Source: a virus. Taken from it: a stretch of 64,000 nucleotides of DNA. The translations under genes and the position numbers were made by a program. The notes under the pieces were generated by a model, which was not told the origin of the DNA, did not search any database, and saw only the letters and a program-made list of their open reading frames with translations. The stretch lies in IMG/VR virus record IMGVR_UViG_3300031994_000101, positions 1 through 64,000 of that record. One strand, 5' to 3'. Within the stretch, counting starts at the first letter, position 1; every line of letters begins with the position of its first letter. Shown piece by piece: positions 1-64,000 of the stretch.

Positions 1-488
1 ATGGTGTTTACCACGTCGCCCATCTGTCCTTTCAGGTTGGCGATGTCCTGCTTCTGCTCTTCCTCCTCTTTGTAGCGAGGGTTGAGCGACATCAGGAACT
101 CTTTGCCTTTCACCATAACCGCATCGTCGTAGGGACGTTCCTCGATGCGCTTTCTGGCCTTCTGCATCATGGCATCCACGGCTGGCAGCATTCCTTCAGT
201 CGTGCAACTGATAGTAGTCTGACCGTTATTATATGTGGCTGTCGAAGCTGTCGGAGAGAGGTTGGAGAACGGAACGTCCTCATTGCCCATGTGGACCACA
301 ATCTCCACGACGGGCTGCATCATGTTCGTGCCGGCATAGATACCGGGCGTAGCACCAGGTGTCTGTGTCATATACATTGGCTTTGGCTCTGGCTTGTTGG
401 CCACCGTCGCAACGGTAAGTTGTGGCTCGGTGCCGCCTTCCTGAAGAATATATATGGGAGAACCTTGCTTTAGACTTTGGAAATCCAT
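1..488 (-). CDS. hypothetical protein, partial (ATG at 486-488 on minus; frame open to window edge, 3' end outside window)
   Basis: Manual translation of minus strand from 488 to 1 has no stop (MDFQSLKQGSPIYILQEGG...); no recognisable motifs. Confidence 0.5.
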   Translation of the reverse strand, partial: MDFQSLKQGSPIYILQEGGTEPQLTVATVANKPEPKPMYMTQTPGATPGIYAGTNMMQPVVEIVVHMGNEDVPFSNLSPTASTATYNNGQTTISCTTEGMLPAVDAMMQKARKRIEERPYDDAVMVKGKEFLMSLNPRYKEEEEQKQDIANLKGQMGDVVNT

Positions 489-549
489 GTTGTTTTACTT
501 TTTGTGTTAGTTAATAGCAGGCTGCGGAGTTTCCGCAGCCTGCGGAAGT

Positions 550-894
550 TTAGACGACGGTGCGGCTCATCAGTTGGAGGATGCCATTGCCAGCGTCGTT
601 AAAGACGGTGAACACACCGGTGCCGCCAATCAGCTCGGCCACTGTGACGGGCGTGCCGTCGAAGAGTGTGAGCTGGCGTGTCTGGCCGTTGCGGGTCAGC
701 GTGACGGGCAGCGTGGTCGTGGTTCCGGCAGGGATGGCATCGGTGAGCCGAACTGTGAAATAACCTACGGGCGGCAGCGGACGGCGGTTGAAGCCGAGGG
801 CAATATCTACAGCCGTTGTGCCAACGGTGGTGTTGGTGGACTGCAGGTAAGGTATGCCGCCCTGGTTAGTTGGAATATTGAAATTACATCCCAT
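550..894 (-). CDS. hypothetical protein (114 aa), C-terminus ...LQLMSRTVV
   Basis: ORF in track; followed by 12-bp-stem hairpin at 517..543. Confidence 0.5.
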   Translation of the reverse strand: MGCNFNIPTNQGGIPYLQSTNTTVGTTAVDIALGFNRRPLPPVGYFTVRLTDAIPAGTTTTLPVTLTRNGQTRQLTLFDGTPVTVAELIGGTGVFTVFNDAGNGILQLMSRTVV

Positions 895-910
895 AGCTCA
901 CCTCCTTCCG

Positions 911-1993
911 TTAGAAACCGTAGTTGCCGCCGTAGCCTCCGAACATTCCGTTAGGATAGATGCCGCCGCTCACGTAAGGCGTAGCGTTGACAGCCACCAG
1001 GTTCGGGTACTGCACGCTCACGGTGTTAGGCAGCTTGCACTTGATGTCGTCCACCTCCTTGTTCAGGGCAGCGAGCTGTGCGTTCACGGGAGCCATCGTC
1101 TGACCGACCACACCAGCGATGTACTGGTTCTGGTTAAGCTGCGAAATCTCGCCGGCCAGTTGTGTGTTCTTCTCGCGGGCAGCATCGAGCTTGTCCTGCA
1201 GCACCTGGGTCTGCATGGCGTCGAGCTTGGCCAGAACGGCCTGCGTGTTGCGGTTCGCGCCGTCGGTGAGGGTGTAGGTCTGCTGGCAGGTGGCCAGCTC
1301 GTCCTTGCCTGCGTTGAGAGCCATCTGCGTCTGGATGCCAGAGAGACCGCGCTCTACACCGTTGAAACCAGTGTTCAGACCCATCTGCACGCCGTTGAAG
1401 CCGGTGTTCATGCCCTGCTGCAGCTGGGATGTCTGTTCGGCGATAGCGAACTTGTTGTCGCAGCAGCACTGACAGAGCTGCTGGCTCAGGGCTGCGTTGC
1501 CAGCCTGGATGCTGTTGATGATCTGCAGCGGAGTCATGCCCTGCTGGGCAGCGATGCTTGACAGCGAGCTCTGGATGAGCTGGATGCCGCTGTTGACGAG
1601 GTTGAAGTCCTGGCCGAGCATGGTCGAAAGGGTCTGCGTAGCCGTGCGTGCCTGTTCGCCCTGCGAGGTGACGGCCTGCATGATGAGCTCACGCCCGTTG
1701 TCGTTGTTCAGCTGGTTGGCGAGGAACCCTACGCCGTTTGCGCCTCCCATGCCGCCGAAGCCGCCGTTACCGTTCCAACCGAACATGCTGGCGAGGATGC
1801 CCATGGCGAACAGCTCTGTGATGTTGTTCATATTCATGGCGTTCCATCCGCCATAGCCGCCGCCGAAGCCGCCGAAGCCCATGCCGCCGCTCATGCCCGC
1901 TCCGAGCATGAAGGGCACGATGCCGTTGGCAAGCGCATTACCTCCATTGCCGCCGTTCGAGTCGGGAATAGAGAAAACTTTCATGTCACTCAT
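911..1993 (-). CDS. Gly-rich / coiled-coil hypothetical protein (likely structural); start chosen at MSDMKVF
   Basis: Long ORF; GGxGG repeats at N-term, Q/N/L-rich heptad-like central region; internal ATG at 1991-1993 chosen over upstream ATG at 2065. Confidence 0.55.
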   Translation of the reverse strand: MSDMKVFSIPDSNGGNGGNALANGIVPFMLGAGMSGGMGFGGFGGGYGGWNAMNMNNITELFAMGILASMFGWNGNGGFGGMGGANGVGFLANQLNNDNGRELIMQAVTSQGEQARTATQTLSTMLGQDFNLVNSGIQLIQSSLSSIAAQQGMTPLQIINSIQAGNAALSQQLCQCCCDNKFAIAEQTSQLQQGMNTGFNGVQMGLNTGFNGVERGLSGIQTQMALNAGKDELATCQQTYTLTDGANRNTQAVLAKLDAMQTQVLQDKLDAAREKNTQLAGEISQLNQNQYIAGVVGQTMAPVNAQLAALNKEVDDIKCKLPNTVSVQYPNLVAVNATPYVSGGIYPNGMFGGYGGNYGF

Positions 1994-2146
1994 TGTTGTA
2001 AAGTGTTTGTGTTGGTGAATAATGTGAATTAACTCGCGGGTCGGGAAATCCGAACCCACGGGCAAAGTTATTCACTAATCACTTGACTATGAAGCAAATG
2101 AAAGCATATCGCCGGAAGCCTGCTGTTCATCCGTGAAGCGGTGGTT

Positions 2147-2386
2147 TCAATGTCTTCTGTTTACTGACATTTCGAGGTGGTGAAGAATGTTATAGACTTG
2201 TCTGTCGCTGATATGATGACGCTCGGCCAGCGTCAAGATGACTGCCTTGCGAGTGACCATCGTCTGAGACAATTCAAGATAGTCGCGGTATAAGTCGCAG
2301 TACTTATAATCCTCTAAGCGGATGCCCGCTTCGTTCAGCTTTTGAAGCAGTTCCTTGTTAAATTCCACTAAATCTATGCGTCTCAT
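2147..2386 (-). CDS. hypothetical protein (79 aa)
   Basis: ORF in track, no motifs. Confidence 0.45.
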   Translation of the reverse strand: MRRIDLVEFNKELLQKLNEAGIRLEDYKYCDLYRDYLELSQTMVTRKAVILTLAERHHISDRQVYNILHHLEMSVNRRH

Positions 2387-2638
2387 CGTGCAAATTTGTT
2401 AAAGATTAAAATATTCTTATTACCTTTGCACCGAACCACCAACCTTCGCGGATATAAAAACAATAGCGTTACAGGTCGAGCAGTGGGTACTATATCCCCC
2501 GACGGCGACCTGTAACGCTCGCATTCGCAAATGGTTGGTGGTTCTTCCTTTGTGGAACGTCGGGGGCTTTTTTATACTCTCGCCCCCGAGGGAAGAGTGA
2601 AAGAGATTGTTGCGATAGTATCGCAACAGACGGGACGA

Positions 2639-3187
2639 CTACTCGCCGGTGCCGCCGCTTGCGGGGAACAGGGCCTCGTAGGGAGTCCAGTCGATAGCGT
2701 CCTTCTCCTGCCAGCCGGCGGCCTGCAGACTATGGATATGGTCTGTGGCGTGCTGGTAGAAGTCCTCTGCTTCGGTCATTGTCACGAAGGTGTGGTAGAC
2801 GGGATTACCTTCTGCGTCCTCGCCCATCTTGAAGGTGACGGGCAGGTTGTCACCGCTGGTCTGTATGGCACGGGTATAGGCAGCCATGAAGTTGAGCTGC
2901 TGCTCTACGGAGAGCCACACGGGGATTTGCTCGCCATCGGCAGATGTCCACACCAGACCGGAAACGATTCTCTCGGTAGTACGGGCGTTGATGTCGGTCA
3001 AGATGGCTTTCTTCACGTCGGCAAGCGAAATGGTGGCGTGCTGACGCTTGTAGAGATACACCTCATACCAGGAGGCAAGGCCGCCTGCCTGTTCAGGCTG
3101 CTGCAGTCCATAACATACGGTGACGCGCGAACCCTCGTCGCGCAGTGGAGCGTAGTCGCTCACGGGTCCTGTGGTCTTGTTCATCAT
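2639..3187 (-). CDS. hypothetical protein (182 aa)
   Basis: ORF in track immediately downstream of DGR RT on same strand. Confidence 0.5.
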   Translation of the reverse strand: MMNKTTGPVSDYAPLRDEGSRVTVCYGLQQPEQAGGLASWYEVYLYKRQHATISLADVKKAILTDINARTTERIVSGLVWTSADGEQIPVWLSVEQQLNFMAAYTRAIQTSGDNLPVTFKMGEDAEGNPVYHTFVTMTEAEDFYQHATDHIHSLQAAGWQEKDAIDWTPYEALFPASGGTGE

Positions 3188-3273
3188 TGTGATAATTATT
3201 TAAATGGGTGAATAATGATTTTATCGTGAGGCTGCGATACCATTGCAGCATACTGGACGGAGGGAGATTTCCG

Positions 3274-4470
3274 CTATGCGGCTCGCTGCATACAGGTCAT
3301 GTCGGCGTCGAAGTGACCGATGCGCAGGTACTCGGGCCGGAAGAACAGCTCGCGGCGCAGGCGGTAGCTGGCCGTCTGGCGCAGGATGCCGAGGTAGGAG
3401 TTGACCGTGCGCACCACCTTGTCGGGACGGCTGAAGTCCATCTCGCGCAGATGGCGGTGTATGTGCCGCAGCGAGGCTGCCGACGGCGTGATGTGCCACG
3501 GACGGACGTAGGCTCCCAGGAACTCCACGCCCTGCGTCGAGCGGCAGATGCACACCTTTCCCATGTGCAGGTCGAGTGCAAGCTCCTGCTTCAGGAACCG
3601 CCGCACCTTCGGGACCAGCTGCAGCAGCCACTCGCGGTCGCACGACACGACGTAGAAGTCGTCCACGTAGCGGCCATAGCGACGGCATTTCAGCACACGC
3701 TTCATAAACTGGTCGAGCACGTTCAGGTAGACGTTCGACAGCAGCTGCGAGGTCAGGTTGCCGATGGGCAGTCCGCACCCGTCCTCCGTGCAGAAGAGCG
3801 ACTTTGCGGGATCGAGACCGTTCCACGCCTCGATGGGCATAGCCCTCTCGCAGGATGTCTTCGGGTCGAGCATGGCGATGACCTCCGTCAGCCAGCGCAC
3901 GAAGTCCATGTCGAGCACCTGCTGCCACGTGCTCCGTGGTGATACGCCGAGCACCGCTGCTGCCTCCTTCGGCAATCGGTGCGTGGCCATCCTGTCGAGC
4001 GTCGAGAGGCATATCCTGAGCAACCGCCGTCTGTCGATGTGCATAAAATAGCCGCGAATGTCGAGCTTCAGGATGTAGCACTCGCGGGTATAGCCGCGGC
4101 TCTCCTGCCGGATGTGCTGCGCCAGCCGCAGGATGCCGTCGAGCGTGCCGCGATGCTCGATGCACGAGTACGAGTCGCGTATGAACGTCGCCTCGTAGAG
4201 CCAGTGGGTATAATAGAAGTACAGATGATGCACCACCCTGTCGGGAAACTGCGCCGCGAACACCTCTCTCTGCTTGGGATGGAACACGATGAAGCACCGC
4301 GACGGCAGCGGCACGTAGCGACGCAGGATGAGCACCAGTGCCAGGCACGCCAGGTTCTGGCGCAGCTGTGAGCGGAAGTGGCGGACGTAGCTCATCTTGC
4401 CCTTGTGGCGGGCAGCACTGGCGAAGGCCACGTGCAGGTCGCGCAGCAGTTGTGGATATGTAAGCGTCAT
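3274..4470 (-). CDS. DGR reverse transcriptase
   Basis: RT motifs LDIRGYF, PIGNLTSQLLSNVYLN (DGR-specific IGxxxSQ), RYGRYVDDFYVV (YxDD), LHMGK, GVEFLGAYV; adjacent TR/VR pair. Confidence 0.92.
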   Translation of the reverse strand: MTLTYPQLLRDLHVAFASAARHKGKMSYVRHFRSQLRQNLACLALVLILRRYVPLPSRCFIVFHPKQREVFAAQFPDRVVHHLYFYYTHWLYEATFIRDSYSCIEHRGTLDGILRLAQHIRQESRGYTRECYILKLDIRGYFMHIDRRRLLRICLSTLDRMATHRLPKEAAAVLGVSPRSTWQQVLDMDFVRWLTEVIAMLDPKTSCERAMPIEAWNGLDPAKSLFCTEDGCGLPIGNLTSQLLSNVYLNVLDQFMKRVLKCRRYGRYVDDFYVVSCDREWLLQLVPKVRRFLKQELALDLHMGKVCICRSTQGVEFLGAYVRPWHITPSAASLRHIHRHLREMDFSRPDKVVRTVNSYLGILRQTASYRLRRELFFRPEYLRIGHFDADMTCMQRAA

Positions 4471-4513
4471 CAGACTGCGGCGTTAAGAAGAGAAAGAATG
4501 GCCGCTGAGATTG

Positions 4514-4700
4514 CTGGACCGGCCGAACCGGGAAACCGTTGTACCGATTGTTCGTGTTCTGCGGGTTGACACCATTCGGATTGAAGTTCAGGTTCCGGGC
4601 GTTGCGAGCCGAATTGAACGTCGACGACCAGAAGTTGCCATTGCCCGTGCGATTGTTCCACGAACGACCATTGCCGTTGCCGGACGCCGGAAGGAAAAGA
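4514..4700 (-). repeat. DGR template repeat (TR), 187 bp
   Basis: Near-identical to 5657..5843; 16 mismatches all at TR adenines (coding/minus strand); translation Asn-rich (AAC codons). Confidence 0.88.
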
Positions 4701-4851
4701 GCTTCGGTCGCCACCTTACACGACGGCAGCGAGGGGTTGCACGTGGCAAGACCAGACTGTCTCTTCACTGTTTCACACCCCCTGCGGGGGCATGACGGGC
4801 GACCTATGAAATACTTCCGGACCATTCTTTTTATGGGTTATCAGTTTTTGT

Positions 4852-5532
4852 TTAGAGATGCGCCAGCAGTTCGCGCTGCACCTCTTCAAGGAATTTGTGA
4901 GCATCTATCGGCGACGTGCGGTGAAGCGGCAGCGACATGATGCGCCCCATGATGGCGAGGATGTGGCCGGGCGTATCGCCCATCGCGCCGCCACGACCCT
5001 GACGGTCGCCGTTGGCGCTTTCTTTCTTGCCCTTCTCATTCGACAGCGGCTGTTCGCTCTTCCACTTCTGATAAGCGGCCTGCAGGCGCTCATAGGTCAG
5101 CTCGCCGTGGTCGTCGGGCATCTGGACGGGCACGTCGATGCGCCCGTCCTCCACGTCGCGCCAGTCGAGCACCAGTTCCTTGGGCAGGTACTTGTCGAAC
5201 GACTTCTCCTGGAATCCCACGAAGATGTATTCACCGTTGATGTTCTTGGCGAATTTCTTCACCGGCGTGGGCGGGTCAATCTCCATGTCGGGGTGCAGTC
5301 GCTTCATCTGCGAGGTGATGACCACGGCCACCAGCCACGCGCTCCACTCGTTGGCGTGCCAGTAGTTTCCATCGCGCAGCAAATGAACCACGTTCCACTT
5401 CTCAGGCTCCTTCCTGTCGGCCTCGATGGTCTGGATTTCCTGGTTGGTGAATCCCTTCCGCTCGCCCTGCTGCCTGAGCAGCTGGACTTTGGCAGACGGC
5501 TGGTTCTGTTGTTGTGTCTGTTCTGTTGGCAT
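4852..5532 (-). CDS. DGR accessory protein candidate (226 aa, positionally equivalent to avd but not Avd-like)
   Basis: ORF between target gene and TR on same strand; no recognisable family. Confidence 0.55.
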   Translation of the reverse strand: MPTEQTQQQNQPSAKVQLLRQQGERKGFTNQEIQTIEADRKEPEKWNVVHLLRDGNYWHANEWSAWLVAVVITSQMKRLHPDMEIDPPTPVKKFAKNINGEYIFVGFQEKSFDKYLPKELVLDWRDVEDGRIDVPVQMPDDHGELTYERLQAAYQKWKSEQPLSNEKGKKESANGDRQGRGGAMGDTPGHILAIMGRIMSLPLHRTSPIDAHKFLEEVQRELLAHL

Positions 5533-5583
5533 ATCTCTATTTGTCTGTTATTTTTTCTGTTGGTTTCCTTCGTCCGCCCCACT

Positions 5584-5620
5584 GCTGCTGTGCCGCGCTG
5601 GGACGCGGCGGTGCAGCAGT
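5584..5620 (-). promoter_or_regulatory. GC-rich stem-loop downstream of VR (candidate DGR target-recognition hairpin)
   Basis: GCTGCTGTGCCGCG-ctggga-CGCGGCGGTGCAGCAG inverted repeat ~40-70 nt 3' of VR, absent next to TR. Confidence 0.5.
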
Positions 5621-5653
5621 GAAGCGCACAAAGGAATGGTTCGGGCGGAAGTA

Positions 5654-6547
5654 TTACTGGACCGGCCGAACCGGGAAACCGAGGAACCGATTGAACGCGT
5701 CCTGCGGGTAGACACCATTCGGATAGAAGTTCAGGCTCCGGGCGTAGCGAGCCGAATGGAACGTCGACGACCAGAAGTAGCCATTGCCCGTGCGATTGCC
5801 CCACGAACGACCATAGCCGTTGCCGGACGCCGGAAGGAAAAGACGATTACCGTTGATCTTCGAGCGCAGGTAGAGACCGTTGATGCCGTTTACCGTCACG
5901 CGCTTGTCGGCAGCCGTCTTGGCGATGCTGGTCTCTGCCGTCACCACGTTGCCGTCGGCGTCGATGTAGTCGATATTGGCGAACAGTTCCGAGAAGTCCT
6001 CCATGCTTGGCATGCGCCAGGGCGCACCGAGGCAGGCGCGCGCGGCGTCCATCGAGGGCGGTATGTTGCCCGTGAGGGCGTTGCCGGGTGTCGTGCCGTA
6101 GGGCTGTCCGTCGTAGTAGGGCTCCTGCTCGTTCACGCCGCCCCAGTTGTAGTCAAAGGCGGATGTGCTGCTGGGATTGTGTCCGTCCTGGTTGCCCCAA
6201 GAGAAGAATGAGCACTCGTACTTGAAGGGCGATACTGCGCCGTCCACCTCCTGGAATTTCGACGGCGTGGTGAGGTCGATGGAGGCCTTGGCCCAGAGCG
6301 TGCCGGAGGGCAGGCCCATGTCTACGAAGAGTTCCGAGTCGACGTAGGGCTTCTGGTATTCCAGGATGTCGGAGAGTTTCTTGCCCGTCTTCAGGTCGAT
6401 GACGGCATCTGTCGAGAGGGCCGTCTTGTTGGCGGGCGTACCGTCGGCGCTGAAGAGCATCACCTGTTGGGTTTTGCCGGCGGTGATGGCTGTCGTGAGG
6501 TCGCTCTGCACGGCCTTCAGGGCGTTAAGCTGTGTGATTGTTTCCAT
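5654..6547 (-). CDS. DGR variable (target) protein, DUF1566/C-type-lectin-fold-like C-terminus (..GRSWGNRTGNGYFWSST..FLGFPVRPVQ)
   Basis: VR occupies last 187 nt incl. stop; YFWSST motif typical of DUF1566-type DGR targets. Confidence 0.85.
   Translation of the reverse strand: METITQLNALKAVQSDLTTAITAGKTQQVMLFSADGTPANKTALSTDAVIDLKTGKKLSDILEYQKPYVDSELFVDMGLPSGTLWAKASIDLTTPSKFQEVDGAVSPFKYECSFFSWGNQDGHNPSSTSAFDYNWGGVNEQEPYYDGQPYGTTPGNALTGNIPPSMDAARACLGAPWRMPSMEDFSELFANIDYIDADGNVVTAETSIAKTAADKRVTVNGINGLYLRSKINGNRLFLPASGNGYGRSWGNRTGNGYFWSSTFHSARYARSLNFYPNGVYPQDAFNRFLGFPVRPVQ
5657..5843 (-). repeat. DGR variable repeat (VR)
   Basis: Aligned to TR by eye: substitutions only where TR has A (A->T,C,G), identical GC-rich 3' 24-nt (IMH-like). 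Confidence 0.88.
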
Positions 6548-6655
6548 TGCTGTGTTGTATTGTTTCGTGTTTACTGTTTCTTTTACAAAGAAGATTGCGG
6601 CGGTGCCGTCGACGGCATCCCATCGGCTATGCGCTGACCACCACCGTGCGGCTCA

Positions 6656-7075
6656 TCAGCTCGGCCACGTTCTGCAGCAGCTGCTGGCGGGTGTACTGCT
6701 CCCGTTGGCAGTGTATGTCTCGCCCTCTAATGCCGTTATCCGTGCGTTGAGCTGGCTGATCCAGTACTCTATGCTTGCGTCGGTGAAAACCTCCCACCCC
6801 TCATTGGGCGCCGGGTCGGTGACGGTGAAGGCCATCTTGCCGTCGACGATATTCACCACGAACTTCCCGTCCTGCACCGTCAGCGTGCATGGCAGGTTCT
6901 GCGTAGCGGCGGTGGCGCGGTAGAGCACCCCGTTGATGCCTACGACGGCGTTCTTCGGGAATGTCGATGCAGGCGTGAGCGTCGAGATGTCCACGGGCAG
7001 CAATGCCCCGGCATTATAAGCCATCTGCAACTGCCTGAGGTTGACGGCCTTTTCAAGAGTTTTTTTGCTTGGCAT
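6656..7075 (-). CDS. hypothetical protein (139 aa; possible 3' frameshift, alt frame ends ..ELMSRTVVVSA)
   Basis: ORF in track; +1 frame at 3' end encodes C-terminal motif shared with 550..894 product. Confidence 0.45.
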   Translation of the reverse strand: MPSKKTLEKAVNLRQLQMAYNAGALLPVDISTLTPASTFPKNAVVGINGVLYRATAATQNLPCTLTVQDGKFVVNIVDGKMAFTVTDPAPNEGWEVFTDASIEYWISQLNARITALEGETYTANGSSTPASSCCRTWPS

Positions 7076-7148
7076 ATTCTTGTTTTGCTGTTAAGAGGTG
7101 AAGAAAGGAGAACCCGGACTTTCCGGGCTCTCCATGAGCGGAAGAGGC

Positions 7149-7715
7149 TTACTCGGCGGGCAGTCCGAGGGCTGTGCGCACCTCCGCATCGGTGGCAAAC
7201 TCGCCTACGATGTAGCCGGCCTGGGCGTGGTCGCCCCAGCCATAGGCGGTGTTGGCGTTGTCGAGGCTGGTCTGCACGGCCTGCACGAGCTTGGCCTTGG
7301 CTACGGAGCCGTCGGCCAGGTCGCCTGTGATCTTGTGGTCCTGCGAGATGGTCAGCTGCACGGGCTTGCCCGTCTGGTCGCCCAGCTCCAGATACTCCAC
7401 GAGTCCGCTGGCGTCGATGTAGTCGTAGGTCTCGGTCTCGCCGGTGGCGTTGGTCTTCACCTTCAGGAAGATACCGGTGTTGCCCTCGCCGTCCTCGCTG
7501 GCGAAGCCGACTACGCTGTTGATGTAGTCCTTGGGGATGTCGATGACCACGAGGTCCTGACCTCCCTTCTTGAAGGTGTAGCTGCGGAGCATACCAGTGG
7601 TGGTAGTCTCGGTGCTTACGGTGATGTCCTTCGCTGCGCCTGCAGCGTCGATGGCCTGCTTGATGAGAGCCAGGTGCTCCATGTTAAGAGCACTGTTTGC
7701 ATTGGTCTTTGCCAT
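7149..7715 (-). CDS. hypothetical structural-like protein (188 aa), C-term ..FATDAEVRTALGLPAE
   Basis: ORF; shares C-terminal motif with 7808..8122 product. Confidence 0.55.
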   Translation of the reverse strand: MAKTNANSALNMEHLALIKQAIDAAGAAKDITVSTETTTTGMLRSYTFKKGGQDLVVIDIPKDYINSVVGFASEDGEGNTGIFLKVKTNATGETETYDYIDASGLVEYLELGDQTGKPVQLTISQDHKITGDLADGSVAKAKLVQAVQTSLDNANTAYGWGDHAQAGYIVGEFATDAEVRTALGLPAE

Positions 7716-7807
7716 TTTGCTTTTGTGTTGTTTGGTTAAAAAAATAAAGTGAACTATATGCTGGCGGGCTACCGTGGTGCGGCAGTCTGCTGGACAGCCT
7801 TAAAGTG

Positions 7808-8122
7808 TCAGAGTCCGAGGGCGGCACGCACGTCGTCGTCGGTGGCGAAGTGGTTCTCCATAGCCTCACGGGCCTTGGGCGAGAGGTCGTGCAGCTGTAC
7901 GCTGTCATCCTCTATCGACTGGCTGTTGACTTTGCCGTCGGCTATCTTGCCGTCGGGTGTCACGATGTCTACGGTCACTCCGCCGTCGGCGGGCATCTGA
8001 AGTGTGCGCTGGTGTACGCGGATGTGCCGGAGCACGTTCGTGCCGTCCTCCAGTGTCTCATAATACAGGTGAAGCTGCTGCGCGATGACATGCTTCAGTT
8101 TGTTGATGTCTGGTACAGTCAT
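7808..8122 (-). CDS. hypothetical protein (104 aa), C-term ..FATDDDVRAALGL
   Basis: ORF; paralogous C-terminus to 7149..7715. Confidence 0.5.
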   Translation of the reverse strand: MTVPDINKLKHVIAQQLHLYYETLEDGTNVLRHIRVHQRTLQMPADGGVTVDIVTPDGKIADGKVNSQSIEDDSVQLHDLSPKAREAMENHFATDDDVRAALGL

Positions 8123-8263
8123 AATCGTTATTATGTTTTTATTGTTTTTGTTTCCAAAATATGTTGAGTAAGACTGGTGGTCAAGGGCAAAAAAATAAGA
8201 AGAACGTTGTTAATCGTTCTTCTTATACATAATATATATATAATGGGGAAAATACGTTCCTGC

Positions 8264-8773
8264 CTATGTACTCGGGTGAATCTTCTCAGCAGCTTCCGAT
8301 CGGGAAACACCAGCGGAATGAAGCCCCTTTTCCGCAGCGATTTGCGAACGCAAGTCGTCTATCTGTTGCTGAAGGGTATAGATGAGTTTGTCCTTCGTGC
8401 TGATGCTGTCGTCCTTGGCGGTGAGTTCGCGCTTCAGCGAGGCGATGGTCTCGTCCTTGGCGGCGAGGAGGGTGGCAATGGGGTCGGCAATCTGCAGGGC
8501 GGGGGAAGGCAGCTCTGTACGAACCGGTGCTAAGTCGGCTACCAGCATAACGTCGCTCTCACCACGCATCCATTCCGGATTAAACACATTTCCAAAGGCA
8601 TTGTTCAGCTTTACCATTGTTTCATACTGCACCGACTTGTTTTTTCCAGTCTTAATCTTAGTAACGTTTGCCGCGTTGATGCCAGCCTTTCGGGCCACAT
8701 CAGTAGGGTTCTTCATTTCGGTATTGTCTACAAGCCAATACACCATTTTCATAAAGATCTCAGTTGTTTTCAT
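8264..8773 (-). CDS. HTH DNA-binding regulator, repressor-like, with C-terminal coiled coil
   Basis: PTDVARKAGINAANVTKIK helix-turn-helix-like segment; divergent from downstream plus-strand block. Confidence 0.55.
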   Translation of the reverse strand: MKTTEIFMKMVYWLVDNTEMKNPTDVARKAGINAANVTKIKTGKNKSVQYETMVKLNNAFGNVFNPEWMRGESDVMLVADLAPVRTELPSPALQIADPIATLLAAKDETIASLKRELTAKDDSISTKDKLIYTLQQQIDDLRSQIAAEKGLHSAGVSRSEAAEKIHPST

Positions 8774-9028
8774 ACTTAGCCTTATTATTAAATTACGTTA
8801 ATACTTTGCTACACAACGCACGGCTTTGCTAAATTTTCCCTACCTTTGTACCCCGAGTTAGTTAGTTAACTCTCCGACGGGGGTATAAGGAAAGCCTGCA
8901 GACGCGATGAAGCGCCTTTCAGAAGGAAGCCGTGCGCCGCCTTGCGAACTTAGAACACTTGCAAAGGTAAGGCTTTTCCCTCGTTTTCAAGTTATTCATG
9001 CCTACAAATTAAGAGATTTTAAAAACTT

Positions 9029-9220
9029 ATGCAGGAAACCGTGAGCAAAGAAGAGTTAAGAAGTATACGCGTCCGGCAGTCGCGTATCTTCATTTTGACT
9101 GACAAGAAGAAGATAAAGTCGGTCAAGGTCCAGGTACATGACATGAAACTGGAGAACAAGGAGTACGAGGTGCGCACGGATTCCGGCGCATCGGCTGTAT
9201 GTATCACACGGACTAAGTAG
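9029..9220 (+). CDS. hypothetical protein (63 aa)
   Basis: ORF, first gene of plus-strand block. Confidence 0.4.
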   Translation: MQETVSKEELRSIRVRQSRIFILTDKKKIKSVKVQVHDMKLENKEYEVRTDSGASAVCITRTK

Positions 9221-9231
9221 GAGATGACGGC

Positions 9232-9525
9232 ATGAAACAATACTTCAGGAATCTTCTTCAAATTCTGCAGGGCAAAAACCCGTATCAGGCTGAGCGCGAC
9301 GATCTGGAAGAGAAGTTGCGACTGGCTGGCGAGAATGTCCGTGGCTTGAACAACCTCTATTATAAAGCGTTGGAGAAATGGGAGAACGAAAGGAAAAAGG
9401 TTGCCTCGCTTCTGCAGCTCGTGGAGAACCTGAGGGAGCGCATCTCCGACAAGGACGCCATCATTGAGAAGCAGTGGCGCGAATACGATAAATTCTTCAT
9501 TGAAGAAAAAAGTAAGATGAAATGA
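9232..9525 (+). CDS. coiled-coil hypothetical protein (97 aa)
   Basis: ORF, charged heptad-like sequence. Confidence 0.45.
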   Translation: MKQYFRNLLQILQGKNPYQAERDDLEEKLRLAGENVRGLNNLYYKALEKWENERKKVASLLQLVENLRERISDKDAIIEKQWREYDKFFIEEKSKMK

Positions 9526-10454
9526 CACATGCATCAGTATTCAGCGGCATCGGTGGTCCGGAGGTGGCGGCAAGCATGCTCGGATGGGAGAACCTCTTCC
9601 ACTGCGAGATCAATCCCTTCGGTCGCGCTGTGCTCGACTACTGGTACCCAAACGCAGAATCGTATGAAGACATCACCAAGACAGACTTCTCCAAATGGGG
9701 GGGGCAAATTAACGTACTCACAGGAGGGTTCCCTTGTCAGCCTTTCAGTTTCGCCGGGCAGCGACGAGGAGCGGACGACGACCGCTATCTCTGGCCGTTC
9801 ATGCACAGGTGTATTAACCAAGTCAGACCCGATTGGGTTGTGTGTGAGAACGTTGCTGGAATCACGACGATGGTCGAACAAGGCGACGTTACTCCGCTGG
9901 CAGACGCAGCCGACCTATTCGGAGCGGATAACCGACTACGAAGATACCGACTCAGAGAGACCTTTACCCTTGAACGCATCTGCCGTGATATCGAGGCAGA
10001 CGGATATGCAGTCCAGCCGGTGCTTATACCGGCTTGTGCCGTTGGAGCCCCGCACCGGAGAGACCGCGTGTTCATCATCGGGCGAAGGACTGCTGCCGAC
10101 ACCTGTCGTGGTAGACAATCCACATCCGAACAGCAAGGTCAACGAGCAGGGCAGGCGGTACAACCACAAGGCAGAGTCCAGTCACTCGATGGGCTTGGCA
10201 GACTTGGCACTGCATCATCTCCTGCCGACGCCGAAAGAGCTGGCTGCGGGCGTTGGGAGCTATTCCCTACTCAGTCCCCTGTACACTCAGGAAATGATGG
10301 GCTTTCCATTGGGATGGACGGAGCATCCATTCCTTTCAACAAATGGCGGAAGGAGGCCCTCAAAGCCTACGGCAACGCCATCGTCCCGCAGGTGATGTAC
10401 GAGATATTCCGCGCCATCGTGCAGGTGGAGAACAAAATCCATAATATATCGTGA
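9522..10454 (+). pseudogene. DNA (cytosine-5)-methyltransferase with apparent +1/-1 double frameshift flanking the target-recognition domain
   Basis: Frame A: FSGIGG (I), GGFPCQPFSFAG (IV), VCENVAG (VI), QPVLIPACAVGAPHRRDRVFIIG (VIII), ..AYGNAIVPQV (X); frame B (9529-frame) carries LLPTP and EMMGFPLGW motifs between ~10085 and ~10325. Confidence 0.6.
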
Positions 10455-13400
10455 ACGAGAAGGACAGAGACATACTGAACCAGATATCACTTGTCGATGT
10501 TATGCGACAAAACGGATATGAGCCTTACCATCTGCCGAAGAAGGGTAAGGCGACGTACTATTGTCCGTTCCCCGACCACAACGACAGGACACCATCGTTC
10601 AAGGTTGATCAGGCCATCAGCGGCGGTGCCGACTCGCTTGGCTGGATATGCTACGGCAAATGCGGGCGACGGGGCTACGGGGCCATCTCGCTGCAGGCCG
10701 CGCTGATGGGCTACGACCACACGGCGCTGTCCAAGAAACAAATGGGGGAGGTGCTGCAGCGGCTCGTCGATGACCACGGCATAGAGATAAGCGGTGTGGC
10801 ACCGACCGCGCCGGAGCAGCACACAAAGGCCGTCGAGCCGCAGGAGTGCGAGTTTGATCTGGCACCGTGGACGGAGCAACACCTGCGGGCGCTGGGCTTC
10901 AAGGTGGAGCTGGCAAAGCGCAAGGCCGAACAGGAGGACGTGGAGAAAATAAAGCAGGGTGGGGGAGAGGCCGACGATACCGACCGCGCCGAGATACAGA
11001 TAGGCGACATGGTGACGGAGTTCGACCCTGACAGCGGCCTGCCGCTATACCGCTGTTCGCTCGACCGCAACTACTGGCGGGGCAGGGGAGAGACCAAGAC
11101 TGCTCAGGAGTGGGGCGCAGTGCTGGAGCGCGAGTTCAGCGTGTTCCCCGTGGCAACGTTCGTTACCGGACCGGTGGAGGTCAAGCAGGGCGGCAAGTGC
11201 TCGTTGGAGGTGCATGCCCGTCCGTCATACCCCATCTTCGCCTTCACCTACGACTGGGGCGTGAAGAAATATGAGCCGAGAGCCAGCGGCCGCACGAAGT
11301 GGTACTGGGACAAGAAGGAGGGCGTGGCGACGAAGGTGTATGGCGACCGAGTGGCGGTGGCGGCCCTTAAAAGTGAAGAGTTAAGGGTGAAGAGTGAAGA
11401 ATATGCCACCGCACAGGAACGCCCATGGTATGCCGACTGGAAGCGGGAACGCAGACACCCGATAGTGGAACTGACGAGGGAGGTGAAAGGAGAGAAGAAT
11501 ACCTGCTACAAGATGAAGCGACTGGTGCTGTGCTCCGGTCCGCGCGACGCGATGCAGATGTGGGCTGCCACCGATGCCCATGTTCTGTGGCTCAACTCCG
11601 AGACATCGGGCATACATGACGGCGTGGTGGAGGAATGGCTGCAGGCGCTGCTCTGCCGCATGCAGGCGGTGGCCTGTAATATATATGTATGCTACGATGC
11701 CGACGCGACGGGCATCGGCAGTAGCAGCAGCATCGCACTGGAGAACGCCAACGTGCATTGGGTGCGGCTGCCACGCGAGATGGACCAGGTGGTCGTCAGC
11801 AAGACAGACGGCCGCATGAAAACGGCGAAGGACGTCACCGACTTCGTGACGCATTTCCCGCAGATACAGAAGCTGCTGGCCCCCGACCTGCGCAAGGCCA
11901 ACCCCAGTGCCGCGCTGATGCGCTTGCTCGACAATGCCCTGACGATGCAGTTCTGGATAGACAAAGCCACGACCAAGAAGAACCGCGACGGCGAGAGCCG
12001 CGAGACCAACGTGCGCTACGTCCTGAGCGTGGCCAACCTCCTGCAGTTCTTGGAGGCGAAGGGCATCCGCTGCTATGCCGGCAGCCAGGGGCAGCGGGTC
12101 TTCTATCAGCTGACGCACAAGAACACCTACCGTCTGCTTGACAACGGGCGCACGGGAAACCAGTTAGAGAGCGTCAGCCGCACGGCGATGCTCGACTGGC
12201 TCGATGCGCACATCAGCGAAGCCGACGCGCCCTATAAGGCCAACCTCGTGAACGCCGTCTTCACCGGCAAGGGACTTGACGGACGCACACTGAGCACCAT
12301 GCCGTCGCTGCCCGTCAACGACCACAGCTACGGCGAGGACTTCGACTACTTCTTCTTCGAGAACACCGCCGTGCTCGTCACCATGGAGAAGATTACCGCC
12401 GTTGACTATGCCTCGATGCCCTACCTGACCAACGAGGAGCTTATCATGCCGGGTGACTTCACGGTCATCCCGCAGCCGTGGCGCATCATCATCAACCCGA
12501 GATACGAGGCCGAGAAGAAACGCCACGAGGACATCAGCCGTCAATGCACCACGCCCGCCATGCGTGCGGCTGAGAACACGCGCTGGAAGGAATGGGAGAA
12601 GCTCTGGAAATACCGTCTCATTATGGATAAGCCCCTCGAACAGATGCCCATGCACTTCCGCTTCCTCTACAACCAGGGTCGCATCTTCTGGGAGAAGGAG
12701 AGTTTTGGTGAGACGCTGACAGCAACCGAGCGACAGATGCAGGACATGCACCTCATAAATAAGGTCCACGCCTTCGGCTATGTCCTGACGCGCCACCGCA
12801 GCCGCGCCGTGCAACGGGCCGTTCATATCACTGACTATAGCGTGACAGACGAGAACAAGGCCAGCGGACGTAACGGCAAGAGCGCCGATATCGATCTGCT
12901 GGCCACCGTGCGCCCCTCGTCGGCCAACATCGCGGGCAAGAGCATGAAGAACATCACCATCGAGGTGATGATGGGCAACGTCGTGCCAGGAGTCCACTCG
13001 CTCGTCTGCATCGACGAGCTGCCAGACAACTTCAAGTTCGAGGATATGTTCAACACCGGCACCACCATCGTCATCAAGACCCTCTACAAACAGCCAGTCA
13101 CCCTGCGCGGCGAGGACGTTCCCAAGATATTCATCGCCAGCAACAAGCCCTTCGACCGCTCCGGCGGCTCAGTGAAAGGGCGCATCTACCCCTGCTTCAC
13201 CAGCGACTACTACCACGCCTCCACCGATGACGGACGCTGGCTCGACTTCACTCCGACCGACGAGTTCCAGGAGCAGTACGGTGTGCAGGAGGTGGCCAAC
13301 GGCCTGCCGCCCGACCTGCTCAACGAGGCACAGAACCTCATGGTGGCCTGTGCGCAATTCTATCTGCAGCACCCCGGTGAGGTCATCCTTCCGCCGACCG

Positions 13401-13951
13401 AGACACGCAGCCTGCGCCGCGAGCTCTACGCCATGACCAAGGACGGCGCACTGACCGACTGGCTGGTGCAGTACTTTGAGGACATCCCCAACAATCCTCA
13501 CATCGGTCAGCCCATCCCGCCGCAAGAGATGGCCATCAGCCTGCTCGACAGCGAGGGCGAGGGCGTGAACTATGAAACGATCGAGAAGGCAAAGAAACGC
13601 ATCGCCAAGAGTCTGAAGCCCTGCCTGAACCGCATGGGCATCGTGATGGATCCAGACGTGGTCCTAAACACCCCCTCATACCGCCGCAACGGCGGTCGTC
13701 GTAGCCGGGCATGGCTGACTGTGCTCGACCAGCAGGGTAAACCTGTGGGTAAGAAGGTGAAGAACCTTTACCGACATGAGATTTTGACCGGTGAGCGCCT
13801 GCCGCGCGAACTGTCGGCACAGCCCGTATTCGTACATTACTTCTACCGCAATCGACCCGGCTGCATTCCCATCAAGCCTTATACTTCAGGCAAAGAATAT
13901 GAGAAAGGATATGTACAGGCTGCGAGCGAGAAAGATCCAGAAACTGAATAG
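10451..13951 (+). CDS. DNA primase/helicase (CHC2 zinc finger primase fused to D5/P4-type SF3 helicase)
   Basis: YYCPFPDHNDRTPSFKV..GWICYGKCGRRG zinc-finger; Walker-A-like KASGRNGKS; 1166 aa. Confidence 0.8.
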   Translation: MNEKDRDILNQISLVDVMRQNGYEPYHLPKKGKATYYCPFPDHNDRTPSFKVDQAISGGADSLGWICYGKCGRRGYGAISLQAALMGYDHTALSKKQMGEVLQRLVDDHGIEISGVAPTAPEQHTKAVEPQECEFDLAPWTEQHLRALGFKVELAKRKAEQEDVEKIKQGGGEADDTDRAEIQIGDMVTEFDPDSGLPLYRCSLDRNYWRGRGETKTAQEWGAVLEREFSVFPVATFVTGPVEVKQGGKCSLEVHARPSYPIFAFTYDWGVKKYEPRASGRTKWYWDKKEGVATKVYGDRVAVAALKSEELRVKSEEYATAQERPWYADWKRERRHPIVELTREVKGEKNTCYKMKRLVLCSGPRDAMQMWAATDAHVLWLNSETSGIHDGVVEEWLQALLCRMQAVACNIYVCYDADATGIGSSSSIALENANVHWVRLPREMDQVVVSKTDGRMKTAKDVTDFVTHFPQIQKLLAPDLRKANPSAALMRLLDNALTMQFWIDKATTKKNRDGESRETNVRYVLSVANLLQFLEAKGIRCYAGSQGQRVFYQLTHKNTYRLLDNGRTGNQLESVSRTAMLDWLDAHISEADAPYKANLVNAVFTGKGLDGRTLSTMPSLPVNDHSYGEDFDYFFFENTAVLVTMEKITAVDYASMPYLTNEELIMPGDFTVIPQPWRIIINPRYEAEKKRHEDISRQCTTPAMRAAENTRWKEWEKLWKYRLIMDKPLEQMPMHFRFLYNQGRIFWEKESFGETLTATERQMQDMHLINKVHAFGYVLTRHRSRAVQRAVHITDYSVTDENKASGRNGKSADIDLLATVRPSSANIAGKSMKNITIEVMMGNVVPGVHSLVCIDELPDNFKFEDMFNTGTTIVIKTLYKQPVTLRGEDVPKIFIASNKPFDRSGGSVKGRIYPCFTSDYYHASTDDGRWLDFTPTDEFQEQYGVQEVANGLPPDLLNEAQNLMVACAQFYLQHPGEVILPPTETRSLRRELYAMTKDGALTDWLVQYFEDIPNNPHIGQPIPPQEMAISLLDSEGEGVNYETIEKAKKRIAKSLKPCLNRMGIVMDPDVVLNTPSYRRNGGRRSRAWLTVLDQQGKPVGKKVKNLYRHEILTGERLPRELSAQPVFVHYFYRNRPGCIPIKPYTSGKEYEKGYVQAASEKDPETE

Positions 13952-13969
13952 TTTAAACATACAATTAAC

Positions 13970-14428
13970 ATGAGACCATCATTGAAAGCGACAATCATCC
14001 GTCACTCATGTCGCACAGGCCGTGCGGTGTGGATATACAGCGGACCGTCAAAAGAGGCAGCTAAAACCGCTTACTACCGGACAGTGAAACGCGAGCGTGA
14101 GCGTCAGCTGCGGTGGGCGGCTATACAGCGGCGGCGGGTTGAGAACATCAAACTTCTGCTTCAGGATTGTGTTGCAGCCCTGCCCATCCTTAGTGACATG
14201 ACCGGGGATCAGTGCGAAGCCATCCGCATACTGCATGAGTTGGCCGATAACCAACAGGAGTTCAGCAGCCCGTTCTTGGAGCACGACTATGAGCGACGTC
14301 ATCAGAACTATTTGGAAAAGCGGCGGCGGAAATACTGGAGAGACGCTGATTTCCGCCAGCACGAGCGGGAAAGAAGGCGTAAAAAAACTAAAACTGAAAT
14401 GCAAGATAATAGTAATTATGATAAATAA
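13970..14428 (+). CDS. basic Arg/Lys-rich hypothetical protein (152 aa)
   Basis: ORF. Confidence 0.45.
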   Translation: MRPSLKATIIRHSCRTGRAVWIYSGPSKEAAKTAYYRTVKRERERQLRWAAIQRRRVENIKLLLQDCVAALPILSDMTGDQCEAIRILHELADNQQEFSSPFLEHDYERRHQNYLEKRRRKYWRDADFRQHERERRRKKTKTEMQDNSNYDK

Positions 14429-14449
14429 AAAACCAGGACACAACGAGAT

Positions 14450-14671
14450 ATGAGCAAAAAAGACTGCATTAAAAGTGAAGGTCAGGTAACCGAGTCACTT
14501 GGCTATGATAATTACCATGTTCATCTCGACAATGGCGTCACCATCCTCGCCACACTCTCTGGCAGGATGCGTCAGAACCATATCCGCATCGTGGCGGGCG
14601 ACCGCGTGGAGGTGGAGCTCTCGCCCTACGACCTCACACGTGGACGAATCTCATTCAGATACAATAGATAA
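14450..14671 (+). CDS. infA: translation initiation factor IF-1 homologue (S1-like OB fold)
   Basis: 73 aa, collinear similarity to bacterial IF-1: ..EGQVTESLGYDNYHVHLDNG..LSGRMRQNHIRIVAGDRVEVELSPYDLTRGRISFR. Confidence 0.85.
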   Translation: MSKKDCIKSEGQVTESLGYDNYHVHLDNGVTILATLSGRMRQNHIRIVAGDRVEVELSPYDLTRGRISFRYNR

Positions 14672-14704
14672 TGATTATTAACCTAAACAACCGACTGAAG
14701 TATT

Positions 14705-14863
14705 ATGACAACAGCAAGAGTACATGGAGGCAATACCCTCGAACAACAAGTCATCCGGCTGCAGAGAGAAGGATGGCACGTAGCGAACATCGCCAGCATC
14801 GCCAAGGTGAATGCCGACACAGTGAGAGAAATCCTGAAGCGTAGAAATATTATTTCAATGTAA
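14705..14863 (+). CDS. small HTH protein (52 aa, sigma-r4/LuxR-like helix-turn-helix)
   Basis: ATG 14705, stop 14861-63; LQREGWHVANIASIAKVNADTVREIL; below ORF-track size cutoff. Confidence 0.35.
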   Translation: MTTARVHGGNTLEQQVIRLQREGWHVANIASIAKVNADTVREILKRRNIISM

Positions 14864-14867
14864 GACA

Positions 14868-15590
14868 ATGAAGCACTTAGATTTTACCATCGACTTTGAG
14901 ACCTGCGCCCTGACAGCCAACGCCGCACCGATGCAGGTGGCCATCGTGCCCTGGCGACGCGAGGCAGAGAGCGACCCGTTTGTGCTCGACGAAACCGGTG
15001 AGACCACCGAGGAACAGGCCTGTGCATGGCCAGAGCCATACGTGACATACATTGACCTCCGCTCTTGTGTGGTCGAAGGAATGGACTTCGACCCCGTCAC
15101 CATCGACTGGTGGAGCCGCCAGAGCGACGAGGCGAAGCACACCGTCTGCCAAGGACTGGCCGAGCCTATCGCCGACATCACCATAGGCGCTCTCAATTAT
15201 CTGCGCGACATTATCAAGCAGTTCCAGCTCGACAGCGTCTGTCTCTGGGCGCACGGCATGGACGTGGACTGTGCCATCCTCCGCTCGCTCTGTCGCCGCT
15301 TCGGCATCGACCTGGAGGGCATCGTGCCTCACACCTCCTTCCGCGACTGCCGCACCGTCATCCTCGAGGCAGCACTGATAGAGGCCGAGCGCAGCATGGC
15401 CGGCAAGAGCACGCGGGCCAACGGCATCGCCCTACCCCGCCAGGTACATGTCGACCCGACGCTGGCCTACAAGATCTTCGACCCCCTGCCCTCCCACTAC
15501 GCTGAGGACCGCGAGACCCATGACGCCCTCTACGACGCCCTCCGCTCTATCTGGTACACCTGGCAAGCACTTAAAACCCTACGATCATGA
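14868..15590 (+). CDS. DnaQ-like 3'-5' exonuclease (DEDDh)
   Basis: Exo I FTIDFETC, Exo II WAHGMDVDCAIL, Exo III HDALYDAL. Confidence 0.7.
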   Translation: MKHLDFTIDFETCALTANAAPMQVAIVPWRREAESDPFVLDETGETTEEQACAWPEPYVTYIDLRSCVVEGMDFDPVTIDWWSRQSDEAKHTVCQGLAEPIADITIGALNYLRDIIKQFQLDSVCLWAHGMDVDCAILRSLCRRFGIDLEGIVPHTSFRDCRTVILEAALIEAERSMAGKSTRANGIALPRQVHVDPTLAYKIFDPLPSHYAEDRETHDALYDALRSIWYTWQALKTLRS

Positions 15591-15680
15591 ACGAAGAAGA
15601 AGAACTGAGAACCCACGACACCGAGAACTCGACCACCGAGGCCGACAGCTCCATCTGGTATTCATAAAAAACGGACAGCT

Positions 15681-16067
15681 ATGGAAACAACACTGATTAT
15701 TTTCCGCATCATGGCAAGCATTGTCAATGGGTTGCTGATAGCACTGGCAATAACCGTTTACTTTTACATGCACCGACATCAGCAGAAGATGAAGGACATC
15801 ACGAATATGTTGGTGAGGCTGTTTGTCATCACGATGGGTGAACACCTGCGCCACAATTTCGATCAGCTGAAAGAAATGAAAGAGGTCCTGCAAGAACTTA
15901 TAGCCGCCGAACGCTATGAGGACGCCAAGCGTCTGAAAGCCGTCATCGACGATCATGCGCAACAAACCTTGGAGGAGCTACGCCGTTTCAAGGAGGAGTT
16001 CGGTGACAAAGTGATAAAGATGGATTTGACGAAGATATGCGAGCCGACAAACGAAGAGGAGGACTGA
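15681..16067 (+). CDS. membrane-anchored hypothetical protein (128 aa)
   Basis: ORF, N-terminal hydrophobic helix; downstream gene preceded by GGAGGACTGA. Confidence 0.5.
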   Translation: METTLIIFRIMASIVNGLLIALAITVYFYMHRHQQKMKDITNMLVRLFVITMGEHLRHNFDQLKEMKEVLQELIAAERYEDAKRLKAVIDDHAQQTLEELRRFKEEFGDKVIKMDLTKICEPTNEEED

Positions 16068-16070
16068 GGC

Positions 16071-16292
16071 ATGACCAAAGAACAGCAGATAGCTCACTGG
16101 GTTCCGTTCGTTGACATCGTACTGACCGCCGAGAACAACATATCAGACATGGAGAGGCATGCGCTCATTGCCGCTCGTGGCACGGGCGAAAGCATGGAGC
16201 GGCGAGCCATCGAGCGATATATCCGCGCCGTCGCCACTGAAATCGTGGAGCGCGGCGGCATGGCGTTCGAGGGCGGAGAACTGAGAGATTGA
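16071..16292 (+). CDS. hypothetical protein (73 aa)
   Basis: ORF preceded by GAGGAGGACTGAGGC-ATG. Confidence 0.5.
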   Translation: MTKEQQIAHWVPFVDIVLTAENNISDMERHALIAARGTGESMERRAIERYIRAVATEIVERGGMAFEGGELRD

Positions 16293-16756
16293 ACCGTATA
16301 ATGAATTTTAAAAACCTAACGACAATGCGAGTACACAGATTTATGAGCGACGCGGAATACGAGGTGCTGGTGGCTGGCGGACGGCTGATGAATGCCACCG
16401 ACCATGCCAAGGATCGCGGTCAGCTGACCGACAGCATCGGCTTCTGCTTCTTCACCGAGGATCCCGACAAGGCGATACACTGGCTCTCAGGCTGCTGCTA
16501 TCCCGACCACTGCGTGACGCTTGACATCCCTGACCACATGCTCCGCCCCAGCACCGCCACCTACCGCGACCCTGAGCGCGACGACCTGACGCGAGGCCCC
16601 ATCATGGGCGGACACCGCCCCACGATGCAGAAGCGCGAGTACTGTCTGACGAGTTACGCACTCAGCGACGGCGTGACCATCATCGCCGACACCGAAAAAT
16701 ACCGCGAATACGCCGACCTGCGCCGGGCGATGCAGGCCATCGGACTAATAAACTGA
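16289..16756 (+). CDS. hypothetical protein (155 aa)
   Basis: ORF, start overlaps upstream stop. Confidence 0.5.
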   Translation: MNRIMNFKNLTTMRVHRFMSDAEYEVLVAGGRLMNATDHAKDRGQLTDSIGFCFFTEDPDKAIHWLSGCCYPDHCVTLDIPDHMLRPSTATYRDPERDDLTRGPIMGGHRPTMQKREYCLTSYALSDGVTIIADTEKYREYADLRRAMQAIGLIN

Positions 16757-16762
16757 ACGACT

Positions 16763-16990
16763 ATGGCAGCAACAATTACCCCCCCCAAGAGCCGTTTCCT
16801 CGGCAACGGCCTTTCTCGCACGGCGATGCTTTTCAAGATTGCCACGCTGGCGGGCCATCGTCTGACCATCCCGGAGATGAACCGCTTCAAGGACGTCAAC
16901 CCCCGACAGCTGGAGCACGTATATGAAGAGGTAGTACGCATGGGCGACCCCGGCAATGCCCTCTTCGCCCTCAGACTGTTATTAAAATAA
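16763..16990 (+). CDS. hypothetical protein (75 aa)
   Basis: ORF. Confidence 0.4.
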   Translation: MAATITPPKSRFLGNGLSRTAMLFKIATLAGHRLTIPEMNRFKDVNPRQLEHVYEEVVRMGDPGNALFALRLLLK

Positions 16991-17019
16991 TTATTCACCA
17001 ATTTAAAACAAAAACGATT

Positions 17020-17871
17020 ATGGATCAGAAAACAATCAAGCGGCTCAGCGCCGTGGCAGCCTCGGTGCTGCTCGTGTTAATCATCTTCTTCGCCTGCTGC
17101 ACGGTAGTCGACTCAGGCGAAGTGGGCATCAAGTTCCACAAGTGGTCGGCCTCTGAACAGGACTACGGCGGCGTCGAAGGGACGTGCAAGGGCTGGGTGT
17201 TCTATAACCCTATCACCACCTCGGTGTTCACCTACCCCACGTTCACGCAGCGCAAGCAGTATGAGACCATCAAGGTGAACGCCAAGGATGCTTCTATCTT
17301 TGAGATGGACCCCACCATCGCCTACCACATCAACCCGGCCAAGGCGTGCGACATCTTCGTGAAGTACCGCGTCGATGTGAAGTCGCTGGAAGACGGGTAC
17401 ATCCGCACCTGCATATACGAGGCCTACCGCACCTGCGCTAACCAGTACACGTCGGACTCGCTGATGTCGAACCGTGCCAACTTCGAGCGCGACGTGCGCT
17501 CACGACTGGAGAAGTCGATGATGGCAGAGGGCTTCCTCGTCGAGGAGTTCACGTCGAAGATTACCCCACCCGCCTCGCTGACGAGTATGATAGACGCTAA
17601 GAACGCTGCCATCCAATCTGCCCTGAAGGCAGAGAACCAGGTGAAGGAAGCCGAAGCCAACGCAAAGATCGACGTGGCTAAGGCCGAGGGTGCCGCTCGT
17701 GCCATGCGCATCAAGGCCGATGCCGAGGCATACTACAACAAGACCATCGCCGCCTCTTTGAGCCCGATGATTATTCAGGAGGATATGATAGAGAAATGGG
17801 ATGGCAAGATGCCGCAGATTGTAGGCGGCAACGGCATGATGCTCGACATAAGTAAGGTAATGGGGAAGTAA
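17020..17871 (+). CDS. SPFH/band-7 (prohibitin/HflC-like) membrane protein
   Basis: N-terminal TM helix then ..VVDSGEVGIKFHKW.. and Ala/Glu/Lys-rich coiled-coil C-terminus typical of SPFH family. Confidence 0.6.
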   Translation: MDQKTIKRLSAVAASVLLVLIIFFACCTVVDSGEVGIKFHKWSASEQDYGGVEGTCKGWVFYNPITTSVFTYPTFTQRKQYETIKVNAKDASIFEMDPTIAYHINPAKACDIFVKYRVDVKSLEDGYIRTCIYEAYRTCANQYTSDSLMSNRANFERDVRSRLEKSMMAEGFLVEEFTSKITPPASLTSMIDAKNAAIQSALKAENQVKEAEANAKIDVAKAEGAARAMRIKADAEAYYNKTIAASLSPMIIQEDMIEKWDGKMPQIVGGNGMMLDISKVMGK

Positions 17872-17875
17872 GGCT

Positions 17876-18190
17876 ATGGGAACATCAACCATCGTATATA
17901 TCCTGAGTGTGGTAGCGTCGCTCTATGCGACCTACCTGCTCGCCTACCGTCTGTACGACGTGCCGGAAATCGAGGAGCTTGAGCCAGAGCGTATCGTCCT
18001 GCCGAGGATTGTCTACATCGCGGCCTTGATTATGGCATTCATTCCTTTGCTGAACATCATTGCCCTCGTATTCTTTGTCGTCATGCCGCAAGCGGGCAAA
18101 TCCTGTGGCGACTTCCAGATAAAGTCCTGGCTCTTCGAGAAGCCTGAAATGAAAACCGACAACACCGACAATAACCCTGAAAAGAAATAG
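17876..18190 (+). CDS. small membrane protein (2 TM; possible NfeD-like partner of SPFH protein)
   Basis: ORF, two hydrophobic segments, immediately downstream of SPFH gene. Confidence 0.45.
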   Translation: MGTSTIVYILSVVASLYATYLLAYRLYDVPEIEELEPERIVLPRIVYIAALIMAFIPLLNIIALVFFVVMPQAGKSCGDFQIKSWLFEKPEMKTDNTDNNPEKK

Positions 18191-18194
18191 AACT

Positions 18195-18524
18195 ATGACA
18201 ACAAAGAAGAAACCAACCGCCGCCCCAGCCGAAGCGCAGGGTGACGCAAAAGACGAGAAGAAGAAAATGCTCACCGTGAGCGACGAGCGCATGCAGACCG
18301 TGATGCGCCATGTGGACCGTGGTCTGTCGAAGGCGCACGTCACCACCGTCGAGATGCTGATAGCCGCCCGCCAGATGACCGCCTCGGCGCTGGCACAGCT
18401 CTGCACCGACAACCCGCAGGCCGACCGGCTCCAGCTTATTGATGACGTATGCGCCGATCTGCGTCAGGTGCTCATGAAGCGCATCCTGCCCGAAATGGCC
18501 ATCACACCCAAGGGCGAGGCGTAG
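18195..18524 (+). CDS. hypothetical protein (109 aa)
   Basis: ORF. Confidence 0.45.
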   Translation: MTTKKKPTAAPAEAQGDAKDEKKKMLTVSDERMQTVMRHVDRGLSKAHVTTVEMLIAARQMTASALAQLCTDNPQADRLQLIDDVCADLRQVLMKRILPEMAITPKGEA

Positions 18525-18551
18525 TCACTAACCGCAAAAAAGCTACACACA

Positions 18552-19088
18552 ATGAAATTGAAACCAGTTTATGCCGCAGGGCGGAGCGTGAGACTGTCGC
18601 CGCTGCAGCGCATCATGCAGAAGACGGGGCGCAGGCCTACGGAGTGCCGGTGCCAGTTGTGCAAGCGCCAGTGCCACACGCCGTGTCTCGCCACGCCGCA
18701 GGACATCCTGCGGCTGATGGACGCCGGCTACACCTCGCGGCTGGCACCGACGCTCTGGGCGGCGGGCATGGTGATGGGAGTGACGAACCAGCCCGTGCCG
18801 CTGATACAGGCCCGCGTCGAGGACGGCGCGTGGGGCGGACTGCTCGACGTGGGAGCCAACTCGCACTGCACGTTCTTCACCGGCGACGGCCTGTGCGAGC
18901 TGCACGCCCAGGGACTGAAACCCACCGAGGGTCGCCTGTCGCACCACTCCATACGCATCGACAACTTCCGAGCCTCGAAGTCCGTGTCATGGACCGTGGT
19001 GCAGGAATGGCTCTCGCCCGACAATGCCGACGTCGTGGCCGAGGTGACCCGCCGCTACGGGGAGTATATGAAACAGTCACAACATTAA
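18552..19088 (+). CDS. Cys-rich putative metal-binding protein (178 aa)
   Basis: CRCQLCKRQCHTPC cluster near N-terminus. Confidence 0.45.
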   Translation: MKLKPVYAAGRSVRLSPLQRIMQKTGRRPTECRCQLCKRQCHTPCLATPQDILRLMDAGYTSRLAPTLWAAGMVMGVTNQPVPLIQARVEDGAWGGLLDVGANSHCTFFTGDGLCELHAQGLKPTEGRLSHHSIRIDNFRASKSVSWTVVQEWLSPDNADVVAEVTRRYGEYMKQSQH

Positions 19089-19102
19089 CGATTAAGAGCG
19101 AT

Positions 19103-19501
19103 ATGAAATCAAATGAACTGATGATAGGAAATTGGCTGTTTAACAGGAACATTAACAAGGCTATGCAAGTATATCCTATGATGTTTTCTCAAATGTTCCG
19201 TCGGACGCCAGAATCTACTACTGAGGATTATGGATTTTATCCTATCCCACTGGATACACGGCAGCTGGAGAAGAACGGCTGGAAGCTCAACGGAGACGAT
19301 GCGAAGTCCGCCCCCGGCACATGGACGGGTGGCGGCCTGATGCTGGAGCAGGAGCCCGACGGCGATGGATTTCGGATCGTGGTCACCAGCGACTACGACG
19401 ACGAGGACACCAACCGCACTCCCTTTGTCCTGCACTACCTCCACGAGCTGCAGAACGCCCTCCGCCTCTGCGGCATCGAGAAAGAGATTATTGCGTATTA
19501 A
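19103..19501 (+). CDS. hypothetical protein (132 aa)
   Basis: ATG in AAGAGCGATATG context; in frame with 3' part of a spurious 350-aa ORF. Confidence 0.5.
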   Translation: MKSNELMIGNWLFNRNINKAMQVYPMMFSQMFRRTPESTTEDYGFYPIPLDTRQLEKNGWKLNGDDAKSAPGTWTGGGLMLEQEPDGDGFRIVVTSDYDDEDTNRTPFVLHYLHELQNALRLCGIEKEIIAY

Positions 19502-19524
19502 CAATTTAAAAGCTACACAAGATT

Positions 19525-20163
19525 ATGAAACAAGAAACCCCAAAACACCAGCCCTCGCAGCCCGGCACGCAGGACGGCGAGCGCTGCGACTCCGAGTTTA
19601 TCCGGCAGGCGCAAGCCTTTGCCAGCTATATGGCCAAGGAATACGCCGAGCCCGCAGACGGCGACATCGCCATGCTGCTCCTTGCCCTCGATGCCACCGA
19701 CGCGGAGAAGACCGCCCACCTGCACTGCACGATGGGCAACCGCATGCGCATCGCCGCCGACATCGCCGACATCATGCGCGACAAGGAGTGGGGCCGCGAC
19801 CTCTTCCGCAACGCACGCATCATGGCCGGAGGCGACGATGGAGCCACCGACGAACTCCTGCGCCGCAACCGCCGCCGGCTGCGCACCGACTACGCCGTGC
19901 TGATGCTACCATTATTTATGGTAATACTCATCACAGCCCTCGCCATCATCAGCCCCGCCTACAAGTGGACGGATGCCGTCGGCATGGCCATGCTTATGGG
20001 CTTCAACATCCTGCTTATCGTCCGCGACATCCTCGACCGCCGCCGTCAGACAGCCCGCATCTTGGCCGAGCGCCACAGCGAGGACAAGGAGCGGGCAGAG
20101 GCAGCCGCCAAGACTTTCTTCGACATGGTGCGAAACAGGATGAACGATGATGATGATGAATAA
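19525..20163 (+). CDS. membrane hypothetical protein (212 aa, C-terminal TM helices)
   Basis: ORF. Confidence 0.5.
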   Translation: MKQETPKHQPSQPGTQDGERCDSEFIRQAQAFASYMAKEYAEPADGDIAMLLLALDATDAEKTAHLHCTMGNRMRIAADIADIMRDKEWGRDLFRNARIMAGGDDGATDELLRRNRRRLRTDYAVLMLPLFMVILITALAIISPAYKWTDAVGMAMLMGFNILLIVRDILDRRRQTARILAERHSEDKERAEAAAKTFFDMVRNRMNDDDDE

Positions 20164-20183
20164 AACTACAAATTAAACGAATT

Positions 20184-20696
20184 ATGAAGATTATCGCAAA
20201 AAAGGACTCCGCACTGGAGCAGACTGTAAGAGTGATGTGCGAGAAGATGACAGAAGGCATCGTCGGCGCACGGGACATGGTGGAAAAAGCCGCTGGAGTA
20301 AAACCTATGAACATATTCCACATATTTCACTGGGGAACGATATCAAGGTTGGTGCCAGAGTTTGATATCCATCCTGATGACAGGGTAAAGATTGACCCTC
20401 ACATTCTTCGTAAGAAGAAAGGATGTGAGAGTGTCTATGTTCCTGCCCTGCGCTATAAGGAAGGCAAGGATCTTGATGCAGCCTTCCGTGAGTTTGCCAA
20501 GGAGCATGAGGTGACAGAGGAACCGCTGAATGAGTATGGCATCCACATGGTGGACTGGAAGAATGGCATGTCGTATAGCATCCAGCTGGCTCACGATACG
20601 GAGAATAACCGGTATATGCTTGTCTGTTCTGACAGCATCCCCAAAGCGTTTGATAAAAAGAAACTGGCCAAGGATCAGTTTGAGGTGGAGTATTAA
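20184..20696 (+). CDS. hypothetical protein (170 aa)
   Basis: ORF with AACGAATTATG start context. Confidence 0.5.
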   Translation: MKIIAKKDSALEQTVRVMCEKMTEGIVGARDMVEKAAGVKPMNIFHIFHWGTISRLVPEFDIHPDDRVKIDPHILRKKKGCESVYVPALRYKEGKDLDAAFREFAKEHEVTEEPLNEYGIHMVDWKNGMSYSIQLAHDTENNRYMLVCSDSIPKAFDKKKLAKDQFEVEY

Positions 20697-20750
20697 GCAG
20701 GAAGAAGCATTCCGCATCGAGATTACCGAACGGCAGAAAACGGAGAAAGT

Positions 20751-21005
20751 ATGGAATGGTTTAGCATTAACGAACGGCTTCCTGAAGTAGATGAGCGAAC
20801 GGGCGAGAGTGAATTCGTGCTGGTATATCCCGGACACAGATGCTTGCCGAGGATTGCCAGATACTCCAATGGGCTATGTTGCAAGCAAGGCTGGTGGATG
20901 CAAACCATTGGGGAACACCATCCGCTCCGCAATCATCGCGGTCATCCCGCCTTTACCCACTGGGCAGAGATAGAATATCCAGACACTACGAATCAAACGA
21001 AATAA
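20751..21005 (+). CDS. hypothetical protein (84 aa)
   Basis: ORF. Confidence 0.4.
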   Translation: MEWFSINERLPEVDERTGESEFVLVYPGHRCLPRIARYSNGLCCKQGWWMQTIGEHHPLRNHRGHPAFTHWAEIEYPDTTNQTK

Positions 21006-21017
21006 AAGATAAGGTTA

Positions 21018-21389
21018 ATGAAAAAATTCAAAGTAACAGTAACCAGAGCCTGTGAATATGAGGTGACGGTTGACGAGAAGAAATGGGGCTTCACAAAGCA
21101 ACAGTCTTTTGAGCGCTCCCTCTGGAGACTACCAGTTTACGTCGACAAGGACGGCAATCTCGACGTAGAAGCCGCAGGCGGTTTTGCCAGGGCTCTGGCC
21201 GAGCAGACATCAAAACATGGCATCGGCATATTCATCGAGGGCTTCGGCATGTGCGGCACGGACAAAGAAATTGTGGACTACTGGAACAAACTGCAAAACC
21301 ACAAGGACAACCAATTCACCGACGGCCTGTATATCAGTGAGAACTACGACGAAATTGAGTCAGAGATTGAAGAAGTGAAGGAGGACTGA
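21018..21389 (+). CDS. hypothetical protein (123 aa, ends ..EVKED)
   Basis: ORF; 3' end carries GGAGGACTGA. Confidence 0.5.
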   Translation: MKKFKVTVTRACEYEVTVDEKKWGFTKQQSFERSLWRLPVYVDKDGNLDVEAAGGFARALAEQTSKHGIGIFIEGFGMCGTDKEIVDYWNKLQNHKDNQFTDGLYISENYDEIESEIEEVKED

Positions 21390-21393
21390 CACG

Positions 21394-22251
21394 ATGAACT
21401 GGAATATCAACAGCTGCGACGGCATCTACAATTCCTTCGACGTACATTTTACGTCGAAGTGTGACAACCGCTGCCCGCACTGTATCGACGCGCAGTATAG
21501 CGGCAAGGGCATCAAGCACCCCGACGCTCACGCCATCGCCAAGGCCATCATCGACCACCAGGAGGGCTTCGACGACGTGCTGTTCCTGGGCGGCGAACCT
21601 TGTCTGTTCCTGAAGGAGCTTTGTGACTGCATATTCATGATCAAGACCAATACACGGCTGAAATGCTACGTCACCACCTCCGTTCCCCACACATGCTACC
21701 GCCTTTACCCGAAATTCCTGGAGCTGGCAGAGCTGGCAGACGGCATAAACCTCTCCGTACAGCATTACCGCGAAGACATGGCCGATAAGATACGCTGCAC
21801 CACGTCGCGCTACGACCGTCAGGCATTCTACCGCGAGCTGCCGCACAAAGAGCGGTTTCGCATTCATTTGAATCTTGTGCGCCCCTACCTCTGCGACCGC
21901 AACGACGTGTTGTCCTGTCTCCAGCACTACGACAACATGGGATTTCCTGTCATTAAGCTCTCGGAGCTTCAGCGTGCCACCAACAGCTACGCATCGTTTG
22001 AGCAGATAATGGGCATACGTCTGCCGTCGCCATTTGCCCACGGTTGCCAGACATGGTTCGACATGCGTCAGCTGCTGCCCGAGTACAAAGGCCGGCTGTT
22101 GCTGAAACGCTCCTGCTTCCTGAACGAAGAGACGCGGCGGGCAAGCCTGGCGGACGGCATCAAGGTATTGCGCAAGTGTCTGGTCAGACCGCGACCACAA
22201 CACTATGCCGTAGTCTATGAAGACGGCTCACTCAGCAACGGGTGGGTATAA
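21394..22251 (+). CDS. radical SAM enzyme (CxxxCxxC, GGEP)
   Basis: FTSKCDNRCPHCID (Cx3Cx2C) and LFLGGEPCLF; 285 aa, no SPASM extension apparent. Confidence 0.65.
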   Translation: MNWNINSCDGIYNSFDVHFTSKCDNRCPHCIDAQYSGKGIKHPDAHAIAKAIIDHQEGFDDVLFLGGEPCLFLKELCDCIFMIKTNTRLKCYVTTSVPHTCYRLYPKFLELAELADGINLSVQHYREDMADKIRCTTSRYDRQAFYRELPHKERFRIHLNLVRPYLCDRNDVLSCLQHYDNMGFPVIKLSELQRATNSYASFEQIMGIRLPSPFAHGCQTWFDMRQLLPEYKGRLLLKRSCFLNEETRRASLADGIKVLRKCLVRPRPQHYAVVYEDGSLSNGWV

Positions 22252-22283
22252 CATTTACAAACCATTTAATAACATCAACAGCT

Positions 22284-22460
22284 ATGTGGACAAAATTTCT
22301 TAGAAACATGATGGCGCAACACGCGCTGAAGATGAGCCACTGCTCAACAGGTGGCGGTGCCTGTCACTGCACAAGTGGAGAAACCCTATACCGGAAGGTA
22401 GGCTACGGGCATTGCGCCACCTACGAGCCTGTCAACCGAGGTTTCGGGCACTGCGGGTGA
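22284..22460 (+). CDS. small Cys/Gly-rich peptide (58 aa from ATG; track ORF uses GTG at 22242)
   Basis: ..HCSTGGGACHCTSGETLYRKVGYGHCATYEPVNRGFGHCG; directly downstream of radical SAM gene. Confidence 0.3.
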   Translation: MWTKFLRNMMAQHALKMSHCSTGGGACHCTSGETLYRKVGYGHCATYEPVNRGFGHCG

Positions 22461-22479
22461 AAGATAGGAGGACTGAGCA

Positions 22480-23109
22480 ATGAGCAGACAAGGCAAGACA
22501 TGGACGTTCCTGCGTCCGAGCGACCCTGCAAGGGTTATCCGTTTCGATCCGACGGGCGAGGACTTCGGGGCGATGTACCTGGCACAGGGCTGGCTCCGCG
22601 ACCACGGCTACCGCTACGGTTCTACCGACTGGAGCAACTACGTGGCTGCCATGAAGGGCGAGCAGTACACACTGCCGCAGAAGCTCTACAACTTCAACCG
22701 CGAGGACTATATGCAGGTGACGGCAGTGATGTATTCCTGCAACTACCGCGAGGGCTGGGTGGAGGTATGGGTCGTGGAACCGATGTGGGTGCTCCACCTC
22801 TTTCTCGAATACCGCTGGTACGACATGATTCTAAGCGGTGAGAAAACCGAGGAGTACCGCCGCTTCTGCAAGCGGTGGAACAAGGCATTTACCGGCATCA
22901 GTACCGACGGTGCTCCACTGTTTTCATTCCGCAACGGCTATCAGCAGCCCAACGTGAACGGCTACACCCACGTCTGCCTGCACCGTGGCTACACCTCCAC
23001 GACGGTCACCTACCGCATCAACGCCGTCACCATCGGCCAGGGGCGCACCGACTGGGGAGCGCCCGACGGCGAGGATGTGTATATCATCAAGCTGGGAGAA
23101 AGGTATTAA
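22480..23109 (+). CDS. ASCH (PUA-like) domain protein
   Basis: GxKxxExR motif: ILSGEKTEEYR; preceded by GGAGGACTGA. Confidence 0.5.
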   Translation: MSRQGKTWTFLRPSDPARVIRFDPTGEDFGAMYLAQGWLRDHGYRYGSTDWSNYVAAMKGEQYTLPQKLYNFNREDYMQVTAVMYSCNYREGWVEVWVVEPMWVLHLFLEYRWYDMILSGEKTEEYRRFCKRWNKAFTGISTDGAPLFSFRNGYQQPNVNGYTHVCLHRGYTSTTVTYRINAVTIGQGRTDWGAPDGEDVYIIKLGERY

Positions 23110-23129
23110 CAAGTTAAACAAAGAGCAAT

Positions 23130-23750
23130 ATGACAAAGAAACAACGAGACCGCAAGAACCGCAAGCGAGCTATAAAGGTGGGCGAGCTGAGTCTGAAGGA
23201 CTGCACCGTCCGCTACGTCGATGTACAGTTTCTGATGAAGGTCGGTGGCAAGGTGTTCGGCGGCAAGCGGTTCCATTACCAACGGGACCGGTCCACGTCG
23301 GCCAGCGATCTGGAGTTGCTGGCGCGAATCATTATGAGCTGGGAGAAGACCGTTGACTTCGGCACCACTCACGCCGACGAGTTTCTGCGCGAAGTGGAAG
23401 GCCGCATAGCCAACCGCAGCGGGCTGACAGCCGACGAACTTTTCCGCAAGTACTGGGTGAACTACCGAGAGACCGTGGAGCAGGAGTTTGAGCGCGACAA
23501 CAAGGGTGTCGCCGATCACCCGCTCTATCAGCACGAAAACGACTGCCTGAAGTACAGGGCCGCCATGTGGCTGCACAGCTTCTTCAACGAGCCGCTGCCC
23601 ATAAAGCTCGCCTTGCTTTACGGCATCTACCGCATAGGCTATGCCGCCGACGGCTTCGACGGCATGCGGCAGGAGATAGAGCAGATACCGCATACCATCC
23701 GTGATATCGTGGACGGGATGATAGTAAAGAGTAAAAATAAGGAGGACTGA
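23130..23750 (+). CDS. hypothetical protein (206 aa, ends ..KNKED)
   Basis: ORF. Confidence 0.5.
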   Translation: MTKKQRDRKNRKRAIKVGELSLKDCTVRYVDVQFLMKVGGKVFGGKRFHYQRDRSTSASDLELLARIIMSWEKTVDFGTTHADEFLREVEGRIANRSGLTADELFRKYWVNYRETVEQEFERDNKGVADHPLYQHENDCLKYRAAMWLHSFFNEPLPIKLALLYGIYRIGYAADGFDGMRQEIEQIPHTIRDIVDGMIVKSKNKED

Positions 23751-23753
23751 ATT

Positions 23754-24179
23754 ATGCCAATATTAAACATTGAACTGAGTGACTATGATGCGCTCAGAGA
23801 CAGAGTGAAACAACTGGAGTGTGAGAACAAGAACCTTTCGGAGGCCATCGAAGACAAAGCAGAGGATGGTCGTCTGAGGGTTATCAAGAAGACGGTGACA
23901 ATAACGCTCAACCCGTGGAAGACGGTCAACGAACACGCATTGGATTCATGCACCGAGAAGTACGAGTTCCTGAACTTCGACGATATTGAGCAGGAGGCCA
24001 AGAGCCAGTTTTATAAGGACATGGCTAACCGCATCCAGAGCCAGGAGCGGCAGGAAATCTCAGAGCTGAAAGAGCAGTTGAAGCATAGCCAGGAGCAACT
24101 TGACAGTTCGCTCGGGCGCATCGACCGGCTAATGAAGCGCAACTGGTGGAACAGACTGTGGAATAAAGGAGCGGAATAG
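23754..24179 (+). CDS. coiled-coil hypothetical protein (141 aa)
   Basis: ORF. Confidence 0.5.
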   Translation: MPILNIELSDYDALRDRVKQLECENKNLSEAIEDKAEDGRLRVIKKTVTITLNPWKTVNEHALDSCTEKYEFLNFDDIEQEAKSQFYKDMANRIQSQERQEISELKEQLKHSQEQLDSSLGRIDRLMKRNWWNRLWNKGAE

Positions 24180-24184
24180 CTAAT

Positions 24185-24592
24185 ATGGAAGCAAAAGAGT
24201 TAATGGCTGGCGACATCGTTAGGCAGAAGCACAGCGGACTGATTCTGAAAGTCTCTGAAATAGTACCGCCGTACATCAGAGCAGAAGGCGAAGACGGACA
24301 GTTTCACGAAGACACCGTAGAGCCAATACCACTCTCTGCCGAGTTCTTCGACAGCATCGGGTGGCACCGCATGGAGGGCGGCAAGTACGACAAACGCTAT
24401 TTCTGGGCAGACGACTCCTGCGAGATGACGGCACACGAGTTCAATGACGGCATGTGGCACGTGGGGCATGACTGCATCGAAATGGGCGGATTCCCCATTG
24501 AGTGCGTGAACATCGGTTGGGTACATGAGTTGCAACATTTCATAACCCACTGCTCGGTGGATATGGAGATTAAGCTAAAGAAGGGGGACTGA
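24185..24592 (+). CDS. hypothetical protein (135 aa)
   Basis: ORF. Confidence 0.5.
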   Translation: MEAKELMAGDIVRQKHSGLILKVSEIVPPYIRAEGEDGQFHEDTVEPIPLSAEFFDSIGWHRMEGGKYDKRYFWADDSCEMTAHEFNDGMWHVGHDCIEMGGFPIECVNIGWVHELQHFITHCSVDMEIKLKKGD

Positions 24593-24596
24593 GCGT

Positions 24597-24815
24597 ATGA
24601 CGAGATACACATTGATGCTATTTCAGATGGCATACCCCGAGCAGATAAAAATCGACAAGAGCAAAGTGAAAGACGGCATTCACATAGAGTGCTGGCTTCT
24701 TAATGAAGACAAAGAACCTCACATGCTTTTATTCGATGGCGGTCCGTTTCCGACGGAAGAGAAAGTTAATGATACGATCCAGAAATTACTGGCAGTACAA
24801 TTAAACGAACAGTGA
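24597..24815 (+). CDS. hypothetical protein (72 aa)
   Basis: ORF preceded by GGGGGACTGAGCGT-ATG. Confidence 0.45.
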   Translation: MTRYTLMLFQMAYPEQIKIDKSKVKDGIHIECWLLNEDKEPHMLLFDGGPFPTEEKVNDTIQKLLAVQLNEQ

Positions 24816-24941
24816 GGATATGGAATGTGGAGTAAGGAAAAAACCGCAATGGTGCAGGATAGCTTCAATCATTCGATGCGAGGAATGTCCGCACTGGCAG
24901 CTGTCTTTAGAAGAATGGATAGAATTAAAAAATAGAACGAT

Positions 24942-25319
24942 ATGATTAAGGACAACATGTTTTACAGCGACCCGACGCTGAAGGACTATCGGGAGATGGA
25001 CATTGAAAAGATTATCGAAGAGTATCTGCTGACCAAAGGCACTTGGTATAAATCTCCACTCAAAAACGAAAAGCCGAAGCAGATAAACAAAGTAGTGAGT
25101 GCAAAGAACCTTGTGTCTTCGGGGCTGTTTGTCTATGGACTGAAAGACAATCCGACGAATAAGCGGGCTGTAGAATACTACTGCGAGCGGTGGGGACATA
25201 TACACCAGATTATCGACGAGCATGACGTGATACGAATCCCTGAAGATTTATGGAACCGATGCGACGAGTACAACCGAATACACACCAACGGCAATGACCG
25301 CAAACCAATGGAGGACTGA
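24942..25319 (+). CDS. hypothetical protein (125 aa, ends ..PMED)
   Basis: ORF; start context AGAACGATATG. Confidence 0.5.
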   Translation: MIKDNMFYSDPTLKDYREMDIEKIIEEYLLTKGTWYKSPLKNEKPKQINKVVSAKNLVSSGLFVYGLKDNPTNKRAVEYYCERWGHIHQIIDEHDVIRIPEDLWNRCDEYNRIHTNGNDRKPMED

Positions 25320-25323
25320 GCGT

Positions 25324-25809
25324 ATGAATTTATCAGAAGACATCAGAAAAGAGATTTGGCAAATGGCTTCTACCCCTGAAAGCGTGTGCTATATTGAGAA
25401 GCACGACGGTGAGGGGTTCAAGGTGGAAGAGATTGACGGCGACTACTGTCATTTCTGTGCCACCGAGAAAGCGAGGGAGCTCGACAAAGAGAACGGCGGT
25501 AAGTATTATCATCAGGTATATGAAGAGACATCGCCAGAGAGCGACCATTTCAGCCATTGCGCGGAGTGCGGCTGCCTGCTCAATGCCGCGCTGATCGTCT
25601 GCAGCTGGAATGAAGATGACATCAACTGTATTGTTGAAGATTTGAAGCAGGTGAAATCTTTTGAGGACATCAAGGGCGACCTTGCGTGGAAAATTGACCA
25701 GGTACTCGACAGCGAGGATGAAGCCTGCGAGTGGTTCCCCAAACAGATGAAATATATCGGCAGGAGGTTGAGTAATCTTTATAAGAAAGAAAGGAGGACT
25801 GAACGATGA
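25324..25809 (+). CDS. Cys-rich hypothetical protein (start moved to ATG 25324 after GGAGGACTGAGCGT)
   Basis: ORF 25294..25809 in track; downstream ATG has conserved upstream motif. Confidence 0.45.
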   Translation: MNLSEDIRKEIWQMASTPESVCYIEKHDGEGFKVEEIDGDYCHFCATEKARELDKENGGKYYHQVYEETSPESDHFSHCAECGCLLNAALIVCSWNEDDINCIVEDLKQVKSFEDIKGDLAWKIDQVLDSEDEACEWFPKQMKYIGRRLSNLYKKERRTER

Positions 25810-26282
25810 AGCACGTCAGAATGACACGTCACGGGCGAGGACCGCTGCACACTTACTACCGCCTCGAATGGATGTACGACCAGATGCGCCACGGCGACTA
25901 CGGTACGTCATACGGCATGTGGTACAACATCGCCAACGCCTACGTCCAGTGCTGGGCTCGGGAGCGCAGCAGCGGCAGGAAACGCAAGGAGTACATCAAG
26001 AAGATTATCCACGTATGGGTAGAGGGCGATATCCGATGGGGTATCGAGTACAATAGCAAACATGAGTGGTATCGCGGTTGCAAACCGTGCGACTTTATCA
26101 ATCTGCCAGGCTACGGCAAGGAGGTGTATCATATCCGCGAAATCATCAAGCAGTGGAACAAGTTTGCCAAACCAAACCGCCGTTTTTATGTGGACTTCGA
26201 TGGAAAGGATGGAAAGTACAATGGCATACCCTACGACAAGTGCCTGCAGATTCTCAAAGTGTTGAATGTAAAAAGAAAATAA
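25806..26282 (+). CDS. hypothetical protein (158 aa)
   Basis: ORF, ATGA overlap with upstream gene. Confidence 0.5.
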   Translation: MKHVRMTRHGRGPLHTYYRLEWMYDQMRHGDYGTSYGMWYNIANAYVQCWARERSSGRKRKEYIKKIIHVWVEGDIRWGIEYNSKHEWYRGCKPCDFINLPGYGKEVYHIREIIKQWNKFAKPNRRFYVDFDGKDGKYNGIPYDKCLQILKVLNVKRK

Positions 26283-26288
26283 CGAATT

Positions 26289-27083
26289 ATGACAGATAAT
26301 TATTCAGCCGAAGCCCTGAAGGAACGGGGACACGGCGTTATCGAAGAATCGAAGTGGGAGAATTTCGACAAGATGGTTGACAACAACTGCAAGTCGTGGA
26401 TGGGACTGCGCTACGTGGACAGCGTGCTGCTCCTTTGCGAGATTATGCACAATGAGGCGATGCCGCTGGCGGATCGTCGCCGCCAGGCTTACGACAAGTT
26501 TCAGGAGTTCGACTGCAACGGCACGGCGGCACACATGATCTGCGGTGCCCTGCGCGACCTCTGCACCGACGGCGAGACACTGGCCGAAGAGATACTTGAC
26601 TTCAAGTACGATCCGAACGGCAGCCTGTCGGAGCGCAGGAAGTACCGTGAGCGTATGCAGCCGGTATGGGAACGGGAGAGGAAGATTCGCGAGGACTTGA
26701 AAAGTCACATGTTTATCCGTGATTTTAAGATACTGACCATCGCCCCGAAGGGGAAAGAGGAAGTCAGAGATGTCGTACCCGTCTATTCGACCCGCAGCGG
26801 CATGTTCCTTATTGAGTACCCTTACAAATACAGGTGGGAGGACTGCCTGAAGATTACACGTCACATAGGAAAAGTATTCGGAATGTGTTACGGTATCTTC
26901 AACGGTGTGCCGATGTTCTCGTTCGACACCTACGACACCTTCTTCCGCCGTCAGCACAACGGAATGACGCAGGAAGACTACGCAGAGTTTATGAACGCTC
27001 TTGGCGGCGACCACTATGACGGAGAGAAAGCAGACAGGATATTAAAAGAACGGACATGGAAACATCTGAAAAAAAGATATTAG
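26289..27083 (+). CDS. hypothetical protein (264 aa)
   Basis: ORF. Confidence 0.5.
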   Translation: MTDNYSAEALKERGHGVIEESKWENFDKMVDNNCKSWMGLRYVDSVLLLCEIMHNEAMPLADRRRQAYDKFQEFDCNGTAAHMICGALRDLCTDGETLAEEILDFKYDPNGSLSERRKYRERMQPVWERERKIREDLKSHMFIRDFKILTIAPKGKEEVRDVVPVYSTRSGMFLIEYPYKYRWEDCLKITRHIGKVFGMCYGIFNGVPMFSFDTYDTFFRRQHNGMTQEDYAEFMNALGGDHYDGEKADRILKERTWKHLKKRY

Positions 27084-27085
27084 GC

Positions 27086-27895
27086 ATGGACTGGATAAAG
27101 CGGCTTGCACGCCGCTTCACGCCAGAGCAATTCAGGCAGCAATACTTAGCAAAACCCTTAGCACAACAGCGTATGGAAGAACAAACAATACGCAGGACCG
27201 ACGAGGAACTGTTGACCGCATTCCCCGAGTGCGACCGCATCAAACGAGAGCAGGCAGCACCCATCGTGGTGCAAGTGATGAACGAGGTGGATTCGTGGCG
27301 CAAGTTGCGATACACCATACAAGCCCGACTGCAGGAGCAATATTGGCCAGAGCCTGAATACGACTCCGATGAGTATAAGGAATGGCGGGAATACTTCTAC
27401 GGATGGCACGACGACCGTTTCGAGAAGTGGACGAAACTTGTGGAATGGGAATACGTCTATCGCCACGGCCAGCGTCACACAATGGAAGAAGCCTGCCAGA
27501 TAGCAGCCGACGAGTGGACGCGCATGATATTCGGCAACCACATGCAGGACAACGGCGACCAGTCGGACGCAGGCGGACTGGCAATGGTGTTCGGCACGCT
27601 CGCCAAAGATAAGGCCAAGCGCGGCATCAGCAGCGAGGTCATTGAGAAGTTCCGCAAGCTCTGCAAGGAATACTACCTTGGTGGATGCCGCTATAATGAT
27701 GGCAAATACGGCTGGGTGAATAGTAAGCCGTACTGCGACTACGGGCCAAACGATGCGTTGAGCAGACTATTGGAGCAGGCAGGCGTACCCGACAACAGCA
27801 TTGGCAGCATCTGTCCTTGGAAGACGGGCATCACCGTTGACGAGCGCGACCATGCCGTCATCGTCCGTGGCTATCAGAAGGAAAGGTATATATAA
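27086..27895 (+). CDS. hypothetical protein (start uncertain: 27056 or 27086)
   Basis: ORF. Confidence 0.45.
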   Translation: MDWIKRLARRFTPEQFRQQYLAKPLAQQRMEEQTIRRTDEELLTAFPECDRIKREQAAPIVVQVMNEVDSWRKLRYTIQARLQEQYWPEPEYDSDEYKEWREYFYGWHDDRFEKWTKLVEWEYVYRHGQRHTMEEACQIAADEWTRMIFGNHMQDNGDQSDAGGLAMVFGTLAKDKAKRGISSEVIEKFRKLCKEYYLGGCRYNDGKYGWVNSKPYCDYGPNDALSRLLEQAGVPDNSIGSICPWKTGITVDERDHAVIVRGYQKERYI

Positions 27896-27913
27896 TACTT
27901 AACAAGACGAATT

Positions 27914-28213
27914 ATGAAAGAGAACGAAATTAAGCAAGTGTTCGATGACGTTCAGCAGCGGCTCGAAACCCTGCAGGGCAGCGACGCCTCGTTTATGTTC
28001 ATCGGCCATCAGGGCAACCATTTTGTGATTAGTGGCAAGACCAACGAGATTTCGGCGCAGATACTCTTTGCGATGATGCGCTATCCCGTCATCCGCGATA
28101 TTATCAAAGAGTGTGCCGCACGGTACGACGGCCTGAATGCCGAGTATGGCAGTAATTTTCGCAACGTGAAGATGGATCACCTGATAGAACAGAACTCCGG
28201 AAACGGGAATTAA
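27914..28213 (+). CDS. hypothetical protein (99 aa)
   Basis: ORF. Confidence 0.45.
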   Translation: MKENEIKQVFDDVQQRLETLQGSDASFMFIGHQGNHFVISGKTNEISAQILFAMMRYPVIRDIIKECAARYDGLNAEYGSNFRNVKMDHLIEQNSGNGN

Positions 28214-28225
28214 AATCGTTATGTT

Positions 28226-28762
28226 ATGGATAAAGTGTGTGATACCTGTCAATATGGTATGAGAGTCGAAGAGGGCAGGTTATGCTGCACATACGCAGGC
28301 ATCTGCCATACGCCAGACGGAGATAAAACAGCATGGACTCTGAACAAGGAACAGCAGTATGGCGAGCTGAAAGGCCGCCGGTTCCGCCCGACGTTCAGCT
28401 CTCCGATTGACTATTTCGAAATCCGGGGCTACGATGCCGAGCGCGACATGGTGCTGACAACGGCGCACCCCAAGGACGGCTCGCCCTTCGATGACGAGAT
28501 AGAGGAACGCTATCTGGTGGGAGCCTTCGAGACTGGCGCCTACAAGGCTGTCAACGACATGCCTGTGGACGAGCGGACGTTTGACATCATGGCACGGTCA
28601 TATCTCGACATGATGCCTCCTGTGGTAACGCGCAAGCAGAAGTTCAATGGTCCATGCTGCGACCGATGCCAGCACCGCTTCGGCACGACCAGCAACCACG
28701 AGTGGTGCCAGCAGCATTATCAAAACAACAGATGTTATAGATTTAAACTGGAGAAACAATGA
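28226..28762 (+). CDS. Cys-rich hypothetical protein (178 aa)
   Basis: ORF; CDTCQYG..CCTYAGICH and ..CCDRCQHRFG clusters. Confidence 0.5.
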   Translation: MDKVCDTCQYGMRVEEGRLCCTYAGICHTPDGDKTAWTLNKEQQYGELKGRRFRPTFSSPIDYFEIRGYDAERDMVLTTAHPKDGSPFDDEIEERYLVGAFETGAYKAVNDMPVDERTFDIMARSYLDMMPPVVTRKQKFNGPCCDRCQHRFGTTSNHEWCQQHYQNNRCYRFKLEKQ

Positions 28763-29154
28763 TAGAACAAAATGAAGTGGCCATGATGCCACCTGAGAAC
28801 GGACAAAAGATGCTTCAGTTGGAAGAGCGCATCAACGGCGAACTGCAAACTTATCTGCGGCATCATGCCGACAAACAGGAGGCAGAACTGATATGTCGCG
28901 CCAATATGACGCTTTACAATATGGCGCAGTGCCGTGGCGTCAGTCTATGGAAATTATGTTTTGAGGTTATGCCGCAATGGGAAGCGTCAGAACCGAAAAT
29001 TGACACAATGCAGCAAGATGGAAACGTAACTATGAATATTGACTACGACCTGCACCTCGTGCCCATCGTGATAGACTGGGAACACGGGCCAAGCTATTGG
29101 GAGAAGAAATACCGAGATCTGAAAGAGCGCGTGGCAGGACTATTAGAGGATTAA
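28759..29154 (+). CDS. hypothetical protein (131 aa)
   Basis: ORF. Confidence 0.5.
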   Translation: MIEQNEVAMMPPENGQKMLQLEERINGELQTYLRHHADKQEAELICRANMTLYNMAQCRGVSLWKLCFEVMPQWEASEPKIDTMQQDGNVTMNIDYDLHLVPIVIDWEHGPSYWEKKYRDLKERVAGLLED

Positions 29155-29167
29155 GGAGGACTGAGCG

Positions 29168-29692
29168 ATGAAAATAGAGGAAGGCAAGCAGTATTACTTC
29201 TACGACGACAGGGCAGAGGAAGATGTGTGCAAGGCTCATGTGTTGCACATTCTGCCCCACCCGGAGCGAGAAGACGACAGGTTGATTGTATATCGCTGGT
29301 ACGGCAAGCACCGGCAGCGTTGGTGGTATGGCACGACAACCGTCAGCCAGCAGGAACTATGGGCTGACTATGTTCAAAAGGTCATCGCCTGTAGGAAGAA
29401 TCGGAGGATGTGCCGGAAATGCGGACAATGCGGCTACTACATGGCCTATGTAAAGACAGACGGCACGAAAGACCACTACGGCGACTGTGCCAGCATTGGC
29501 ATGAATAAAGAATGCGACGAGAGGAACAACCACTACAAGGGTCCCGTCGAACTTCTTCTGCAAGTGGACGAAAAAGAGGATGCCTGCGGATTCTTCAAGA
29601 CGAAGCGTATCAAGCGAGTCAAGGAGTACATCAAGACGCACCCCAAAGACTACTACCAAGAAACGAACTTCAAGCCGCTGCCAGTGCGATGA
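29168..29692 (+). CDS. hypothetical protein (174 aa), Cys-rich
   Basis: ORF preceded by GGAGGACTGAGCG-ATG. Confidence 0.5.
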   Translation: MKIEEGKQYYFYDDRAEEDVCKAHVLHILPHPEREDDRLIVYRWYGKHRQRWWYGTTTVSQQELWADYVQKVIACRKNRRMCRKCGQCGYYMAYVKTDGTKDHYGDCASIGMNKECDERNNHYKGPVELLLQVDEKEDACGFFKTKRIKRVKEYIKTHPKDYYQETNFKPLPVR

Positions 29693-29744
29693 GCAAATTC
29701 TCTTTCAACAAACGAATTTAACGAATTGACACTAATAAAGAAAT

Positions 29745-30254
29745 ATGATAGAAAGATTTTTTTATGAAACATTAAGCGAAGAACTGACGATGCGCGGGTT
29801 TTTCGTTGCAACAGAACACGCGCCGGAGAACTGCATAGGCATTTGCGGTATCAATGGCACGGAGAAACGAGTCAAGTATGTGAAGTGTTTGCAGGAGAAC
29901 TACCGTCTGGCTGCAATCAAGAACATTATCTTCAACATCGGAAACGACGGTCGCGGCGATTGCGTAGGCGGATGGTATGAGGTTCTTGTCGGTTCGCGGA
30001 CCAGAGAGCCGTTCCCGATGATATTCATCAATCTGAAGTACAACGAGCGGTACTACAAGATGGCTTATCAGTGCGGAAACATCCGCGACTTCATCCGCGA
30101 CAACGACGGCAAGGAGGCCACGCGCTACGTCGTGGCGTGCATCAAGCACATGACCTCCTCGCTGATGGACGTGCTACACGAATGGATTTCAGATGGCAGA
30201 TTCCCGTTGCACATGTTTGCCGAAGGTTCGGAAGATATTATTATGGAGGACTGA
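29745..30254 (+). CDS. hypothetical protein (169 aa, ends ..IMED)
   Basis: ORF. Confidence 0.5.
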   Translation: MIERFFYETLSEELTMRGFFVATEHAPENCIGICGINGTEKRVKYVKCLQENYRLAAIKNIIFNIGNDGRGDCVGGWYEVLVGSRTREPFPMIFINLKYNERYYKMAYQCGNIRDFIRDNDGKEATRYVVACIKHMTSSLMDVLHEWISDGRFPLHMFAEGSEDIIMED

Positions 30255-30257
30255 GCA

Positions 30258-30659
30258 ATGCAAGCATTTGAAATCAAGACCAACAAGAGCGACTATCCGT
30301 TCCTGATAATCGCCAACGGATTCAAGCGGGCAATCGAGATGCTGTATCAGAAGGGCATCTACGACACTGACATCGTTTCGGTGCAGCAGCTGGAGACATA
30401 CAAGAGCGACCACATCCTAATCGAAGAGCGGCTGACCTCAAAGGAAACGCTCCGCGAGGAAGTGCGCCGCGAGTTGCAGAAGGACATGCCGCGCTGGATG
30501 CCCGAGCCAAACGGCGCGGCTGGCGGCGGCGAACGAGACCGCTATCTGATAAGGACATCAAAAGGGCATTACTTCACATCAAAGGTCATCGGTGGCAACA
30601 ACCACTACCTTGTACTCGACACGCTGGAGCAACTGCCAGGATTACCAATGGAGGACTGA
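30258..30659 (+). CDS. hypothetical protein, paralogue of 33438..33845 product
   Basis: MQAFEIKTNKSDYPFLIIANGF.. vs MKAFEIKTTNSDYPFLVLAEGF.. collinear similarity. Confidence 0.55.
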   Translation: MQAFEIKTNKSDYPFLIIANGFKRAIEMLYQKGIYDTDIVSVQQLETYKSDHILIEERLTSKETLREEVRRELQKDMPRWMPEPNGAAGGGERDRYLIRTSKGHYFTSKVIGGNNHYLVLDTLEQLPGLPMED

Positions 30660-30662
30660 ACT

Positions 30663-31004
30663 ATGGCAGAAAGACGCTACTATATCCGCTTCGGCGGCAT
30701 ACCAAGAAACGAGCAGTCTATTGCATGGACTGCCGAGAACGAAATCAAAGGCAATGAGCCGGGCGTATCAGTATATGATGCTTTGTATCTCGACGAACCA
30801 GATGGAGGCTGGAATTGGCACCTTGTCATGCCGCAGCCCATCACTGAGAAGATGCTGAACACGTTGTACGGTCTCATCAACTACCAAAAACGACAGGTGT
30901 ATATAGTCGAAGGTGAGTTTGTCGGGCGAGGCTCTGACAATGAGCCGTGCATCCGCAATGTTGTCATCGTCGAGAATGTCACTGACAAATTCAAGGTGCT
31001 GTAG
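30663..31004 (+). CDS. hypothetical protein (113 aa)
   Basis: ORF. Confidence 0.5.
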   Translation: MAERRYYIRFGGIPRNEQSIAWTAENEIKGNEPGVSVYDALYLDEPDGGWNWHLVMPQPITEKMLNTLYGLINYQKRQVYIVEGEFVGRGSDNEPCIRNVVIVENVTDKFKVL

Positions 31005-31029
31005 CCCCGCGACAGGTGCGACCACCGGC

Positions 31030-31407
31030 ATGTGGGTGTACGACAGATCTGCGAATCTCTGCTACGTCGAGATAGCGGAGGACGAGGACGTAAAGCACTA
31101 CCGCCTGCACAGCTACGGCATCGAGACTACGTGCCCTGCCGACACGGTGGTATATCCGCTGACGTTCACCACCCAGCGCATAGCCGAGACGGTGCGCAAC
31201 TACTACGACCACTACTTCTACGCCAACATCATGAATGCCGACTTCCGGCGCGAACTGGAAGATGACTTCCATGAACTCATGCACATCGACCTGGTCAGCG
31301 ACGACTACGAAGACCAGTACCACAAAATCATAGAGCGCATGGAAGACCATCTGCAGGAAATGCTCAGACACGCCGAAGCACTGCACATCAGACCAAGGCG
31401 GAAATAA
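31030..31407 (+). CDS. hypothetical protein (ATG 31030 in frame of track ORF 30913..31407)
   Basis: ORF. Confidence 0.4.
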   Translation: MWVYDRSANLCYVEIAEDEDVKHYRLHSYGIETTCPADTVVYPLTFTTQRIAETVRNYYDHYFYANIMNADFRRELEDDFHELMHIDLVSDDYEDQYHKIIERMEDHLQEMLRHAEALHIRPRRK

Positions 31408-31472
31408 TTTTTAACCCAAATTTTTAAATAATTTCCCCGACCGCAAGGGAGGGCTGAAAGACATCAACGACA

Positions 31473-32198
31473 ATGAAGAAAAGAAACTACAAGCGCATCT
31501 TCCGCCCAGGCACGCTGTTCCGCGTGGCGGGCAGCAACGCCGTGTTCATGTCGCTCGGACTGAACCCGAAGGACAACCGGCAAATATTCTCATTCAACGG
31601 TATGGACATCGTGCGCCGCTGTGCCGTGAAGCGTGCCGACGGTCGCGCCGTGCCCGCCACCATGCGCGAGCAGCAGACCTACTGGGCCGTGATGCGCGAG
31701 GTGATAGCACGGCGCGAGGAAGTACCGAAATTCTCGCCGGGCCAATGGATTACTGAAATCAGCACCGGGCGCTACGACCTGGTTGAGAACTACAGCAACG
31801 GCTACTACACCTGCGAGAATAGCGGATTCCCGAAGATCTACGAAGTGTGCTACCGCCGCTGGAACATCAACGACGCACGCCCCGGCGACATCCTCTTCTA
31901 TTACCCCACGCAGATGGCCTTCATCTTTAAGGGTATCGAGGGCGACGACCGCAAGCTGAAGCTCTTCTGCAGCTGCGACACCGAGGAACCCGAACAGCCA
32001 GGAGCCTTCCAGCTCTACGACGAAGACGAGTATTTTGGACGAGTCGACGACCTCGGCATCACCCCCGCCGACAACAAGCAGCGCCGAACGATGCTTGCCA
32101 AGATGTCCAGAGAAGGCTACGACTTAGGCTCTGGCAAGGACGGGCGGCTGGTACTGGTGAAAATACGGAATAACGACAAGGAGGACCCGCAGCCATGA
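31473..32198 (+). CDS. hypothetical protein (241 aa)
   Basis: ORF downstream of A/T-box+hairpin element. Confidence 0.5.
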   Translation: MKKRNYKRIFRPGTLFRVAGSNAVFMSLGLNPKDNRQIFSFNGMDIVRRCAVKRADGRAVPATMREQQTYWAVMREVIARREEVPKFSPGQWITEISTGRYDLVENYSNGYYTCENSGFPKIYEVCYRRWNINDARPGDILFYYPTQMAFIFKGIEGDDRKLKLFCSCDTEEPEQPGAFQLYDEDEYFGRVDDLGITPADNKQRRTMLAKMSREGYDLGSGKDGRLVLVKIRNNDKEDPQP

Positions 32199-32368
32199 CC
32201 CGACAGGAATTTGAGCAGCGTCTCGACGACCTCATTGACGAGTATATCTGCGAAAACGACGACTACGAAGACGTCTGCATCTGCCACACCACATCGTGGC
32301 GGCAACTGCCCGACGAGTGGATGATTGACGTGGCAATCGAGAAACAGAAGAAGCGAAAAATTTTTTAA
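32195..32368 (+). CDS. small acidic hypothetical protein (57 aa)
   Basis: ATGA overlap with upstream stop; manually traced to TAA 32366-68. Confidence 0.3.
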   Translation: MTRQEFEQRLDDLIDEYICENDDYEDVCICHTTSWRQLPDEWMIDVAIEKQKKRKIF

Positions 32369-32423
32369 CCCCAATTTTTTAACCAATTTCCCTGCGCAAG
32401 CAGGCTATAAAACAAACAAGATT

Positions 32424-32906
32424 ATGGAACAGCAGAATCATGACCAGATGGCCGAGCAGTACATCTCGGCAGTAGAGAAACAGAAACAGGAGGAGGGCTA
32501 CACTCCCGACCAGTCATTCACACGCGGCGACATGGAGACGTGCTTCGTCAGCGGCGCACAGTCGATGGAGCGGCTGCAGGTGGGTTGCCAGGGCACGTTC
32601 GGGCAGGCCATCGGCTCGCTCAGGGGCGGTTTCCTCGTGCGCCGCGAGGGATGGAACGGCAAGGGGATGTTCCTCTTTATGCGACCGTTCGACACGCTGC
32701 CCGACAAGATGATCACCGAGCAGGTGAAGTCGCTGCCCTGGAACTTCAAGGAGTGGGTACGCAACCACCCCAACGAGACTCGTCAGCGCTTTTTCGGGTC
32801 GTACATCTGCCTGAAGGCCGCCGACGGCACGATAGCCAACGGATGGCAGCCCTCGCAGACCGACATGCTCACCGACGACTGGGAACTGGTGAGCCCGGAG
32901 GAGTAG
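32424..32906 (+). CDS. DUF2829-like protein (Tad2-like, candidate anti-Thoeris sponge)
   Basis: ..LVRREGWNGKGMFLF.. and C-terminal ..ANGWQPSQTDMLTDDWELV resemble DUF2829 pattern as I recall it. Confidence 0.45.
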   Translation: MEQQNHDQMAEQYISAVEKQKQEEGYTPDQSFTRGDMETCFVSGAQSMERLQVGCQGTFGQAIGSLRGGFLVRREGWNGKGMFLFMRPFDTLPDKMITEQVKSLPWNFKEWVRNHPNETRQRFFGSYICLKAADGTIANGWQPSQTDMLTDDWELVSPEE

Positions 32907-33157
32907 TCCCGCAGCCCTTGACCTGCGCCCGCCTCCGGACGTATCATAGAGACAGCCGCCGGAAAGCCTACTGCGCAGTAGACTTCCGGCGACACCGACG
33001 GCGGTGGCTCGACGAACCCCAACGAGTAATCTCACGCGAAAGGCGGGCGGTGTGGGCAAGCGTGAGGCCCACGGTCCTTTTCATACCGTGCCAGCACCGC
33101 CCGCCAACTTTTAAAAAACGACCACGAATTGAACGAATTTTACGAATTAAGAGCGAT
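32907..33157 (+). other. GC-rich non-coding region dense in inverted repeats (candidate structured RNA / cis site)
   Basis: CTACTGCGCAGTAG perfect palindrome flanked by CCGGAA/TTCCGG; CGCCCGCC / GGCGGGCG / CGCCCGCC alternative pairings. Confidence 0.35.
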
Positions 33158-33409
33158 ATGACAAGACAAGACATTGAGAAGAAAGTCACCGACATACTGG
33201 TGGACAAGCTGGGCGTAGAGCCCGAAGAAGTGAAGAGCGACGCGAACTTTGAGGACGACCTCGGAGGCGACTCCCTCGACTGCGTGGATGTGCTGATGTG
33301 GATAGATCACGAGTTTAATATCCACGTCAGCGATGCCGATGCCTATCAGGCGAAGACCGTCGGCGACATCTGCGACATGGTGGAGCGATACGTAGGAAGT
33401 GAAAAGTGA
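33158..33409 (+). CDS. acpP: acyl carrier protein
   Basis: 84 aa, ..DDLGGDSLDCVDVLMWIDHEFNI.. phosphopantetheine-attachment DSL motif. Confidence 0.8.
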   Translation: MTRQDIEKKVTDILVDKLGVEPEEVKSDANFEDDLGGDSLDCVDVLMWIDHEFNIHVSDADAYQAKTVGDICDMVERYVGSEK

Positions 33410-33437
33410 AACGAAAAACGAAACGATTAAGAGCGAT

Positions 33438-33845
33438 ATGAAAGCATTTGAAATCAAAACCACGAATAGCGACTACCCCTTTCTGGTGTTAGCCGAGGGA
33501 TTCATGGAGGCCGTCGGAATACTGCAGCGCCAGAAGAACGTATGGGACGGCGACATCATAAACGTGCGATTGCTGGATACCTACAATAGCAATCAGATAT
33601 TGGTGAAGGACTTGATTGTTGCCAAAGAATCACTGGAAGAGAAAGTGCGTCACGAACTTCAGAAGAAGATGCCAAAATGGAAGCCCGGACCTAACGGGAT
33701 TTCTGGCAGCGCTCACGGCAACGATCTCTATCTGATACGCTCAGCGCGTGGCTACTACTTCACAGCCAAATGCGTCGGCGGCGCCAACTATTATCTGGAA
33801 CTCGAATCACTGGAACAGTTGGCAGGCCTGCCAAAAAATCAGTAA
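33438..33845 (+). CDS. hypothetical protein, paralogue of 30258..30659 product
   Basis: ATG in AAGAGCGATATG context; similarity along whole length. Confidence 0.55.
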   Translation: MKAFEIKTTNSDYPFLVLAEGFMEAVGILQRQKNVWDGDIINVRLLDTYNSNQILVKDLIVAKESLEEKVRHELQKKMPKWKPGPNGISGSAHGNDLYLIRSARGYYFTAKCVGGANYYLELESLEQLAGLPKNQ

Positions 33846-33860
33846 AATACTAAGAGCGAT

Positions 33861-34643
33861 ATGAAAGCAAAGTGTATCAGGGAGCTGACGATTGACGGCT
33901 ACAGGTTTGAGCCGGGCAAGGAGTACGATATCGAGTGGCGGGCGTTCACCCGCAATGCCGATGAGTGCGACCCCGTGCTGGCTCGCGGCTGCAAGGTGAG
34001 GCATATACGGTATGCCGTGAAGTACGACATGCTCGTGCCACTCCCATTCAGGCAGGGGCTGGAGAAAACGCCCGCCACGCTCTTCCTCTACGACCGCCAG
34101 TACTGCAAGCATGAGCGTTACACCGCCCCGGCCATCGAACCGTTTGGCTGGACTGCGGGCGGCCCGCTGCTCTGCTTCGACGAATTCTTCGAGGAGGTGA
34201 GCGAAGGCATGGACAACAAACCTCTCTTTACCCCCGACATCCTCGGCATGGCGACACACCAACCCGACTGGCCTCGCGGCACCGAGGTCGTGGTGTACGC
34301 CCGCAAGGAGGACCGTGAGAAGGTTCTGATGGTGACATCGAAGAAGGGCTATGTCGTCACTAAGTTCGTAGAGGTCAGCGGGCTGCAGGCCGAACTCATG
34401 GGCGAGGGTCGCTTCATCGCCGCCATGGCCGACTTCTTGCGCCCGAAGCCCGTGCGGTGGGAGCCCTCTCCCTACCCAGTCGTAAAGGCATGGCAAGACC
34501 GTATGCAGAACAACGTCATCTACCCGTCAAGCGAACTCCTCGACCAAATGAAAGCCTTCTTTCCTATGTGGCGCCACCGGATGCTCGGCGGCACACGCCC
34601 GTCGGACGGGCCAAGCCTGAGCAAGGAGCAAGAGACTGAATAA
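33861..34643 (+). CDS. hypothetical protein (260 aa)
   Basis: ORF; AAGAGCGATATG. Confidence 0.5.
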   Translation: MKAKCIRELTIDGYRFEPGKEYDIEWRAFTRNADECDPVLARGCKVRHIRYAVKYDMLVPLPFRQGLEKTPATLFLYDRQYCKHERYTAPAIEPFGWTAGGPLLCFDEFFEEVSEGMDNKPLFTPDILGMATHQPDWPRGTEVVVYARKEDREKVLMVTSKKGYVVTKFVEVSGLQAELMGEGRFIAAMADFLRPKPVRWEPSPYPVVKAWQDRMQNNVIYPSSELLDQMKAFFPMWRHRMLGGTRPSDGPSLSKEQETE

Positions 34644-34705
34644 TTTTTAATCTAATTTTTAATCAATTTCTCGCCGACAGGCGATGATAAAAAACAAAGA
34701 GCGAT

Positions 34706-34867
34706 ATGAAAATAGTAAGATTTGACAGCAAAGGAAACTGCCAGTTCGTTTATTTCAACTGGCGCAAGTTTAAGTTCATGACATCCTGCTGGGCCAACAG
34801 CCTTCAGGGACTGCTCGGCAAGACGAGTGAGAAGAAACATCTGGTAATCGGCTTGTGGAATCATTAA
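34706..34867 (+). CDS. small hypothetical protein (53 aa)
   Basis: AAAAAACAAAGAGCGATATG start context. Confidence 0.35.
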   Translation: MKIVRFDSKGNCQFVYFNWRKFKFMTSCWANSLQGLLGKTSEKKHLVIGLWNH

Positions 34868-34881
34868 AGGAGGACTGAGCC

Positions 34882-35022
34882 ATGGGAGAAATGAAATGGA
34901 AATTTAACCTGTTCGGCATCCGTATCGGGTGGCACAAATACTTTTCAGCCGTTTGTTACGACCGCAGGAACCGTCTCCTGCAAATCGGCAAACTGGAACT
35001 CTGGTTTTATGGATTGAATTAA
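34882..35022 (+). CDS. small hypothetical protein (46 aa)
   Basis: preceded by AAGGAGGACTGAGCC-ATG. Confidence 0.3.
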   Translation: MGEMKWKFNLFGIRIGWHKYFSAVCYDRRNRLLQIGKLELWFYGLN

Positions 35023-35058
35023 ACGGCAGAAGATAACAACAAAAAACAAAAGAGCGAT

Positions 35059-35535
35059 ATGAGAACAATCAAATTCAGAGGGCAAAGGATTAATAACGGG
35101 GAATGGGAATATGGCGACCTTGTTCATGATGACATTGGCGGATGCTACGTATTCCCGACTGAATGCAAAGGTTTATATCGAAACAACAAGGTTGTCTCGC
35201 AGTCTGTTGGCCAGTTCACTGGCTTGAAGGACAAGAACGGAAACGACATCTACGAGGGCGACATACTGCGCTCCGACGACTACCCGTTCTGCGACGACGG
35301 CAACGACAACTACATGGGCGTCGTGTTCTGCGACACAGACGATGCCGTCGGCATGTTTCAAGTCATGCTGTTCGTACTCAAATCATCGGAGAAAAGGGGC
35401 ATCAGCAACTTCATCAACAAGTGCTTCTACGACCTTGACCTGACCAAGGTGGAAGTAATCGGCAACATCTTCGACAATAAAGGACTCTTCCGCGACAGCG
35501 ACGAGGAAATCCTGAAATGGTATCTGGATGACTAA
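35059..35535 (+). CDS. YopX-family phage protein
   Basis: MRTIKFRGQ.., ..VGQFTGLKDKNGNDIYEGDIL.., ..EVIGNIFDNKGLF resemble YopX conserved blocks. Confidence 0.6.
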   Translation: MRTIKFRGQRINNGEWEYGDLVHDDIGGCYVFPTECKGLYRNNKVVSQSVGQFTGLKDKNGNDIYEGDILRSDDYPFCDDGNDNYMGVVFCDTDDAVGMFQVMLFVLKSSEKRGISNFINKCFYDLDLTKVEVIGNIFDNKGLFRDSDEEILKWYLDD

Positions 35536-35551
35536 CTCTCAACTCTGAACT

Positions 35552-36634
35552 ATGAACTATGAACTGAAGTCCATTCCCCAAACCTGGAGCGAGCTCTCGT
35601 GGCAGCAGCTCACGGACTGCTGGCAGGCCAAGATGCGTTACGGCGGCAATGCCGACGTGGCACGCGCCGCCGCCCTGCTGGCCGTCTGCGGACTGACCGT
35701 GGAAGGCCGCGAGCCCGCCGACACCCGGACGGGCGAGACCGTCTACCGCCTGAAGGACCAGAACGGGCAGACGTGGATGACGACGGCCCGCGAACTCGCA
35801 CACCTCGCACGGCAGACAATGCCGTGGTTCGACTGGCCCTACGGCGACCATGGCGACAAGGAAGAGCGCGACGAGCAGGGCGAGGTGATCCGTGAGCGCC
35901 GCGAGGGACATCCGGGCTACGTCAACCAGAACCAGCAGGACTGGCGGGACGCCATGGTGCTGACGGAAGAGACGGTCGAGGTGGCGGGCGTCACCTTTGC
36001 CCTGCCCCAGGGCGCGTGCTCCAACATCACATGGCACCAGTACCGCAGTCTGCAGGCCATCGCGCCGCAGCTGTGGCAGGACGGCCTCACGGACGACGAG
36101 GCACGCTCGCTTCACGCGCAGTTCCTGGCATACATCCTCGTGCCCGCCCCTGCGACGGCAGACACCGGCGACCGCTTCCACACCAAGCCCTCGTTCCGCT
36201 ACGATGCCGAGCGGGCCGAAGCCAGCGTGGCGTTCTGGGAAAACCAGTTATCCATTGAACATGGAACATGGAACATTGAACATTCCCATGCGGCGGGCAG
36301 TGCGCCAGCCAATAATGTTCAATCCTCCATGTTCAATGTTCAATCACCCCTCGTCCTCTTCCACATCTGCTTCCAGGTATGGCAGACTGCGGTGGCCAAC
36401 TTCTACCCCTCCGTGTTCCCCCTCCTCTTCGGCGGCGGCAAGTCCGACCCGCTGCACACCGCCCTCACCGGAGAGACCGACACCATCAATGCCGTAATGA
36501 AGTACCAGGGCTACAGCTCGCCAGAGCAGGTGTATAACACCGAACTGCCCATCATCCTCGGCACGCTCAACACCATGAGCAAAGAGGCCAAGGAGATTGA
36601 GAAGATGAATGCGAAGATAAAGCGCAAGGGCTAA
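35552..36634 (+). CDS. hypothetical protein (360 aa) with internal iteron-like repeat block (candidate replication initiator)
   Basis: ORF; GAACATG/GAACATT x4 and inverted AATGTTC x3 at 36252..36348. Confidence 0.45.
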   Translation: MNYELKSIPQTWSELSWQQLTDCWQAKMRYGGNADVARAAALLAVCGLTVEGREPADTRTGETVYRLKDQNGQTWMTTARELAHLARQTMPWFDWPYGDHGDKEERDEQGEVIRERREGHPGYVNQNQQDWRDAMVLTEETVEVAGVTFALPQGACSNITWHQYRSLQAIAPQLWQDGLTDDEARSLHAQFLAYILVPAPATADTGDRFHTKPSFRYDAERAEASVAFWENQLSIEHGTWNIEHSHAAGSAPANNVQSSMFNVQSPLVLFHICFQVWQTAVANFYPSVFPLLFGGGKSDPLHTALTGETDTINAVMKYQGYSSPEQVYNTELPIILGTLNTMSKEAKEIEKMNAKIKRKG

Positions 36635-36677
36635 GGAAAGAAATTATCAGAAATTACCATTTAATATTTAAGGAGAT

Positions 36678-37223
36678 ATGAAACAAGAGACATTGAAAAA
36701 AGCGAAAGACCTTGAAAATAAAATCAGTGAATACGGAGATTTGCTGCTGAGCAGAGGTGCCAATTATCACACGATGCTCATCAGCATCTCCTGTGCCTAT
36801 TCCAACGACCGGGATATATACCACGGGAGGGTAAGCAAGGAGGTATGGAACAAGATGCTCGACGTGGTGGCAGAGGATGGACTGAAGACTAAGCAGGAGT
36901 TGGAAGCCCTCACCGACGACACGACAGACGCAGACCCGGAGATAATAACCGACGTGCCAGAGGCCGACATGACAGGCGGCAAGTCCAAGCCTGCTGACAA
37001 GCCGCAGAAGGACTCGTGTACGGACAAGTTCATTAGGTCGATGGAACGGCTGGCGAGTTGGATGCTATACTCTATGATCTTCTGCTTCCTGCTCGGAGTG
37101 GCAGGGCTGGAGCTTTCAATACGCGAAGCCGTAGCCTACTCGCTGATGCTCGGCCTGATTACAGGCTCCATCAACAATCTGGAACGGGTAATAAGGGAAC
37201 TTTTCGGAAAGAAGGAGGGCTGA
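36678..37223 (+). CDS. hypothetical protein (181 aa) with C-terminal TM segment
   Basis: ORF, AAGGAGATATG start. Confidence 0.5.
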   Translation: MKQETLKKAKDLENKISEYGDLLLSRGANYHTMLISISCAYSNDRDIYHGRVSKEVWNKMLDVVAEDGLKTKQELEALTDDTTDADPEIITDVPEADMTGGKSKPADKPQKDSCTDKFIRSMERLASWMLYSMIFCFLLGVAGLELSIREAVAYSLMLGLITGSINNLERVIRELFGKKEG

Positions 37224-37226
37224 GAC

Positions 37227-37571
37227 ATGACGAAAATCAGCGAACTACGCAAGCGACTTGGCATGGATAGCCGCGTTGGGCAAGTGAAATGTCACAAGTG
37301 CGGCAAGACACTTGACATACCCAACATGTATTCAGAGAAAGAGCGAAACGCCGTGCTGAAACCCTACTGCTGCGCCACGACTGTGCTCATCGTACAGTGG
37401 CTCATCCATCACGGGTGGCACGTCACGACGCACGATGCCAACCCCGCCGGGGCGTACTTCTGCCCCGACTGCTTCCCCAAGGGGCAACCAGAGTACAGCC
37501 GCAGTGCAGCAGGCAAGGAGTGGTGCAAGCAGGCTGAGCAATGGATGAAAGAGAATAATGGTAAACGATAA
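37227..37571 (+). CDS. zinc-finger hypothetical protein (114 aa)
   Basis: CHKCGK..CPDCF. Confidence 0.5.
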   Translation: MTKISELRKRLGMDSRVGQVKCHKCGKTLDIPNMYSEKERNAVLKPYCCATTVLIVQWLIHHGWHVTTHDANPAGAYFCPDCFPKGQPEYSRSAAGKEWCKQAEQWMKENNGKR

Positions 37572-37604
37572 AAAACGACCACATGACTAAATCAAAAGAG
37601 CGAT

Positions 37605-38423
37605 ATGAAAGAAGAACTAATGTATTGGATCCGTAAATGGGAACTGGACGAAAATCTCATTTACAAGAAAGCCGGAGAGAAGCAAGCCGCTTTTGTCCGC
37701 AGTCAGATTTGCGGCAACCTGCTGCACACCCACGGCTTCGTGGTGAGCACACACTATTCCAAGTCGTGCGAGCTGCCAGTGTATTTCCTGAAGCTGCGCA
37801 ACGGCATCAAGCTGATTATGCGCTGCAACTTCTACGACTGGAAGGTGAGCGTAGAGATACCCGACGACTACGAGCCGCTACCCAAGGACTACCTGCCCAC
37901 CGACTGCCTCAGTCACAGCATGGTGGAGAACAAGGGCGAGAGGATAGCGCCCTGCTACATGGAGGGATTCCGCAAGGAGTGGTGCTACGATGCTTACATC
38001 CCCGAGCAGCCCGGCAAGAAATTCTCCATCGAGATACCCGACGACTGCCGCCTCTATGTCATCATCCACCGACTGAAGCACGCCTATCCCGACGTGGCAT
38101 TCGACCCATCGACCGACCATCGGACGGTGGAACAGATAAAAGAGTCTATCGACAAGATACTGGCCGACAACGGATTCCTCGACATGCGCGATGACGAGAG
38201 CTGGGGCAAACCCGTGAAGCAGAGCGTGATGAGCGCTTGGGAAATCATCTGGCAGACCTACCAGAAGATGGACGATTTGTATTACGCCGGAAAGATGACC
38301 GGCAAGGAGATGCCGACGGTTTCAGAGGATTCGCAGGAGTACGCCAAGGTCATCATGCGCTTCCCAGAAGTACACGAGGAGTTCCTGCGTGAGGAATGTA
38401 TGTATAACGATAAGATAGACTGA
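37605..38423 (+). CDS. hypothetical protein (272 aa)
   Basis: ORF; AAAAGAGCGATATG. Confidence 0.5.
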   Translation: MKEELMYWIRKWELDENLIYKKAGEKQAAFVRSQICGNLLHTHGFVVSTHYSKSCELPVYFLKLRNGIKLIMRCNFYDWKVSVEIPDDYEPLPKDYLPTDCLSHSMVENKGERIAPCYMEGFRKEWCYDAYIPEQPGKKFSIEIPDDCRLYVIIHRLKHAYPDVAFDPSTDHRTVEQIKESIDKILADNGFLDMRDDESWGKPVKQSVMSAWEIIWQTYQKMDDLYYAGKMTGKEMPTVSEDSQEYAKVIMRFPEVHEEFLREECMYNDKID

Positions 38424-38429
38424 CACCGT

Positions 38430-39053
38430 ATGAAACTACTGCGCAAGACACTCGACTTCTTCAATATCCACCCCGACCACAACCAGCGGTGGACGCTGAC
38501 GACGCTGTTCCTGACGGGGTTGCTCTACACTTATGTTGAGCCAGCCATCACCAAGGCGTGGATTTCGGAGTTGCCCGCCGAGTGGCTGGCATTCCAGTCG
38601 CTCACCTACAGCGTTGTGGGTCTCGTGATTGGCATGATATGGAAGGGCCGGCTGCGCCGCTGGGCTGTCCGGTGGTTTACGGTGCTCTGCATCATCGAGT
38701 CGGCGGCAGGCTTCCTCGTCGGCATGTGGCTCTGCTTCGTGGACTACAACGTGTGGGTACTCGCCATCGCCTGCCTGCTCTACGGCACGTTGGTGTCGGA
38801 GTTCATCGGAAAGTGTCTGATGACCTTCCGCCCCAAGCTGTGGAACGAGAAGGAGCGCGAGGTGTACGACAACAACAACGACGTGGTGTGCGGCATCTAC
38901 TGCATCGTGGGCTACGTCTGCGCCCTCGTCTGCATGCCATCGCTGCAGGTGGCCATGTTCGTGTTTGGACTGACCTGCGGGCTCGACAACATCGGTTGGC
39001 TTGTGGTGTACCACAAGAACCGCGACCGCTTCCGGGAGTTAGATAACGAGTAA
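38430..39053 (+). CDS. integral membrane protein (207 aa, multi-TM)
   Basis: ORF, hydrophobic stretches. Confidence 0.5.
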   Translation: MKLLRKTLDFFNIHPDHNQRWTLTTLFLTGLLYTYVEPAITKAWISELPAEWLAFQSLTYSVVGLVIGMIWKGRLRRWAVRWFTVLCIIESAAGFLVGMWLCFVDYNVWVLAIACLLYGTLVSEFIGKCLMTFRPKLWNEKEREVYDNNNDVVCGIYCIVGYVCALVCMPSLQVAMFVFGLTCGLDNIGWLVVYHKNRDRFRELDNE

Positions 39054-39079
39054 AACATTTAATTATTTATAAGAACGAT

Positions 39080-39571
39080 ATGAAACAGACAGACAACAAC
39101 GCAATTAAGTTTGAACCCGGCGACATCGTGGAGGTGACCGCCGACATGACACTTAGCACTGACGACGGCGGTACGACTCTTTTAATGTTTGGCCGCGAGG
39201 GAGAGGTAGTAGCACAATACACCGACTGGGGAGGCAACGAGGCAGTACTCGTCAAGTTCGACGGGTTCACCCGCCCCATCCTCGCCTCCGACCTCGCCCT
39301 GAAGCAGAAGGCCGAGAAGTCGCTCCGCCAGATAGCCGAGGAGAAGGTGGAGCCGATGAAGCGCGAGAACGACCCCGCCGCCTGCACCATCGACCCCGCC
39401 CTCTACTGCCAACTGAGCCGCCTGGGCATCCTCGACACATCGGTACGCTCGCACAACGTCGGCGAGAGCGACTACTCGCAACGCATCATCCAGCCGTGGA
39501 GCATCATCCAGGAGTACCGGCTTAACTACTGGGACGGCGACATCATCAAGCGCGTGCTGCGCCACAAGTAG
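39080..39571 (+). CDS. hypothetical protein (163 aa)
   Basis: ORF; AAGAACGATATG. Confidence 0.5.
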   Translation: MKQTDNNAIKFEPGDIVEVTADMTLSTDDGGTTLLMFGREGEVVAQYTDWGGNEAVLVKFDGFTRPILASDLALKQKAEKSLRQIAEEKVEPMKRENDPAACTIDPALYCQLSRLGILDTSVRSHNVGESDYSQRIIQPWSIIQEYRLNYWDGDIIKRVLRHK

Positions 39572-39655
39572 AGCGACCCCCGCCGACTGGACTACGAGAA
39601 AATCATTCACATCTGCGAGGAGCGCATCCGGCAGATAGAGAAGGAGGACTGACCG

Positions 39656-40009
39656 ATGAAAGCAAAGAAGCCTAACGAAATACGCGAAGAGGTGCGAAAG
39701 CAGGTGGCCGCGAAATATAAAGAAGAAATCGAGCGGCTGAAGAAACTCGCCAAAGACCGCTGGGACAACTACATCGACGCGACCAAACGACTGTCGGATC
39801 TCTATGACGAGAATGCCCTGCTGAAAGAAAAGGTTGCCGCTCAGCAGGAATGGATAGAGCGACTGATGGAGTTTATCAACATGCCCGACGAGAAACGCGG
39901 CGCGGCTGTCAAGGAGTACGTAGAGAACCGCAAGATATCCGAACAGTTCCGCGAACTGTTCAGCCCCTACTTCGATGCGCTCAACCGCCTCAATATTCTT
40001 AGTCTGTAA
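39656..40009 (+). CDS. coiled-coil hypothetical protein (117 aa)
   Basis: ORF preceded by GGAGGACTGACCG-ATG. Confidence 0.5.
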   Translation: MKAKKPNEIREEVRKQVAAKYKEEIERLKKLAKDRWDNYIDATKRLSDLYDENALLKEKVAAQQEWIERLMEFINMPDEKRGAAVKEYVENRKISEQFRELFSPYFDALNRLNILSL

Positions 40010-40029
40010 TCACACATTTAATTATTTCT

Positions 40030-40875
40030 ATGAGCAATTTGTTAAAGATGAACTATGATTTTCCAGAGGCCGAGGGGCTGGTGGTGTGCGGCGACATTCA
40101 CGGCAAGTTTGACGAGCTGGTGTATCGCATGACGGTGCTGTGCCAGATGGAGCACACGGTGGTCATCGTGGCTGGCGACTGCGGTTTCGGGTTCCACCGG
40201 CGCAGGTACTACGACGAAGTGTATAGGCGCGTGCTGCCGAAGCTGGAGCGTGCCGACTGCCATGTGGTCTTTGTGCGCGGCAACCATGACAATCCAGCCT
40301 ACTTCGACGGTGAGGAAATCAGCATGAAGCGCTGGGTGGCCGTCAGCGACTATTCGACCGTCACCGTCGCAGGCCACCGCGTGCTGTGTGTCGGCGGGGC
40401 GACGAGTGTTGACAGGAAGAACCGGGATAGTTTTATTCCTCTTGAAAGAAGAGTTCAGCGGCTTTATGAGACTGCCGAGATGCGGCGCTCAAACGAACAC
40501 ATGGAATATATATGCCGCTTTGAACCTGCAGACTACTGGACGAAGGAACAACCCTATATCGACGATTCAGCACTGGCACGGCTGCACCGTGAGGGCAAGA
40601 CGGTGGACTCGGTAGTGACCCACGTCGCCCCCTCGATGTGTGAGGACGTGGTGCCGCCTTCATGGCTGGAGTACCTGATAGAGAACGACCCGACCCTGCC
40701 CGACGACATGCGTCACGACCGGGAAGTGATGGACGCCATTTTGGAGCGGCTGCGCAAGCACTGCCACCCCGTGCGTCACTGGCTTTACGGTCACTATCAC
40801 CACTCCTGGCAAGCCGAAATCGACGGCATCCGCTACACGATGCTGAAGGAAATGGAAATGAAGGAACTGAGGTAA
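40030..40875 (+). CDS. metallophosphoesterase (calcineurin-like Ser/Thr phosphatase family)
   Basis: VVCGDIHG, VAGDCGFG, VRGNHDNP motifs. Confidence 0.7.
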   Translation: MSNLLKMNYDFPEAEGLVVCGDIHGKFDELVYRMTVLCQMEHTVVIVAGDCGFGFHRRRYYDEVYRRVLPKLERADCHVVFVRGNHDNPAYFDGEEISMKRWVAVSDYSTVTVAGHRVLCVGGATSVDRKNRDSFIPLERRVQRLYETAEMRRSNEHMEYICRFEPADYWTKEQPYIDDSALARLHREGKTVDSVVTHVAPSMCEDVVPPSWLEYLIENDPTLPDDMRHDREVMDAILERLRKHCHPVRHWLYGHYHHSWQAEIDGIRYTMLKEMEMKELR

Positions 40876-40920
40876 TCAGCGAAAATAGTACTAACATTTT
40901 AAGCAACATTAGAAAGAAAT

Positions 40921-41220
40921 ATGGCAAGAACAATTATTTCAAGAAAACAGGCAATCTCTGACCTCAGAGAAATGTTTGAGTTACCCGCCGAAGGTAAGCG
41001 ACAGGACGATGACGGGTGTTCTTTCTGTAGCGAGAAAGAGAACGATACGGCGGCTTTCTGCATCGACAAAAAACATTTTGAACGCTATGAAGTGTTACAG
41101 AAACTAAGCGAGTATTTTGACGACAAAGTGATAGACGGCGGATGGTGCAGGGTTGATAACATTACATTCGTATGGACTCAGTTTTGGATTGAGCTGGTCA
41201 AGAAGGAGGGTGCAGAATGA
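40921..41220 (+). CDS. hypothetical protein (99 aa)
   Basis: ORF. Confidence 0.45.
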   Translation: MARTIISRKQAISDLREMFELPAEGKRQDDDGCSFCSEKENDTAAFCIDKKHFERYEVLQKLSEYFDDKVIDGGWCRVDNITFVWTQFWIELVKKEGAE

Positions 41221-41846
41221 CTAAGGAAGAAATTAAGGAACTGAAAGTCGGCACAAGCGTTATGCACAAACGTTACGGAGAGTGTGTCGTAAAGGACATA
41301 CTTAATGTCGGAGTAGTGCTGATACCAAAGACTGCAAGAGGAAGAACCATGATCCTTATCGACTACGGAAAGGAAGCTCCCGTACTGGAAGATAATATCG
41401 GTAATATAAAACACCTGCAAGAACGTATGACCAATGAAAGACCAATGACCGCTGCCGAGCACAATGCGCAGGTGGAAGCTGAACGCAGGGCCTATCACGA
41501 GCGGCGGTGCCGCGAGAGCGAGGGCTACAAGCGGGTGTACGAGTATATCACCGGAGCATTCCAGAGGGTGCGCGAGCAAGTGAGCCAGGGACTTACGATG
41601 ACGCAGCAGACCATGCAGCAATGCAATGCGGACGCGACGGGCGCAACGATACCCTGCGAAGGCACCGCCCCGAAGGTGGACTCCCTCTCCAGTCTCTTTG
41701 CCGTCGGCATCCTCGGCTGGATGCTTGGCATCCCCATCGGCGACCCTGACTTCCAGCTCGACTTGGAGGCCGACAAGGAATACATCGAAGAATATGTCAA
41801 GGCCGAGACCGAGTTCATCCACCGTCTCGTGCCGGAGGTAAGGTAA
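41217..41846 (+). CDS. hypothetical protein (209 aa)
   Basis: ORF. Confidence 0.5.
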   Translation: MTKEEIKELKVGTSVMHKRYGECVVKDILNVGVVLIPKTARGRTMILIDYGKEAPVLEDNIGNIKHLQERMTNERPMTAAEHNAQVEAERRAYHERRCRESEGYKRVYEYITGAFQRVREQVSQGLTMTQQTMQQCNADATGATIPCEGTAPKVDSLSSLFAVGILGWMLGIPIGDPDFQLDLEADKEYIEEYVKAETEFIHRLVPEVR

Positions 41847-41867
41847 CAAACAAAAGACATTACAACA

Positions 41868-42830
41868 ATGATTGATCCCGACAATATCTACAACATGGAC
41901 TGCCTCGAAGGACTGCGGCAGATGGAGGACGCGACGGTGGACTGCTGCGTCACGTCGCCGCCCTACTTCGCCCTGCGCGACTACGGCTGCGAGGGACAGA
42001 TAGGACTGGAGCAGTCGCCGGAGGAGTACATCGCCCGGCTCTGCGACGTGTTCCGCGAGGTGCTGCGCGTGATGAAGCCCGAGGCGACGTGCTGGGTGGT
42101 AATCGGCGACACCTACGCCGGCAGCAACAAGGGTGCGGCCTGCTACCCCGACAACGCCAAACTCTATCTGCAGGGCACCAACGCGGGGACGCTCGACCGC
42201 GCCACCTCCTACCGCTTCGACACCGTGGCTAAGGATCGCGACCTGATAGGCATACCCTGGATGCTGGCCTTTGCCCTGCGCGACATGGGCTTCTATTTGC
42301 GGCAGGATATCATCTGGCAGAAGCCTAACCCGATGCCGGAGAGCGTGAAGAACCGCTGCACCAAGTCACACGAGCACATCTTCCTGCTTACCAAGCAGCC
42401 ACGCTACTACTTCAGCGTCGATGCGCTGCGCGAGCCTGCCAACACCGGCATCCGTGCCCATGAGTATAACCACCGCAAGGTGAAATTTACCGTCCAAGGG
42501 CACCGGAATGTGCAGTTTCGTGGCGGCAACCAGAGCGACAGTTTCCGCAATAAGCGCGACGTGTGGCCGATACTGGTCAAGCCCGGCTACGAGGGCCACC
42601 ACGCCACCTTCCCCGTGGAGCTGCCTCTGCAGTGCATTGCCCTCGGCTGCCCAGTGGGGGGGGTAGTTCTCGATCCTTTTATGGGCACGGCCACCACTGC
42701 CGTCGCCGCATACCGCATCAGACGCCACTATGTGGGTTTCGAGCTGTCGCCCGACTATCACGCTATCTGTCTGGAGCGCCTGCGCCAGGAGCGACAGCAG
42801 CAGCGGTTGGAGTTTGAGGAGGAAGAATGA
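41868..42830 (+). CDS. DNA methyltransferase, beta-class (N6-adenine or N4-cytosine; SPPY)
   Basis: N-terminal CVTSPPY (motif IV) and C-terminal VLDPFMGTATTAVAA (motif I). Confidence 0.8.
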   Translation: MIDPDNIYNMDCLEGLRQMEDATVDCCVTSPPYFALRDYGCEGQIGLEQSPEEYIARLCDVFREVLRVMKPEATCWVVIGDTYAGSNKGAACYPDNAKLYLQGTNAGTLDRATSYRFDTVAKDRDLIGIPWMLAFALRDMGFYLRQDIIWQKPNPMPESVKNRCTKSHEHIFLLTKQPRYYFSVDALREPANTGIRAHEYNHRKVKFTVQGHRNVQFRGGNQSDSFRNKRDVWPILVKPGYEGHHATFPVELPLQCIALGCPVGGVVLDPFMGTATTAVAAYRIRRHYVGFELSPDYHAICLERLRQERQQQRLEFEEEE

Positions 42831-42883
42831 CAGACAATTTATAACAAGAGATTACAACCCTTTAATATTAAACTAACAAAATT

Positions 42884-43324
42884 ATGGAAAATTGGATTTT
42901 AGTTAAAAACCTGGATGGCGAAGATATAAAAGTTCGCCAGAACCGTGCTTACGGTGACATCTTTGTTGACGAGCAAGGTAGGGAATACGTGGCGAGTGTT
43001 CTTGACTTTACCGGCGCACGTCTTGAGATACCCGACTTCAACGAGCAGAACAAAGAGGACCTGAATACGCTGAAGGATATGATGAAGTCGATGGACGCCA
43101 AGGCCATTGCCGACCATAAGGCCGTGATTGACGAGTTTGAGTATTGGAGAAAGTTGCGTGGTGAAATTTTCATGGAAATGTATCGCGACCACTTGGTCAA
43201 GAACGACGGCAGAAAGTCTGAGGACGATCTGCTGAACAAGACAAAGTACCTTGTCAATCAGCTGTGGCAACAAGACCAGGATTTCACATCTGACAAAAAG
43301 GTGTTTCATATTCCTGTCAAATGA
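42884..43324 (+). CDS. hypothetical protein (146 aa)
   Basis: ORF. Confidence 0.5.
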   Translation: MENWILVKNLDGEDIKVRQNRAYGDIFVDEQGREYVASVLDFTGARLEIPDFNEQNKEDLNTLKDMMKSMDAKAIADHKAVIDEFEYWRKLRGEIFMEMYRDHLVKNDGRKSEDDLLNKTKYLVNQLWQQDQDFTSDKKVFHIPVK

Positions 43325-44946
43325 ATAAAACATTAACGCGCATGAAACAAATAACAGCATTATACATCGACCTGTTCTGCGGGGCAGGCGGCACGTCGAG
43401 CGGCGTGGAGTATGCGCGACTGGACGGGAGGAAGTGTGCCGAGGTGGTGGCGTGCGTCAACCATGACGCGAATGCCATCAGGTCGCACAAGGCAAACCAC
43501 CCGCACACGCTCCACTTCACCGAGGACATCCGCACGCTGGAGCTGTCGCCGATGGTGAAGCATCTGGAGAAGAAGCGGCGTCAGTACCCCAAGGCAAAGG
43601 TGGTGCTGTGGGCGAGCCTTGAATGTACGAACTTCTCGAAGGCGAAGGGCGGACAGCCGCGCGATGCCGACAGCCGGACGCTGGCCGACCACCTGTTCCG
43701 CTACATCGAGGCGCTGCAGCCCGACTATATCCAGATTGAGAACGTGGAGGAGTTTATGTGCTGGGGTGCGCTCGACGAGAACGGCAAGCCCGTGAGCCGT
43801 GACCAGGGCAGCGACTACCTGCGGTGGGTGAGACAGGTACAGGCCTACGGCTACGACTTCGACTGGCACGTGCTGAACGCTGCCGACTTCGGGGCCTACA
43901 CCTCACGCAAGCGCTTCTTCGGGCTGTTCGCCCGCAAGGGACTGCCGATAGCGTTCCCCGAACAGACCTTCGCCAAGAACGGCGACGAGGGCGGCATGTT
44001 CCATCAGTACCGGCGGTGGCGGGCCGTGCGCGACGTGCTTGACCTCGACGACGACGGCGAGAGCATCTTTGTGCGCCGCAAGCCGCTATGCGAGAAGACA
44101 CTGGAGCGCATCTATGCCGGACTGGTGAAGTTCGTGGCGGGAGGCAAGAAGCGGCACGAGGCGTGGATATTGAAGTACAACTCGATGAACCGGCAGAACC
44201 ATCACAATGCACCGTCCATCGACGAGCCGTGCCCCACGGTGGCCTGCCAGAACAGGCTCGGACTGGTGAAGTGCCAGTTCCTCTCGAAGCAGTTCAGCGG
44301 CGACCCCGACAGCAAGAACATAGACATCGAGCAGCCCGCCGGCACCGTGACAACCATCGACCACCATGCCTTCGTGACGGCATACTACGGCAACGGATTC
44401 AATTCGTCGATTGACAGTCCGGCGCCCACCGTCACCACCAAGGACAGAATTTCGCTGGTGACGACAAAGTTCATGGATAACCAGTACGGCAAGAGCAAGC
44501 CGTCATCTATCGACGGGCCAGCGCCGACGCTTGTCAACAATCCCAAGCAGAAGATTGTGTCGGCGCAATACCTGATGAACCCTCAGTATCAGAGCGACGG
44601 CGGCAGCATCGACAACCCTTGCTTCACGCTGATAGCCCGGATGGATAAGATGCCGCCATACCTGATTACCACTAAGGAGGGCATGGTGGGTATCGCCATC
44701 TATGAGAGCGACAGCCCCTGGACGCGCAAGGTGAAGGAGTTCATGGCCGCATACGGCATTGTTGACATTTGCATGCGCATGCTTAACATCGGTGAGCTGA
44801 AGCGCATCATGGGCTTCCCCACCGACTACGTGCTTATCGGCACGCAGGCCGAACAGAAGAAATACATCGGCAATGCGGTCGAGGTGAACATGAGCCGCGT
44901 GCTCTGCGAAGCCCTGTGCAGGAAGATTAAGAGTATGAATCAATAA
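43321..44946 (+). CDS. DNA (cytosine-5)-methyltransferase (541 aa)
   Basis: LFCGAGG (I), IENVEEF (VI), ..RIMGFPTDY..GNAVEV (IX/X). Confidence 0.75.
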   Translation: MNKTLTRMKQITALYIDLFCGAGGTSSGVEYARLDGRKCAEVVACVNHDANAIRSHKANHPHTLHFTEDIRTLELSPMVKHLEKKRRQYPKAKVVLWASLECTNFSKAKGGQPRDADSRTLADHLFRYIEALQPDYIQIENVEEFMCWGALDENGKPVSRDQGSDYLRWVRQVQAYGYDFDWHVLNAADFGAYTSRKRFFGLFARKGLPIAFPEQTFAKNGDEGGMFHQYRRWRAVRDVLDLDDDGESIFVRRKPLCEKTLERIYAGLVKFVAGGKKRHEAWILKYNSMNRQNHHNAPSIDEPCPTVACQNRLGLVKCQFLSKQFSGDPDSKNIDIEQPAGTVTTIDHHAFVTAYYGNGFNSSIDSPAPTVTTKDRISLVTTKFMDNQYGKSKPSSIDGPAPTLVNNPKQKIVSAQYLMNPQYQSDGGSIDNPCFTLIARMDKMPPYLITTKEGMVGIAIYESDSPWTRKVKEFMAAYGIVDICMRMLNIGELKRIMGFPTDYVLIGTQAEQKKYIGNAVEVNMSRVLCEALCRKIKSMNQ

Positions 44947-44962
44947 AAAACAAAAGAGCGAT

Positions 44963-45910
44963 ATGAAAATCTTATCAAGACCTAAGAAGAATGCCGAGGA
45001 ATATGGCAAGTGGGCGGTGAACCCGTATGTCGGATGCAGCAACCAGTGTGAGTACTGCTATCTGCGGAAAGGTCCGTCGGGCAAATACCTCGGGCAAGAC
45101 CAACCCGTGCTGAAGAAAGGTGTGGTGAATGAGGAACATGCCTATCACCTGGCGATGGCCGAAATCATCGAACACAAGGACGAAATCATCCGCGACGGCG
45201 GACTGTTCTTCACCTTCACCAGTGACCCGTGCCTGCCGACAACGTGTGGCCTAACATTCCCAATAGCGGCTGATGCCATGAACTACGGAATACCCGTGAC
45301 GCTGTTGACAAAAAACGCTGACTTTTGCGGAATGGAAAATCCGTCAGTGCAGCTATTCACAGTGGCCTATCAGGTCAATTCATGGCTGACGCACATCGTC
45401 ATATTCAAAAACACCTACCAAGAACGTCTCGCCATCGGTTTTACGCTAACGGGACGCGACGATTTGGAACCATTGGCATCGTCAAACCAAAAACGTATTA
45501 ACGCTTTGGAATACCTGAACGGCGAAGGATGGCTCACCTGGGCCAGCATCGAGCCGGTCATTGACTTCGACTCCAGCCTGCGCATGATACAGCAGGCGCT
45601 CGACGCGGGCTGTCAGCACTTCAAGATTGGGCTGATGACTGAGCACACGAAGGTATGCCGACGGGGCTTCACGCTGGGCGGCAAGACATTCGAGCCCTAC
45701 GACCCCGCCCGTTGCCTGGCCTTCGTGCAGGACGTGATGCAGCAGACGCGAGACCGCGCCACGGTGTACTGGAAGCAATCTTTCCGCGACTTCATTGGCG
45801 GCACCGGCAAGCACCGTCTCTTTACCGACGACGAGCTGCACAAGATCTTCGACGACTATTCCAATGCCGTCGGCAAGGACTGGAGTATGTTCAACCCTCA
45901 AAACAGATAG
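44963..45910 (+). CDS. radical SAM protein, SplB/DNA-photolyase-like family
   Basis: VNPYVGCSNQCEYCY signature (NPYxGCxxxCxYCY). Confidence 0.65.
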   Translation: MKILSRPKKNAEEYGKWAVNPYVGCSNQCEYCYLRKGPSGKYLGQDQPVLKKGVVNEEHAYHLAMAEIIEHKDEIIRDGGLFFTFTSDPCLPTTCGLTFPIAADAMNYGIPVTLLTKNADFCGMENPSVQLFTVAYQVNSWLTHIVIFKNTYQERLAIGFTLTGRDDLEPLASSNQKRINALEYLNGEGWLTWASIEPVIDFDSSLRMIQQALDAGCQHFKIGLMTEHTKVCRRGFTLGGKTFEPYDPARCLAFVQDVMQQTRDRATVYWKQSFRDFIGGTGKHRLFTDDELHKIFDDYSNAVGKDWSMFNPQNR

Positions 45911-45914
45911 CACT

Positions 45915-46100
45915 ATGGTACATTTTGGTAAAACGCAGGACGACGAACTGCAGATTATCGTCACCGGCGAGGACATCGAGTCGCTGCGCTGCATGATTGT
46001 CTCGTCATCGCTCATGGAGCGCCGCACGTTCTATGGGCTGAAAGAGTATATCGAGACAGAGTATAAGAACATTATCACCGGCAAGGTGAAGAATAAATAA
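45915..46100 (+). CDS. small hypothetical protein (61 aa)
   Basis: ATG 45915 in frame. Confidence 0.35.
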   Translation: MVHFGKTQDDELQIIVTGEDIESLRCMIVSSSLMERRTFYGLKEYIETEYKNIITGKVKNK

Positions 46101-46153
46101 TTTTTAATAACAATTTCCCCGACCGGAAGGGAGGGCTTAAAAAATTTAAAACA

Positions 46154-46618
46154 ATGAGATCAAAAACAGCAACATGGTTTGAGTGCAAGATTCGTTACGA
46201 GAAGACAATGGAAGACGGCTTGCAGAAGAAAGTGACAGAACAGTATGTCGTGGATGCCCTCAGTTTCAGCGAGGCCGAGCAGCGCATCATCGAGGAAATG
46301 TCCGCATACATCAGCGACGAGTATGAAATCACCGACGTGAAGAAGGCACCCTACAAGGAGGTGTTCTTCAGCGATGCAGACCTGGAGGACCGCTACTACA
46401 AGGCCAAGCTCCAGTTCATCACCATCGACGAGAAGACCAACAAGGAGAAGCGCAGCAACGTCACCTACCTGGTGCAGGCCGCCACGCTCGACGGCGCAGT
46501 CAAGAACATCAACGAAGTGATGGACGGCACGATGATAGACTACGAGAAGTCGAACATCGCCGAGACGAAGGTGATGGATGTTTTCGAGTACAAGAAGGAG
46601 GAGGACAGCGAAGAATAA
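46154..46618 (+). CDS. hypothetical protein (154 aa)
   Basis: ORF after A/T-box+GGAA hairpin element; followed by GC hairpin. Confidence 0.5.
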   Translation: MRSKTATWFECKIRYEKTMEDGLQKKVTEQYVVDALSFSEAEQRIIEEMSAYISDEYEITDVKKAPYKEVFFSDADLEDRYYKAKLQFITIDEKTNKEKRSNVTYLVQAATLDGAVKNINEVMDGTMIDYEKSNIAETKVMDVFEYKKEEDSEE

Positions 46619-46625
46619 AGAATGA

Positions 46626-46674
46626 GACCCCACCCTTGCCCCTCCCCCTGTATGGGAGGAGCAGGGGTGGGGTC
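46626..46674 (+). terminator. GC-rich hairpin (GACCCCACCC...GGGTGGGGTC) after stop of 46154..46618
   Basis: 10-bp outer stem plus inner CCCCTCCCCC/GGGAGG pairing; no clear U-tract. Confidence 0.4.
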
Positions 46675-46699
46675 AGTAACTTGTAAAAATGAAAGCGTT

Positions 46700-47029
46700 A
46701 TGAACGAACAAGTAGACATTCTGAACCTGCTGAAGGACAAGTCGGAACTGCTGAAGTACATCCTCGACATGATAGCATCGAGCGACAAGTTCGCCCGCAA
46801 TCTGCCCGAACTGCGCCAGCGCGGCTGGTCGGAACAGGGAATGCTCGACAAGGTGCTGGAAATCTCAGCCATCCAGTCGCAGCAGATCAAACACCTCGCA
46901 CTGATAGCCCTGCTGCTGGTGCAGTCGGACGACTTCAACACGATGGTGGTAAAGATGATGGTCAATATGGGGCGCGGCGACGAAGCCCTCAGCGCCATGT
47001 TCGATGCAAAACTAAAAGGAAAGGACTGA
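46700..47029 (+). CDS. hypothetical protein (109 aa)
   Basis: ATG 46700 after hairpin; track ORF starts inside hairpin. Confidence 0.45.
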   Translation: MNEQVDILNLLKDKSELLKYILDMIASSDKFARNLPELRQRGWSEQGMLDKVLEISAIQSQQIKHLALIALLLVQSDDFNTMVVKMMVNMGRGDEALSAMFDAKLKGKD

Positions 47030-47033
47030 GCGT

Positions 47034-47219
47034 ATGGCAACAATCAAGGATATGGCTTTCGACTATTCTTTGCAGCGAGGCCACGGCAAGAAATCGTATG
47101 AGCACTACATGGCTGGTGCCCGTGCCGTCATCCGCAAGATACAGGAAGCCTACAACATCAGGGGCATCGACACGATGGTTGACCAGATTAACAGCCTCAT
47201 TGAAGAGTTGAAAGAATAA
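47034..47219 (+). CDS. hypothetical protein (61 aa)
   Basis: ORF preceded by AAGGACTGAGCGT-ATG. Confidence 0.4.
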   Translation: MATIKDMAFDYSLQRGHGKKSYEHYMAGARAVIRKIQEAYNIRGIDTMVDQINSLIEELKE

Positions 47220-47276
47220 TTTTAATCTAATTTTAACTAATTTCTCGGCGACAGCCGATAATAAAACAAAACGACA

Positions 47277-47489
47277 ATGGCAACAATCAGAACAGAACTA
47301 TACCGAGACGACCAAAAGCACCCATGGGTCACGGTGCAGGTATTGAACCGTAACGAAATGAATATCATCTTCGCCAACAGCAAGGGCGAGAAAGTCACCA
47401 TCGACGACCTCTCGAAGAAAGACGCTGAGCAGCTGGGTGACATCATCCGCAATGTAAGTATCGACTATATGGAGGACAGCGAGGCATGA
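47277..47489 (+). CDS. hypothetical protein (70 aa)
   Basis: ORF after A/T-box+GACA hairpin element. Confidence 0.45.
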   Translation: MATIRTELYRDDQKHPWVTVQVLNRNEMNIIFANSKGEKVTIDDLSKKDAEQLGDIIRNVSIDYMEDSEA

Positions 47490-48004
47490 AGAAGCAACGT
47501 ATCTATATCTCTGGCCCGATGACTTCGAGCGACAGCGAGGAGCAGGCGCGGAACGTGCAGGCGTTCCACGACTGCGCCACGCTTATCAACAGTCACGCGG
47601 GACTTCGCGCCGTCAACCCGGCCAACGCCTGGCCCTGCAAATACGCATGGCTGTACCGCCTCATGGAGCGCGTGCTGGGCGAGGACGGTGCCTACCGCAC
47701 GGTGCTCGTCTACGACCTCTGGCTGCTCTCCCGCTCGGACAACATCTGCATGATAGACGGCTGGCAGCTGTCGAGGGGCGCGAAGATAGAGGAGGGCTTT
47801 GCCTTCCGCCTGGGCATCGTCCGCTCGCAAACCTACAACCCGAAGCAGCAGAAGCTCATGCCCTTTCTGAAGGACAAGAAAAAACGTAAATTAGACGAGC
47901 AGCAGCCCATCAGCGAGGTCGCCGCTGCCGTCACCGCCCTCGGCAAGGCCATGAGTCGTATGGACGGCTGTAATAAAAAAAATGAACCCAAACGAAACAA
48001 ATAG
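47486..48004 (+). CDS. DUF4406 / nucleoside 2-deoxyribosyltransferase-like protein
   Basis: N-terminal RIYISGPMT motif. Confidence 0.4.
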   Translation: MKKQRIYISGPMTSSDSEEQARNVQAFHDCATLINSHAGLRAVNPANAWPCKYAWLYRLMERVLGEDGAYRTVLVYDLWLLSRSDNICMIDGWQLSRGAKIEEGFAFRLGIVRSQTYNPKQQKLMPFLKDKKKRKLDEQQPISEVAAAVTALGKAMSRMDGCNKKNEPKRNK

Positions 48005-48010
48005 CATTTT

Positions 48011-48403
48011 ATGGATCTTACAGGAACAATCATTCAAGTGATGCCCGCACAGTCGGGCACATCAAGTCGCACGGGCAACCCGTGGATGTCGCAGGATTAT
48101 GTATTGGAAGTGCCGGCGCAGTATCCGAAGCGCATGGTATTCCGCATCTTCGGTGAAGACCGCATCAAGCAGTTCAACATTCAGCAGGGCGAGCAGAACG
48201 TCACCATACAGTTCGACATCGACGCCCACGAGTACAACGGGCGCTGGTTCAATGAGGTCCGCTGCTACAACGTGCTCCGCTCCGTCGGACAGCCATATCA
48301 GCAGCAGGCTCAGCCGTCTGCCGTCAGCCCTCAGACATCGCAGTCTCCTTTCCCGCCCACTCAGCAGCCCGCACAGGAGAAACCAGACGACCTGCCATTC
48401 TAA
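48011..48403 (+). CDS. DUF3127-like protein
   Basis: MDLTGTIIQVMPAQSGTS..GNPWMSQDYVLE..YPKRMVFRIFGE..NGRWFNEV pattern recalled for DUF3127. Confidence 0.5.
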   Translation: MDLTGTIIQVMPAQSGTSSRTGNPWMSQDYVLEVPAQYPKRMVFRIFGEDRIKQFNIQQGEQNVTIQFDIDAHEYNGRWFNEVRCYNVLRSVGQPYQQQAQPSAVSPQTSQSPFPPTQQPAQEKPDDLPF

Positions 48404-48426
48404 AAGTGAACATTCTAAAGAGCGAT

Positions 48427-49230
48427 ATGACTATGGCAAATCCATTACTATACCAGAAGCGGTACTCCACCGAGATGATGATGGCGAACCCGAAGATGAC
48501 GCAGCAGCTCTACATGGAGGGCTACGACCGGGCGAACTCGCTCGTGAACACGATGATCGGCATTGCCAACGAGGTGGCACGCCTCGCCATCAGCGACGGC
48601 ATCGACGCCATCAAGCAGGCCGGGCTGTACCGCCAGAAGACGAAGCAGCTCTGCCGCGAGACGTTCCGCCGCCAGGAGCACTACGAGGCTATCCACAACA
48701 GCAACTTCGGCGACCGCCTGAAGATGTGGCTCGACTATCTCGACGGCACCGAGGACGAGTACCGCCGCCATATCTTCAACGTGTATATGGCCGTGAAGAT
48801 GGTCCTCGACCGCCACAAGCAGAAGGACACCGAACTGAAGGCACGGCTGGAGTGCGGCAGGATATGCGCCGAGCTGGCCGTGGGTCAGTACGACGCGCTG
48901 ATGCAGGACCTGAAGGAGAAGTTCGGGGCCGACTACTCGCCGCTCTTCGCCGAGGGCCGCTACGATAAGCCGCTGCACACATGGCGGCAGCTCTGCGACC
49001 TCTACGTGAAGACCGACGACCCGAACGACTTCATCGACCTGAACGACGACCCCAACCTGCGCCTCGCCGCCGACGTGCTGGCCCGCAAGCTCTCCGACAG
49101 CGACGTGCTCAACCGCATCGGCAAGCACGCCATCGAGATAAACCTCGACACCGCCCGCAAGTATGCCTCCGAGGAGGACATGCAGGCCCTTGGCATCGAC
49201 GACAGCGGACACATCACGGCGGCGGACTGA
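48427..49230 (+). CDS. hypothetical protein (268 aa)
   Basis: ORF; AAAGAGCGATATG. Confidence 0.5.
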   Translation: MTMANPLLYQKRYSTEMMMANPKMTQQLYMEGYDRANSLVNTMIGIANEVARLAISDGIDAIKQAGLYRQKTKQLCRETFRRQEHYEAIHNSNFGDRLKMWLDYLDGTEDEYRRHIFNVYMAVKMVLDRHKQKDTELKARLECGRICAELAVGQYDALMQDLKEKFGADYSPLFAEGRYDKPLHTWRQLCDLYVKTDDPNDFIDLNDDPNLRLAADVLARKLSDSDVLNRIGKHAIEINLDTARKYASEEDMQALGIDDSGHITAAD

Positions 49231-49271
49231 CCGCGCCGCGTATTCACACATATATTATTATATATAAGCGA

Positions 49272-49616
49272 ATGACAAAGAAAACATCAACACCCATTGA
49301 CCCGGAGTTCCAGAAGTTCTGGGACGCATACGGACTGAAGCGCGACCGAGTGGCCGCCGAGCGTGCGTGGCGGAAGCTCTCGAAGGGCGACCGTCGCGCC
49401 GCCCTCGCCGGCATCGCCCGCTACCGCGACGACTGCGAGGCACGGGGCATCCAGCGCATGTACGCCCAAGGCTACCTGAACCACCGGCGGTGGGAGGATG
49501 AAAGCCCCACCCCCGACCCCTCCCCCGTAGGGAGGGGAGGGACAGCCGCCAATAAAAACCTCCCCCTACAGGGGGAACAGAAATGGGCTGACCTCCCCGA
49601 CATGGCCATCTGGTAA
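49272..49616 (+). CDS. hypothetical protein (114 aa) whose 3' end runs through GC-rich hairpin repeats
   Basis: ATG 49272 in frame with track ORF; C-terminal Pro/Gly low-complexity encoded by CCCCTCCCCC..GGGAGG repeats. Confidence 0.4.
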   Translation: MTKKTSTPIDPEFQKFWDAYGLKRDRVAAERAWRKLSKGDRRAALAGIARYRDDCEARGIQRMYAQGYLNHRRWEDESPTPDPSPVGRGGTAANKNLPLQGEQKWADLPDMAIW

Positions 49617-49636
49617 CACCTAACGAAAGCACAATT

Positions 49637-50128
49637 ATGGACACAAGACAGCAACATAATCCTACTACATCCACCGACGACTGGTACACGCCACGGTGGC
49701 TTATCGACACGCTCGGCCCCTTCGACCTCGACCCTTGCGCCGCACCGGAGAGCGTGCGCCCGTTCCCCACCGCCACGACTATGCTGACCCGGCAGGACGA
49801 CGGACTCGCCCACGAGTGGCACGGCACCGTCTGGATGAACCCGCCCTACAGCCGCGCCCTGCTCCGCCAGTTCTGCGAGCGGATGGCACGGCACGGCGAC
49901 GGCATCGCCCTGCTCGTCAACCGGCAGGACAACCTGCTCTGGCAGGAGGTCATCTTCCCCACCGCCGCGTCGATGATCTTCATGCGGCACCGCGTCCGCT
50001 TCCTCCGACCCGACGGCACCACCGGCTCGCCCTTCTTCGGCTCCTGCCTCGTGGCATGGGGCGCGACGTGCGACCGCCGCCTGCGCCAGTCGGGCATCGA
50101 GGGAAAGTATGTGGTGCTGAATGTTTAA
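49637..50128 (+). CDS. phage Dam-type DNA N6-adenine methyltransferase
   Basis: WYTPRWLIDTLGPFDLDPCA and WMNPPYS motifs. Confidence 0.75.
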   Translation: MDTRQQHNPTTSTDDWYTPRWLIDTLGPFDLDPCAAPESVRPFPTATTMLTRQDDGLAHEWHGTVWMNPPYSRALLRQFCERMARHGDGIALLVNRQDNLLWQEVIFPTAASMIFMRHRVRFLRPDGTTGSPFFGSCLVAWGATCDRRLRQSGIEGKYVVLNV

Positions 50129-50145
50129 TCAAATACGTTAGAAAT

Positions 50146-50400
50146 ATGGAAATCAAAACTATTGAAATCAAAACTATTGAAACAATGGCAAGAGAGTATG
50201 CCGCCGTCAAACGAGGCGATGATACTCCAGATACCGCAGGCATCGACCTACAGAGAGTAGACGACTTCCGCGCTGGGGCCTACGCTGTGCTTGACGAAAT
50301 ATCACAGAGCGTTTTTACTGGTAATTGGGTTGCGTTCCCAAACAGGAACATCAAGGCATTGAGAGAGAAAATCACCCTTCTAAAACGTCCAACCACATGA
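50146..50400 (+). CDS. hypothetical protein (84 aa), 5' end contains 15-bp tandem duplication
   Basis: ATG 50146; AAATCAAAACTATTG x2. Confidence 0.4.
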   Translation: MEIKTIEIKTIETMAREYAAVKRGDDTPDTAGIDLQRVDDFRAGAYAVLDEISQSVFTGNWVAFPNRNIKALREKITLLKRPTT

Positions 50401-50532
50401 CACAGACCTCCGGCAACTGCATGCAACCCGACCTCTACTGCGAGGCTTACCGCGGCCTCACGCTGCGCCGCGACTGCAACAATCGCGGCTGCGTACTCAA
50501 CAAGAATTTTAATCAGAAATAACAAGAATACA

Positions 50533-50724
50533 ATGACTCAGAAAATCATCAATTACTTAGTCCTGGCGCTGCTGCTCATAGCCGTGCCGATGGCCCTTGC
50601 CTGGCTGCTGCCCGTCCGTCTGATGGTGGGCATCCTGGCAGTTACCCAACTGCTCACGCTCATCATCGTGGGCGCAGTGATCCAAGACCTCAAACCCCGC
50701 AATCATGACAAAGAAGAGAACTAA
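50533..50724 (+). CDS. small membrane protein (63 aa)
   Basis: ORF, two hydrophobic helices. Confidence 0.45.
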   Translation: MTQKIINYLVLALLLIAVPMALAWLLPVRLMVGILAVTQLLTLIIVGAVIQDLKPRNHDKEEN

Positions 50725-51193
50725 CCTCCAGCCCTGGCTCGACTATTTCAAGATGCTGCAGCAGTACGAGGCCAAGGGATTCCTGGAGATAAAGCCGCAG
50801 GAGCACGAGGCATACGTGACCCGCGCCGCGCTGATGACCCTCGTCGGCATCGACGCGGAGGATGTTCAGTCTGCTGCGACATCATCGCAGCCCGAAGCCC
50901 TCGCCGACACCCTCTCCCGCATCCGTGCCTACGCCGCCTACCGCTCAGCTCCTGCCGTCGGCCAGCAGCACCCCGCCGACATGAACGACCCCGCCGCCCC
51001 CCTGCCCGCCATCCCGGAGGCAGAGCTGACAGCCTACCTCTCGCAGCCCTTTGCCGTCCACATCGTCAAGGAGGACTACCCCCACGACCTGCTGCTCACG
51101 CTGCTGCTCCAGCAGAAGCGCCCATGGTACGGACGGCAGAAAGAGACTATCAAAGTTTTTGACTATACAAACAAAGCTAATAGCGAGGAATGA
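50705..51193 (+). CDS. hypothetical protein (162 aa)
   Basis: ORF. Confidence 0.5.
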   Translation: MTKKRTNLQPWLDYFKMLQQYEAKGFLEIKPQEHEAYVTRAALMTLVGIDAEDVQSAATSSQPEALADTLSRIRAYAAYRSAPAVGQQHPADMNDPAAPLPAIPEAELTAYLSQPFAVHIVKEDYPHDLLLTLLLQQKRPWYGRQKETIKVFDYTNKANSEE

Positions 51194-51711
51194 AGAGTGA
51201 AGAATTTTCTACCGCACAGCATCGCCACCCCAAATTCACCTATGGCGACCGCATCCGCCGCAAGATTGGCGGACCTATAGAGACCATCCACGACCTAAAC
51301 GAGACGGTATATTACTTTAAGAGCGGGGGCTTCTGCCTGAGAGACGACGAGGAATGTTACCTGTTGGAGGAGAAACACAACGGCTACTTCCTCGTGGGAA
51401 AAAACCTCGACGGTGCTCCTCTCTCCGACTACGTGAGCCACGGCTACGAGAACCGCAGCGACTTCCGCGACGCCCTGCGCCGGCTCATTGAACTCTGGGG
51501 AGGACGCATCGGCGAATATGTGGGCGACCGCCATGGCTTCCTGCGCCTGAAATTCCGAGATATACCCGGCGGGCGCAGCGAAGAAGCATGGCTGCCTCCC
51601 TACCTGCTGCAGCCAACCACTATTCCTGCACATCTTCAACAGAGTGAGTCAGATTCTATTACCAGGGAACTTGACGAGGCTTTCGGTTTTGACGGAGCGG
51701 TTATCGAATAA
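51190..51711 (+). CDS. hypothetical protein (173 aa)
   Basis: ORF. Confidence 0.5.
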   Translation: MKSEEFSTAQHRHPKFTYGDRIRRKIGGPIETIHDLNETVYYFKSGGFCLRDDEECYLLEEKHNGYFLVGKNLDGAPLSDYVSHGYENRSDFRDALRRLIELWGGRIGEYVGDRHGFLRLKFRDIPGGRSEEAWLPPYLLQPTTIPAHLQQSESDSITRELDEAFGFDGAVIE

Positions 51712-51714
51712 AAA

Positions 51715-52224
51715 TCACACTATCATTTGGATGCCCATCAGACACTCTATGCGGAACTGTACGGATATCTTTGCGCCGTCACGGTCAACGGTACAAAGGT
51801 AGGTATCCTTGCTTCCTTGCACGAAGGCGCGACTCTGATCGCGGAAGGTCAAGAGCAAATGACTGGGTGTACGCTCCAATGTGAGCAAACTCAGCCATAC
51901 CTGCGGATTGCGTTCGTCAACCTGGCAGTTTACCGTCACCTTGTGCAGACGACCAGCCGCCTGATCCGTCTCATCATCCTTTGCCTTACCCGTTAGCCGT
52001 ATGATAGGTATTAGTTTGCCGGCAGCCTCAATCGGTTGCTGACCAATAGTGATGCTGTTGGTCAGCACAGGCAGGAACTGCGCTTTAGGGATAACGGGAG
52101 CAAGCATCCATGTGACAACGTCCGTCGATGATATTCCCGACACTGCACCCGGGTCGTAGTCGGTAACTGGAATGGCGGTGATAGACATCATGTCATCCAG
52201 TGAAAATTCTTTACAGCTGAGCAT
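51715..52224 (-). CDS. hypothetical protein (169 aa), lone minus-strand gene
   Basis: ORF. Confidence 0.45.
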   Translation of the reverse strand: MLSCKEFSLDDMMSITAIPVTDYDPGAVSGISSTDVVTWMLAPVIPKAQFLPVLTNSITIGQQPIEAAGKLIPIIRLTGKAKDDETDQAAGRLHKVTVNCQVDERNPQVWLSLLTLERTPSHLLLTFRDQSRAFVQGSKDTYLCTVDRDGAKISVQFRIECLMGIQMIV

Positions 52225-52372
52225 GTACTTTGTCGTTATTATGTAATTTCGCTATGCCGGAATATCATTAAAACGACAAATGATGTCAAGGGCAGAGCAT
52301 CCATGTCTGCCCTTGATTTCTACTCAGTTATGGTGTAATATCCGCATAACGGACAAAAGGCGATAAATTATT

Positions 52373-55300
52373 ATGGAACATCTTGCACTCGAAGTCTTCA
52401 ATCTCGGCGACAGCACCGGCAGCCAGTATGCCGTGCTACCGGAGAACACGACCATCACCATCACTGACACGTCGGAGATATTCGCTGACGGTGACGTATG
52501 GAGCTTTCCCTTCACGCTGAACGTCATGGCCAACAATCACCTCTTCGGCACAGCGGGAGAGACGCACGGATCACGGCTACACGAACAGATCGACAAGCGG
52601 AAGGCACGCCTTTGGGTGGAAGGCATGCCACTGTATCTCGGATATCTCCGACTCAGCAACGAGGCAGAGATTGACTCGGAAGGAAATGTGGATGTCACCT
52701 TTGAAAGCGGACAGAAGTCTTTCAAGGACATGACCGAAGGGGCGAAGGCCAATCAGGTTCCGATGATGGATGACGTGCTGATTGGTATGGCATTGTGGCG
52801 AAAGAGATGGACCAGTGTAGAGGTGAAATTGAGGGCTTATCTGACACTTACTAACGAGGGTGTTCCATATACTCTTGAACATGATTTCACCTTAAATGGT
52901 TCTGACATAATTGAGATCGAATGTGACGGAGAGATTGACGGCAATGCAGTCCAGCAATATCCACGCATGGTATTCCCGAGAGGAAAATTCCGTAACCGAG
53001 ACGGCGGTAACGACTGGGACGAGAACTGCTTAAATACAGACTATCCATACGATGACGCACACCCTTTCTGCAATATAGCGTTATGCTATCAGAAGTACGA
53101 CTACCTGAAGATGGACGAGAACGGAGCAGTCATGCCAGATTACAGCGCCGAGCCAGAGGCACAACGTGACTACGAGTACATGCCTGCCGACCGTGTCAAC
53201 TCAGCCCCCAACTTCTATGTGATATACTGGCTGCGCTGCCTGATGAAGCACCTGGGCATTGACGTTGAAGAAAATCAGATGATGGACGTGGAGGATCTGC
53301 GCCGGCTGTTCTTCGTCAATACGAACTGCGCTTATAAGGAGCCGGGCAAATTACGGACAGCTGAGACGGGAAGTGACGACCTACGCTTCGGAAGATATGA
53401 ATATGTCGCAGAAAGAGCCGGTGATCACTCGTTTGACCACATCATTCCGGAGTATTTCGAGTCAATGAAGCAAGAAATCATTGACAATAGCAAATTAACA
53501 GCTGAGAATCTGAAAGTGACGGTCAAAAAGACAAGCGACAACATCACTATAAGAAGCATCGGCCTGAAAGTTCGCGAGGTTATCAGCAGGACACACCATA
53601 AATACCCAAATAAATATAGAGAGAAAAACAATTTTTTTCACCAGGCATACGCCACCAGCGACTGCTTTCCGAATGTGGACATCTCGGAGGTCATCAGTGC
53701 CATAGAGAGCGGTTTTGGTATACGCTTCCTTTTCAGCAGCGACTACAAGCGTGTACGTATTGTGCTTCTCCGCAACATTTTCAGATGTTCTGATATACAG
53801 AACATAAACTGCGAGATTATCGGTGATGGTGAGAAGGTGGAGAACAATATACGCGGCTTCCGGATGACTTACGGTGATTCGGACGACACCCACTTCTATT
53901 ATAAGGGATTTGCCGATTTGCTTCCACACATTAAGACCCTATGGCCGGATACCAGCGACACGCACGACTACTCTAAATGGAAGCTCAATGCCGTCTATGG
54001 GGATATCATCAAGAGGATTTCAGCCTTCGACAAGACATGCTACGTTACACCCAACACCGGCAACGCATACGGAATCAAGATAGATAAGAATGCAAAGAGG
54101 TATAACGAACTGCGACCTTCTCTTTTTGGCTTTGCCGACTTCATGGATGCCGAGGACGGCGACTGTACGGGAGAGGAAGAAACTATCAAGACCATCAACG
54201 CCGGCTTCACGCCAGCAATCATGAACGACCTTAATATGGAACAGGAGCGTGCCGGAGACCCTACACAGAGGTTCGCACTGTTTGTCGATGAATCCATGCG
54301 CGTGCGGAGACTGGATTTCGGGGATCTTCCGAACCAGTCACAGCCAGGCGTCAAGTCGTACAATGATCCGACAGCATTCTACGATGTCAATCGGCTGTAC
54401 GAGAACGACTCCCCTGCCAGTCAGATGAAGTCTGGCGGAATTGTCAAGCCTGGCGAGTTCGCCATCACCTCTGACATGTACGCCTCGTTGAGGAATGTTT
54501 CAATTGCCACTGGCGACATTGCCTTATACGGTGGAACTGCTGAAGGCGGATGGTGGACTTTCAACGCCAATGCCACTTTTGACGCGGAGGGTGCAATCAA
54601 CGAGGGCTACCGTCTTTACCTGCAGGACAACTATGAGCCTAACGAAGACGGAATATCGCCTATCGAAAAGCACGATTGGGGATTGATGCTGGGCATCATG
54701 CGCGGCAGCGGTGACGATGCTTACGTGAATTATACCTACGATCCAGATGACGGTGAAGGAAATGACACGTGGGACATAATACCTGGCAGCAGTGCGACAG
54801 CACACCCCGACACTTGCGACTCGTATGGCAATGAGTGGGACTATGTGGGTACCAGGCGTGCTGGACGTGAGAATGCCGCAGAAATCTTCGCTGAACAGTT
54901 CCCGGATAGCAACGCCTCATTCCAGACTATAACGAATAATGGAGTTGACCTGTTTACCGTCACTGACGACAGCGGTAACCAGTACAAGGCGCTGTTCATG
55001 ACCCCTTTCCCCCCTAACAACAGCTGGCATCGCGGACGCTTCCTAAAATACATTTCTTATCTCAGCGGTCACTCTTTGGCTGAGATAAGAAATCTCGACG
55101 CCGCAGGGTATATGGATTACAAGAATACACTTGTAGAGACAAGAAGCAGTCAGGAACGGTGTGACACCCTCCGACAGCTCTCACTTCTGGCGCTTGGCTA
55201 TGACAGTGACATCATCATTGACCATGGCGTGGGCTCTCGCTTCGGGCGTTTCTCGCTGAAACTGAGGGCGGAGAAGCCTAACCCTTATTTTGATCCGAAA

Positions 55301-55582
55301 CAGCCGGAAAGCGACAACAACCGGCGCTACCTGCAGATTAGCAATCCTAACCTGCGAGGACGTGGACTAAGCGGCCAGTTTTACAAGGAATACTCGTATT
55401 GGATCCTTAATGCCCGAATCAAAAAATTTCCTGTACGTATGGAACTGGCACAGCTGCGTGTTCTTGACAAGACAAAACGTGTGCAGATCGGTGACATAAT
55501 GGGATTCATCCGTAAGATGCAGTTCACAGTAAGCAACGATACAGGATTGGGGATTGTCACACTGGAGATTATGTATATTTAG
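52373..55582 (+). CDS. large structural protein candidate (1069 aa; tail/baseplate-like)
   Basis: Uninterrupted 3.2-kb ORF, no enzymatic motifs. Confidence 0.6.
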   Translation: MEHLALEVFNLGDSTGSQYAVLPENTTITITDTSEIFADGDVWSFPFTLNVMANNHLFGTAGETHGSRLHEQIDKRKARLWVEGMPLYLGYLRLSNEAEIDSEGNVDVTFESGQKSFKDMTEGAKANQVPMMDDVLIGMALWRKRWTSVEVKLRAYLTLTNEGVPYTLEHDFTLNGSDIIEIECDGEIDGNAVQQYPRMVFPRGKFRNRDGGNDWDENCLNTDYPYDDAHPFCNIALCYQKYDYLKMDENGAVMPDYSAEPEAQRDYEYMPADRVNSAPNFYVIYWLRCLMKHLGIDVEENQMMDVEDLRRLFFVNTNCAYKEPGKLRTAETGSDDLRFGRYEYVAERAGDHSFDHIIPEYFESMKQEIIDNSKLTAENLKVTVKKTSDNITIRSIGLKVREVISRTHHKYPNKYREKNNFFHQAYATSDCFPNVDISEVISAIESGFGIRFLFSSDYKRVRIVLLRNIFRCSDIQNINCEIIGDGEKVENNIRGFRMTYGDSDDTHFYYKGFADLLPHIKTLWPDTSDTHDYSKWKLNAVYGDIIKRISAFDKTCYVTPNTGNAYGIKIDKNAKRYNELRPSLFGFADFMDAEDGDCTGEEETIKTINAGFTPAIMNDLNMEQERAGDPTQRFALFVDESMRVRRLDFGDLPNQSQPGVKSYNDPTAFYDVNRLYENDSPASQMKSGGIVKPGEFAITSDMYASLRNVSIATGDIALYGGTAEGGWWTFNANATFDAEGAINEGYRLYLQDNYEPNEDGISPIEKHDWGLMLGIMRGSGDDAYVNYTYDPDDGEGNDTWDIIPGSSATAHPDTCDSYGNEWDYVGTRRAGRENAAEIFAEQFPDSNASFQTITNNGVDLFTVTDDSGNQYKALFMTPFPPNNSWHRGRFLKYISYLSGHSLAEIRNLDAAGYMDYKNTLVETRSSQERCDTLRQLSLLALGYDSDIIIDHGVGSRFGRFSLKLRAEKPNPYFDPKQPESDNNRRYLQISNPNLRGRGLSGQFYKEYSYWILNARIKKFPVRMELAQLRVLDKTKRVQIGDIMGFIRKMQFTVSNDTGLGIVTLEIMYI

Positions 55583-55594
55583 ACTTTCAGGCTT

Positions 55595-56758
55595 ATGGAA
55601 GATATAGTAACAATCAGCGGTATGTTCGGCAAGGTGAACGGACAAGTGCATACATACTTCTCGGACAGTCCTGTGGTGATAGACATCAGCGGACTGTACT
55701 GGGGGCACACCGTGACGAGTCCGTTTACCATCGTCCGCGTGGAGGTGATTTACAACGGGAAAATTGTAGGCGAGTTCAAGGCGGACACAGGCGGGCAGTC
55801 TAACATTTCGTTCGACATTTCGTCAGCACTCAAGGCAATATGGAGCGATTTTAGCTTCGACAACGAGGTAGCGGCAGCAAAGAGCGCCGCGGCATCGGAA
55901 GGAAGCGGAGCATTTGCCCCGACGGGCGACGGTTACCAAACAGGCGTTCGTCTGTATCGCGAATATTTCCTCCGTGTATATACCGAATACCTTGCGAGCG
56001 ATGACGGAGGCGTATTCACCACGACAAGATACACCGACGAAGATGGGAATACGGACATTCCTGGCGGAAGGTGCTGCATAGGCAGCATGACGGAGTGGGA
56101 ACGCATGAAAGCCGTAGAGGAGCGTGGCGGTGCGGCCAATGCCGATGTATCGTATCATGAGCATGAGAACAGGCGCAATGGTGACGCGAGCAACAAACCG
56201 ACAAGCACACCAGAGCGCGTGGGCATCATCAGCCCGACATCATGGGTAGATGTGCAGGGGGGCGGTACACAATGCTTTTATTATCCCGCCGGGGCTCAGC
56301 CTGACGGCGACCAGCAAGAACATCACGCCCCGCTCGTGCTGCGAGACAGTGTGCCGTATGTTGATTTCCTTTTCATCAACCGACGAGGGGCTGTTGAAAC
56401 GTGTAGCGGCCAGACTCTGGAGTCGATGGGCATCAACGTCAAGGTGACGCAGTACAGCCGCACTGAGCGTCCTTCGTTCGCGCCTACACGCTCACTGATG
56501 GCCATCGGTCAGGACGGACGGCGCTCTTGGCAGATGTCCAGTGGGTTCGTCAGTCGTGAGTGGGCAGAATGGTGGGCTATGGAATTTCTGGGCGGCAAGC
56601 GGAAGCAGTGGTGGATGCGCTACCCCATCGGAGATGCGAACGGCACGTATGTCCCCGTCATCGTGGAGCCGGCGAAACAGAACATCATCATCTACGACCG
56701 GGCGAAGCAGCAGATGCCGCATGTCGACTTCACCGTGACGCTGGCACTGGAAGGGTGA
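55595..56758 (+). CDS. hypothetical structural protein candidate (387 aa)
   Basis: ORF. Confidence 0.55.
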   Translation: MEDIVTISGMFGKVNGQVHTYFSDSPVVIDISGLYWGHTVTSPFTIVRVEVIYNGKIVGEFKADTGGQSNISFDISSALKAIWSDFSFDNEVAAAKSAAASEGSGAFAPTGDGYQTGVRLYREYFLRVYTEYLASDDGGVFTTTRYTDEDGNTDIPGGRCCIGSMTEWERMKAVEERGGAANADVSYHEHENRRNGDASNKPTSTPERVGIISPTSWVDVQGGGTQCFYYPAGAQPDGDQQEHHAPLVLRDSVPYVDFLFINRRGAVETCSGQTLESMGINVKVTQYSRTERPSFAPTRSLMAIGQDGRRSWQMSSGFVSREWAEWWAMEFLGGKRKQWWMRYPIGDANGTYVPVIVEPAKQNIIIYDRAKQQMPHVDFTVTLALEG

Positions 56759-56826
56759 TCAAGAATTGAAGACTTACACTGCCCTTGATTCGGTCGCGTC
56801 GCCCTGTATATTGAGAGAAAAAAGAA

Positions 56827-57201
56827 ATGAATACACTGACAATAACGCTTGTCTCCGTCCTGCTGACGTCTTTCCTTGGTGTCATCATTGGCTATGCCCG
56901 CTACGTACACAACCTGAAGGAGCGCGTGTCGGTACTGGAAAGCAAGATCGACGACCTGAAGCAGGAACTCGACTCGCTGAAGGAGAACATCTACAAAGAC
57001 ATCAGCCGCATGCAAGACAGACTCGACAGTCACTCAAAGAAACAGGATGCAATCCTCGACCGTATCGGTGCGATGGAGAAGGAAGTACTGAAAGAGATGG
57101 GCGCGATGGGTGCCAACATCTCGTCGCTGGCATCCGACCTCAAAGGACTGAACAAGCTGATATCCGTCTCGGATTACGGCATAAAGATTAATCGCAACTA
57201 A
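56827..57201 (+). CDS. membrane-anchored coiled-coil protein (holin/spanin-like candidate)
   Basis: N-terminal TM then heptad coiled coil. Confidence 0.4.
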   Translation: MNTLTITLVSVLLTSFLGVIIGYARYVHNLKERVSVLESKIDDLKQELDSLKENIYKDISRMQDRLDSHSKKQDAILDRIGAMEKEVLKEMGAMGANISSLASDLKGLNKLISVSDYGIKINRN

Positions 57202-57205
57202 CGAT

Positions 57206-57565
57206 ATGGGAGAAATTATAAAACATACAGGCAACGAACTGCGCGAGCGGTGGATGAAGCGGATGCCGCCGTTCTTCAGGGCTCTTGTGAGGATTTGCGT
57301 CGGCATCGTGGCCACCGCCACCACCGTCAACTTCGCCGTGCCCGCCCTTGGCGGTTCGCTCTACGACTGGTGGCCGGGCGTATATACGCATATCCTCGTG
57401 GGCAGCATCTGCATCGTGATGGTGTGCAAGCTCACCGTTGCGGGCGGATACAAGGAGCTGGACCCGGAGGAGCTGCTGCGCGGCAAGATGGGAAGGCATA
57501 TACAGATGGAGCACGACATTGACGAGCAGATAGACAGCGAACAGCCGGGGGACTTACAGGGATAG
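57206..57565 (+). CDS. small membrane protein (holin-like candidate)
   Basis: 2-3 hydrophobic helices, charged C-terminus. Confidence 0.4.
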   Translation: MGEIIKHTGNELRERWMKRMPPFFRALVRICVGIVATATTVNFAVPALGGSLYDWWPGVYTHILVGSICIVMVCKLTVAGGYKELDPEELLRGKMGRHIQMEHDIDEQIDSEQPGDLQG

Positions 57566-57685
57566 ACTTAAACAAGTAATCATATTGTTCATAAATTTAT
57601 TTTTACATTCGGCGTGGCGACGCCATAGTTTGTTTTTAAGGTTAGCATTTTTTTATAGTTTTAGGTTTTTAGTTATTGAAGAATA

Positions 57686-57722
57686 AGAGACCGCAGTCCG
57701 TGACGGATAGCGGTCTCTTTCT
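57686..57722. terminator. intrinsic terminator (bidirectional candidate)
   Basis: AGAGACCGC..(inner TCCG/CGGA)..GCGGTCTCT followed by TTTCTTC; sits at the plus/minus strand convergence. Confidence 0.6.
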
Positions 57723-57819
57723 TCATTCCTCATTTAGAAGTCATGCACATCCTCACCGTCCCACTCGCCGTTGACCGAGAATCCGAAGGTGCTCTGGGTG
57801 AGGATGTATGCGTGCTTCT

Positions 57820-58029
57820 TCATCGTTTTGTCTCCACAATTATCAGGTTCGACATGCTGGGGTTGACAGAGATAGATCCGTCGGATGCAAGGATTTCTAT
57901 GCCGCCAAAATTATCTGGTTTGATTTCATACCTGTTTCCGTCGTTGTCAGTTATCTCTACCCTTTGGTGTGGCGGGATTTCCATCTCTTGCCACTCCCTG
58001 TTTTCGTTTCTGAATCTTAATTTTCCCAT
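57820..58029 (-). CDS. hypothetical protein (69 aa)
   Basis: ORF. Confidence 0.4.
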   Translation of the reverse strand: MGKLRFRNENREWQEMEIPPHQRVEITDNDGNRYEIKPDNFGGIEILASDGSISVNPSMSNLIIVETKR

Positions 58030-58042
58030 AATTCGTTTTGAT

Positions 58043-58255
58043 TTAAACTGAAAAATAATCCTGCCTCTTTGCAGATTTTCTCTCTTTTACGCTGAAGCGT
58101 TTGCAGCGGACAATAATCCTGCCAAGATCCATGTCCACTTCACAGTCTGTAGCCTTGAACACAAGTTCAAGCCCTTTATCGGCTCTCATGCTCACAGAGC
58201 CCTTTGCTTCAATCTTTTCTTTATCAACAACAATTTTCATGTTTCTGTCCTCCAA
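58043..58255 (-). CDS. hypothetical protein (70 aa)
   Basis: ORF. Confidence 0.4.
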   Translation of the reverse strand: MEDRNMKIVVDKEKIEAKGSVSMRADKGLELVFKATDCEVDMDLGRIIVRCKRFSVKERKSAKRQDYFSV

Positions 58256-58281
58256 CTTCCGTTCTTTCCGTTTTTTAATTA

Positions 58282-58467
58282 TTACTTGCTATAGTCATTG
58301 CGTATCTTCGTCAGTATGCAGCCCACCATGTATGCCTGCTTGTCGCGCGGGTTATCTCGCAGGTTCTCACGGGTCTGCTCCAGGAGCACGTTGGCAAACT
58401 TCACCACGGCTTCGGGCGTGATGTCGTCCATATCGACGGCGACAGTGCCGCGTCGGATGCGTCCCAT
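58282..58467 (-). CDS. hypothetical protein (61 aa)
   Basis: ORF. Confidence 0.35.
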   Translation of the reverse strand: MGRIRRGTVAVDMDDITPEAVVKFANVLLEQTRENLRDNPRDKQAYMVGCILTKIRNDYSK

Positions 58468-58878
58468 ACATGATTAGCCAGTACGAATAATTTTCTTGTT
58501 GCCATAGTTGTATCGTTTTGATTTTTTTGTTTCGTTGTAGCGGTTGCAAAGATACGAATAATTCCTGATACTGCGCTCGCATTAAGATTTATTTATTTTC
58601 TGTTACGGCCAGGCCGCGCTTGGCGGCCTTGGCGTAGAAATCTCGGCGGCACTCCTCGGTTGGGAGCCACGCGAGGGTGCGCAGTTCCCTGCCGTCGGGT
58701 GCCGTGAGGGTGAGGGGATATACATTCGGTGTCATAGACTCAGATGCTTAATACAGGCCATACTGCCCTACCCTTTCTTCTTTATTCCAGTCGTGCTCGT
58801 AGTAGCTGCCACGATAGCACTTGCTGCAGCGCTCGCCATCATGCTTGCAGGTGTCGCAATAGCCAAACTTTCCCATAG

Positions 58879-59223
58879 TTATGCTGCCTTTAATTTTTCC
58901 ATTAAGAGTTGCTTTAAGCCAAGGTCATTGCCGAAGAGTTTCGTGATTGTGCAAAGGGTGTTTATGACGTCATCCACATAGCCCGTTCCGATGTACGGGT
59001 GTTCAGGAGCCAGTTTCTTAACCAGTCCTTTGGCGGTATAGGTTCCGTGCAACCGTCCTACTTCCTCGGCGTGCCGCAGGTCTATCTTGTAGAGAAACAC
59101 GCTCTTGCCGTCGCTCTTTCTCACACCGTCATACACACTGTCGTAGCAGTATTTCACACAGAAGAAGCGTTCGATGATTTCCCACTCGCCTCTCGTTGCC
59201 TTCACTTTGATTGTTGATTCCAT
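58879..59223 (-). CDS. hypothetical protein (114 aa)
   Basis: ORF. Confidence 0.45.
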   Translation of the reverse strand: MESTIKVKATRGEWEIIERFFCVKYCYDSVYDGVRKSDGKSVFLYKIDLRHAEEVGRLHGTYTAKGLVKKLAPEHPYIGTGYVDDVINTLCTITKLFGNDLGLKQLLMEKLKAA

Positions 59224-59228
59224 AGCCG

Positions 59229-59459
59229 TTACTTATTTATGTTTCCTTTGTCTATTAGCTTTCCGTCCTCCCAGAGTTCTATTTCCCCGTATGTGAGCTT
59301 GGGAAAATCGTGGAACATCATGGCGAGATACGCCTGTTGTTCTCTCTTGCCCTGTATGCTCACTCCTGTAAGGTTGTTGAAGATGATGGCGCAGGTGGGA
59401 TTTCCCTCGCCTGGCGCATTCATCACCGTTTGTCCGTTTTGTATGATTTTCTGTGCCAT
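59229..59459 (-). CDS. hypothetical protein (76 aa)
   Basis: ORF. Confidence 0.4.
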   Translation of the reverse strand: MAQKIIQNGQTVMNAPGEGNPTCAIIFNNLTGVSIQGKREQQAYLAMMFHDFPKLTYGEIELWEDGKLIDKGNINK

Positions 59460-59474
59460 AGTCTGTTTGATGTT

Positions 59475-59780
59475 TTAATGTTTGACAACGGTAAAATACT
59501 GCGAGTCGTCAACTATGCTACGGTCTTCACCAACCCATGTCACGGCTCTGTCAGGCTCCAGTGTCCTGACGTGATCCTTCATTTTGAAGTGAAGCTCATA
59601 GTCGGCTTTGTCTCCCGCGAAGACGATGCACCACGTTTTGCCGTCGTTCCATTCCTCGTCAACGATGTCGGTCGCTTGGTTCCTCTTCGACTTACTGAGT
59701 TTTGTCAGATCGTCACTGACGATGGCCGTCACCTTGACGACCTCGCCGTTTGATTTGAATGTACATTTGATAGTTCTCAT
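59475..59780 (-). CDS. hypothetical protein (101 aa)
   Basis: ORF. Confidence 0.45.
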   Translation of the reverse strand: MRTIKCTFKSNGEVVKVTAIVSDDLTKLSKSKRNQATDIVDEEWNDGKTWCIVFAGDKADYELHFKMKDHVRTLEPDRAVTWVGEDRSIVDDSQYFTVVKH

Positions 59781-59795
59781 AGTTCGCTTGATGTT

Positions 59796-59990
59796 CTAAT
59801 GATTACCTTCCACTTCGATTACCTCATGCGCTATGCCGATGAAGGTCAGCCATTCGCTTGCTCGCTTTGCTTCTGCTTCGTCCATCTTCAGACATAGCGT
59901 CTTGTCGTCAATGAACCGTGTCGGGCGGAGCCTATGCAGGTACTCCGTGCAGTTCTTCCTGTCGTTCCAGATTTTGATTGTCTTTGCCAT
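59796..59990 (-). CDS. hypothetical protein (64 aa)
   Basis: ORF. Confidence 0.4.
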   Translation of the reverse strand: MAKTIKIWNDRKNCTEYLHRLRPTRFIDDKTLCLKMDEAEAKRASEWLTFIGIAHEVIEVEGNH

Positions 59991-60005
59991 GGTCGTTTAC
60001 TTATT

Positions 60006-60548
60006 TTAATAGTTTATCGTCTTGTAAATCCAGTCGATGATTGCCTGCAGCGTCTCGTCCTTCAGTTGATCAGGGCGAACGTAGAGCTGCTGCGTGTCAT
60101 AGAAATATCGGAACTTGAAGGCCAGCGGCATCTGCTCATTGTCAGGATTGTAAATCATAGCTTCGCAAAGCTCGGTCATATAGGCTCTGCCCCAGTCCAC
60201 CAGGCATCCGTTGAGATCGTGGAGCGGCTTGTCAACCCAGAAATCCACCACGAGCTTTCCATCCTCGTCGTCGTACATGCTATTGTAGAGCCTACCCAGG
60301 TTACGGGAGTGTTCGCGGGCATCCCAGATGTCGGCCATCAACTCCCTCAACTGCTCTACCTTGGCACGTTTCAAGTCACCGAAGCGGTAGGTGTTGCCGC
60401 TCCGCACGTCCTTGATATACTCGATATCCTCGATGCAGCCTGTGTAAGTATTGAGATACCACTGCTTCACATCCTCCAGGGTAGAAAACCCGGGGTCAAT
60501 CACGGCCGAGAACTGTCCGTCGGTCTTGTCAAAAATCTGTACTAACAT
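60006..60548 (-). CDS. hypothetical protein (180 aa)
   Basis: ORF. Confidence 0.5.
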   Translation of the reverse strand: MLVQIFDKTDGQFSAVIDPGFSTLEDVKQWYLNTYTGCIEDIEYIKDVRSGNTYRFGDLKRAKVEQLRELMADIWDAREHSRNLGRLYNSMYDDEDGKLVVDFWVDKPLHDLNGCLVDWGRAYMTELCEAMIYNPDNEQMPLAFKFRYFYDTQQLYVRPDQLKDETLQAIIDWIYKTINY

Positions 60549-60558
60549 AGTCGTTTAC

Positions 60559-61845
60559 GATTTTAGTGCGGGAATGCCCTTTCCTTCAGGTAAGGGATGA
60601 AAGCACCCCGTATGTTAATAATTTAGATATCTATCTCAAATATTCGACACTCTCCAAAATATTTCATACCTTTGCCGCATGATTGCCTACAAATACAAGC
60701 TGTATCGTACCGATAGGACGAAGCACCTGGATAAGATGCTCCGCGAGGCTTGCTTTGTGTGGAACCATGCTCTGGTCATGCAGAAGCGGTACTACCGTCT
60801 GTATGGCAAGTACATCAATACGAACAGGATGCAGAAACATTTCGCCAAACGTATATCGAGAAACCTGCTGCATTCGCAGACCGTTCAGGAGATTCTTCAG
60901 CGGCTCGATACCGCCTATCAGCGATTCTTCAGCCGTCTGGCCAAGCGTCCCCCGAAATTCCGCAAGGCAAAGGATTTCTCTTCCATCCTGTTCAAACAGG
61001 GCGGCTATTCCCTGAATGGCAACGTCCTGACAATAAACAGCATCAAGAAACGCTTCAAGTTCTCGTTGAGCCGTCCGTATGCAGGAAAGGTCAAGACCCT
61101 CACCGTCAAACGGAACCACATCGGAGAGTTCTTCATCGTCATGGTGCTCGATCAGTCCCCTCAGTCCATCGGAAAGTCACATAATGGTGCATCCGTCGGT
61201 ATCGACTTCGGACTGAAGAAGTACATGACGATGAGCGACGGCACGACTGTTGACAATCCGCAGTTCCTGAAGAGCGGACTGCGCCAGTTGCAGCGTAAGT
61301 CTCGGAACCTCTCGAAATGTGTGCCTGGCTCCCATAACCGGGAACGGAAGCGTCTGGATCTTGACAGACACTATGAGAAGGTGGTCAATCAGCGCAATGC
61401 CTTCCAGTGGCATCTCGCCCATCAGCTGTGCCAGAAGTACGATAGGATATTCATTGAAGACCTGCAACTCACTGGCATGTCTGCCCTCTGGGGCAGGAAG
61501 ATGGCCGACCTGGCACACGGGGAGTTTGTGCTGAAGCTCCAGTACGTGGCCACCAAGTATGGTGTCACCGTCCACAAGATCGACCGCTACTACCCGTCAT
61601 CCAAGAGGTGTACGTGCGGCTACGTGAATCATGGCCTGCAACTCCATGAGCGTACATGGGTATGTCCTGAGTGCGGCACAGTCCACAAGCGGGACTTGCT
61701 TGCAGCCAACAATATTCTTCGGCAGGGCATTGCCGAATTGGAGAGTGTCAGTAAGTCAAAGAACGCCGTTGGCGCTTCTTCGCGGTCACGCCTGCATCCA
61801 AGAATCTCATTCCTTCAGGGGTGAGAGTATGTCAAAAAAACGACA
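60559..61845 (+). mobile_element. IS200/IS605-family TnpB-only element (IS1341-like); ends approximate
   Basis: tnpB ORF flanked by subterminal hairpins sharing CCTTCAGG core (60577..60596 and 61805..61826); TTAC at 60555-58 just outside putative LE. Confidence 0.55.
60679..61824 (+). CDS. tnpB: TnpB (OrfB) RNA-guided nuclease-family transposase accessory protein
   Basis: N-term IAYKYKLYRT..; GIDFGLK (RuvC-I); zinc finger CTCG..CPECG; RuvC-III ..DLLAANNI. Confidence 0.85.
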   Translation: MIAYKYKLYRTDRTKHLDKMLREACFVWNHALVMQKRYYRLYGKYINTNRMQKHFAKRISRNLLHSQTVQEILQRLDTAYQRFFSRLAKRPPKFRKAKDFSSILFKQGGYSLNGNVLTINSIKKRFKFSLSRPYAGKVKTLTVKRNHIGEFFIVMVLDQSPQSIGKSHNGASVGIDFGLKKYMTMSDGTTVDNPQFLKSGLRQLQRKSRNLSKCVPGSHNRERKRLDLDRHYEKVVNQRNAFQWHLAHQLCQKYDRIFIEDLQLTGMSALWGRKMADLAHGEFVLKLQYVATKYGVTVHKIDRYYPSSKRCTCGYVNHGLQLHERTWVCPECGTVHKRDLLAANNILRQGIAELESVSKSKNAVGASSRSRLHPRISFLQG

Positions 61846-61850
61846 TTGGC
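61650..61850 (+). ncRNA. candidate omega (re)RNA overlapping tnpB 3' end and right-end hairpin
   Basis: By analogy with IS605-family architecture; boundaries not determinable from sequence alone. Confidence 0.3.
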
Positions 61851-61854
61851 ACAG

Positions 61855-62130
61855 ATGCTGCAATTCTTTGTAGCCGACGGCAAGAAACATCACATCGTCT
61901 ATATGAAGGCGGAAGAGAACCCTAAGCTGACGAAGGAAGAGAACATCTACGTGAATATCACGTTTGCTTCAGGTGCTGCCTGCACGAAGATTATTAAGGG
62001 CACGCTGGAGTTCGGCTGCGAGTACCTTGTGTCCCGTGGTGAGGAGCTGGGCTTCGGCTTAAAGCCTGACGTGGTATGCGAATACAGCAGCCACTGGCCC
62101 TGGGAATATTGCTATCTCTATAAACTTTAA
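61855..62130 (+). CDS. hypothetical protein (start at ATG 61855; track ORF uses TTG 61846)
   Basis: ORF. Confidence 0.4.
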   Translation: MLQFFVADGKKHHIVYMKAEENPKLTKEENIYVNITFASGAACTKIIKGTLEFGCEYLVSRGEELGFGLKPDVVCEYSSHWPWEYCYLYKL

Positions 62131-62143
62131 AACGAACACGACT

Positions 62144-62344
62144 ATGGCATACATGAGTTATTGCAGATTTGAAGGCACCGTCTTCGACTTCGGCGAGTGT
62201 ATCGAAGACCTGAAGAAAGGCAAAGTGTTGAACCAGTATGAAGAGCCCTACCGCCACACGCTCTACAAGATGGCGAAGGAATACATCACGGCATACGAGA
62301 ACTATACTCCCAAGCCCGACGATGACGACGAGGAAGAGGACTAA
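62144..62344 (+). CDS. acidic hypothetical protein (66 aa), followed by hairpin 62376..62404
   Basis: ORF; CCTCATATC..GATATGAGG inverted repeat after stop. Confidence 0.45.
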   Translation: MAYMSYCRFEGTVFDFGECIEDLKKGKVLNQYEEPYRHTLYKMAKEYITAYENYTPKPDDDDEEED

Positions 62345-62453
62345 ACCCCTTACCTCGGTCGGCCTCTGAACCGTTACCTCATATCGATCACAAACGGATA
62401 TGAGGTATCGGCTTCCACACAAGATTATTAACCCCCAAAAAACATTTCAAGTT

Positions 62454-62876
62454 ATGAGCAAGACAAAGAACCAGGTCATCGACCAGAAAGACTGGACGAA
62501 GTACGTCATCAGTCACAATCTCGACAAGGATGGCTTCGGAGCCTATATCCCTGGCCTCGGATGTCGCAACGTGACACTGCAAGAACTCTCCGACTACTAC
62601 TATTGGCCGGGCGACGTGCGAGGCTTCTTCTTCGACATGTGCCAGCACGCCCTGCCAGATACCGTTACGTTCAAGCAGAGTCTCGGCAGCGTAAAGATAA
62701 CCGCAAAGATGACGTTCCACGGAGGCCGCGAGTGGATAGACTTCCGCCCCGTGAGCGAGGACTTCGCCAAGCAGGAAGGCAAGATTGAGATGTGCCACAG
62801 CGACTGGATAGACCTGCTGCGCAGCGACCTGAAGAACGGTACCCGAAAACTCCTGAACGGACAGACAACAGAGTAA
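62454..62876 (+). CDS. hypothetical protein, N-terminus MSKTKNQVIDQ duplicated in next gene
   Basis: ATG 62454; identical 55-bp upstream+5' block as 62877..62935. Confidence 0.5.
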   Translation: MSKTKNQVIDQKDWTKYVISHNLDKDGFGAYIPGLGCRNVTLQELSDYYYWPGDVRGFFFDMCQHALPDTVTFKQSLGSVKITAKMTFHGGREWIDFRPVSEDFAKQEGKIEMCHSDWIDLLRSDLKNGTRKLLNGQTTE

Positions 62877-62901
62877 TAACCCCCAAAAAACAATTCAAGT
62901 T

Positions 62902-63609
62902 ATGAGCAAGACAAAGAACCAGGTCATCGACCAACAGAACGAGAACAAGAACCAGAGTATCAACCCCCGCCAGCGAGACCAGCGCCGCCTGAGCATCGAG
63001 ACGCTGACGGCACTCAACACCGCCGCCCACGCCGCCATGAAGGAGATACAGGGAGACCGCACCACGGCAGAGGTAGTCGGCGACAGCGAACTCTACTGCG
63101 ACCTCATGCAGATATCGCTGCTCGGCTATAACCGCTGGCTCGACTACGAGCGCAAGCAGCAACAGTACCGCGACATGGATATGGACGCCCTGCTGAAAGA
63201 ACTCTACCAGCGCATGCAGATGTATCACCACTACCAGGAGTGCAAGGGCCGCGAACTGCCCGGCATCCAGTGCCGAATGGAGAAGAACGGCGTGTTCGCC
63301 CTCGTGCTCGGAGAGTGCGCCCTCAATCTGGAGCACACCTTCGAGGACGACAGTACCACCAGCGGAAAGGAAGGCCGCCTGTTCTGCATCGGCCTGAACA
63401 TCCCTCTGCTCGACAGCGTGGACCCCGAAGACCCGCAAAGCCACCTCTATGGCGAGTACGACGAGTTCCTTTCGTTCTGCTGCGAGTTCACCGACGGCGA
63501 CGACCGCGAGTGCCGCGACGTCTATCCCAGCGAGTACAGTCACGAGCGGGTCATCCGCTCCATCCTCGCACAGCTCGACCAGATAGGTGAGTTGGCTAAC
63601 GAGCAGTAA
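62902..63609 (+). CDS. hypothetical protein (235 aa), N-terminus MSKTKNQVIDQ
   Basis: ORF. Confidence 0.5.
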   Translation: MSKTKNQVIDQQNENKNQSINPRQRDQRRLSIETLTALNTAAHAAMKEIQGDRTTAEVVGDSELYCDLMQISLLGYNRWLDYERKQQQYRDMDMDALLKELYQRMQMYHHYQECKGRELPGIQCRMEKNGVFALVLGECALNLEHTFEDDSTTSGKEGRLFCIGLNIPLLDSVDPEDPQSHLYGEYDEFLSFCCEFTDGDDRECRDVYPSEYSHERVIRSILAQLDQIGELANEQ

Positions 63610-64000
63610 GCACGAGAGAGAAATAATTAACATTTTTAACCCCCTAAAAAACAAGTAACGAATTATGATTGAGAACTGGTTTATTGGCGCCTTTGCATGG
63701 CTGTGGTTTATTCAATGGTGCTATAAGAAGTAAGCGACCTTATGCAGAACTATATTGACCCCGATATGCGGGAACTGATTGACGCACTGAGCAAGTGCAT
63801 CGTGCCTAATCACAAGGCGGTGTGGCGGGTGAACAGCCACGTGCCTTACTACTCACGGGGCCGCTACAAACGGGTGGCCTGAAAAATTTTTCCGCGAAAA
63901 GTTTGCAGGGATGGAATAAAGTTCTTATCATGTGCCGCCGTCCAAGCGGCTATTTTTGTGCCCACAACTTTAGCGGAATATTAACGTCTAATCAATTGAC

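Follow-up and report, generated by a model that had tools for sequence, protein, structure and literature searches.

The DNA examined here, hereafter the window, comprises 64,000 nt (positions 1 to 64,000) of the IMG/VR virus record IMGVR_UViG_3300031994_000101. A minus-strand block in it adjoins a divergent block with genes for replication and methylases; close to the beginning of the minus-strand block lies a diversity-generating retroelement (DGR) in the order target gene with variable repeat (VR), accessory gene, template repeat (TR), and reverse transcriptase (RT) gene (Table 1). DGRs are a very common kind of element, and the most DGR-rich genera include Prevotella and Bacteroides. The initial annotation had proposed a complete DGR at this position; each defining part was found, intact and colinear on the minus strand, and the three open reading frames had been delimited correctly. 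A tRNA search returned none.

Table 1. Features of the DGR cassette, in window coordinates
Feature	Coordinates	Strand	Properties
DGR RT	3274..4470	-	398 aa, pI 9.7; motif 4 PIGNLTSQ, catalytic YVDD
Bracketing duplex, 3' strand	4493..4504	-	CGGCCATTCTTT; 6 nt beyond where TR/VR identity ends; start codon of the RT 22 nt downstream
TR	4514..4700	-	40 adenines in 187 nt; 23 A-containing codons
Conserved structured RNA	4700..4816	-	~117 nt, immediately 5' of TR; covariation
Bracketing duplex, 5' strand	4818..4830	-	AAAGAATGG.CCG; pairs with 4493-4504
Accessory gene	4852..5532	-	226 aa, pI 6.1; between VR and TR
Long GC-rich inverted repeat	5565..5636		starts 17 nt past the target stop codon
Target gene	5654..6547	-	297 aa, no signal peptide; VR at its C terminus
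VR	5657..5843	-	last 62 codons of the target gene
VR 3' end, IMH-like segment	5657..5680	-	GGTTTCCCGGTTCGGCCGGTCCAG; identical in VR and TR; first 22 nt without adenine, GC-rich

Reverse transcriptase and diversified target protein

The RT translation contains both motifs that had been named as DGR-specific, IGxxxSQ and YVDD. The protein matches Pfam RVT_1 (2e-12) and phrog_1423 (6e-74), and its best match among PDB sequences is 8ub7 (4.5e-27), ahead of group II intron and retron RTs. From the agreement between its printed residues and the alignment with GenBank brt, we take 8ub7 to be the structure of BPP-1 bRT. Identity between the window RT and GenBank brt is 26% over 301 columns, and the window RT has an insertion of about 55 aa relative to BPP-1 bRT.

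Based on its sequence matches, the C-terminal ~165 aa of the target protein appear to form a CLec2-type (Fib_succ_major/Lcl_C-like) domain that ends in the VR. The match to Fib_succ_major (E 2e-4, 22 bits) lies below the curated cut-off of 33.9. Related targets give comparably weak, mixed matches to Lcl_C (formerly DUF1566) and Fib_succ_major, one of them above the cut-off, and such weak mixed matches are how Wu et al. (2018) characterise CLec2 'category d' targets (PMC5758913). Of the proposal that the protein ends in a DUF1566-like, C-type lectin domain, the VR as the last 62 codons and the YFWSST motif can be read directly from the translation, and the domain label itself rests on sub-cut-off matches.

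The target is probably a receptor-binding or tail-fibre tip protein of the phage. The initial annotation had placed the cassette in the late region beside tail-fibre-like genes, a placement that is weakly shown overall: it draws on one PHROG tail-fibre match (E 9e-4), a downstream DUF4376 gene, and uncharacterised families found only in phages. Given that virion association is putative and that the neighbouring genes are nearly without annotation, the diversified protein could instead be another phage-encoded binder, for example one with a role in mucus or glycan adhesion or an intracellular role. The cellular representatives of this DGR lineage indeed have lipoproteins, secreted multi-domain proteins, and kinase fusions as targets. 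We consider such a role outside the virion unlikely, as phage versions of the target have no signal peptides, the target follows very large ORFs taken as structural (none annotated) in related phages, and the DUF4376 gene comes after the cassette both in the window and in related loci. In addition, the N terminus of the target shares a motif with the neighbouring protein from which the tail-fibre match came, and structural proteins are the predominant targets, making up most of them, in a survey of phage DGRs (bioRxiv 10.1101/2020.04.01.020958).

Template repeat, variable repeat, and recent activity

The TR and VR align without gaps over 187 nt with 16 mismatches, exactly as first counted, and all 16 fall on TR adenines (9 A>T, 5 A>G, and 2 A>C), as the initial annotation had stated. 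Because the TR has only 40 adenines among its 187 bases, the chance of such a result is 1.1e-12. The mismatches lie at codon position 1 or 2 in 16/16 cases and within AAY codons in 14/16. Of the A-containing codons of the TR, 17/23 are AAY and none is able to mutate to a stop codon. The full stretch of TR/VR identity (4510-4700 and 5653-5843, respectively) reaches slightly beyond the 187-nt interval, just past which the VR has its stop codon TAA where the TR reads CAA. No second VR was found in the window.

Candidate target-site elements of the DGR type are present: the VR ends in a GC-rich stretch with 22 nt free of adenine, and a hairpin conserved in structure lies downstream. Integration of the cDNA must end within the IMH-like segment (Table 1). 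The T/C difference between the VR stop codon and the TR, which lies just 3' of this segment, has been transferred in no related locus. The long inverted repeat downstream folds as DNA at -32.1 kcal/mol (z -6.4); the same structure is formed by a different sequence in 6/6 close loci, and a strong hairpin follows the VR in 23/27 distant cassettes. Because of the precedent in BPP-1 (PMC3240598), we regard this repeat as a candidate hairpin or cruciform element for target recognition.

The locus of a sibling phage (L004) is 98.8% identical to the window over 5.5 kb. It differs from the window at 66 positions in this block, 22 of which are concentrated inside the 187-nt VR, and 21 of these 22 are at TR adenines. 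By comparison, the two TRs differ only once, by a non-adenine T>C change at position 34, and the same change is present in the sibling's own VR. The copying of this TR change into the cognate VR indicates that the DGR has recently been active and, together with the 21 VR differences at TR adenines, requires that homing took place after the two lineages split. Transfer from TR to VR is thus unidirectional in this comparison, as in a DGR. Much of the population-level VR variability that the initial annotation had asked for is supplied by the sibling, in the form of two assembled genomes rather than of mapped reads.

We also considered whether the cassette might be a fossil, that is, a once-active DGR that is now inactive and whose TR/VR differences are merely historical. 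Decayed cassettes do exist in the family, as two loci (L075 and L086) retain a target and a stump of the accessory gene and have no RT, and the variability seen here is that between assembled genomes. Against this, the window has kept RT, accessory gene, TR, structured RNA, and hairpin in intact form, and two genomes of 98.8% identity have 21 VR differences at TR adenines next to a single TR difference that was itself copied into the VR. A fossil is therefore highly improbable, and the cassette is a genuine active DGR of a variant architecture, the type of which is already known.

Adenine-biased TR/VR mismatches are found together with the order target-accessory-TR-RT in 5 close loci from viruses or metagenomes and again in about 35 loci of Bacteroidales genomes; for 5 further loci the gene order alone was established, without a TR/VR tally. 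The lineage comprises large phages as well as Bacteroidales genome bins from rumen and gut. The first 25 kb of the window have no nucleotide similarity to GenBank phages. Other Bacteroidota phages with GenBank entries, B. uniformis phage F2 being one of the matches listed, likewise encode DGR-type RTs. They differ from the window in that the best RT identity to any GenBank phage is about 35%, and tblastn of the accessory protein against 50,697 phage records gave no match.

A structured RNA and a bracketing duplex around the template

Comparison among related loci identified a conserved structured RNA directly upstream of the TR. It is composed of a closing stem P1, which follows a TTCAYAGG box, a P2 hairpin, and a P3/P4 stem. 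In the seed alignment (A6), 86% of cells are paired, against 33-53% when the alignment is slid, and double changes occur in 20/22 pairs. In a further alignment (A7), 90% are paired and 22/22 pairs show compensatory changes. With the covariance model, the window yields exactly one match and each cassette likewise one, for a total of 61 + 5 = 66 significant matches.

No match to the RT-associated or Phage_DGR families of Rfam was obtained at E <= 1 for positions 3000-7000 or at E <= 10 for positions 4440-4860; as a positive control, RF03022 scores 104.7 bits in BPP-1. Weak Rfam matches were to unrelated miRNA, snoRNA, and CRISPR-repeat models, and the miRNA-like ones were spurious, falling on the hairpin that follows the VR. 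The predicted fold of the whole region 4380-4860 is not distinguishable from that of shuffled sequences (z -1.5). The RNA structure was revealed by comparative analysis only, not by single-sequence folding.

The structured RNA and the TR are bracketed by a duplex formed between the two flanks. Across 29 loci, cognate flanks pair at -18.3 kcal/mol compared with -11.9 kcal/mol for non-cognate combinations (Mann-Whitney p 4e-8). A compensatory change is seen between AAGAATGG/CCATTCTT in the window and AAGGATGG/CCATCCTT in its relatives.

The cassette of BPP-1 (mtd - avd - TR - brt) follows the same order and strand logic, with the VR at the target gene's 3' end, then the accessory gene, the TR, and the gene for the RT. 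Mutagenesis is confined to adenines in both, and the RTs are homologous, with IGxxxSQ and YxDD motifs. The two systems also have in common a GC-rich, adenine-free repeat end and a hairpin after the VR (PMC3240598), and the pairing between the regions up- and downstream of the TR resembles the cPRT Stop duplex (bioRxiv 10.1101/2023.10.23.563531). They differ in the position of the structured RNA, which in BPP-1 (Rfam RF03022 Phage_DGR, equal to RT-10) is located between TR and brt, i.e. 3' of the TR; in the window TR and RT are only about 40 nt apart, and its structured RNA is 5' of the TR and unrelated to RF03022. Furthermore, the BPP-1 target is of the Mtd type and that of the window apparently of the CLec2 type, and the window has no Avd, its accessory protein being unrelated to that of BPP-1.

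The accessory protein and possible mutagenic retrohoming without Avd

Most DGRs, but not all, have an Avd accessory protein. We found no Avd gene within about 7-8 kb in the window or in the precomputed Pfam matches of 7 related loci, and no Pfam Avd-family match among the 10 neighbouring ORFs scanned. The accessory protein itself was rejected as an Avd, since hhalign of its family against BPP-1 Avd gives a probability of 0.2%. It has a disordered N terminus, a core alpha/beta domain (aa 25-165), a basic disordered linker, and a conserved C-terminal helical hairpin, and it has no match in Pfam, PHROGs, NCBIfam, or PDB sequences. Its family is large, unannotated, and from Bacteroidales, with 419 clusters at 50% identity and medians of 186 aa and pI 5.8. 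The scan of the genome collection for this family was run with a subfamily alignment; a word-indexed search with the family profile added few distant relatives, so that an exhaustive search of representatives was needed.

The fold of the core domain is weakly suggested to be MutS-domain-I-like. The MutS signals are weak but mutually consistent, and they came only from a 137-sequence profile and a trimmed-domain model. A narrow 28-sequence profile returned nothing against E. coli MutS and the PDB, and Pfam MutS_I is absent from 28/28 accessory family members. The AlphaFold model of the full-length protein has a pLDDT of 69, and two fold searches with it were uninformative.

Two classes of accessory genes known from other DGRs were compared by description only. 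The first are the MSL genes of Legionella and Bacteroides DGRs (architecture D of Wu et al. 2018; Macadangdang et al. preprint), which encode small neutral proteins (112-283 aa, pI 7.2 +/- 1.7) with a weak resemblance to the MutS mismatch-recognition domain, and the Legionella DGR has a target domain of the type (DUF1566/Fib_succ_major, CLec2) that the weak matches suggest for the window. However, the described MSL-containing DGRs carry avd too (PMC5758913; bioRxiv 10.1101/2024.11.15.621889), which the window cassette and its relatives lack. The second are the CH1 genes of the avd-less 'Lineage 3a' DGRs of Bacteroides and relatives (architecture E of Wu et al. 2018). These agree indirectly with the present lineage, in their Bacteroidales hosts, in the absence of avd, HRDC, or a (recognised) MSL gene, and in an acidic accessory protein with no identifiable motif. 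They differ in the described size and pI of that protein (160-169 aa, pI 4.7), compared to the family medians and to the 226 aa of the window protein.

One role for the accessory protein would be that of a functional Avd replacement: as a cofactor of the RT, it would bind the 5' structured RNA and keep the RNP together, its MutS-like fold being incidental. We give this almost an even chance. The gene sits exactly where avd would be, between VR and TR, in loci in which avd is missing from the vicinity, and the protein and the RNA motif are paired one-to-one in more than 60 cassettes. In BPP-1, moreover, flanking RNA wraps RT and Avd (bioRxiv 10.1101/2023.10.23.563531). Yet the protein is acidic to neutral, as is its family, compared to a basic Avd, it has no recognisable RNA-binding domain, and it is without similarity to Avd.

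Alternatively, the protein could act on DNA mismatches, as a stand-alone MutS-domain-I-like module that would bind the heavily mismatched cDNA:VR heteroduplex or shield it from host mismatch repair and thereby raise the yield of diversified VRs. The similarity scores are weak throughout, and in the Phe-X-Glu motif of MutS the Glu is replaced by Arg or His. An anti-repair role alone would also explain neither why the protein is so tightly linked to the RNA motif nor why a gene for another cofactor is missing, and the described MSL genes occur with avd, which is missing in the window cassette. We view this role as possible but rather doubtful.

Taken together, the locus is best explained, with high confidence, as an intact, recently active DGR in a large uncultured Bacteroidales phage of about 134 kb, for which we propose the mechanism outlined here; the host is probably Prevotella-like. 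A transcript would run from just past the accessory gene into the RT gene and contain the 5' structured RNA, the TR, and a short 3' flank. Since its two flanks pair, the RNA domain and the TR would be bracketed. The RT, aided by the 226-aa accessory protein, would copy the TR into cDNA and insert random bases opposite adenines. The cDNA, with its 3' limit within the adenine-free, GC-rich repeat end, would then replace the 3'-terminal VR of the target gene, and the downstream hairpin would assist target recognition. This process is predicted to yield as many as about 4e23 versions of the lectin-like C-terminal surface of the target, a putative receptor-binding protein.

To our knowledge, the mechanism of DGRs is known almost entirely from the RT-Avd-RNA complex of BPP-1. 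The analysis of RNA-element conservation in the structural preprint covers Avd-containing DGRs only (bioRxiv 10.1101/2023.10.23.563531). As a tentative reading, to which we assign somewhat less than an even chance, this Bacteroidales lineage may use Avd-independent mutagenic retrohoming, in which the MutS-domain-I-like protein and the 5' structured RNA take over the roles of Avd and of the 3' spacer RNA in BPP-1. The arrangement would in effect be a permuted RNP, because the bracketing duplex holds the RNA next to the priming end of the TR. As part of this Avd-independent reading, cDNA synthesis may further be coupled, through the accessory protein, to the protection of the mismatched heteroduplex from mismatch repair.

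In conclusion, the element reported here is in most respects an ordinary DGR; its non-canonical features are the missing Avd gene, an uncharacterised accessory protein, and a structured RNA 5' of the TR that is absent from Rfam. Its value lies in the non-canonical parts, namely the accessory family, the covarying RNA of about 117 nt found across the template from its BPP-1 counterpart, and the bracketing duplex. With three clearly delimited components in a widespread lineage, priming and cDNA control in an Avd-less DGR become directly testable. The compact cassette is also a candidate tool for engineered, targeted diversification in Bacteroidales.

The repeat pair and its partner genes

Pairwise alignment of the template repeat (TR, 4514-4700) with the variable repeat (VR, 5657-5843) on the minus strand covers 187 nt with 0 gaps and 16 mismatches. 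As the initial annotation had claimed, TR has an adenine at all 16 (9 A>T, 5 A>G and 2 A>C); with 40 adenines in TR, such a pattern has a chance probability of 1.1e-12. Every change (16/16) lies at codon position 1 or 2, and 14 lie within AAY codons. The true repeat extends over 4510-4700 and 5653-5843, and its sole non-adenine difference, the target stop codon TAA in VR versus CAA in TR, is located immediately 3' of the 187-nt interval. A 24-nt probe from the repeat end detected two copies only within the 64-kb window. Adenines are present in 23 TR codons, of which 17 are AAY and none is convertible to a stop codon, and TR can give rise to 4^40 = 1.2e24 variants at the DNA level and to as many as 4e23 at the protein level. 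The final 24 nt of the repeat are the same in TR and VR and adenine-free over the first 22, which is how an IMH-like integration boundary at the end of VR would be expected to look.

A sibling phage contig in IMG/VR (L004, IMGVR_UViG_3300011989_000005, 134 kb) matches the window at 98.8% identity across 5.5 kb at the cassette, and 22 of the 66 differences in this block fall within the 187-nt VR. The initial annotation had called for population-level VR variability confined to template adenines, and this is borne out as far as two assembled genomes can show, with 21 of the 22 VR differences located at template adenines. Between the TRs there is a single difference, a T>C change at position 34, and the genome whose TR has C at this position also has C in its own VR; information has thus passed from template to variable repeat after the divergence of the two phages.

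Features of the cassette in the window
Feature	Coordinates	Strand	Description
RT gene	3274-4470	-	ORF
Bracketing duplex	4818-4830 + 4493-4504		complementarity; immediately upstream of RNA element and immediately downstream of TR
Conserved structured RNA	4700-4816	-	between accessory stop codon (4852-4854) and TR
Accessory gene	4852-5532	-	ORF
Long GC-rich inverted repeat	5565-5636		starts 17 nt past target stop codon
Target gene	5654-6547	-	ORF

ORF translation reproduced the coordinates and common strand previously assigned to the target, accessory and reverse transcriptase (RT) genes, as well as the RT motifs IGxxxSQ (here PIGNLTSQ) and YVDD. The RT matches RVT_1 in Pfam and phrog_1423 in PHROGs (E 6e-74). 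Its closest solved relative by sequence is PDB 8ub7 (E 4.5e-27), which we take to be the RT of the diversity-generating retroelement (DGR) of Bordetella phage BPP-1, and group II intron and retron RTs score behind it. Identity to GenBank brt is 26%, and by comparison to BPP-1 bRT there is an insertion of ~55 residues between fingers motifs (residues ~159-218).

Of the DUF1566-like, C-type-lectin target proposed earlier, the position of VR at the gene end stands, and the lectin assignment falls below threshold, the match to Fib_succ_major reaching 22 bits against a curated cut-off of 33.9. Related targets give similarly weak, mixed matches to Lcl_C (formerly DUF1566) and Fib_succ_major, and CLec2 'category d' targets were described likewise by Wu et al. 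2018, with a Legionella DGR as example (PMC5758913). The target protein has no signal peptide and is probably a virion receptor-binding protein. Cellular DGRs of this lineage have lipoproteins, secreted proteins with several domains and kinase fusions as their diversified targets; at two such loci (L023 2758-4857 and L024 3141-4823), a Ser/Thr protein kinase domain is joined to a diversified lectin-like C terminus.

The accessory protein family

The 226-aa accessory protein had no match in Pfam, PHROGs, NCBIfam or PDB sequences, and no tblastn match among 50,697 phage records. It is not Avd, the usual DGR accessory protein: a profile of its 137-sequence family aligned to BPP-1 Avd with a probability of 0.2%. 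No Avd-family gene was present among the ten neighbouring window ORFs scanned, and none is recorded within 7-8 kb at seven related loci.

A word search identified 41 clusters of the family at 90% identity, and an exhaustive search 419 representatives at 50% identity, the best 145 of which show median values of 186 aa and pI 5.8. Among 80 loci fetched from Bacteroidales genome bins, the RT is directly downstream of the accessory gene in 48, and ~35 show the order VR-accessory-TR-RT with TR/VR differences biased to adenines. Loci with a mere stump of the accessory gene are without an RT. Two loci from these bins (L075 3642-5180 and L086 4162-5153), which encode a CLec-type lipoprotein target followed by an N-terminal accessory stump and in which we detected neither an RT nor a TR/VR pair, are decayed cassettes. 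A 391-aa protein from a 5.7-kb Logan contig (P0004) combines an RVT_1 domain with a segment 93% identical to the accessory protein over its N-terminal two-thirds, and may represent a deletion/fusion variant, or an assembly or gene-calling artefact.

The model of the full-length accessory protein was of poor quality (pLDDT 69), and neither of two fold searches with it was informative. With a deep alignment, the core domain (aa 25-165) was modelled at a pLDDT of 96. In hhalign, the 137-sequence profile matched E. coli MutS residues 1-130 (E 5.4e-4), pairing the family motif G-x-[FWY]-[YW]-[RH]-A with MutS GDFYEL and FVGFP..S..KY with MAGIPYHAVENY. The position equivalent to MutS Phe36 is aromatic in 134 of the 137 members. 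The core is consistent with a MutS-domain-I-like fold, if weakly, because the hhalign probability is 30%, the position equivalent to Glu38 is Arg or His instead, and neither a narrower accessory profile nor Pfam gave any MutS similarity. MutS-like (MSL) accessory genes occur in Legionella and some Bacteroides DGRs, always alongside avd (PMC5758913; bioRxiv 10.1101/2024.11.15.621889), whereas avd is absent from the window cassette. Wu et al. also reported avd-less Bacteroides-lineage DGRs with CH1, an acidic accessory protein without a recognisable motif (PMC5758913); compared by description only, CH1 and the accessory protein of the window have avd-less cassettes in common.

RNA and DNA structures flanking the repeats

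Along with a TTCAYAGG box, the conserved RNA 5' of TR contains a closing stem of 7 bp (P1), the 3' strand of which terminates at TR, as well as a P3/P4 stem and a hairpin, P2, that is variable. In a MAFFT alignment of 28 loci, 86% of cells are paired versus 33-53% with the partners slid, double-sided changes affect 20 of 22 pairs, and the covariation score is 0.67 versus at most 0.22 in controls; one P1 pair, for example, is CG in 14 sequences, UA in 14 and broken in 0. A covariance model built from this alignment gave 61 matches at E <0.01 across 720 kb, 33 of them from outside the seed. No locus has more than one match, and the window has a single one. All matches are on the accessory-gene strand, and they lie between the accessory gene and TR wherever TR coordinates are known. 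The model also recovered 5/5 independently fetched loci, and in the 61-sequence alignment, which is fitted to the model, all 22 pairs show compensatory changes.

No family in Rfam 15 matched this RNA; as a positive control, RF03022 (Phage_DGR), the RT-10 motif of Weinberg et al. 2017 (PMC5737381), scored 104.7 bits in BPP-1. That match is positioned 3' of the template, between TR and brt, whereas the RNA of the window is 5' of TR. Just ~40-60 nt separate TR from the RT gene, both in the window and in the relatives closest to it.

The strands of the bracketing duplex are AAGAATGG/CCATTCTT in the window and AAGGATGG/CCATCCTT in close relatives, a compensatory change. Over 29 loci, cognate flank pairs averaged -18.3 kcal/mol versus -11.9 kcal/mol for non-cognate pairs (Mann-Whitney p 4e-8), and in 18 loci the cognate partner was among the three best of 29. 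The arrangement resembles the cPRT Stop duplex of Avd-containing DGRs, in which sequences on both sides of TR pair; the RNA-element analysis of that study was limited to such DGRs (bioRxiv 10.1101/2023.10.23.563531).

The inverted repeat beyond the target gene has a fold energy of -32.1 kcal/mol (z -6.4). An equivalent structure of different sequence follows VR in six of six close relatives, and a strong post-VR hairpin is present in 23 of 27 more distant cassettes. Efficient homing in BPP-1 requires a comparable hairpin/cruciform (PMC3240598), and by analogy the hairpin of the window would act in target recognition. In distant cassettes (L017, L019, L023, L032, L033, L038, L051 and others), an asymmetric internal loop, CTACC[CAGT]A[GA], is conserved on the 3' side of the hairpin; this loop is absent from the window's clade and may be a sequence-specific recognition element.

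Phage setting and proposed mechanism

None of the GenBank phages shows nucleotide similarity to the first 25 kb of the window, and the best RT identity to them is 35%. The accessory family is present on seven IMG/VR contigs (five of 122-142 kb, two shorter), metagenomic contigs of relatives range from a few kb to ~140 kb, and the order target-accessory-TR-RT is common to all of these loci. A direct duplication of 981 nt in a close relative (L005, IMGVR_UViG_3300028591_000109; 1439-2413 versus 2977-3952, 91% identity), upstream of a truncated accessory match, may comprise duplicated target or tail genes.

The cassette lies close to the beginning of a minus-strand block that spans 1-8.8 kb. The initial annotation had placed it beside tail-fibre-like genes, and this is weakly borne out by one PHROG tail-fibre match (E 9e-4), by phage families whose function is unknown and by DUF4376, whose gene comes next after the cassette in most close phage-type loci. 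A common terminal motif, FATD(A/D)(E/D)VR(T/A)ALGL, is present in two small proteins encoded upstream of the target (7149-7715 and 7808-8122, minus strand), and the target N terminus KAVQSDLTTAI (6479-6519) is similar to VQAVQTSLDNA (7245-7285) in the 188-aa one of these two; these motifs may be shared attachment or assembly modules of tail-fibre-like proteins. Downstream of the DGR and within the minus-strand block, 911-2065 (-) encodes a 384-aa protein (phrog_16490, unknown function) with a glycine-rich N-terminal third (GGNGGN, GFGGFGGGYGG) and then a Gln/Asn-rich region resembling a coiled coil. The adjoining plus-strand block encodes a primase-like protein and three DNA methyltransferases (9522-10454, 41868-42830 and 43321-44946), one of which, of 541 aa, is 55-58% identical to Bacteroides and Porphyromonas phage methylases. 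A transposase gene at 60679-61824 (+) (phrog_506, E 4e-90) may mark an insertion sequence.

Ordinary mutagenic retrohoming is the best-supported mechanism. The accessory protein could serve as an RT cofactor on the 5' RNA, act on the mismatched heteroduplex, or both; an anti-repair role is suggested because Bacteroides DGR homing increases 5-10 fold upon deletion of host mutS (bioRxiv 10.1101/2024.11.15.621889). The bracketing duplex would place the 5' RNA domain beside the priming end of TR.

DGRs are very common, and as a DGR this element is unremarkable; the absence of Avd makes the cassette a variant in architecture, anticipated in part by the avd-less lineage 3 with CH1 of Wu et al. Neither the accessory family nor the 5' RNA is described in the curated libraries queried, and we found no description in the literature examined. 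The cassette presents a widespread, unannotated accessory family together with a covarying RNA whose position relative to the template is opposite to that of the sole characterised DGR RNA.

Follow-up and report, generated by a model that had tools for sequence, protein, structure and literature searches.

A Shine-Dalgarno site with an embedded stop codon recurs between tightly packed accessory genes in a family of Bacteroidales phages

We analysed a 64,000-nt stretch of viral DNA (hereafter the window) and found that AAGGAGGACTGA is a ribosome-binding site combined with a stop codon, a signal of 10-12 bases that stands at many tightly packed accessory genes in one family of large Bacteroidales phages from the rumen or gut. 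Mosaic gene cassettes start at this motif, which also coincides exactly with the breakpoints of several indels that distinguish near-identical phages. With moderate confidence, we propose that it is a Shine-Dalgarno (SD)-driven termination-reinitiation junction that doubles as a standard joint for swapping cassettes. What makes the motif notable is that the ribosomes of Bacteroidia are reported to be SD-blind, bS21, bS18 and bS6 sequestering the anti-SD sequence (ASD) (Jha 2021, PMC7797042; Naeem 2026, PMC13000453).

The motif and its junctions

The first-pass annotation of this DNA had listed 11 exact copies of GGAGGACTGA, all of which were recovered, on the + strand only and against 0.15 expected in the window; none of 100 shuffled windows held 11 copies. 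Its three variants also exist, at 24583, 37214 and 47021 and not at 24588, 37213 and 47017, and the ATG that it placed 2-4 nt after each copy lies 3-4 nt past every copy in the window, the range of 2-4 nt applying to the relatives. The junctions, with one unannotated ORF that bears on them, are the following:

16058..16073, + strand: GGAGGACTGA-ggc-ATG; TGA stops gene 15681-16067 (..EEED), ATG opens 16071-16292; duplex dG -11.0
21380..21396, + strand: GGAGGACTGA-cacg-ATG; TGA stops the ORF ending at 21389 (..VKED), ATG opens radical SAM gene 21394-22251
22284..22460, + strand: unannotated conserved 58-aa Cys/His/Gly-rich ORF, with 82% aa identity and in-frame indels in relatives L005, L007 and L008; its TGA stop lies 6 nt ahead of the next motif copy
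22467..22482, + strand: GGAGGACTGA-gca-ATG, within a 19-nt spacer; motif TGA not a stop, ATG opens 22480-23109
23741..23756, + strand: GGAGGACTGA-att-ATG; TGA stops 23130-23750 (..NKED), ATG opens 23754-24179
24583..24599, + strand: variant GGGGGACTGA-gcgt-ATG; TGA stops 24185-24592 (..KKGD), ATG opens 24597-24815
25310..25326, + strand: GGAGGACTGA-gcgt-ATG; TGA stops 24942-25319 (..PMED), ATG opens 25324-25809
25793..25809, + strand: GGAGGACTGA-acg-ATGA; gene 25324-25809 crosses the motif in another frame and stops at the ATGA overlap, ATG opens 25806-26282
29155..29170, + strand: TAA-GGAGGACTGA-gcg-ATG; the upstream TAA (29152-29154) adjoins the motif, ATG opens 29168-29692
30245..30260, + strand: GGAGGACTGA-gca-ATG; TGA stops the gene ending at 30254 (..IMED), ATG opens 30258-30659
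30650..30665, + strand: GGAGGACTGA-act-ATG; TGA stops 30258-30659 (..PMED), ATG opens 30663-31004
34869..34884, + strand: TAA-a-GGAGGACTGA-gcc-ATG, after 53-aa ORF 34706-34867; ATG opens 46-aa ORF 34882-35022
37214..37229, + strand: variant GGAGGGCTGA-gac-ATG; TGA stops the gene ending at 37223 (..KKEG), ATG opens 37227-37571
39643..39658, + strand: GGAGGACTGA-ccg-ATG; ATG opens 39656-40009
47021..47036, + strand: degenerate variant AAGGACTGA-gcgt-ATG; TGA stops the gene ending at 47029 (..KGKD), ATG opens 47034-47219

As the annotation had stated for most copies, the TGA is the upstream stop codon, in nine of 14 cases (16058, 21380, 23741, 24583, 25310, 30245, 30650, 37214 and 47021); the ..ED protein ends that it derived from this hold in part, the upstream proteins ending in ..ED, ..GD, ..EG or ..KD. 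It was also right that the TGA is not the upstream stop at 22467, 25793, 29155 and 34869, where the true stop either precedes the motif by 1-6 nt or overlaps the ATG; junction 22467 counts as tight because of the stop of ORF 22284-22460. The copy at 39643, whose TGA closes no canonical ORF and shares the frame of gene 39080-39571, 26 codons beyond its TAG, is the sole one without a confirmed nearby upstream stop, which counts against the proposed mechanism. The motif sequence is kept in all three frames relative to the upstream gene, in short non-coding spacers and at orthologous junctions with unrelated upstream genes, in agreement with the claimed constraint at the RNA level.

In 12 of 14 cases the ORF has no possible start codon earlier than the motif ATG, and JGI/ENA gene calls made independently on near-identical contigs begin nine genes at motif ATGs; the gene caller used here favours SD-preceded starts, and both the independent calls and the first-ATG positions are concordant with it. 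GGAGG-N5-10-ATG was found 27 times against 12.4 expected. The motif is restricted to the accessory, non-structural region, at 16-47 kb of the window. An extra GGAGGGCTGA at 31448 is not start-associated and takes the place of the hairpin in an intergenic repeat, while AAGAGCGATATG is a second start repeat.

Strong SDs, tight junctions and the selected core

AAGGAGG is complementary to the 16S tail ACCUCCUU, a published Bacteroidetes tail (PMC3155529) that may not be the host's, with duplex energies of -9.3 to -11.1 kcal/mol and a distance of 8-9 nt to the ATG. Positions -1 and -2 are A in 33 and 31, respectively, of 41 non-redundant family copies, so that pairing would reach CCUCCUU; the earlier description of a strong SD-like signal is thereby supported. 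In the window, strong SDs occur at 16 of 38 tight junctions (15 nt or less) vs 5 of 66 wide ones (Fisher p=6e-5), mock upstream windows yielding 7/106; the five wide cases include one 16-nt gap and one gene behind the small ORF 22284-22460. The corresponding counts in relatives are 10/16 vs 0/14 (L005), 7/12 vs 2/20 (L009) and 6/10 vs 1/23 (L010). This near-exclusive siting at tight junctions fits coupling to the upstream gene, as had been suggested. Strong SDs of other sequence in the window include:

32180..32197, + strand: strong SD without TGA at a 4-nt overlap junction, AAGGAGGACccgcagccATG(A); opens 32195-32368
41205..41219, + strand: strong SD at a 4-nt overlap junction, AAGGAGGGtgcagaATG; opens 41217-41846
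47471..47488, + strand: strong SD at a 4-nt overlap junction, TGGAGGACagcgaggcATG; opens 47486-48004
892..905, - strand: GGAGGTGAGCTATG, sole strong canonical SD of the minus-strand block; opens 550-894, upstream stop 16 nt away

Strong SDs are missing from 80% of the window genes, and the leaders of SD-less genes are 43-45% A and 34-36% GC, vs 54% GC for the genome. Such A-rich SD-less leaders are typical of Bacteroidota and, as first proposed, a Bacteroidota-type phage is supported: the window holds DUF4494 and DUF3127 genes (a Fib_succ_major match is weak and sub-cutoff), the nearest cultured relatives of the primase are Polaribacter and Bacteroides phages, and TnpB, whose relatives are almost all Bacteroidales, is 87% identical to a rumen Prevotella MAG copy and 89% to a Bacteroidaceae MAG copy.

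The motif is kept in at least eight related phage contigs of 108-135 kb. AAGGAGGA is invariant before the radical SAM gene (four phages) and gene 25806 (five phages), where the upstream flanks are unrelated, whereas bases 7-10 drift at these orthologous junctions (C/T/A, then TGA, CAAG or CCGA). Junction 21380 thus has the motif in L005 and L008 and GGAGGATTGA in L007, behind unrelated genes; the gene 25806 orthologues of L150, L151 and L152 likewise retain AAGGAGGA behind unrelated genes; and at the orthologue of junction 24583 both L007 and L008 carry AAGGAGATAA-aggc-ATG, an alternative SD-plus-stop combination. This gradient of conservation, with an invariant AAGGAGGA, drifting bases 7-10 and one SD-plus-stop swap, suggests that the core under selection is the SD. 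The SD model does not, however, require the near-invariant AC of the motif or its strong preference for TGA, which 48 of the 52 motif-like sites with a stop use even though TAA is overall the most frequent stop. It is also weakened by the roughly half of tight junctions that work without any SD, and by late or structural tight junctions, which carry none.

The idea of a phage-specific mechanism was not supported, since the same arrangement occurs at lower frequency in the cultured Bacteroides phages BT-TP2 (SD at 3/26 tight junctions, all 4-nt overlaps, vs 0/20 wide) and B40-8 (2/17 tight junctions) and in Bacteroidales MAG DNA (6/34 tight vs 5/88 wide), and since SD-using phages hold the identical 10-mer as one SD variant of many. 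The latter carry SDs at 70-87% of their genes, at wide and tight junctions alike.

Proposed mechanism, cassette exchange and alternatives

In the reading that we favour, the junction would be composite, AAGGAGG acting as a strong SD and ACTGA supplying the upstream gene's last codon and TGA, with the ATG 3-4 nt on. The ribosome of the upstream gene would terminate at the motif or within about 20 nt and stay on the mRNA; its 16S 3' tail would pair with AAGGAGG, 8-9 nt before the ATG, bringing the ATG into the P site, and the same ribosome or its 30S subunit would restart. Such SD junctions would be used where packing leaves no room for a 15-60 nt A-rich SD-less leader, by which the remaining phage genes would be initiated de novo on Bacteroidales ribosomes. 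By conserved operon order, rpsR, rplI, rplF, rplE, rplW and rpmD are operon-internal. In Bacteroidia these genes are preceded by strong SDs (Jha 2021, PMC7797042, Table 1). Published termination-reinitiation coupling is nearly abolished at about 20 nt (Huber 2023, PMC10666635), and the stop-start distances at motif junctions fit this range. Against the mechanism stand the reported SD-blindness (PMC7797042, PMC13000453), a reporter in rumen Prevotella bryantii whose expression was not raised by an SD (Accetto 2011, PMC3155529), and the conclusion that Bacteroidetes use SDs for neither initiation nor reinitiation (<10% of overlapping pairs; Huber 2019, PMC6728339).

An unlikely alternative is ordinary de novo SD initiation confined to ribosomes with a free anti-SD, either host subunits without bS21/bS18 or ribosomes remodelled by the phage IF-1 or by a bS21/bS18 mimic. 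The accessory genes would then form a separately controlled translational class, which suits the limitation of the motif to 16-47 kb. The IF-1 gene noted earlier is real and is present in related contigs too, so that its observed link with the motif is one of co-occurrence in the lineage:

14450..14671, + strand: phage-encoded IF-1 (PF01176, E=5.9e-22)

IF-1 binds the A site and not the platform, which counts against such remodelling. In favour of this alternative, bS21-deficient F. johnsoniae ribosomes acquire SD recognition (PMC9976891; PMC13000453), and IF1 and IF3 are reported to boost 70S-scanning reinitiation (review PMC12548453). S21 or S18 domains were not found in the proteins of the window, which covers 64 kb where related contigs suggest a genome of 110-135 kb, and this explanation does not account for the near-absence of SDs from wide junctions and promoter-proximal genes.

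Cassette boundaries were traced against phages L009 and L149, which are 97-98.6% identical to the window. A two-gene replacement relative to L009 has its left breakpoint at motif 22467 and its right one at motif 23741, a one-gene insertion in L009 at 25793 is flanked by two motif copies, and homology with both phages stops precisely at the final base of motif 30245. In 3-4 other phages, the radical-SAM module and gene 25806 recur as motif-led cassettes with other neighbours, and four block ends between L007 and L008 lie 0-7 nt from motifs. Of six junction breakpoints that separate the window from L009/L149, 4-5 coincide with motifs, as against motifs at about 36% of junctions (binomial p about 0.03, calculated by hand from coordinates). 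Under termination-reinitiation, a crossover within the motif, rather than beside it, would join any ..E-D-stop gene to any SD-plus-ATG gene and leave both undamaged. Because all such junctions share one sequence, crossovers between any two of them would be harmless, so that the motif would also be a standard joint for accessory-gene cassettes; exchange may in turn help maintain the uniformity of the 10-mer.

That the 10-mer is conserved mainly as a crossover point for microhomology or short-homology recombination, its SD look being secondary or a historical accident, seems distinctly unlikely. The breakpoint enrichment, the duplicated motif around the L009 insertion and the L007-vs-L008 block ends speak for it, a 12-nt microhomology deletion elsewhere indicates that such recombination happens, and the uniformity of AC and TGA exceeds the need of an SD. 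A crossover point should nevertheless be conserved evenly, yet AAGGAGGA is invariant while bases 7-10 drift, and neither the fixed 8-9 nt distance to the ATG nor the ASD complementarity would have a reason. Gene-level mosaicism, moreover, always puts boundaries at gene starts, making the coincidence partly trivial, and no copy of AAGAGCGATATG turned up in those loci of the relatives that were examined, which cover partly different regions.

There is a slim chance that ACUGA, unpaired with the 16S rRNA, is a binding or cleavage site for an RNA-binding protein, nuclease or sRNA, a phage or host factor thereby switching the gene class on or off. Acting on GGAGGACUGA, such a factor would resemble T4 RegB, which cleaves GGAG, and RegA. 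ACTGA follows GGAGG in 41 of 115 GGAGG-N5-11-ATG family sites and lacks complementarity to the published ASD region (hand comparison with ACCUCCUU, PMC3155529); the motif occurs only in the accessory region, the phage genes include one for an Rv2179c-like exoribonuclease, and a parallel argument, in which a host- or phage-encoded RNA or protein was left as a possibility, was made for the Cluster K start-associated sequences (Pope 2011, PMC3203893). G-GAG-GAC-TGA, however, simply spells Glu-Asp-stop in preferred codons, GGAGGAC being the commonest internal GGAGGNN; the identical 10-mer recurs in unrelated SD-using phages, bases 7-10 vary across orthologous junctions, and neither a complementary motif copy nor an Rfam family was found in the window.

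Ordinary SD usage in an atypical host that is not SD-blind, the other option raised by the annotation, is very improbable: 54% GC is high for many Prevotella, but the 80% of genes without a strong SD and the near-empty wide junctions differ from the pattern of SD-using phages, and the TnpB and primase relatives and the DUF4494 and DUF3127 genes are those of a Bacteroidota phage.

Comparison with known systems

The closest analogue appears to be the start-associated sequences (SAS) of Cluster K mycobacteriophages (PMC3203893). Like the motif (10-12 bp), SAS are short asymmetric repeats (13 bp) present in 11-19 copies per genome in a single orientation, 3-7 nt ahead of start codons that are overwhelmingly ATG, and only in the non-structural part of the genome; they too combine an SD core with conserved flanking bases unable to pair with 16S rRNA, sometimes contain the upstream stop codon, and are conserved across subclusters before unrelated genes. 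They differ in sequence (GGGATAGGAGCCC), in the extended inverted-repeat element (ESAS) upstream, which the motif lacks, and in a host that uses SDs normally, whereas SD-blindness is reported for the host phylum here; for the motif, a link with tight stop-start spacing and with cassette breakpoints is explicit.

Termination-reinitiation (TeRe) with an intragenic SD (Huber 2019, PMC6728339; 2023, PMC10666635) similarly involves co-directional genes whose stop and start lie a few nt apart, an SD embedded in the upstream gene's 3' end, SD usage at pairs that can far exceed that of leading genes, as in haloarchaea, and a distance limit of about 20 nt. Huber et al. nevertheless name Bacteroidetes as the sole group without SD for reinitiation. 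Typical TeRe pairs overlap by 4 or 1 nt with a loose SD, whereas the commonest motif form is TGA-N3-4-ATG and the junction is nearly monomorphic.

In Bacteroidales, the SD-bearing genes of the rpsU/rpsR/rplI/rplE/rplF set are operon-internal by operon order. The Bacteroidia SDs of rpsU, rpsR, rplI, rplE and rplF resemble the motif as strong canonical SDs despite a sequestered anti-SD (PMC7797042; PMC13000453). They differ in their proposed autoregulation via bS21- or bS18-deficient ribosomes and in their number: only a handful of genes are concerned, 1.7% of the Bacteroidia total, vs 20% in the phage, where about 40-60% of tight junctions have one.

T4-type PeSLs, which are mobile regulatory cassettes, and lambdoid 'boundary sequences', reportedly described by Arbiol in 2010 and by Clark in 2001, are said to be short repeated expression signals that flank the ORFan genes of a hyperplastic region and sit where modules are shuffled, a likeness to the motif. 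A separate AT-rich and hairpin repeat of the window, at 31401, 32355, 34637 and 47210, looks more PeSL-like. PeSLs are reportedly promoter-plus-hairpin units of roughly 50-70 bp and transcriptional; the motif, in contrast, is 10-12 nt long and translational.

Motif copies, start codons and anti-Shine-Dalgarno complementarity

The repeated sequence (AA)GGAGGACTGA joins a Shine-Dalgarno (SD) core to a TGA stop just before ATG starts. The first-pass annotation had reported 11 exact GGAGGACTGA copies, named here by the window coordinate of their first base, and all 11 were recovered where it had placed them. They lie on the + strand only, against 0.15 expected, and none of 100 dinucleotide-preserving shuffles reached 11; no antisense or complementary copies were found on the minus strand of the window. 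The ATG claimed to follow each copy by 2-4 nt was confirmed, with a gap of 3-4 nt in the window. The three variants also exist, but their coordinates had been wrong by 1-5 nt and are corrected here:

24583, + strand, motif variant GGGGGACTGA
37214, + strand, motif variant GGAGGGCTGA
47021, + strand, motif variant AAGGACTGA

An extra GGAGGGCTGA at 31448 was dropped from the set: it is no start signal and fills the hairpin position of an intergenic repeat. In 12 of the 14 cases, variants included, the ORF has no start codon ahead of the motif-led ATG, and nine genes begin at motif ATGs in the independent gene calls of near-identical JGI/ENA contigs. As proposed for most cases, the TGA is the upstream stop at 9/14 junctions; at four others the true upstream stop lies slightly ahead of the motif or shares bases with the ATG. 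At copy 39643 the motif TGA closes no canonical ORF. At every motif junction but this one (13/14), the ATG is no more than 19 nt from a stop. Gene 39080-39571 (+) stops at a TAG, after which 26 codons stay open in frame, ending ..IEKED at the motif TGA (39569-39652); this extension could be the remnant of a former gene end, readthrough, or the result of a recent nonsense mutation. TAG recoding, an idea raised by the same extension, was rejected, the 17 TAG stops being otherwise normal and no tRNA or suppressor being found. Neither Rfam families nor tRNAs were found in the window, and PHROGs/Pfam searches of the motif-led genes revealed no functional theme because nearly all of them are ORFans.

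The AAGGAGG portion is perfectly complementary to the published Bacteroidetes anti-SD (ASD) 5'-ACCUCCUU-3', a 16S 3' tail present in nearly all Bacteroidetes 16S genes (PMC3155529) and used here in place of the host's own 16S. Against this published ASD, the motif has the complementarity of at least 4-5 nt that characterizes an SD, with a duplex energy of -9.3 to -11.1 kcal/mol. Core and ATG are likewise spaced as for an SD, by 8-9 nt in the window copies and by 7-9 nt across 41 non-redundant family copies, ~80% of which keep the two leading A's; no conservation was found upstream of position -2 in these copies. When a strong SD is defined by a duplex energy of -7 kcal/mol or lower, the criterion of Jha et al., 21 of the 106 window genes (20%) are preceded by one and a mock upstream window gives 7; Jha et al. 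counted 1.7% for all Bacteroidia genes (PMC7797042, Table 1).

Other roles for the sequence fared poorly. Extended pairing of ACUGA with 16S was rejected, the published tail (ACCUCCUU) having no complementarity to it. The 16S bases adjoining that tail presumably lack such complementarity too. No conserved hairpin was found around the motif, and the translation initiation region is slightly less open at motif starts (unpaired probability 0.52 vs 0.58-0.62 at other starts). The Bacteroidetes -33/-7 promoter consensus is not enriched (1 match vs 0.33 expected). An SD-stimulated +1 frameshift of the prfB type, in which the SD lies 3 nt before a slippery CUU followed by UGA, has the wrong geometry: in the motif (G-GAG-GAC-UGA) the SD runs into the last codon ahead of UGA, a slippery codon is absent, and an ATG of its own opens the next ORF. 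The spacer measures 2, 3 or 4 nt (in 8, 24 and 9 family copies, respectively), so no reading frame is enforced, which argues against frameshifting or readthrough.

Tight junctions in the window and in related phages

Strong SDs are found at 16/38 tight junctions (15 nt or less from upstream stop to next start) vs 5/66 wide ones in the window (Fisher p=6e-5). The gene pairs concerned are arranged as coupled pairs, that is co-directional and overlapping or less than ~20 nt apart, and SDs are enriched in them relative to leading genes in the window and five relatives. The concentration of strong SDs at tight junctions recurs in five relatives, as in the following contigs.

Strong SDs at tight and wide junctions of related phage contigs
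L005: 10/16 tight, 0/14 wide
L009: 7/12 tight, 2/20 wide
L010: 6/10 tight, 1/23 wide

Among the five wide cases of the window, one has a 16-nt gap, two involve doubtful starts or genes, and another follows an unannotated conserved 58-aa ORF ending 19 nt before the ATG. Three diverged relatives conserve the protein encoded by this Cys/His/Gly-rich ORF (22284-22460, +), which lies downstream of a radical SAM gene (21394-22251); identity is 82%, with indels that keep the frame. Together with the radical SAM enzyme it may form a RiPP precursor and maturase pair.

Most window genes have SD-less leaders (43-45% A, 34-36% GC vs 54% GC genome-wide), a pattern described for Bacteroidetes by Accetto and Avgustin (PMC3155529), and genes with 15-60 nt spacers carry A-rich leaders in place of an SD. 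A second start repeat, AAGAGCGATATG (ATG included), occurs in nine exact copies, vs 0.43 expected within one mismatch:

19094, 33149, 33429, 33852, 34697, 35050, 37596, 44954 and 48418, + strand, copies of AAGAGCGATATG

All nine stand at junctions with A-rich spacers of 15-60 nt and no SD; the repeat was not found in the relatives' loci examined. Two paralogues illustrate the difference, gene 30258 (tight) having the SD motif and gene 33438 (28-nt spacer) AAGAGCGAT. We also observed an intergenic element in four copies (31401-31438, 32355-32416, 34637-34696 and 47210-47270) in which an AT-rich promoter-like stretch is followed by a stem of 4-5 bp closed by a GCAA or GACA loop and then by an A-rich leader that runs up to a start codon; its stems covary, and it brings to mind the T4-type cassettes that combine a promoter with a stem-loop.

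Across the family, GGAGGACTGA precedes starts in the related contigs L005/6, L007, L008, L009/L149, L010, L056, L098, L102 and L152, variant forms occupy orthologous junctions in L150 and L151, and the GC content of contigs sharing the 10-mer spans 0.47 to 0.57. Two orthologous junctions were compared:

upstream of the radical SAM gene, in 4 phages
upstream of gene 25806, in 5 phages

At both, AAGGAGGA is invariant although the upstream genes are unrelated in every phage, whereas motif bases 7-10 vary (GGAGGATTGA, GGAGGAATGA), giving GGAGGACAAG where TAA sits upstream and GGAGGACCGA where TAG does. What is under selection is thus the SD core, kept at a fixed distance. One junction in the relatives swaps to a different SD plus stop, AAGGAGATAA, and one gene has the full motif in L098 and an SD-less version in the window. 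The remainder of the motif is Glu-Asp-stop in preferred codons: the upstream frame across it always reads xxG-GAG-GAC, and the commonest internal GGAGGNN is also GGAGGAC.

In unrelated SD-using phages, GGAGGACTGA is one SD among many. An IMG/VR scan for GGAGGACTGA-N2-4-ATGA gave, among the matches listed, mostly single copies in unrelated contigs, several of them SD-using phages that have many other SD variants besides, so the 10-mer as such does not distinguish the family. What sets the family apart is that the 10-mer has a monopoly and, in a genome poor in SDs, is confined to tight junctions.

The probable Bacteroidales host and its ribosome

The phage is a large one, of which the window covers a part (related contigs measure 108-135 kb), and megablast of the region against INPHARED found no close relatives among deposited phages. 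Its content includes a primase-like gene (weak CHC2 zinc-finger match), three DNA methyltransferases, DUF4494 and DUF3127 genes and many ORFans, together with these elements:

60679-61824, + strand, TnpB/IS605-family gene (OrfB_IS605 and Cas12f1-like TNB domains)
2639-6547, - strand, diversity-generating retroelement, with reverse transcriptase 3274-4470 and DUF4376 gene 2639-3187

Several lines, namely the primase, TnpB and the leader pattern, point to a Bacteroidales host. The nearest cultured relatives of the primase are from Polaribacter and Bacteroides phages. TnpB, the best host clue, is 87% identical to a rumen Prevotella MAG copy (86% at the nucleotide level) and 89% identical to a sheep-omasum Bacteroidaceae MAG copy, nearly all remaining matches being Bacteroidales. 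Within the retroelement, the template repeat (4510-4700) and the variable repeat (5653-5843) share 91% identity; the latter forms the 3' end of the target gene, 5654-6547, which has a weak Fib_succ_major match. The phage also encodes IF-1, a Tad2-like (anti-Thoeris) protein and an acyl-carrier protein (14450-14671, 32424-32906 and 33158-33409). The adjacent genes 62454-62876 and 62902-63609 (+) share the N-terminus MSKTKNQVIDQ and nearly identical leaders (taacccccaaaaaacaNttcaagttATG), which suggests a local duplication with divergent C-terminal parts.

The motif would act by termination-reinitiation, the terminating ribosome being held by SD/ASD pairing and restarting 3-4 nt downstream. Coupling is lost by about 20 nt in experiments (PMC10666635), a limit matched by the distance range of the motif junctions. 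The prevailing view is that Bacteroidia ribosomes ignore SDs save in one or a few autoregulated ribosomal genes, and that Bacteroidetes do without them even for reinitiation. Bacteroidia ribosomes sequester the ASD (PMC7797042; PMC13000453), apparently with the same proteins in P. gingivalis (PMC12123416); Prevotella bryantii gained nothing from an SD (PMC3155529); in the classification of Huber et al., Bacteroidetes do not reinitiate by means of SDs (PMC6728339); and in a survey of phages, those of Cellulophaga had no SDs (bioRxiv 10.1101/2021.04.21.440840). The published Bacteroidia data argue against de novo SD use.

By operon order, rpsR, rplI, rplF, rplE, rplW and rpmD are operon-internal genes. 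It is before these that Jha et al. reported strong SDs in Bacteroidales (PMC7797042). Bacteroides phage BT-TP2 has three strong SDs, each at a 4-nt overlap, phage B40-8 has two, at tight junctions, and Bacteroidales MAG segments have them at 6/34 tight vs 5/88 wide junctions. Given these low-level occurrences, the phage family appears to amplify a minor native SD capacity about five-fold rather than to have invented one; the finding would be an ordinary one if host genomes had the same SD excess at tight junctions.

Possible sources of an available ASD are the post-termination state, subunits poor in bS21 or bS18, or a phage factor. No bS21- or bS18-like proteins were found among the proteins of the window, which covers 64 kb of a larger genome. 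IF-1, encoded at 14450-14671 (+), is shared across the lineage, with homologues of 56-100% identity on 11 other IMG/VR contigs of 5-170 kb and, beyond these, on the near-identical contig 3300011989_000005; IF1 and IF3 are reported to aid 70S-scanning reinitiation (PMC12548453). We regard as speculative, and on balance doubtful, the proposal that the Bacteroidales ASD is usable after termination or is unlocked by a phage that displaces or bypasses bS21/bS18, possibly aided by IF-1. If true, the phage family would have built a private SD-dependent translation channel for exchangeable accessory genes, with the uniform 10-mer as access code and recombination joint at once.

More broadly, this phage lineage keeps under selection more than 40 independent, near-identical strong SDs with function-type spacing, exclusively at stop-restart junctions. 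Judged from sequence, this natural experiment suggests that the ASD is usable in some ribosomal state of these hosts. The junctions are ready test sequences for when the sequestered 16S tail is released, candidate states being post-termination complexes, bS21- or bS18-poor subunits and infection.

Cassette boundaries and known start-associated repeats

Comparison of the window with L009/L149 (IMGVR_UViG_3300011989_000005; 97-98.6% identical) revealed several breakpoints at motifs. Between motifs 22467 and 23741, L009/L149 has other DNA in place of genes 22480-23750; a single-gene insertion of 668 bp at motif 25793 is flanked by a duplicated motif; and homology ends at the last base of motif 30245. 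Two further breakpoints lie away from motifs. One of them is a 6.9-kb deletion at a 12-nt microhomology (window 15248-15259 / 22149-22160), through which L009/L149 lacks window 15260-22148 and has its Rv2179c-like exoribonuclease gene fused to the final part of the radical SAM gene. The radical-SAM module extends from one motif to another, whereas gene 25806 forms a unit led by a motif; in three or four other phages both occur in differing neighbourhoods. Between L007 and L008, four block ends fall 0-7 nt from motifs.

Gene-level mosaicism of any kind would be expected to put boundaries at gene starts. Since the upstream stop and the downstream SD share one sequence, only crossovers inside the motif spare both genes, a constraint that may explain the uniformity of AC and TGA beyond SD needs; of 52 motif-like sites that contain a stop, 48 have TGA, even though TAA is the most frequent stop overall. 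The motif offers a concrete example of a standard junction for swapping gene cassettes, relevant to both Bacteroidia translation and phage mosaicism, and practical help in calling ORFan gene starts in Bacteroidales phages.

T4-type PeSL elements (early promoter plus stem-loop flanking ORFans) share with the motif only their cassette-boundary behaviour, the motif having neither promoter-like hexamers nor a hairpin. The closest known thing is the Start-Associated Sequence (SAS) of Cluster K mycobacteriophages (PMC3203893). Like SAS, the motif is asymmetric, occurs in at least 10 copies in one orientation, lies 3-7 nt before mostly ATG starts, is limited to non-structural genes, combines an SD core with conserved unpairable flanks and has stop codons inside the repeat. 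Unlike SAS (GGGATAGGAGCCC), with which (AA)GGAGGACTGA has the GGAG core alone in common, it lacks the upstream 17-bp inverted-repeat extension (ESAS) present at about half of SAS sites, and its host context differs. It would add a second, independent case to the start-associated sequences, one whose rationale is clearer than in mycobacteriophages, and on sequence grounds is probably best filed as a stop-restart junction built on an SD, or as a start-associated sequence, from a phylum in which SDs are unexpected.

Follow-up and report, generated by a model that had tools for sequence, protein, structure and literature searches.

A portable intergenic cassette with a covarying c-GNNA-g hairpin in uncultured rumen phages of Prevotella

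A close known system for the element described here is the promoter-early stem-loop (PeSL) of T4-type phages (Arbiol et al. 2010, PMC2839356; Comeau et al. 2014, PMC4122927), which by experiment acts as promoter and terminator, and as a point of recombination. In the N4 promoters, transcription initiates at a fixed distance, stem bases that are not contacted are free to vary if paired, and a sheared G:A pair is present in the loop (PMC4496689). Among REPs, tandem and tail-to-tail dimers are the rare types (PMC3733652). Here we compare with these systems five copies of an intergenic element in a 64,000-nucleotide stretch of viral DNA (the window; IMG/VR record IMGVR_UViG_3300031994_000101, positions 1 to 64,000). 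The copies belong to a portable intergenic cassette family, not previously described, of a clade of uncultured 120–145 kb rumen phages with Prevotella as host.

The window holds exactly five cassettes, all on the + strand, each filling the space between a stop codon and the ATG after it (Table 1). The layout (~55–70 nt) begins with (T)AATTTTTAA, an AT-rich box that is either single or doubled in phase (12–13 nt apart) and has a T-run of 4 to 6, copy 4 having a single box and copies 1, 2, 3 and 5 having two; an AATTTC tag follows, then a 5-bp G+C-rich stem whose C-G pair closes a G-N-N-A loop, and lastly an A-rich leader without a Shine-Dalgarno sequence. All five copies listed in the original prediction are present where it placed them. 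It had each begin right after a stop codon, and the first box of every copy in fact overlaps the upstream gene's TAA; the A-rich tract that it described before the next ATG measures 18–21 nt. Its order of one or two boxes, AATTTC and a short stem also stands, except that the hairpins of copies 1 and 4 are longer, with tandem G.A mismatches. This long form is one lineage, in which the loop alone varies among relatives (GGAA, GCAA, GAAA). The proposed GNRA loop class has to be given up, as GACA, the commonest loop, is not GNRA; the invariant frame is the C-G closing pair around G-N-N-A (loop class c-GNNA-g).

TTTTAA-N2-4-AATTTC has 5 matches, on the + strand only, against 0.00 expected from 100 shuffles. 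An nhmmer profile made from the five copies recovered these and nothing else (E 1e-10 to 1e-17; next hit E 2.2), and a degenerate-unit sweep gave no further copies. A chance origin of the five is excluded.

Table 1. Coordinates of the five cassettes and their component parts in the window
Feature	Positions	Strand	Details
Copy 1 cassette	31406..31472	+	nhmmer E 1.1e-15; upstream gene's TAA 31405-31407
Copy 1 boxes	31406-31414, 31419-31428	+	AATTTTTAA, AATTTTTAAA
Copy 1 AATTTC tag	31430-31435	+	
Copy 1 hairpin	31436..31453	+	long form, CCC-GA-CC-GCAA-GG-GA-GGG
Copy 1 A-rich leader	31454-31472	+	19 nt; ATG 31473
Copy 2 cassette	32359..32423	+	nhmmer E 6.1e-14
Copy 2 boxes	32359-32368, 32373-32382	+	AATTTTTTAA, both
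Copy 2 upstream stop	32366-32368		TAA of 57-aa ORF, within first box
Copy 2 AATTTC	32385-32390	+	
Copy 2 hairpin	32391..32404	+	CCTGC-GCAA-GCAGG
Copy 2 leader	32405-32423	+	19 nt; ATG 32424
Copy 3 cassette	34642..34705	+	nhmmer E 9.3e-17; stop TAA 34641-34643
Copy 3 boxes	34642-34650, 34654-34662	+	AATTTTTAA, both
Copy 3 AATTTC	34665-34670	+	
Copy 3 hairpin	34671..34684	+	TCGCC-GACA-GGCGA
Copy 3 leader	34685-34705	+	21 nt, GAGCGAT at end; ATG 34706
Copy 4 cassette	46099..46153	+	nhmmer E 2.8e-10; stop TAA 46098-46100
Copy 4 single box	46099-46107	+	AATTTTTAA
Copy 4 AATTTC	46112-46117	+	
Copy 4 hairpin	46118..46135	+	long form, CCC-GA-CC-GGAA-GG-GA-GGG
Copy 4 leader	46136-46153	+	18 nt; ATG 46154
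Copy 5 cassette	47218..47276	+	nhmmer E 1.2e-13; stop TAA 47217-47219
Copy 5 boxes	47218-47225, 47229-47236	+	AATTTTAA, both
Copy 5 AATTTC	47239-47244	+	
Copy 5 hairpin	47245..47258	+	TCGGC-GACA-GCCGA
Copy 5 leader	47259-47276	+	18 nt; ATG 47277

Counts for the family pool viral, metagenome and genome loci, the phage relatives being the 120–145 kb rumen contigs. All four free stem positions are Watson-Crick paired at 102 distinct sites, against ~0.5 expected from background; 100% of cells are paired, both sides are changed in 4/5 pairs, and the covariation signal collapses once the register is slid. Six stem alleles cover 96 of the 115 pooled sites (those with at least three Watson-Crick stem pairs), orthologous genes bear different alleles, and G.T wobbles match A.C mismatches in rarity (5 vs 3). 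Loops other than RNA-type GNRA make up 40%, triloop variants contain GCGAAGC or GCGTAGC, and a motif-free scan of 623 kb found (A/C)ATTTC before 13 of 28 c-GNNA-g hairpins. The modules are separable, with AATTTC and the hairpin occurring without boxes at loci L124–127, and box number per copy ranging from 0 to 3 across the family. Conservation in related phages, which the original prediction called for, holds in the close clade, though relatives with an adjacent protein of ≤74% identity lack the element.

Co-orientation with a gene is seen at 86/102 sites (84%), the ATG lying 14–23 nt past the hairpin (mode 18), and the downstream genes fall into 47 unrelated families. The 16 copies (16%) without a downstream ATG include 14 that are inverted within co-linear accessory-gene arrays. 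Inverted copies are conserved at orthologous loci, fit exactly between stop and start, carry their hairpin 8–15 nt past a stop codon, and have the loops GTCA, GACA, GATA and GTTA, never GAAA or GCAA. Where two copies pair up in phage DNA, they are tandem (17) or back-to-back (7, at ~3 loci), with none face-to-face; L126 has divergent copies in a 320-nt non-coding control region, the left-facing one being followed in gene direction by GAAATTTTTC.

Gene-cassette insertions and deletions of 1–2.6 kb between relatives coincide with element positions. Around copy 4, homology with L123, L124 and L126 ends at ~46078 and restarts at 46138–46168, and one junction that carries an element in L122 is a plain 20-nt spacer in the window, with no target-site duplication left. 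One Prevotella CRISPR spacer is the element itself (nearest window copy, copy 5, with 4 mismatches), and the phage host is therefore Prevotella. Related modules in bacterial chromosomes form a face-to-face doublet in L293 and dense alternating arrays in L410 and L416; the arrays are found in one GTDB species genome only and the doublet in one metagenome contig only, and thus, across the genomes scanned, they do not make up a dispersed high-copy chromosomal family.

The reading we tentatively favour, at a little below an even chance, is a portable intergenic expression cassette analogous to PeSLs, which would combine a non-host-consensus promoter, AT-rich boxes and a stable hairpin, and would also be a recombination joint. 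The boxes and AATTTC would constitute a promoter deviating from the host sigma-A consensus, recognised either by some phage enzyme or by the host RNA polymerase together with a phage factor, and firing toward the hairpin; we infer the promoter activity, the place of the start and the reader alike. The hairpin would be placed at or near the transcript 5' end, or inside the initiation region, where it could make the message more stable and prevent the leader from folding, and it may additionally form in DNA, c-GNNA-g and c-GNA-g being classic hyper-stable DNA loops. Being conserved from stop codon to start codon, the cassette could double as a homology patch at which phages gain, lose and swap gene cassettes, as at PeSL elements.

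Support comes from the non-random, strand-specific occurrence in the window, the co-orientation, fixed ATG spacing and 47 families downstream, stem covariation, the divergent L126 copies, the separable modules and the 1–2.6 kb indels at elements; by analogy, PeSLs share the layout. The 48-kb + strand gene train, which also counts in favour, contains zero strict host-type −33/−7 promoters, and sigma-70-like promoters are not in excess in 29–49 kb. For the promoter or 5'-UTR module originally proposed, the co-orientation, the ATG distance, the 47 families and the tandem or divergent, never convergent, pairs in phage DNA speak in favour, whereas the inverted copies, the bacterial arrangements and the Bacteroidota consensus do not: scan and inspection gave no match to −33/−7 (TTTG/TAnnTTTG). 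The same mismatch weighs against the expression cassette, as does the optional element at the L122 junction. Inverted copies, if promoters, would yield antisense RNA, and their distinct loops are left unexplained by the model; productive promoters would not be expected as a face-to-face doublet or in alternating arrays. It also counts against it that no cognate factor emerged: searches of the window and of ~456 kb of related DNA gave no sigma factor, RNA polymerase or regulator. Nothing ties to the element the small HTH protein at 14705 that had been put forward for this role, a 52-aa helix-turn-helix-like protein with a weak PHROG hit only and close homologues in only 4 viral contigs.

The main rival, unlikely yet to be taken seriously, is a REP/BIME-like tagged palindromic repeat without a promoter, common to the phage clade and Prevotella-type chromosomes. 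As part of a polycistronic mRNA, its hairpin would block exonucleases or flag the neighbouring AU-rich tract as holding a processing site, a sense copy protecting the downstream cistron's 5' end and an inverted copy the 3' end of the upstream cistron; it would further offer recombination homology, and spread via gene conversion or a putative HUH/Y1 enzyme. The element shares the build of REPs, in which a conserved tag that does not pair flanks one side of a short stem-loop and sub-families have alternative stems that remain complementary (PMC3733652). This agrees with the rival, as do the six predominant alleles, both orientations between stop and start, the bacterial head-to-head doublet and alternating arrays, the optional junction without target-site duplication, and a 3'-5' exoribonuclease-like protein encoded by the phage. 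However, the 84:16 orientation bias and tight 18–21 nt ATG spacing are unexpected for extragenic repeats that are neutral. Whatever the gene direction, AATTTC and the boxes stay on the same DNA strand, and an RNA-level reader would therefore meet two different sequences; the rarity of G.T wobbles, equal to that of A.C mismatches, also tells against this rival. The phage dimers, tandem or tail-to-tail and never head-to-head, are of the rare REP types (PMC3733652), the tag is neither GTAG nor CGTC, RAYT/Y1 transposase was not found in the window, and the genomes scanned show no dispersed high-copy chromosomal family.

We regard as improbable a duplex-DNA binding-site array without its own promoter, in which three phased AATTT(T/C) repeats would be bound by a phage or host nucleoid-associated protein, gyrase, repressor or recombinase, with the hairpin as an accessory cruciform. 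E. coli BIME/RIP elements bind IHF and gyrase, and direct repeats about one helical turn apart, sequence conservation in both orientations relative to genes, and recombination breakpoints at elements are in keeping with such an array; the strong orientation bias and fixed ATG spacing are not, nor are boxes that are dispensable in L124–127 and vary in number from 0 to 3, and no candidate binding protein was identified.

Slightly more doubtful again is a structure-specific promoter of N4 type, where supercoiling and easily melted AT boxes would extrude a c-GNNA-g mini-hairpin, to be recognised with the adjacent AATTTC by a polymerase or factor starting transcription at a fixed distance. GCGAAGC and GCGTAGC, present in the triloop variants, are hyper-stable DNA mini-hairpins, and the many loops outside the RNA-type GNRA class, the covarying stems, the invariant closing pair and loop ends, and the fixed hairpin-to-ATG distance point the same way. 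PMC10085684, citing Nakano 2002, places c-GNNA-g among the four DNA tetraloop motifs of highest stability. The stable N4 hairpin, however, is on the template strand, whereas 84% of the element's copies have theirs on the sense strand; copies are numerous and scattered over accessory regions, not a handful at a single end of the genome, a stem of 5 bp is barely long enough to extrude, and neither a giant virion RNA polymerase nor any polymerase catalytic motif turned up in the window and ~456 kb of related DNA, in which genomes are partly sampled.

A terminator or attenuator, factor-dependent or read hairpin-first (hairpin, GAAAUU, A/U-rich tract), is very improbable, for although inverted copies have their hairpin just beyond a stop codon, the left-facing L126 copy runs into GAAATTTTTC and PeSL stem-loops do terminate transcription (PMC2839356), 84% of copies are oriented to stop antisense transcription only, a U-tract directly after the stem is absent in both directions, stems are just 5 bp, and the terminator scan showed no excess. 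An intrinsic terminator was rejected, with 29–49 kb lacking an excess of terminator-like sites and ordinary hairpin-plus-T-run terminators occurring elsewhere in the genome; the original prediction had likewise argued against one, and the sense strand is T-rich upstream of the hairpin and A-rich downstream.

Lambdoid nut sites, by inspection, likewise place a short conserved linear motif directly before a 5-bp hairpin with a G...A loop, the P22 boxB loop being GACAA. The element is far too numerous, at one per small gene, has four-base rather than five-base loops and no boxA consensus, occurs in both orientations, and has no N-like protein identified. With N4 virion RNA polymerase promoters (PMC4496689) it shares a 5–7 bp stem whose non-contacted bases are variable yet paired, a very stable small C-G-closed loop with a G...A pair, and a fixed distance to what follows; those promoters have template-strand hairpins, 3-nt loops and three copies, whereas the element has sense-strand hairpins, 4-nt loops and dozens of copies, and no virion RNA polymerase is known for its phage clade. 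REP/BIME repeats (GTAG and CGTC super-families; PMC3733652) are alike in the short stem-loop flanked on one side by a conserved tag that does not pair, in sub-families defined by complementary stem changes, in being strictly extragenic, and in occurring as singletons, dimers and clusters, the bacterial copies of the element being head-to-head or in alternating arrays. They differ in that the element has an AATTTC tag, attached AT-rich boxes, a phage carrier, strong co-orientation with genes, fixed start-codon spacing, and phage dimers that are tandem or tail-to-tail, without a RAYT transposase found in the window. PeSLs, from another phage lineage and host phylum, match sigma-70 exactly and have polyG/polyC stems, whereas the element lacks the Bacteroidota TTTG/TAnnTTTG motifs, has a short c-GNNA-g-closed stem, a leader without Shine-Dalgarno and a minority of inverted copies (~16%), and its promoter and terminator roles are putative. 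Both join a promoter-like core to AT-rich sequence upstream and to a stem-loop beside it; they are alike also in many copies clustered among small accessory or ORFan genes, and in the gene-cassette insertions, deletions and replacements between close relatives that map to the elements.

The element represents a genuine family of intergenic cassettes, conserved in rumen Prevotella phages and not described before; by its kind it belongs either with portable promoter and stem-loop cassettes or with tagged palindromic repeats. The five copies in the window were found at the sites, and with the parts, that had been described for them (table). Each runs from the TAA stop of the upstream gene through its box or boxes, (T)AATTTTTAA with a T-run of 4-6, and a further 2-4 nt to AATTTC, then directly into a hairpin and on through an A-rich leader, 18-21 nt from hairpin to ATG. 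In three copies a loop of 4 nt closes a stem of 5 bp (CCTGC-GCAA-GCAGG, TCGCC-GACA-GGCGA and TCGGC-GACA-GCCGA), and two have a longer hairpin, CCC-GA-CC-G(C/G)AA-GG-GA-GGG, with tandem G.A mismatches. The conserved 5' edge of the cassette, TGAATAATTTTTAAT, gives stop codons in all three frames. Chance occurrence is excluded: TTTTAA-N2-4-AATTTC is observed five times in the window against 0.00 expected, on the plus strand every time; AATTTTTAA with at most one mismatch is observed 24 times against 6.3 expected; and a profile of the five copies recovers those five only (E 1e-10 to 1e-17, the next match at E 2.2). A sweep for degenerate units gave no further copies in the window.

Positions of the element copies and of the other features discussed
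Feature	Sequence	Position	Strand	Details
Copy 1	window	31406-31472	+	two boxes
Copy 2	window	32359-32423	+	two boxes
Copy 3	window	34642-34705	+	two boxes
Copy 4	window	46099-46153	+	one box
Copy 5	window	47218-47276	+	two boxes
GAGCGATATG 10-mer	window	ATGs 19103, 33158, 33438, 33861, 34706, 35059, 37605, 44963, 48427	+	no called start at 19103
ACGAATT repeats	window	29712-29727; 33124-33148		2-3 in tandem, ~9-10 nt apart, just 5' of ATGs 29745 and 33158
TTATTCAC-type leader	window	2068; 16991		
IF-1 homologue	window	14450-14671	+	Pfam eIF-1a, E 6.4e-24, 83.8 bits (cut-off 30.2)
Rv2179c-like 3'-5' exoribonuclease	window	14868-15590	+	PF16473, E 1.2e-16
Radical-SAM protein	window	21394-22251		
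DNA methyltransferases	window	9522-10454; 41868-42830; 43321-44946		one is a C5-cytosine methylase
Paralogous pair	window	30258-30659; 33438-33845		MQAFEIKTNKSDYPFL… and MKAFEIKTTNSDYPFL…, 3 kb apart, flanking copies 1 and 2
Acyl carrier protein-like ORF	window	33158-33409	+	…DDLGGDSLDCVDVLM…, recognised by eye only
Minus-strand gene	window	51715-52224	-	
TnpB/IS605 OrfB-family gene	window	60679-61824	+	OrfB_IS605 3e-21; Cas12f1-like TNB domain 2.3e-19; no TnpA nearby
Multi-copy non-coding region	L126	11678-11995		320 nt, 5' of a large gene; likewise in L078, L127, L294
Inverted-copy arrays	L219	564-1958; 3836-8992		gene-strand view
Inverted-copy array	L348	3683-4990		
CRISPR array	L417 (CAMOGW010000017.1)	51-2706		41 repeats, repeat GTTGTGGTTTGATGTAGAAAAGAGATATAAAGCAAT
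Spacer against the element	L417	153-181		CTTAATTTTTAACTAATTTCTCGGCGACA; 100% over 27-28/29 nt against L290, L121
Spacer against the window	L417	1660-1688		27/29 nt against window 4283-4311
Spacer against L248	L417	88-116		
Module array	L410	900-2100		between CRISPR array (386-748) and sigma-70-family gene (2202-2831)
Module array	L416	1-700		
Face-to-face doublet	L293 (JAEEGK010016303.1)	1932-1983		AAATTTC-TGGCC-GTGA-GGCCA, 14 nt, CCGCC-TAAC-GGCGG-GAAATT

Relatives were retrieved through the protein encoded downstream of copy 4, which retrieves 50 viral loci, many of them on contigs of 120-145 kb; the closest contig, IMGVR_UViG_3300011989_000005, has ~97% identity to the window. At the position orthologous to copy 4, one relative (L122) keeps the box and AATTTC with a different hairpin, CCTGC-GACA-GCAGG, and others (L124-127) read AATTTC-aa-GGGC-GAAA-GCCC with no box, while the element is absent where the downstream protein is 74% identical or less. 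In the distant loci without the element (L130-L165), the orthologue of the gene at window 46154 is often preceded by TTATTCAC, ~20-25 nt before the ATG, which is also present in the window and may represent another type of leader or promoter. The GAATAA edge of the element reads TTATTC as its reverse complement.

The box, AATTTC and the C-GNNA-G frame, a G-N-N-A loop closed by a C-G pair, were sought as a pattern in viral, metagenome and genome sequence collections. This gave 235 distinct sites, whose pairing at the four free stem positions is bimodally distributed: one group, the chance background, forms 0-2 Watson-Crick pairs (median locus G+C 39%), and 102 sites have all four positions paired against ~0.5 expected (median locus G+C 55%). 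In an alignment of 24 distinct copies, pre-selected for hairpins, every cell pairs, two-sided change is seen in 4/5 pairs (38 cells), and shifting the alignment register abolishes the signal. Selection by box and AATTTC alone gave perfect stems in 25 of 31, and with no motif forced (A/C)ATTTC precedes 13 of the 28 c-GNNA-g hairpins in 623 kb; CATTTC and TATTTC are rare variants of the AATTTC tag. As a few stem alleles dominate (mainly CCTGC, TCGCC, TCGGC, CCGTC, CAGCC and TGGCC), compensatory changes arose independently only a modest number of times, and the strand asymmetry of G.T against A.C in the stems (5 against 3) comes from numbers that carry no power.

The loops do not bear out the GNRA-tetraloop label of the original prediction. 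When sites with three or more Watson-Crick pairs in the stem are pooled (115), the loops are GACA (33), GAAA (32), GCAA (27), GTCA (9) and rarer types, and in 46 of these sites, ~40%, the third loop position is no purine (GACA, GTCA, GATA, GTTA); GACA is also among the loops of the window copies. G1, A4 and the C-G closing pair were fixed by the search pattern, and loci retrieved through the protein show the identical C-GNNA-G frame. A hairpin is predicted in every copy, folded as RNA and as DNA, and whole-segment folding z-scores are ordinary (+0.77 to -1.77). Triloop variants of the element contain GCGAAGC or GCGTAGC, which are classic hyper-stable DNA mini-hairpins. Nakano et al. 2002, as cited in PMC10085684, place d(cGNNAg) among the four DNA tetraloop motifs of highest stability. 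Such DNA-type stable loops would point to a function at the level of DNA, as a lead rather than as proof.

At 86 of the 102 perfect-stem sites the element is co-oriented with its flanking genes, with an ATG 14-23 nt past the hairpin. The hairpin-to-ATG distance at these sense sites has its mode at 18 nt (63 lie at 18-21 nt), the proteins downstream form 47 families, and stem alleles differ between orthologous downstream genes. The remaining 16 have no ATG, 14 of them being inverted inside co-linear gene arrays, where the order in gene direction is stop, 8-15 nt, hairpin, GAAATT, TTAAAAATT boxes, ATTC(A/G)AGA(C/T)T and ATG. Inverted copies are kept at orthologous loci, such as that following a J-domain protein gene (L219, L268, L300, L320), and their loops are GTCA, GACA, GATA and GTTA, those of sense copies being GAAA, GACA, GCAA and GTAA. 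Since AATTTC and the boxes are conserved on one DNA strand regardless of gene direction, whatever reads them must see DNA or the element's own transcript, and not the mRNA of the neighbours.

Paired copies in phage DNA are tandem in 17 cases, back-to-back in seven (about three loci) and never face-to-face. In a non-coding region shared by several relatives (L126 in the table), one left-facing and three right-facing copies surround a common AT-rich centre, an arrangement suggestive of a major control region for divergent transcription; in the window a minus-strand gene takes the place of this region. The inverted-copy arrays of L219 and L348 consist of accessory genes, whose products include the J-domain protein, a protein of 1718 aa without known function and another whose N-terminus is MutS-like. 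The arrays being accessory rather than structural, a reading of the inverted copies as 'anti-late' promoters, antisense to structural genes, was rejected, and AT skew ruled out L219 as a convergent junction. A fixed genome strand, as for a replication or packaging signal, is contradicted by contig 3300031994_000025, which has co-oriented copies on both strands.

The window has a G+C of ~55% and a plus-strand gene train of 48 kb (9029 to about 57565); start codons have A-rich leaders and no Shine-Dalgarno sequence. The genes near the copies are accessory, including two DNA methyltransferases, a YopX-like protein, a metallophosphoesterase, the acyl carrier protein-like ORF and many ORFans. Terminators of the ordinary kind, a hairpin and a T-run, are present in the minus-strand blocks, as are TAnnTTTG -7 boxes; nowhere in the plus-strand train is there a strict match to the Bacteroidota -33/-7 pattern, and neither sigma-70-type promoters nor terminators are in excess within 29-49 kb. 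No Rfam families or tRNAs were found in the window, and no close deposited phage, the matches being distant (primases of Polaribacter and Bacteroides phages). The IF-1 gene is unusual phage cargo given genes without Shine-Dalgarno leaders, and is adjoined by the exoribonuclease gene and a small HTH-like ORF; the radical-SAM protein and three methyltransferases suggest heavy DNA modification or anti-restriction cargo. The 10-mer GAGCGATATG occurs nine times on the plus strand and not at all on the minus strand (~0.06 expected by chance), in 8/9 cases at mapped gene starts, and ends many cassettes, relatives included; it might mark another portable junction, or a sequence context favoured for initiation. 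The ACGAATT repeats resemble ACGAATTTTTAA, a variant of the first box in relatives, and may be box-only versions of the cassette without its hairpin.

Homology among the relatives is mosaic, with breakpoints flanking elements. In three relatives (L123, L124 and L126) homology ends at about window 46078 and resumes at 46138-46168, copy 4 being replaced by inserts of 1-2 kb that carry elements of their own. At junctions with conservation on both sides, the other state found is an additional 1-2.6 kb of genes, and one junction has an element in L122 against a plain 20-nt spacer in the window (CACCTAACGAAAGCACAATT, 49617-49636). Accessory genes and ORFans are where the element is enriched, and comparison of close relatives places it at the breakpoints of indels or replacements. 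Neither target duplication nor inverted termini were found at these junctions; insertion of a MITE or transposon was rejected on these grounds, the alternatives being whole gene cassettes or plain spacer.

CRISPR spacers identify the host, on sequence matches, as Prevotella. The array lies on a chromosomal contig (L417) of an uncultured Prevotella sp. MAG, with flavodoxin, MFS transporter and S9 peptidase genes on its flanks, and three of its spacers match the phage group, one of them the element itself. This last shows that the host is able to target a multi-copy conserved signal. No PAM common to the L417 protospacers emerged, and the spacers give the host and not the transcript strand. CRISPR arrays of two Prevotella MAGs read GTTGTGGTTTGATGTAG...; where true elements occur on further rumen MAG contigs, these contigs are pieces of phages from this group.

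Element-like modules of the form TTAACTAATTTTTAAC-N3-AATTTTTAACTAATTTC-GA-(GCC/GGC)-loop-(GGC/GCC)-GA were also found in bacterial chromosomes, in arrays of ~112-nt units of uncultured Prevotella sp. Cattle_2_mag_37 (L410, L416), where they alternate in orientation; a GAGTTCA 7-mer satellite and AAAGCTATGCTTTT palindromes are interspersed with them. Rfam and tRNA scans gave nothing relevant in these arrays, with no Rfam match, and the units do not form a terminator fold. Among IMG/VR phages the host-type junction gave chance matches alone, and the other array components are absent from the phage loci compared. A face-to-face doublet of related modules lies on a metagenome contig (L293) in the gap between an NtrC-like response-regulator gene and a histidine-kinase gene. 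Together, the DNA-type loops, inverted copies and chromosomal modules suggest structure-specific recognition or an exchange of repeats between phage and host.

Our preferred, if tentative, reading is of a portable cassette containing a promoter, by analogy closest to the T4-type PeSL. It is favoured by the 84:16 orientation bias combined with the fixed start-codon distance and varied downstream genes, by pairs that are tandem or divergent and never convergent, and by the lack of host-type promoters along the 48-kb train. The promoter or 5'-UTR module proposed in the original prediction is partly supported, as it fits the orientation and spacing statistics; the conserved inverted copies, the bacterial arrangements and the lack of a factor speak against it, and keep our confidence low. 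Pfam, PHROGs and motif searches gave no cognate sigma factor, polymerase or regulator. Large ORFs were examined for polymerase motifs in the window and in ~456 kb of related loci, which sample their genomes incompletely, and none was seen; nor was the small HTH protein linked to the element, its close homologues coming from four viral contigs only. To our knowledge, almost nothing is known of gene control in large Bacteroidota phages, those of rumen Prevotella especially. With a ~60-nt, covariation-supported motif at >100 gene starts across a clade, there is a concrete starting point from which to map transcription units and to construct expression parts for use in Prevotella and Bacteroides.

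The serious rival is a REP-like structural repeat (PMC3733652), to which the conserved inverted copies, the face-to-face and alternating bacterial copies and the missing factor lend weight. Like REP/BIME sequences, the element falls into sub-families that differ in their stem residues while keeping them complementary. The likeness in architecture is no more than an analogy; the REP/BIME tag is an unpaired, terminal GTAG or CGTC rather than AATTTC (PMC3733652). Membership of the REP family is further opposed by the dimers, since in REP/BIME head-to-head dimers predominate and tandem ones are rare, whereas the phage element has 17 tandem, seven tail-to-tail and no head-to-head pairs, the last being confined to the bacterial loci L293, L410 and L416. 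A RAYT/Y1 transposase is also missing from the window, which covers 64 kb of a ~134-kb genome; the window does carry a TnpB/IS605 OrfB-family gene.

An improbable alternative is a promoter read through DNA structure, as in coliphage N4. In this scheme the AT boxes would melt, a c-GNNA-g or c-GNA-g DNA mini-hairpin would extrude beside AATTTC and be recognised by a phage or host factor, and the portable cassette would also seed related repeats in the host chromosome. N4 promoters have a 5-7 bp stem and a sheared G:A loop, the stem varying if pairing is kept (PMC4496689); the loop chemistry fits, and the element's hairpin likewise appears small, very stable and variable in stem with pairing kept. 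In N4 it is the template strand of the transcribed genes that bears the stable hairpin; for c-GNNA-g it is the sense strand, the wrong one, in 86 of 102 copies. The N4 type also has a cognate single-subunit RNA polymerase packaged in the virion, and the motif search of the window and of the incompletely sampled related loci gave no sign of such an enzyme. If true, hairpin-read promoters would have a second, independent example, here in a Bacteroidota phage. An intrinsic terminator is unlikely, as the original prediction held, and is ruled out by the anatomy (an A-tract after the hairpin on the sense strand, GAAATT on the other, no direct U-tract) and by a scan without excess.

PeSLs combine a promoter with an AT-rich region and with a stem-loop that lies between the promoter boxes or overlaps them; they extend from stop codon to ATG, are enriched among ORFans, have shown promoter and terminator activity and mediate modular shuffling (PMC2839356, PMC4122927). 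They also form mini-circles, which were assayed by inverse PCR. The stop-to-ATG layout fits all five window copies, and an AT-rich upstream region and covarying stem-loop are both present. PeSLs are defined by the consensus of the host primary sigma factor, which the element lacks: TTTG-N17-23-TAnnTTTG is at no copy, ruling out a host sigma-A promoter, and the boxes read TAATTTTT and AATTTC, without the conserved G. The element is therefore not a member of the PeSLs, and if it is both regulatory cassette and recombination joint, modular gene shuffling of the PeSL type would extend beyond the T4-type phages.
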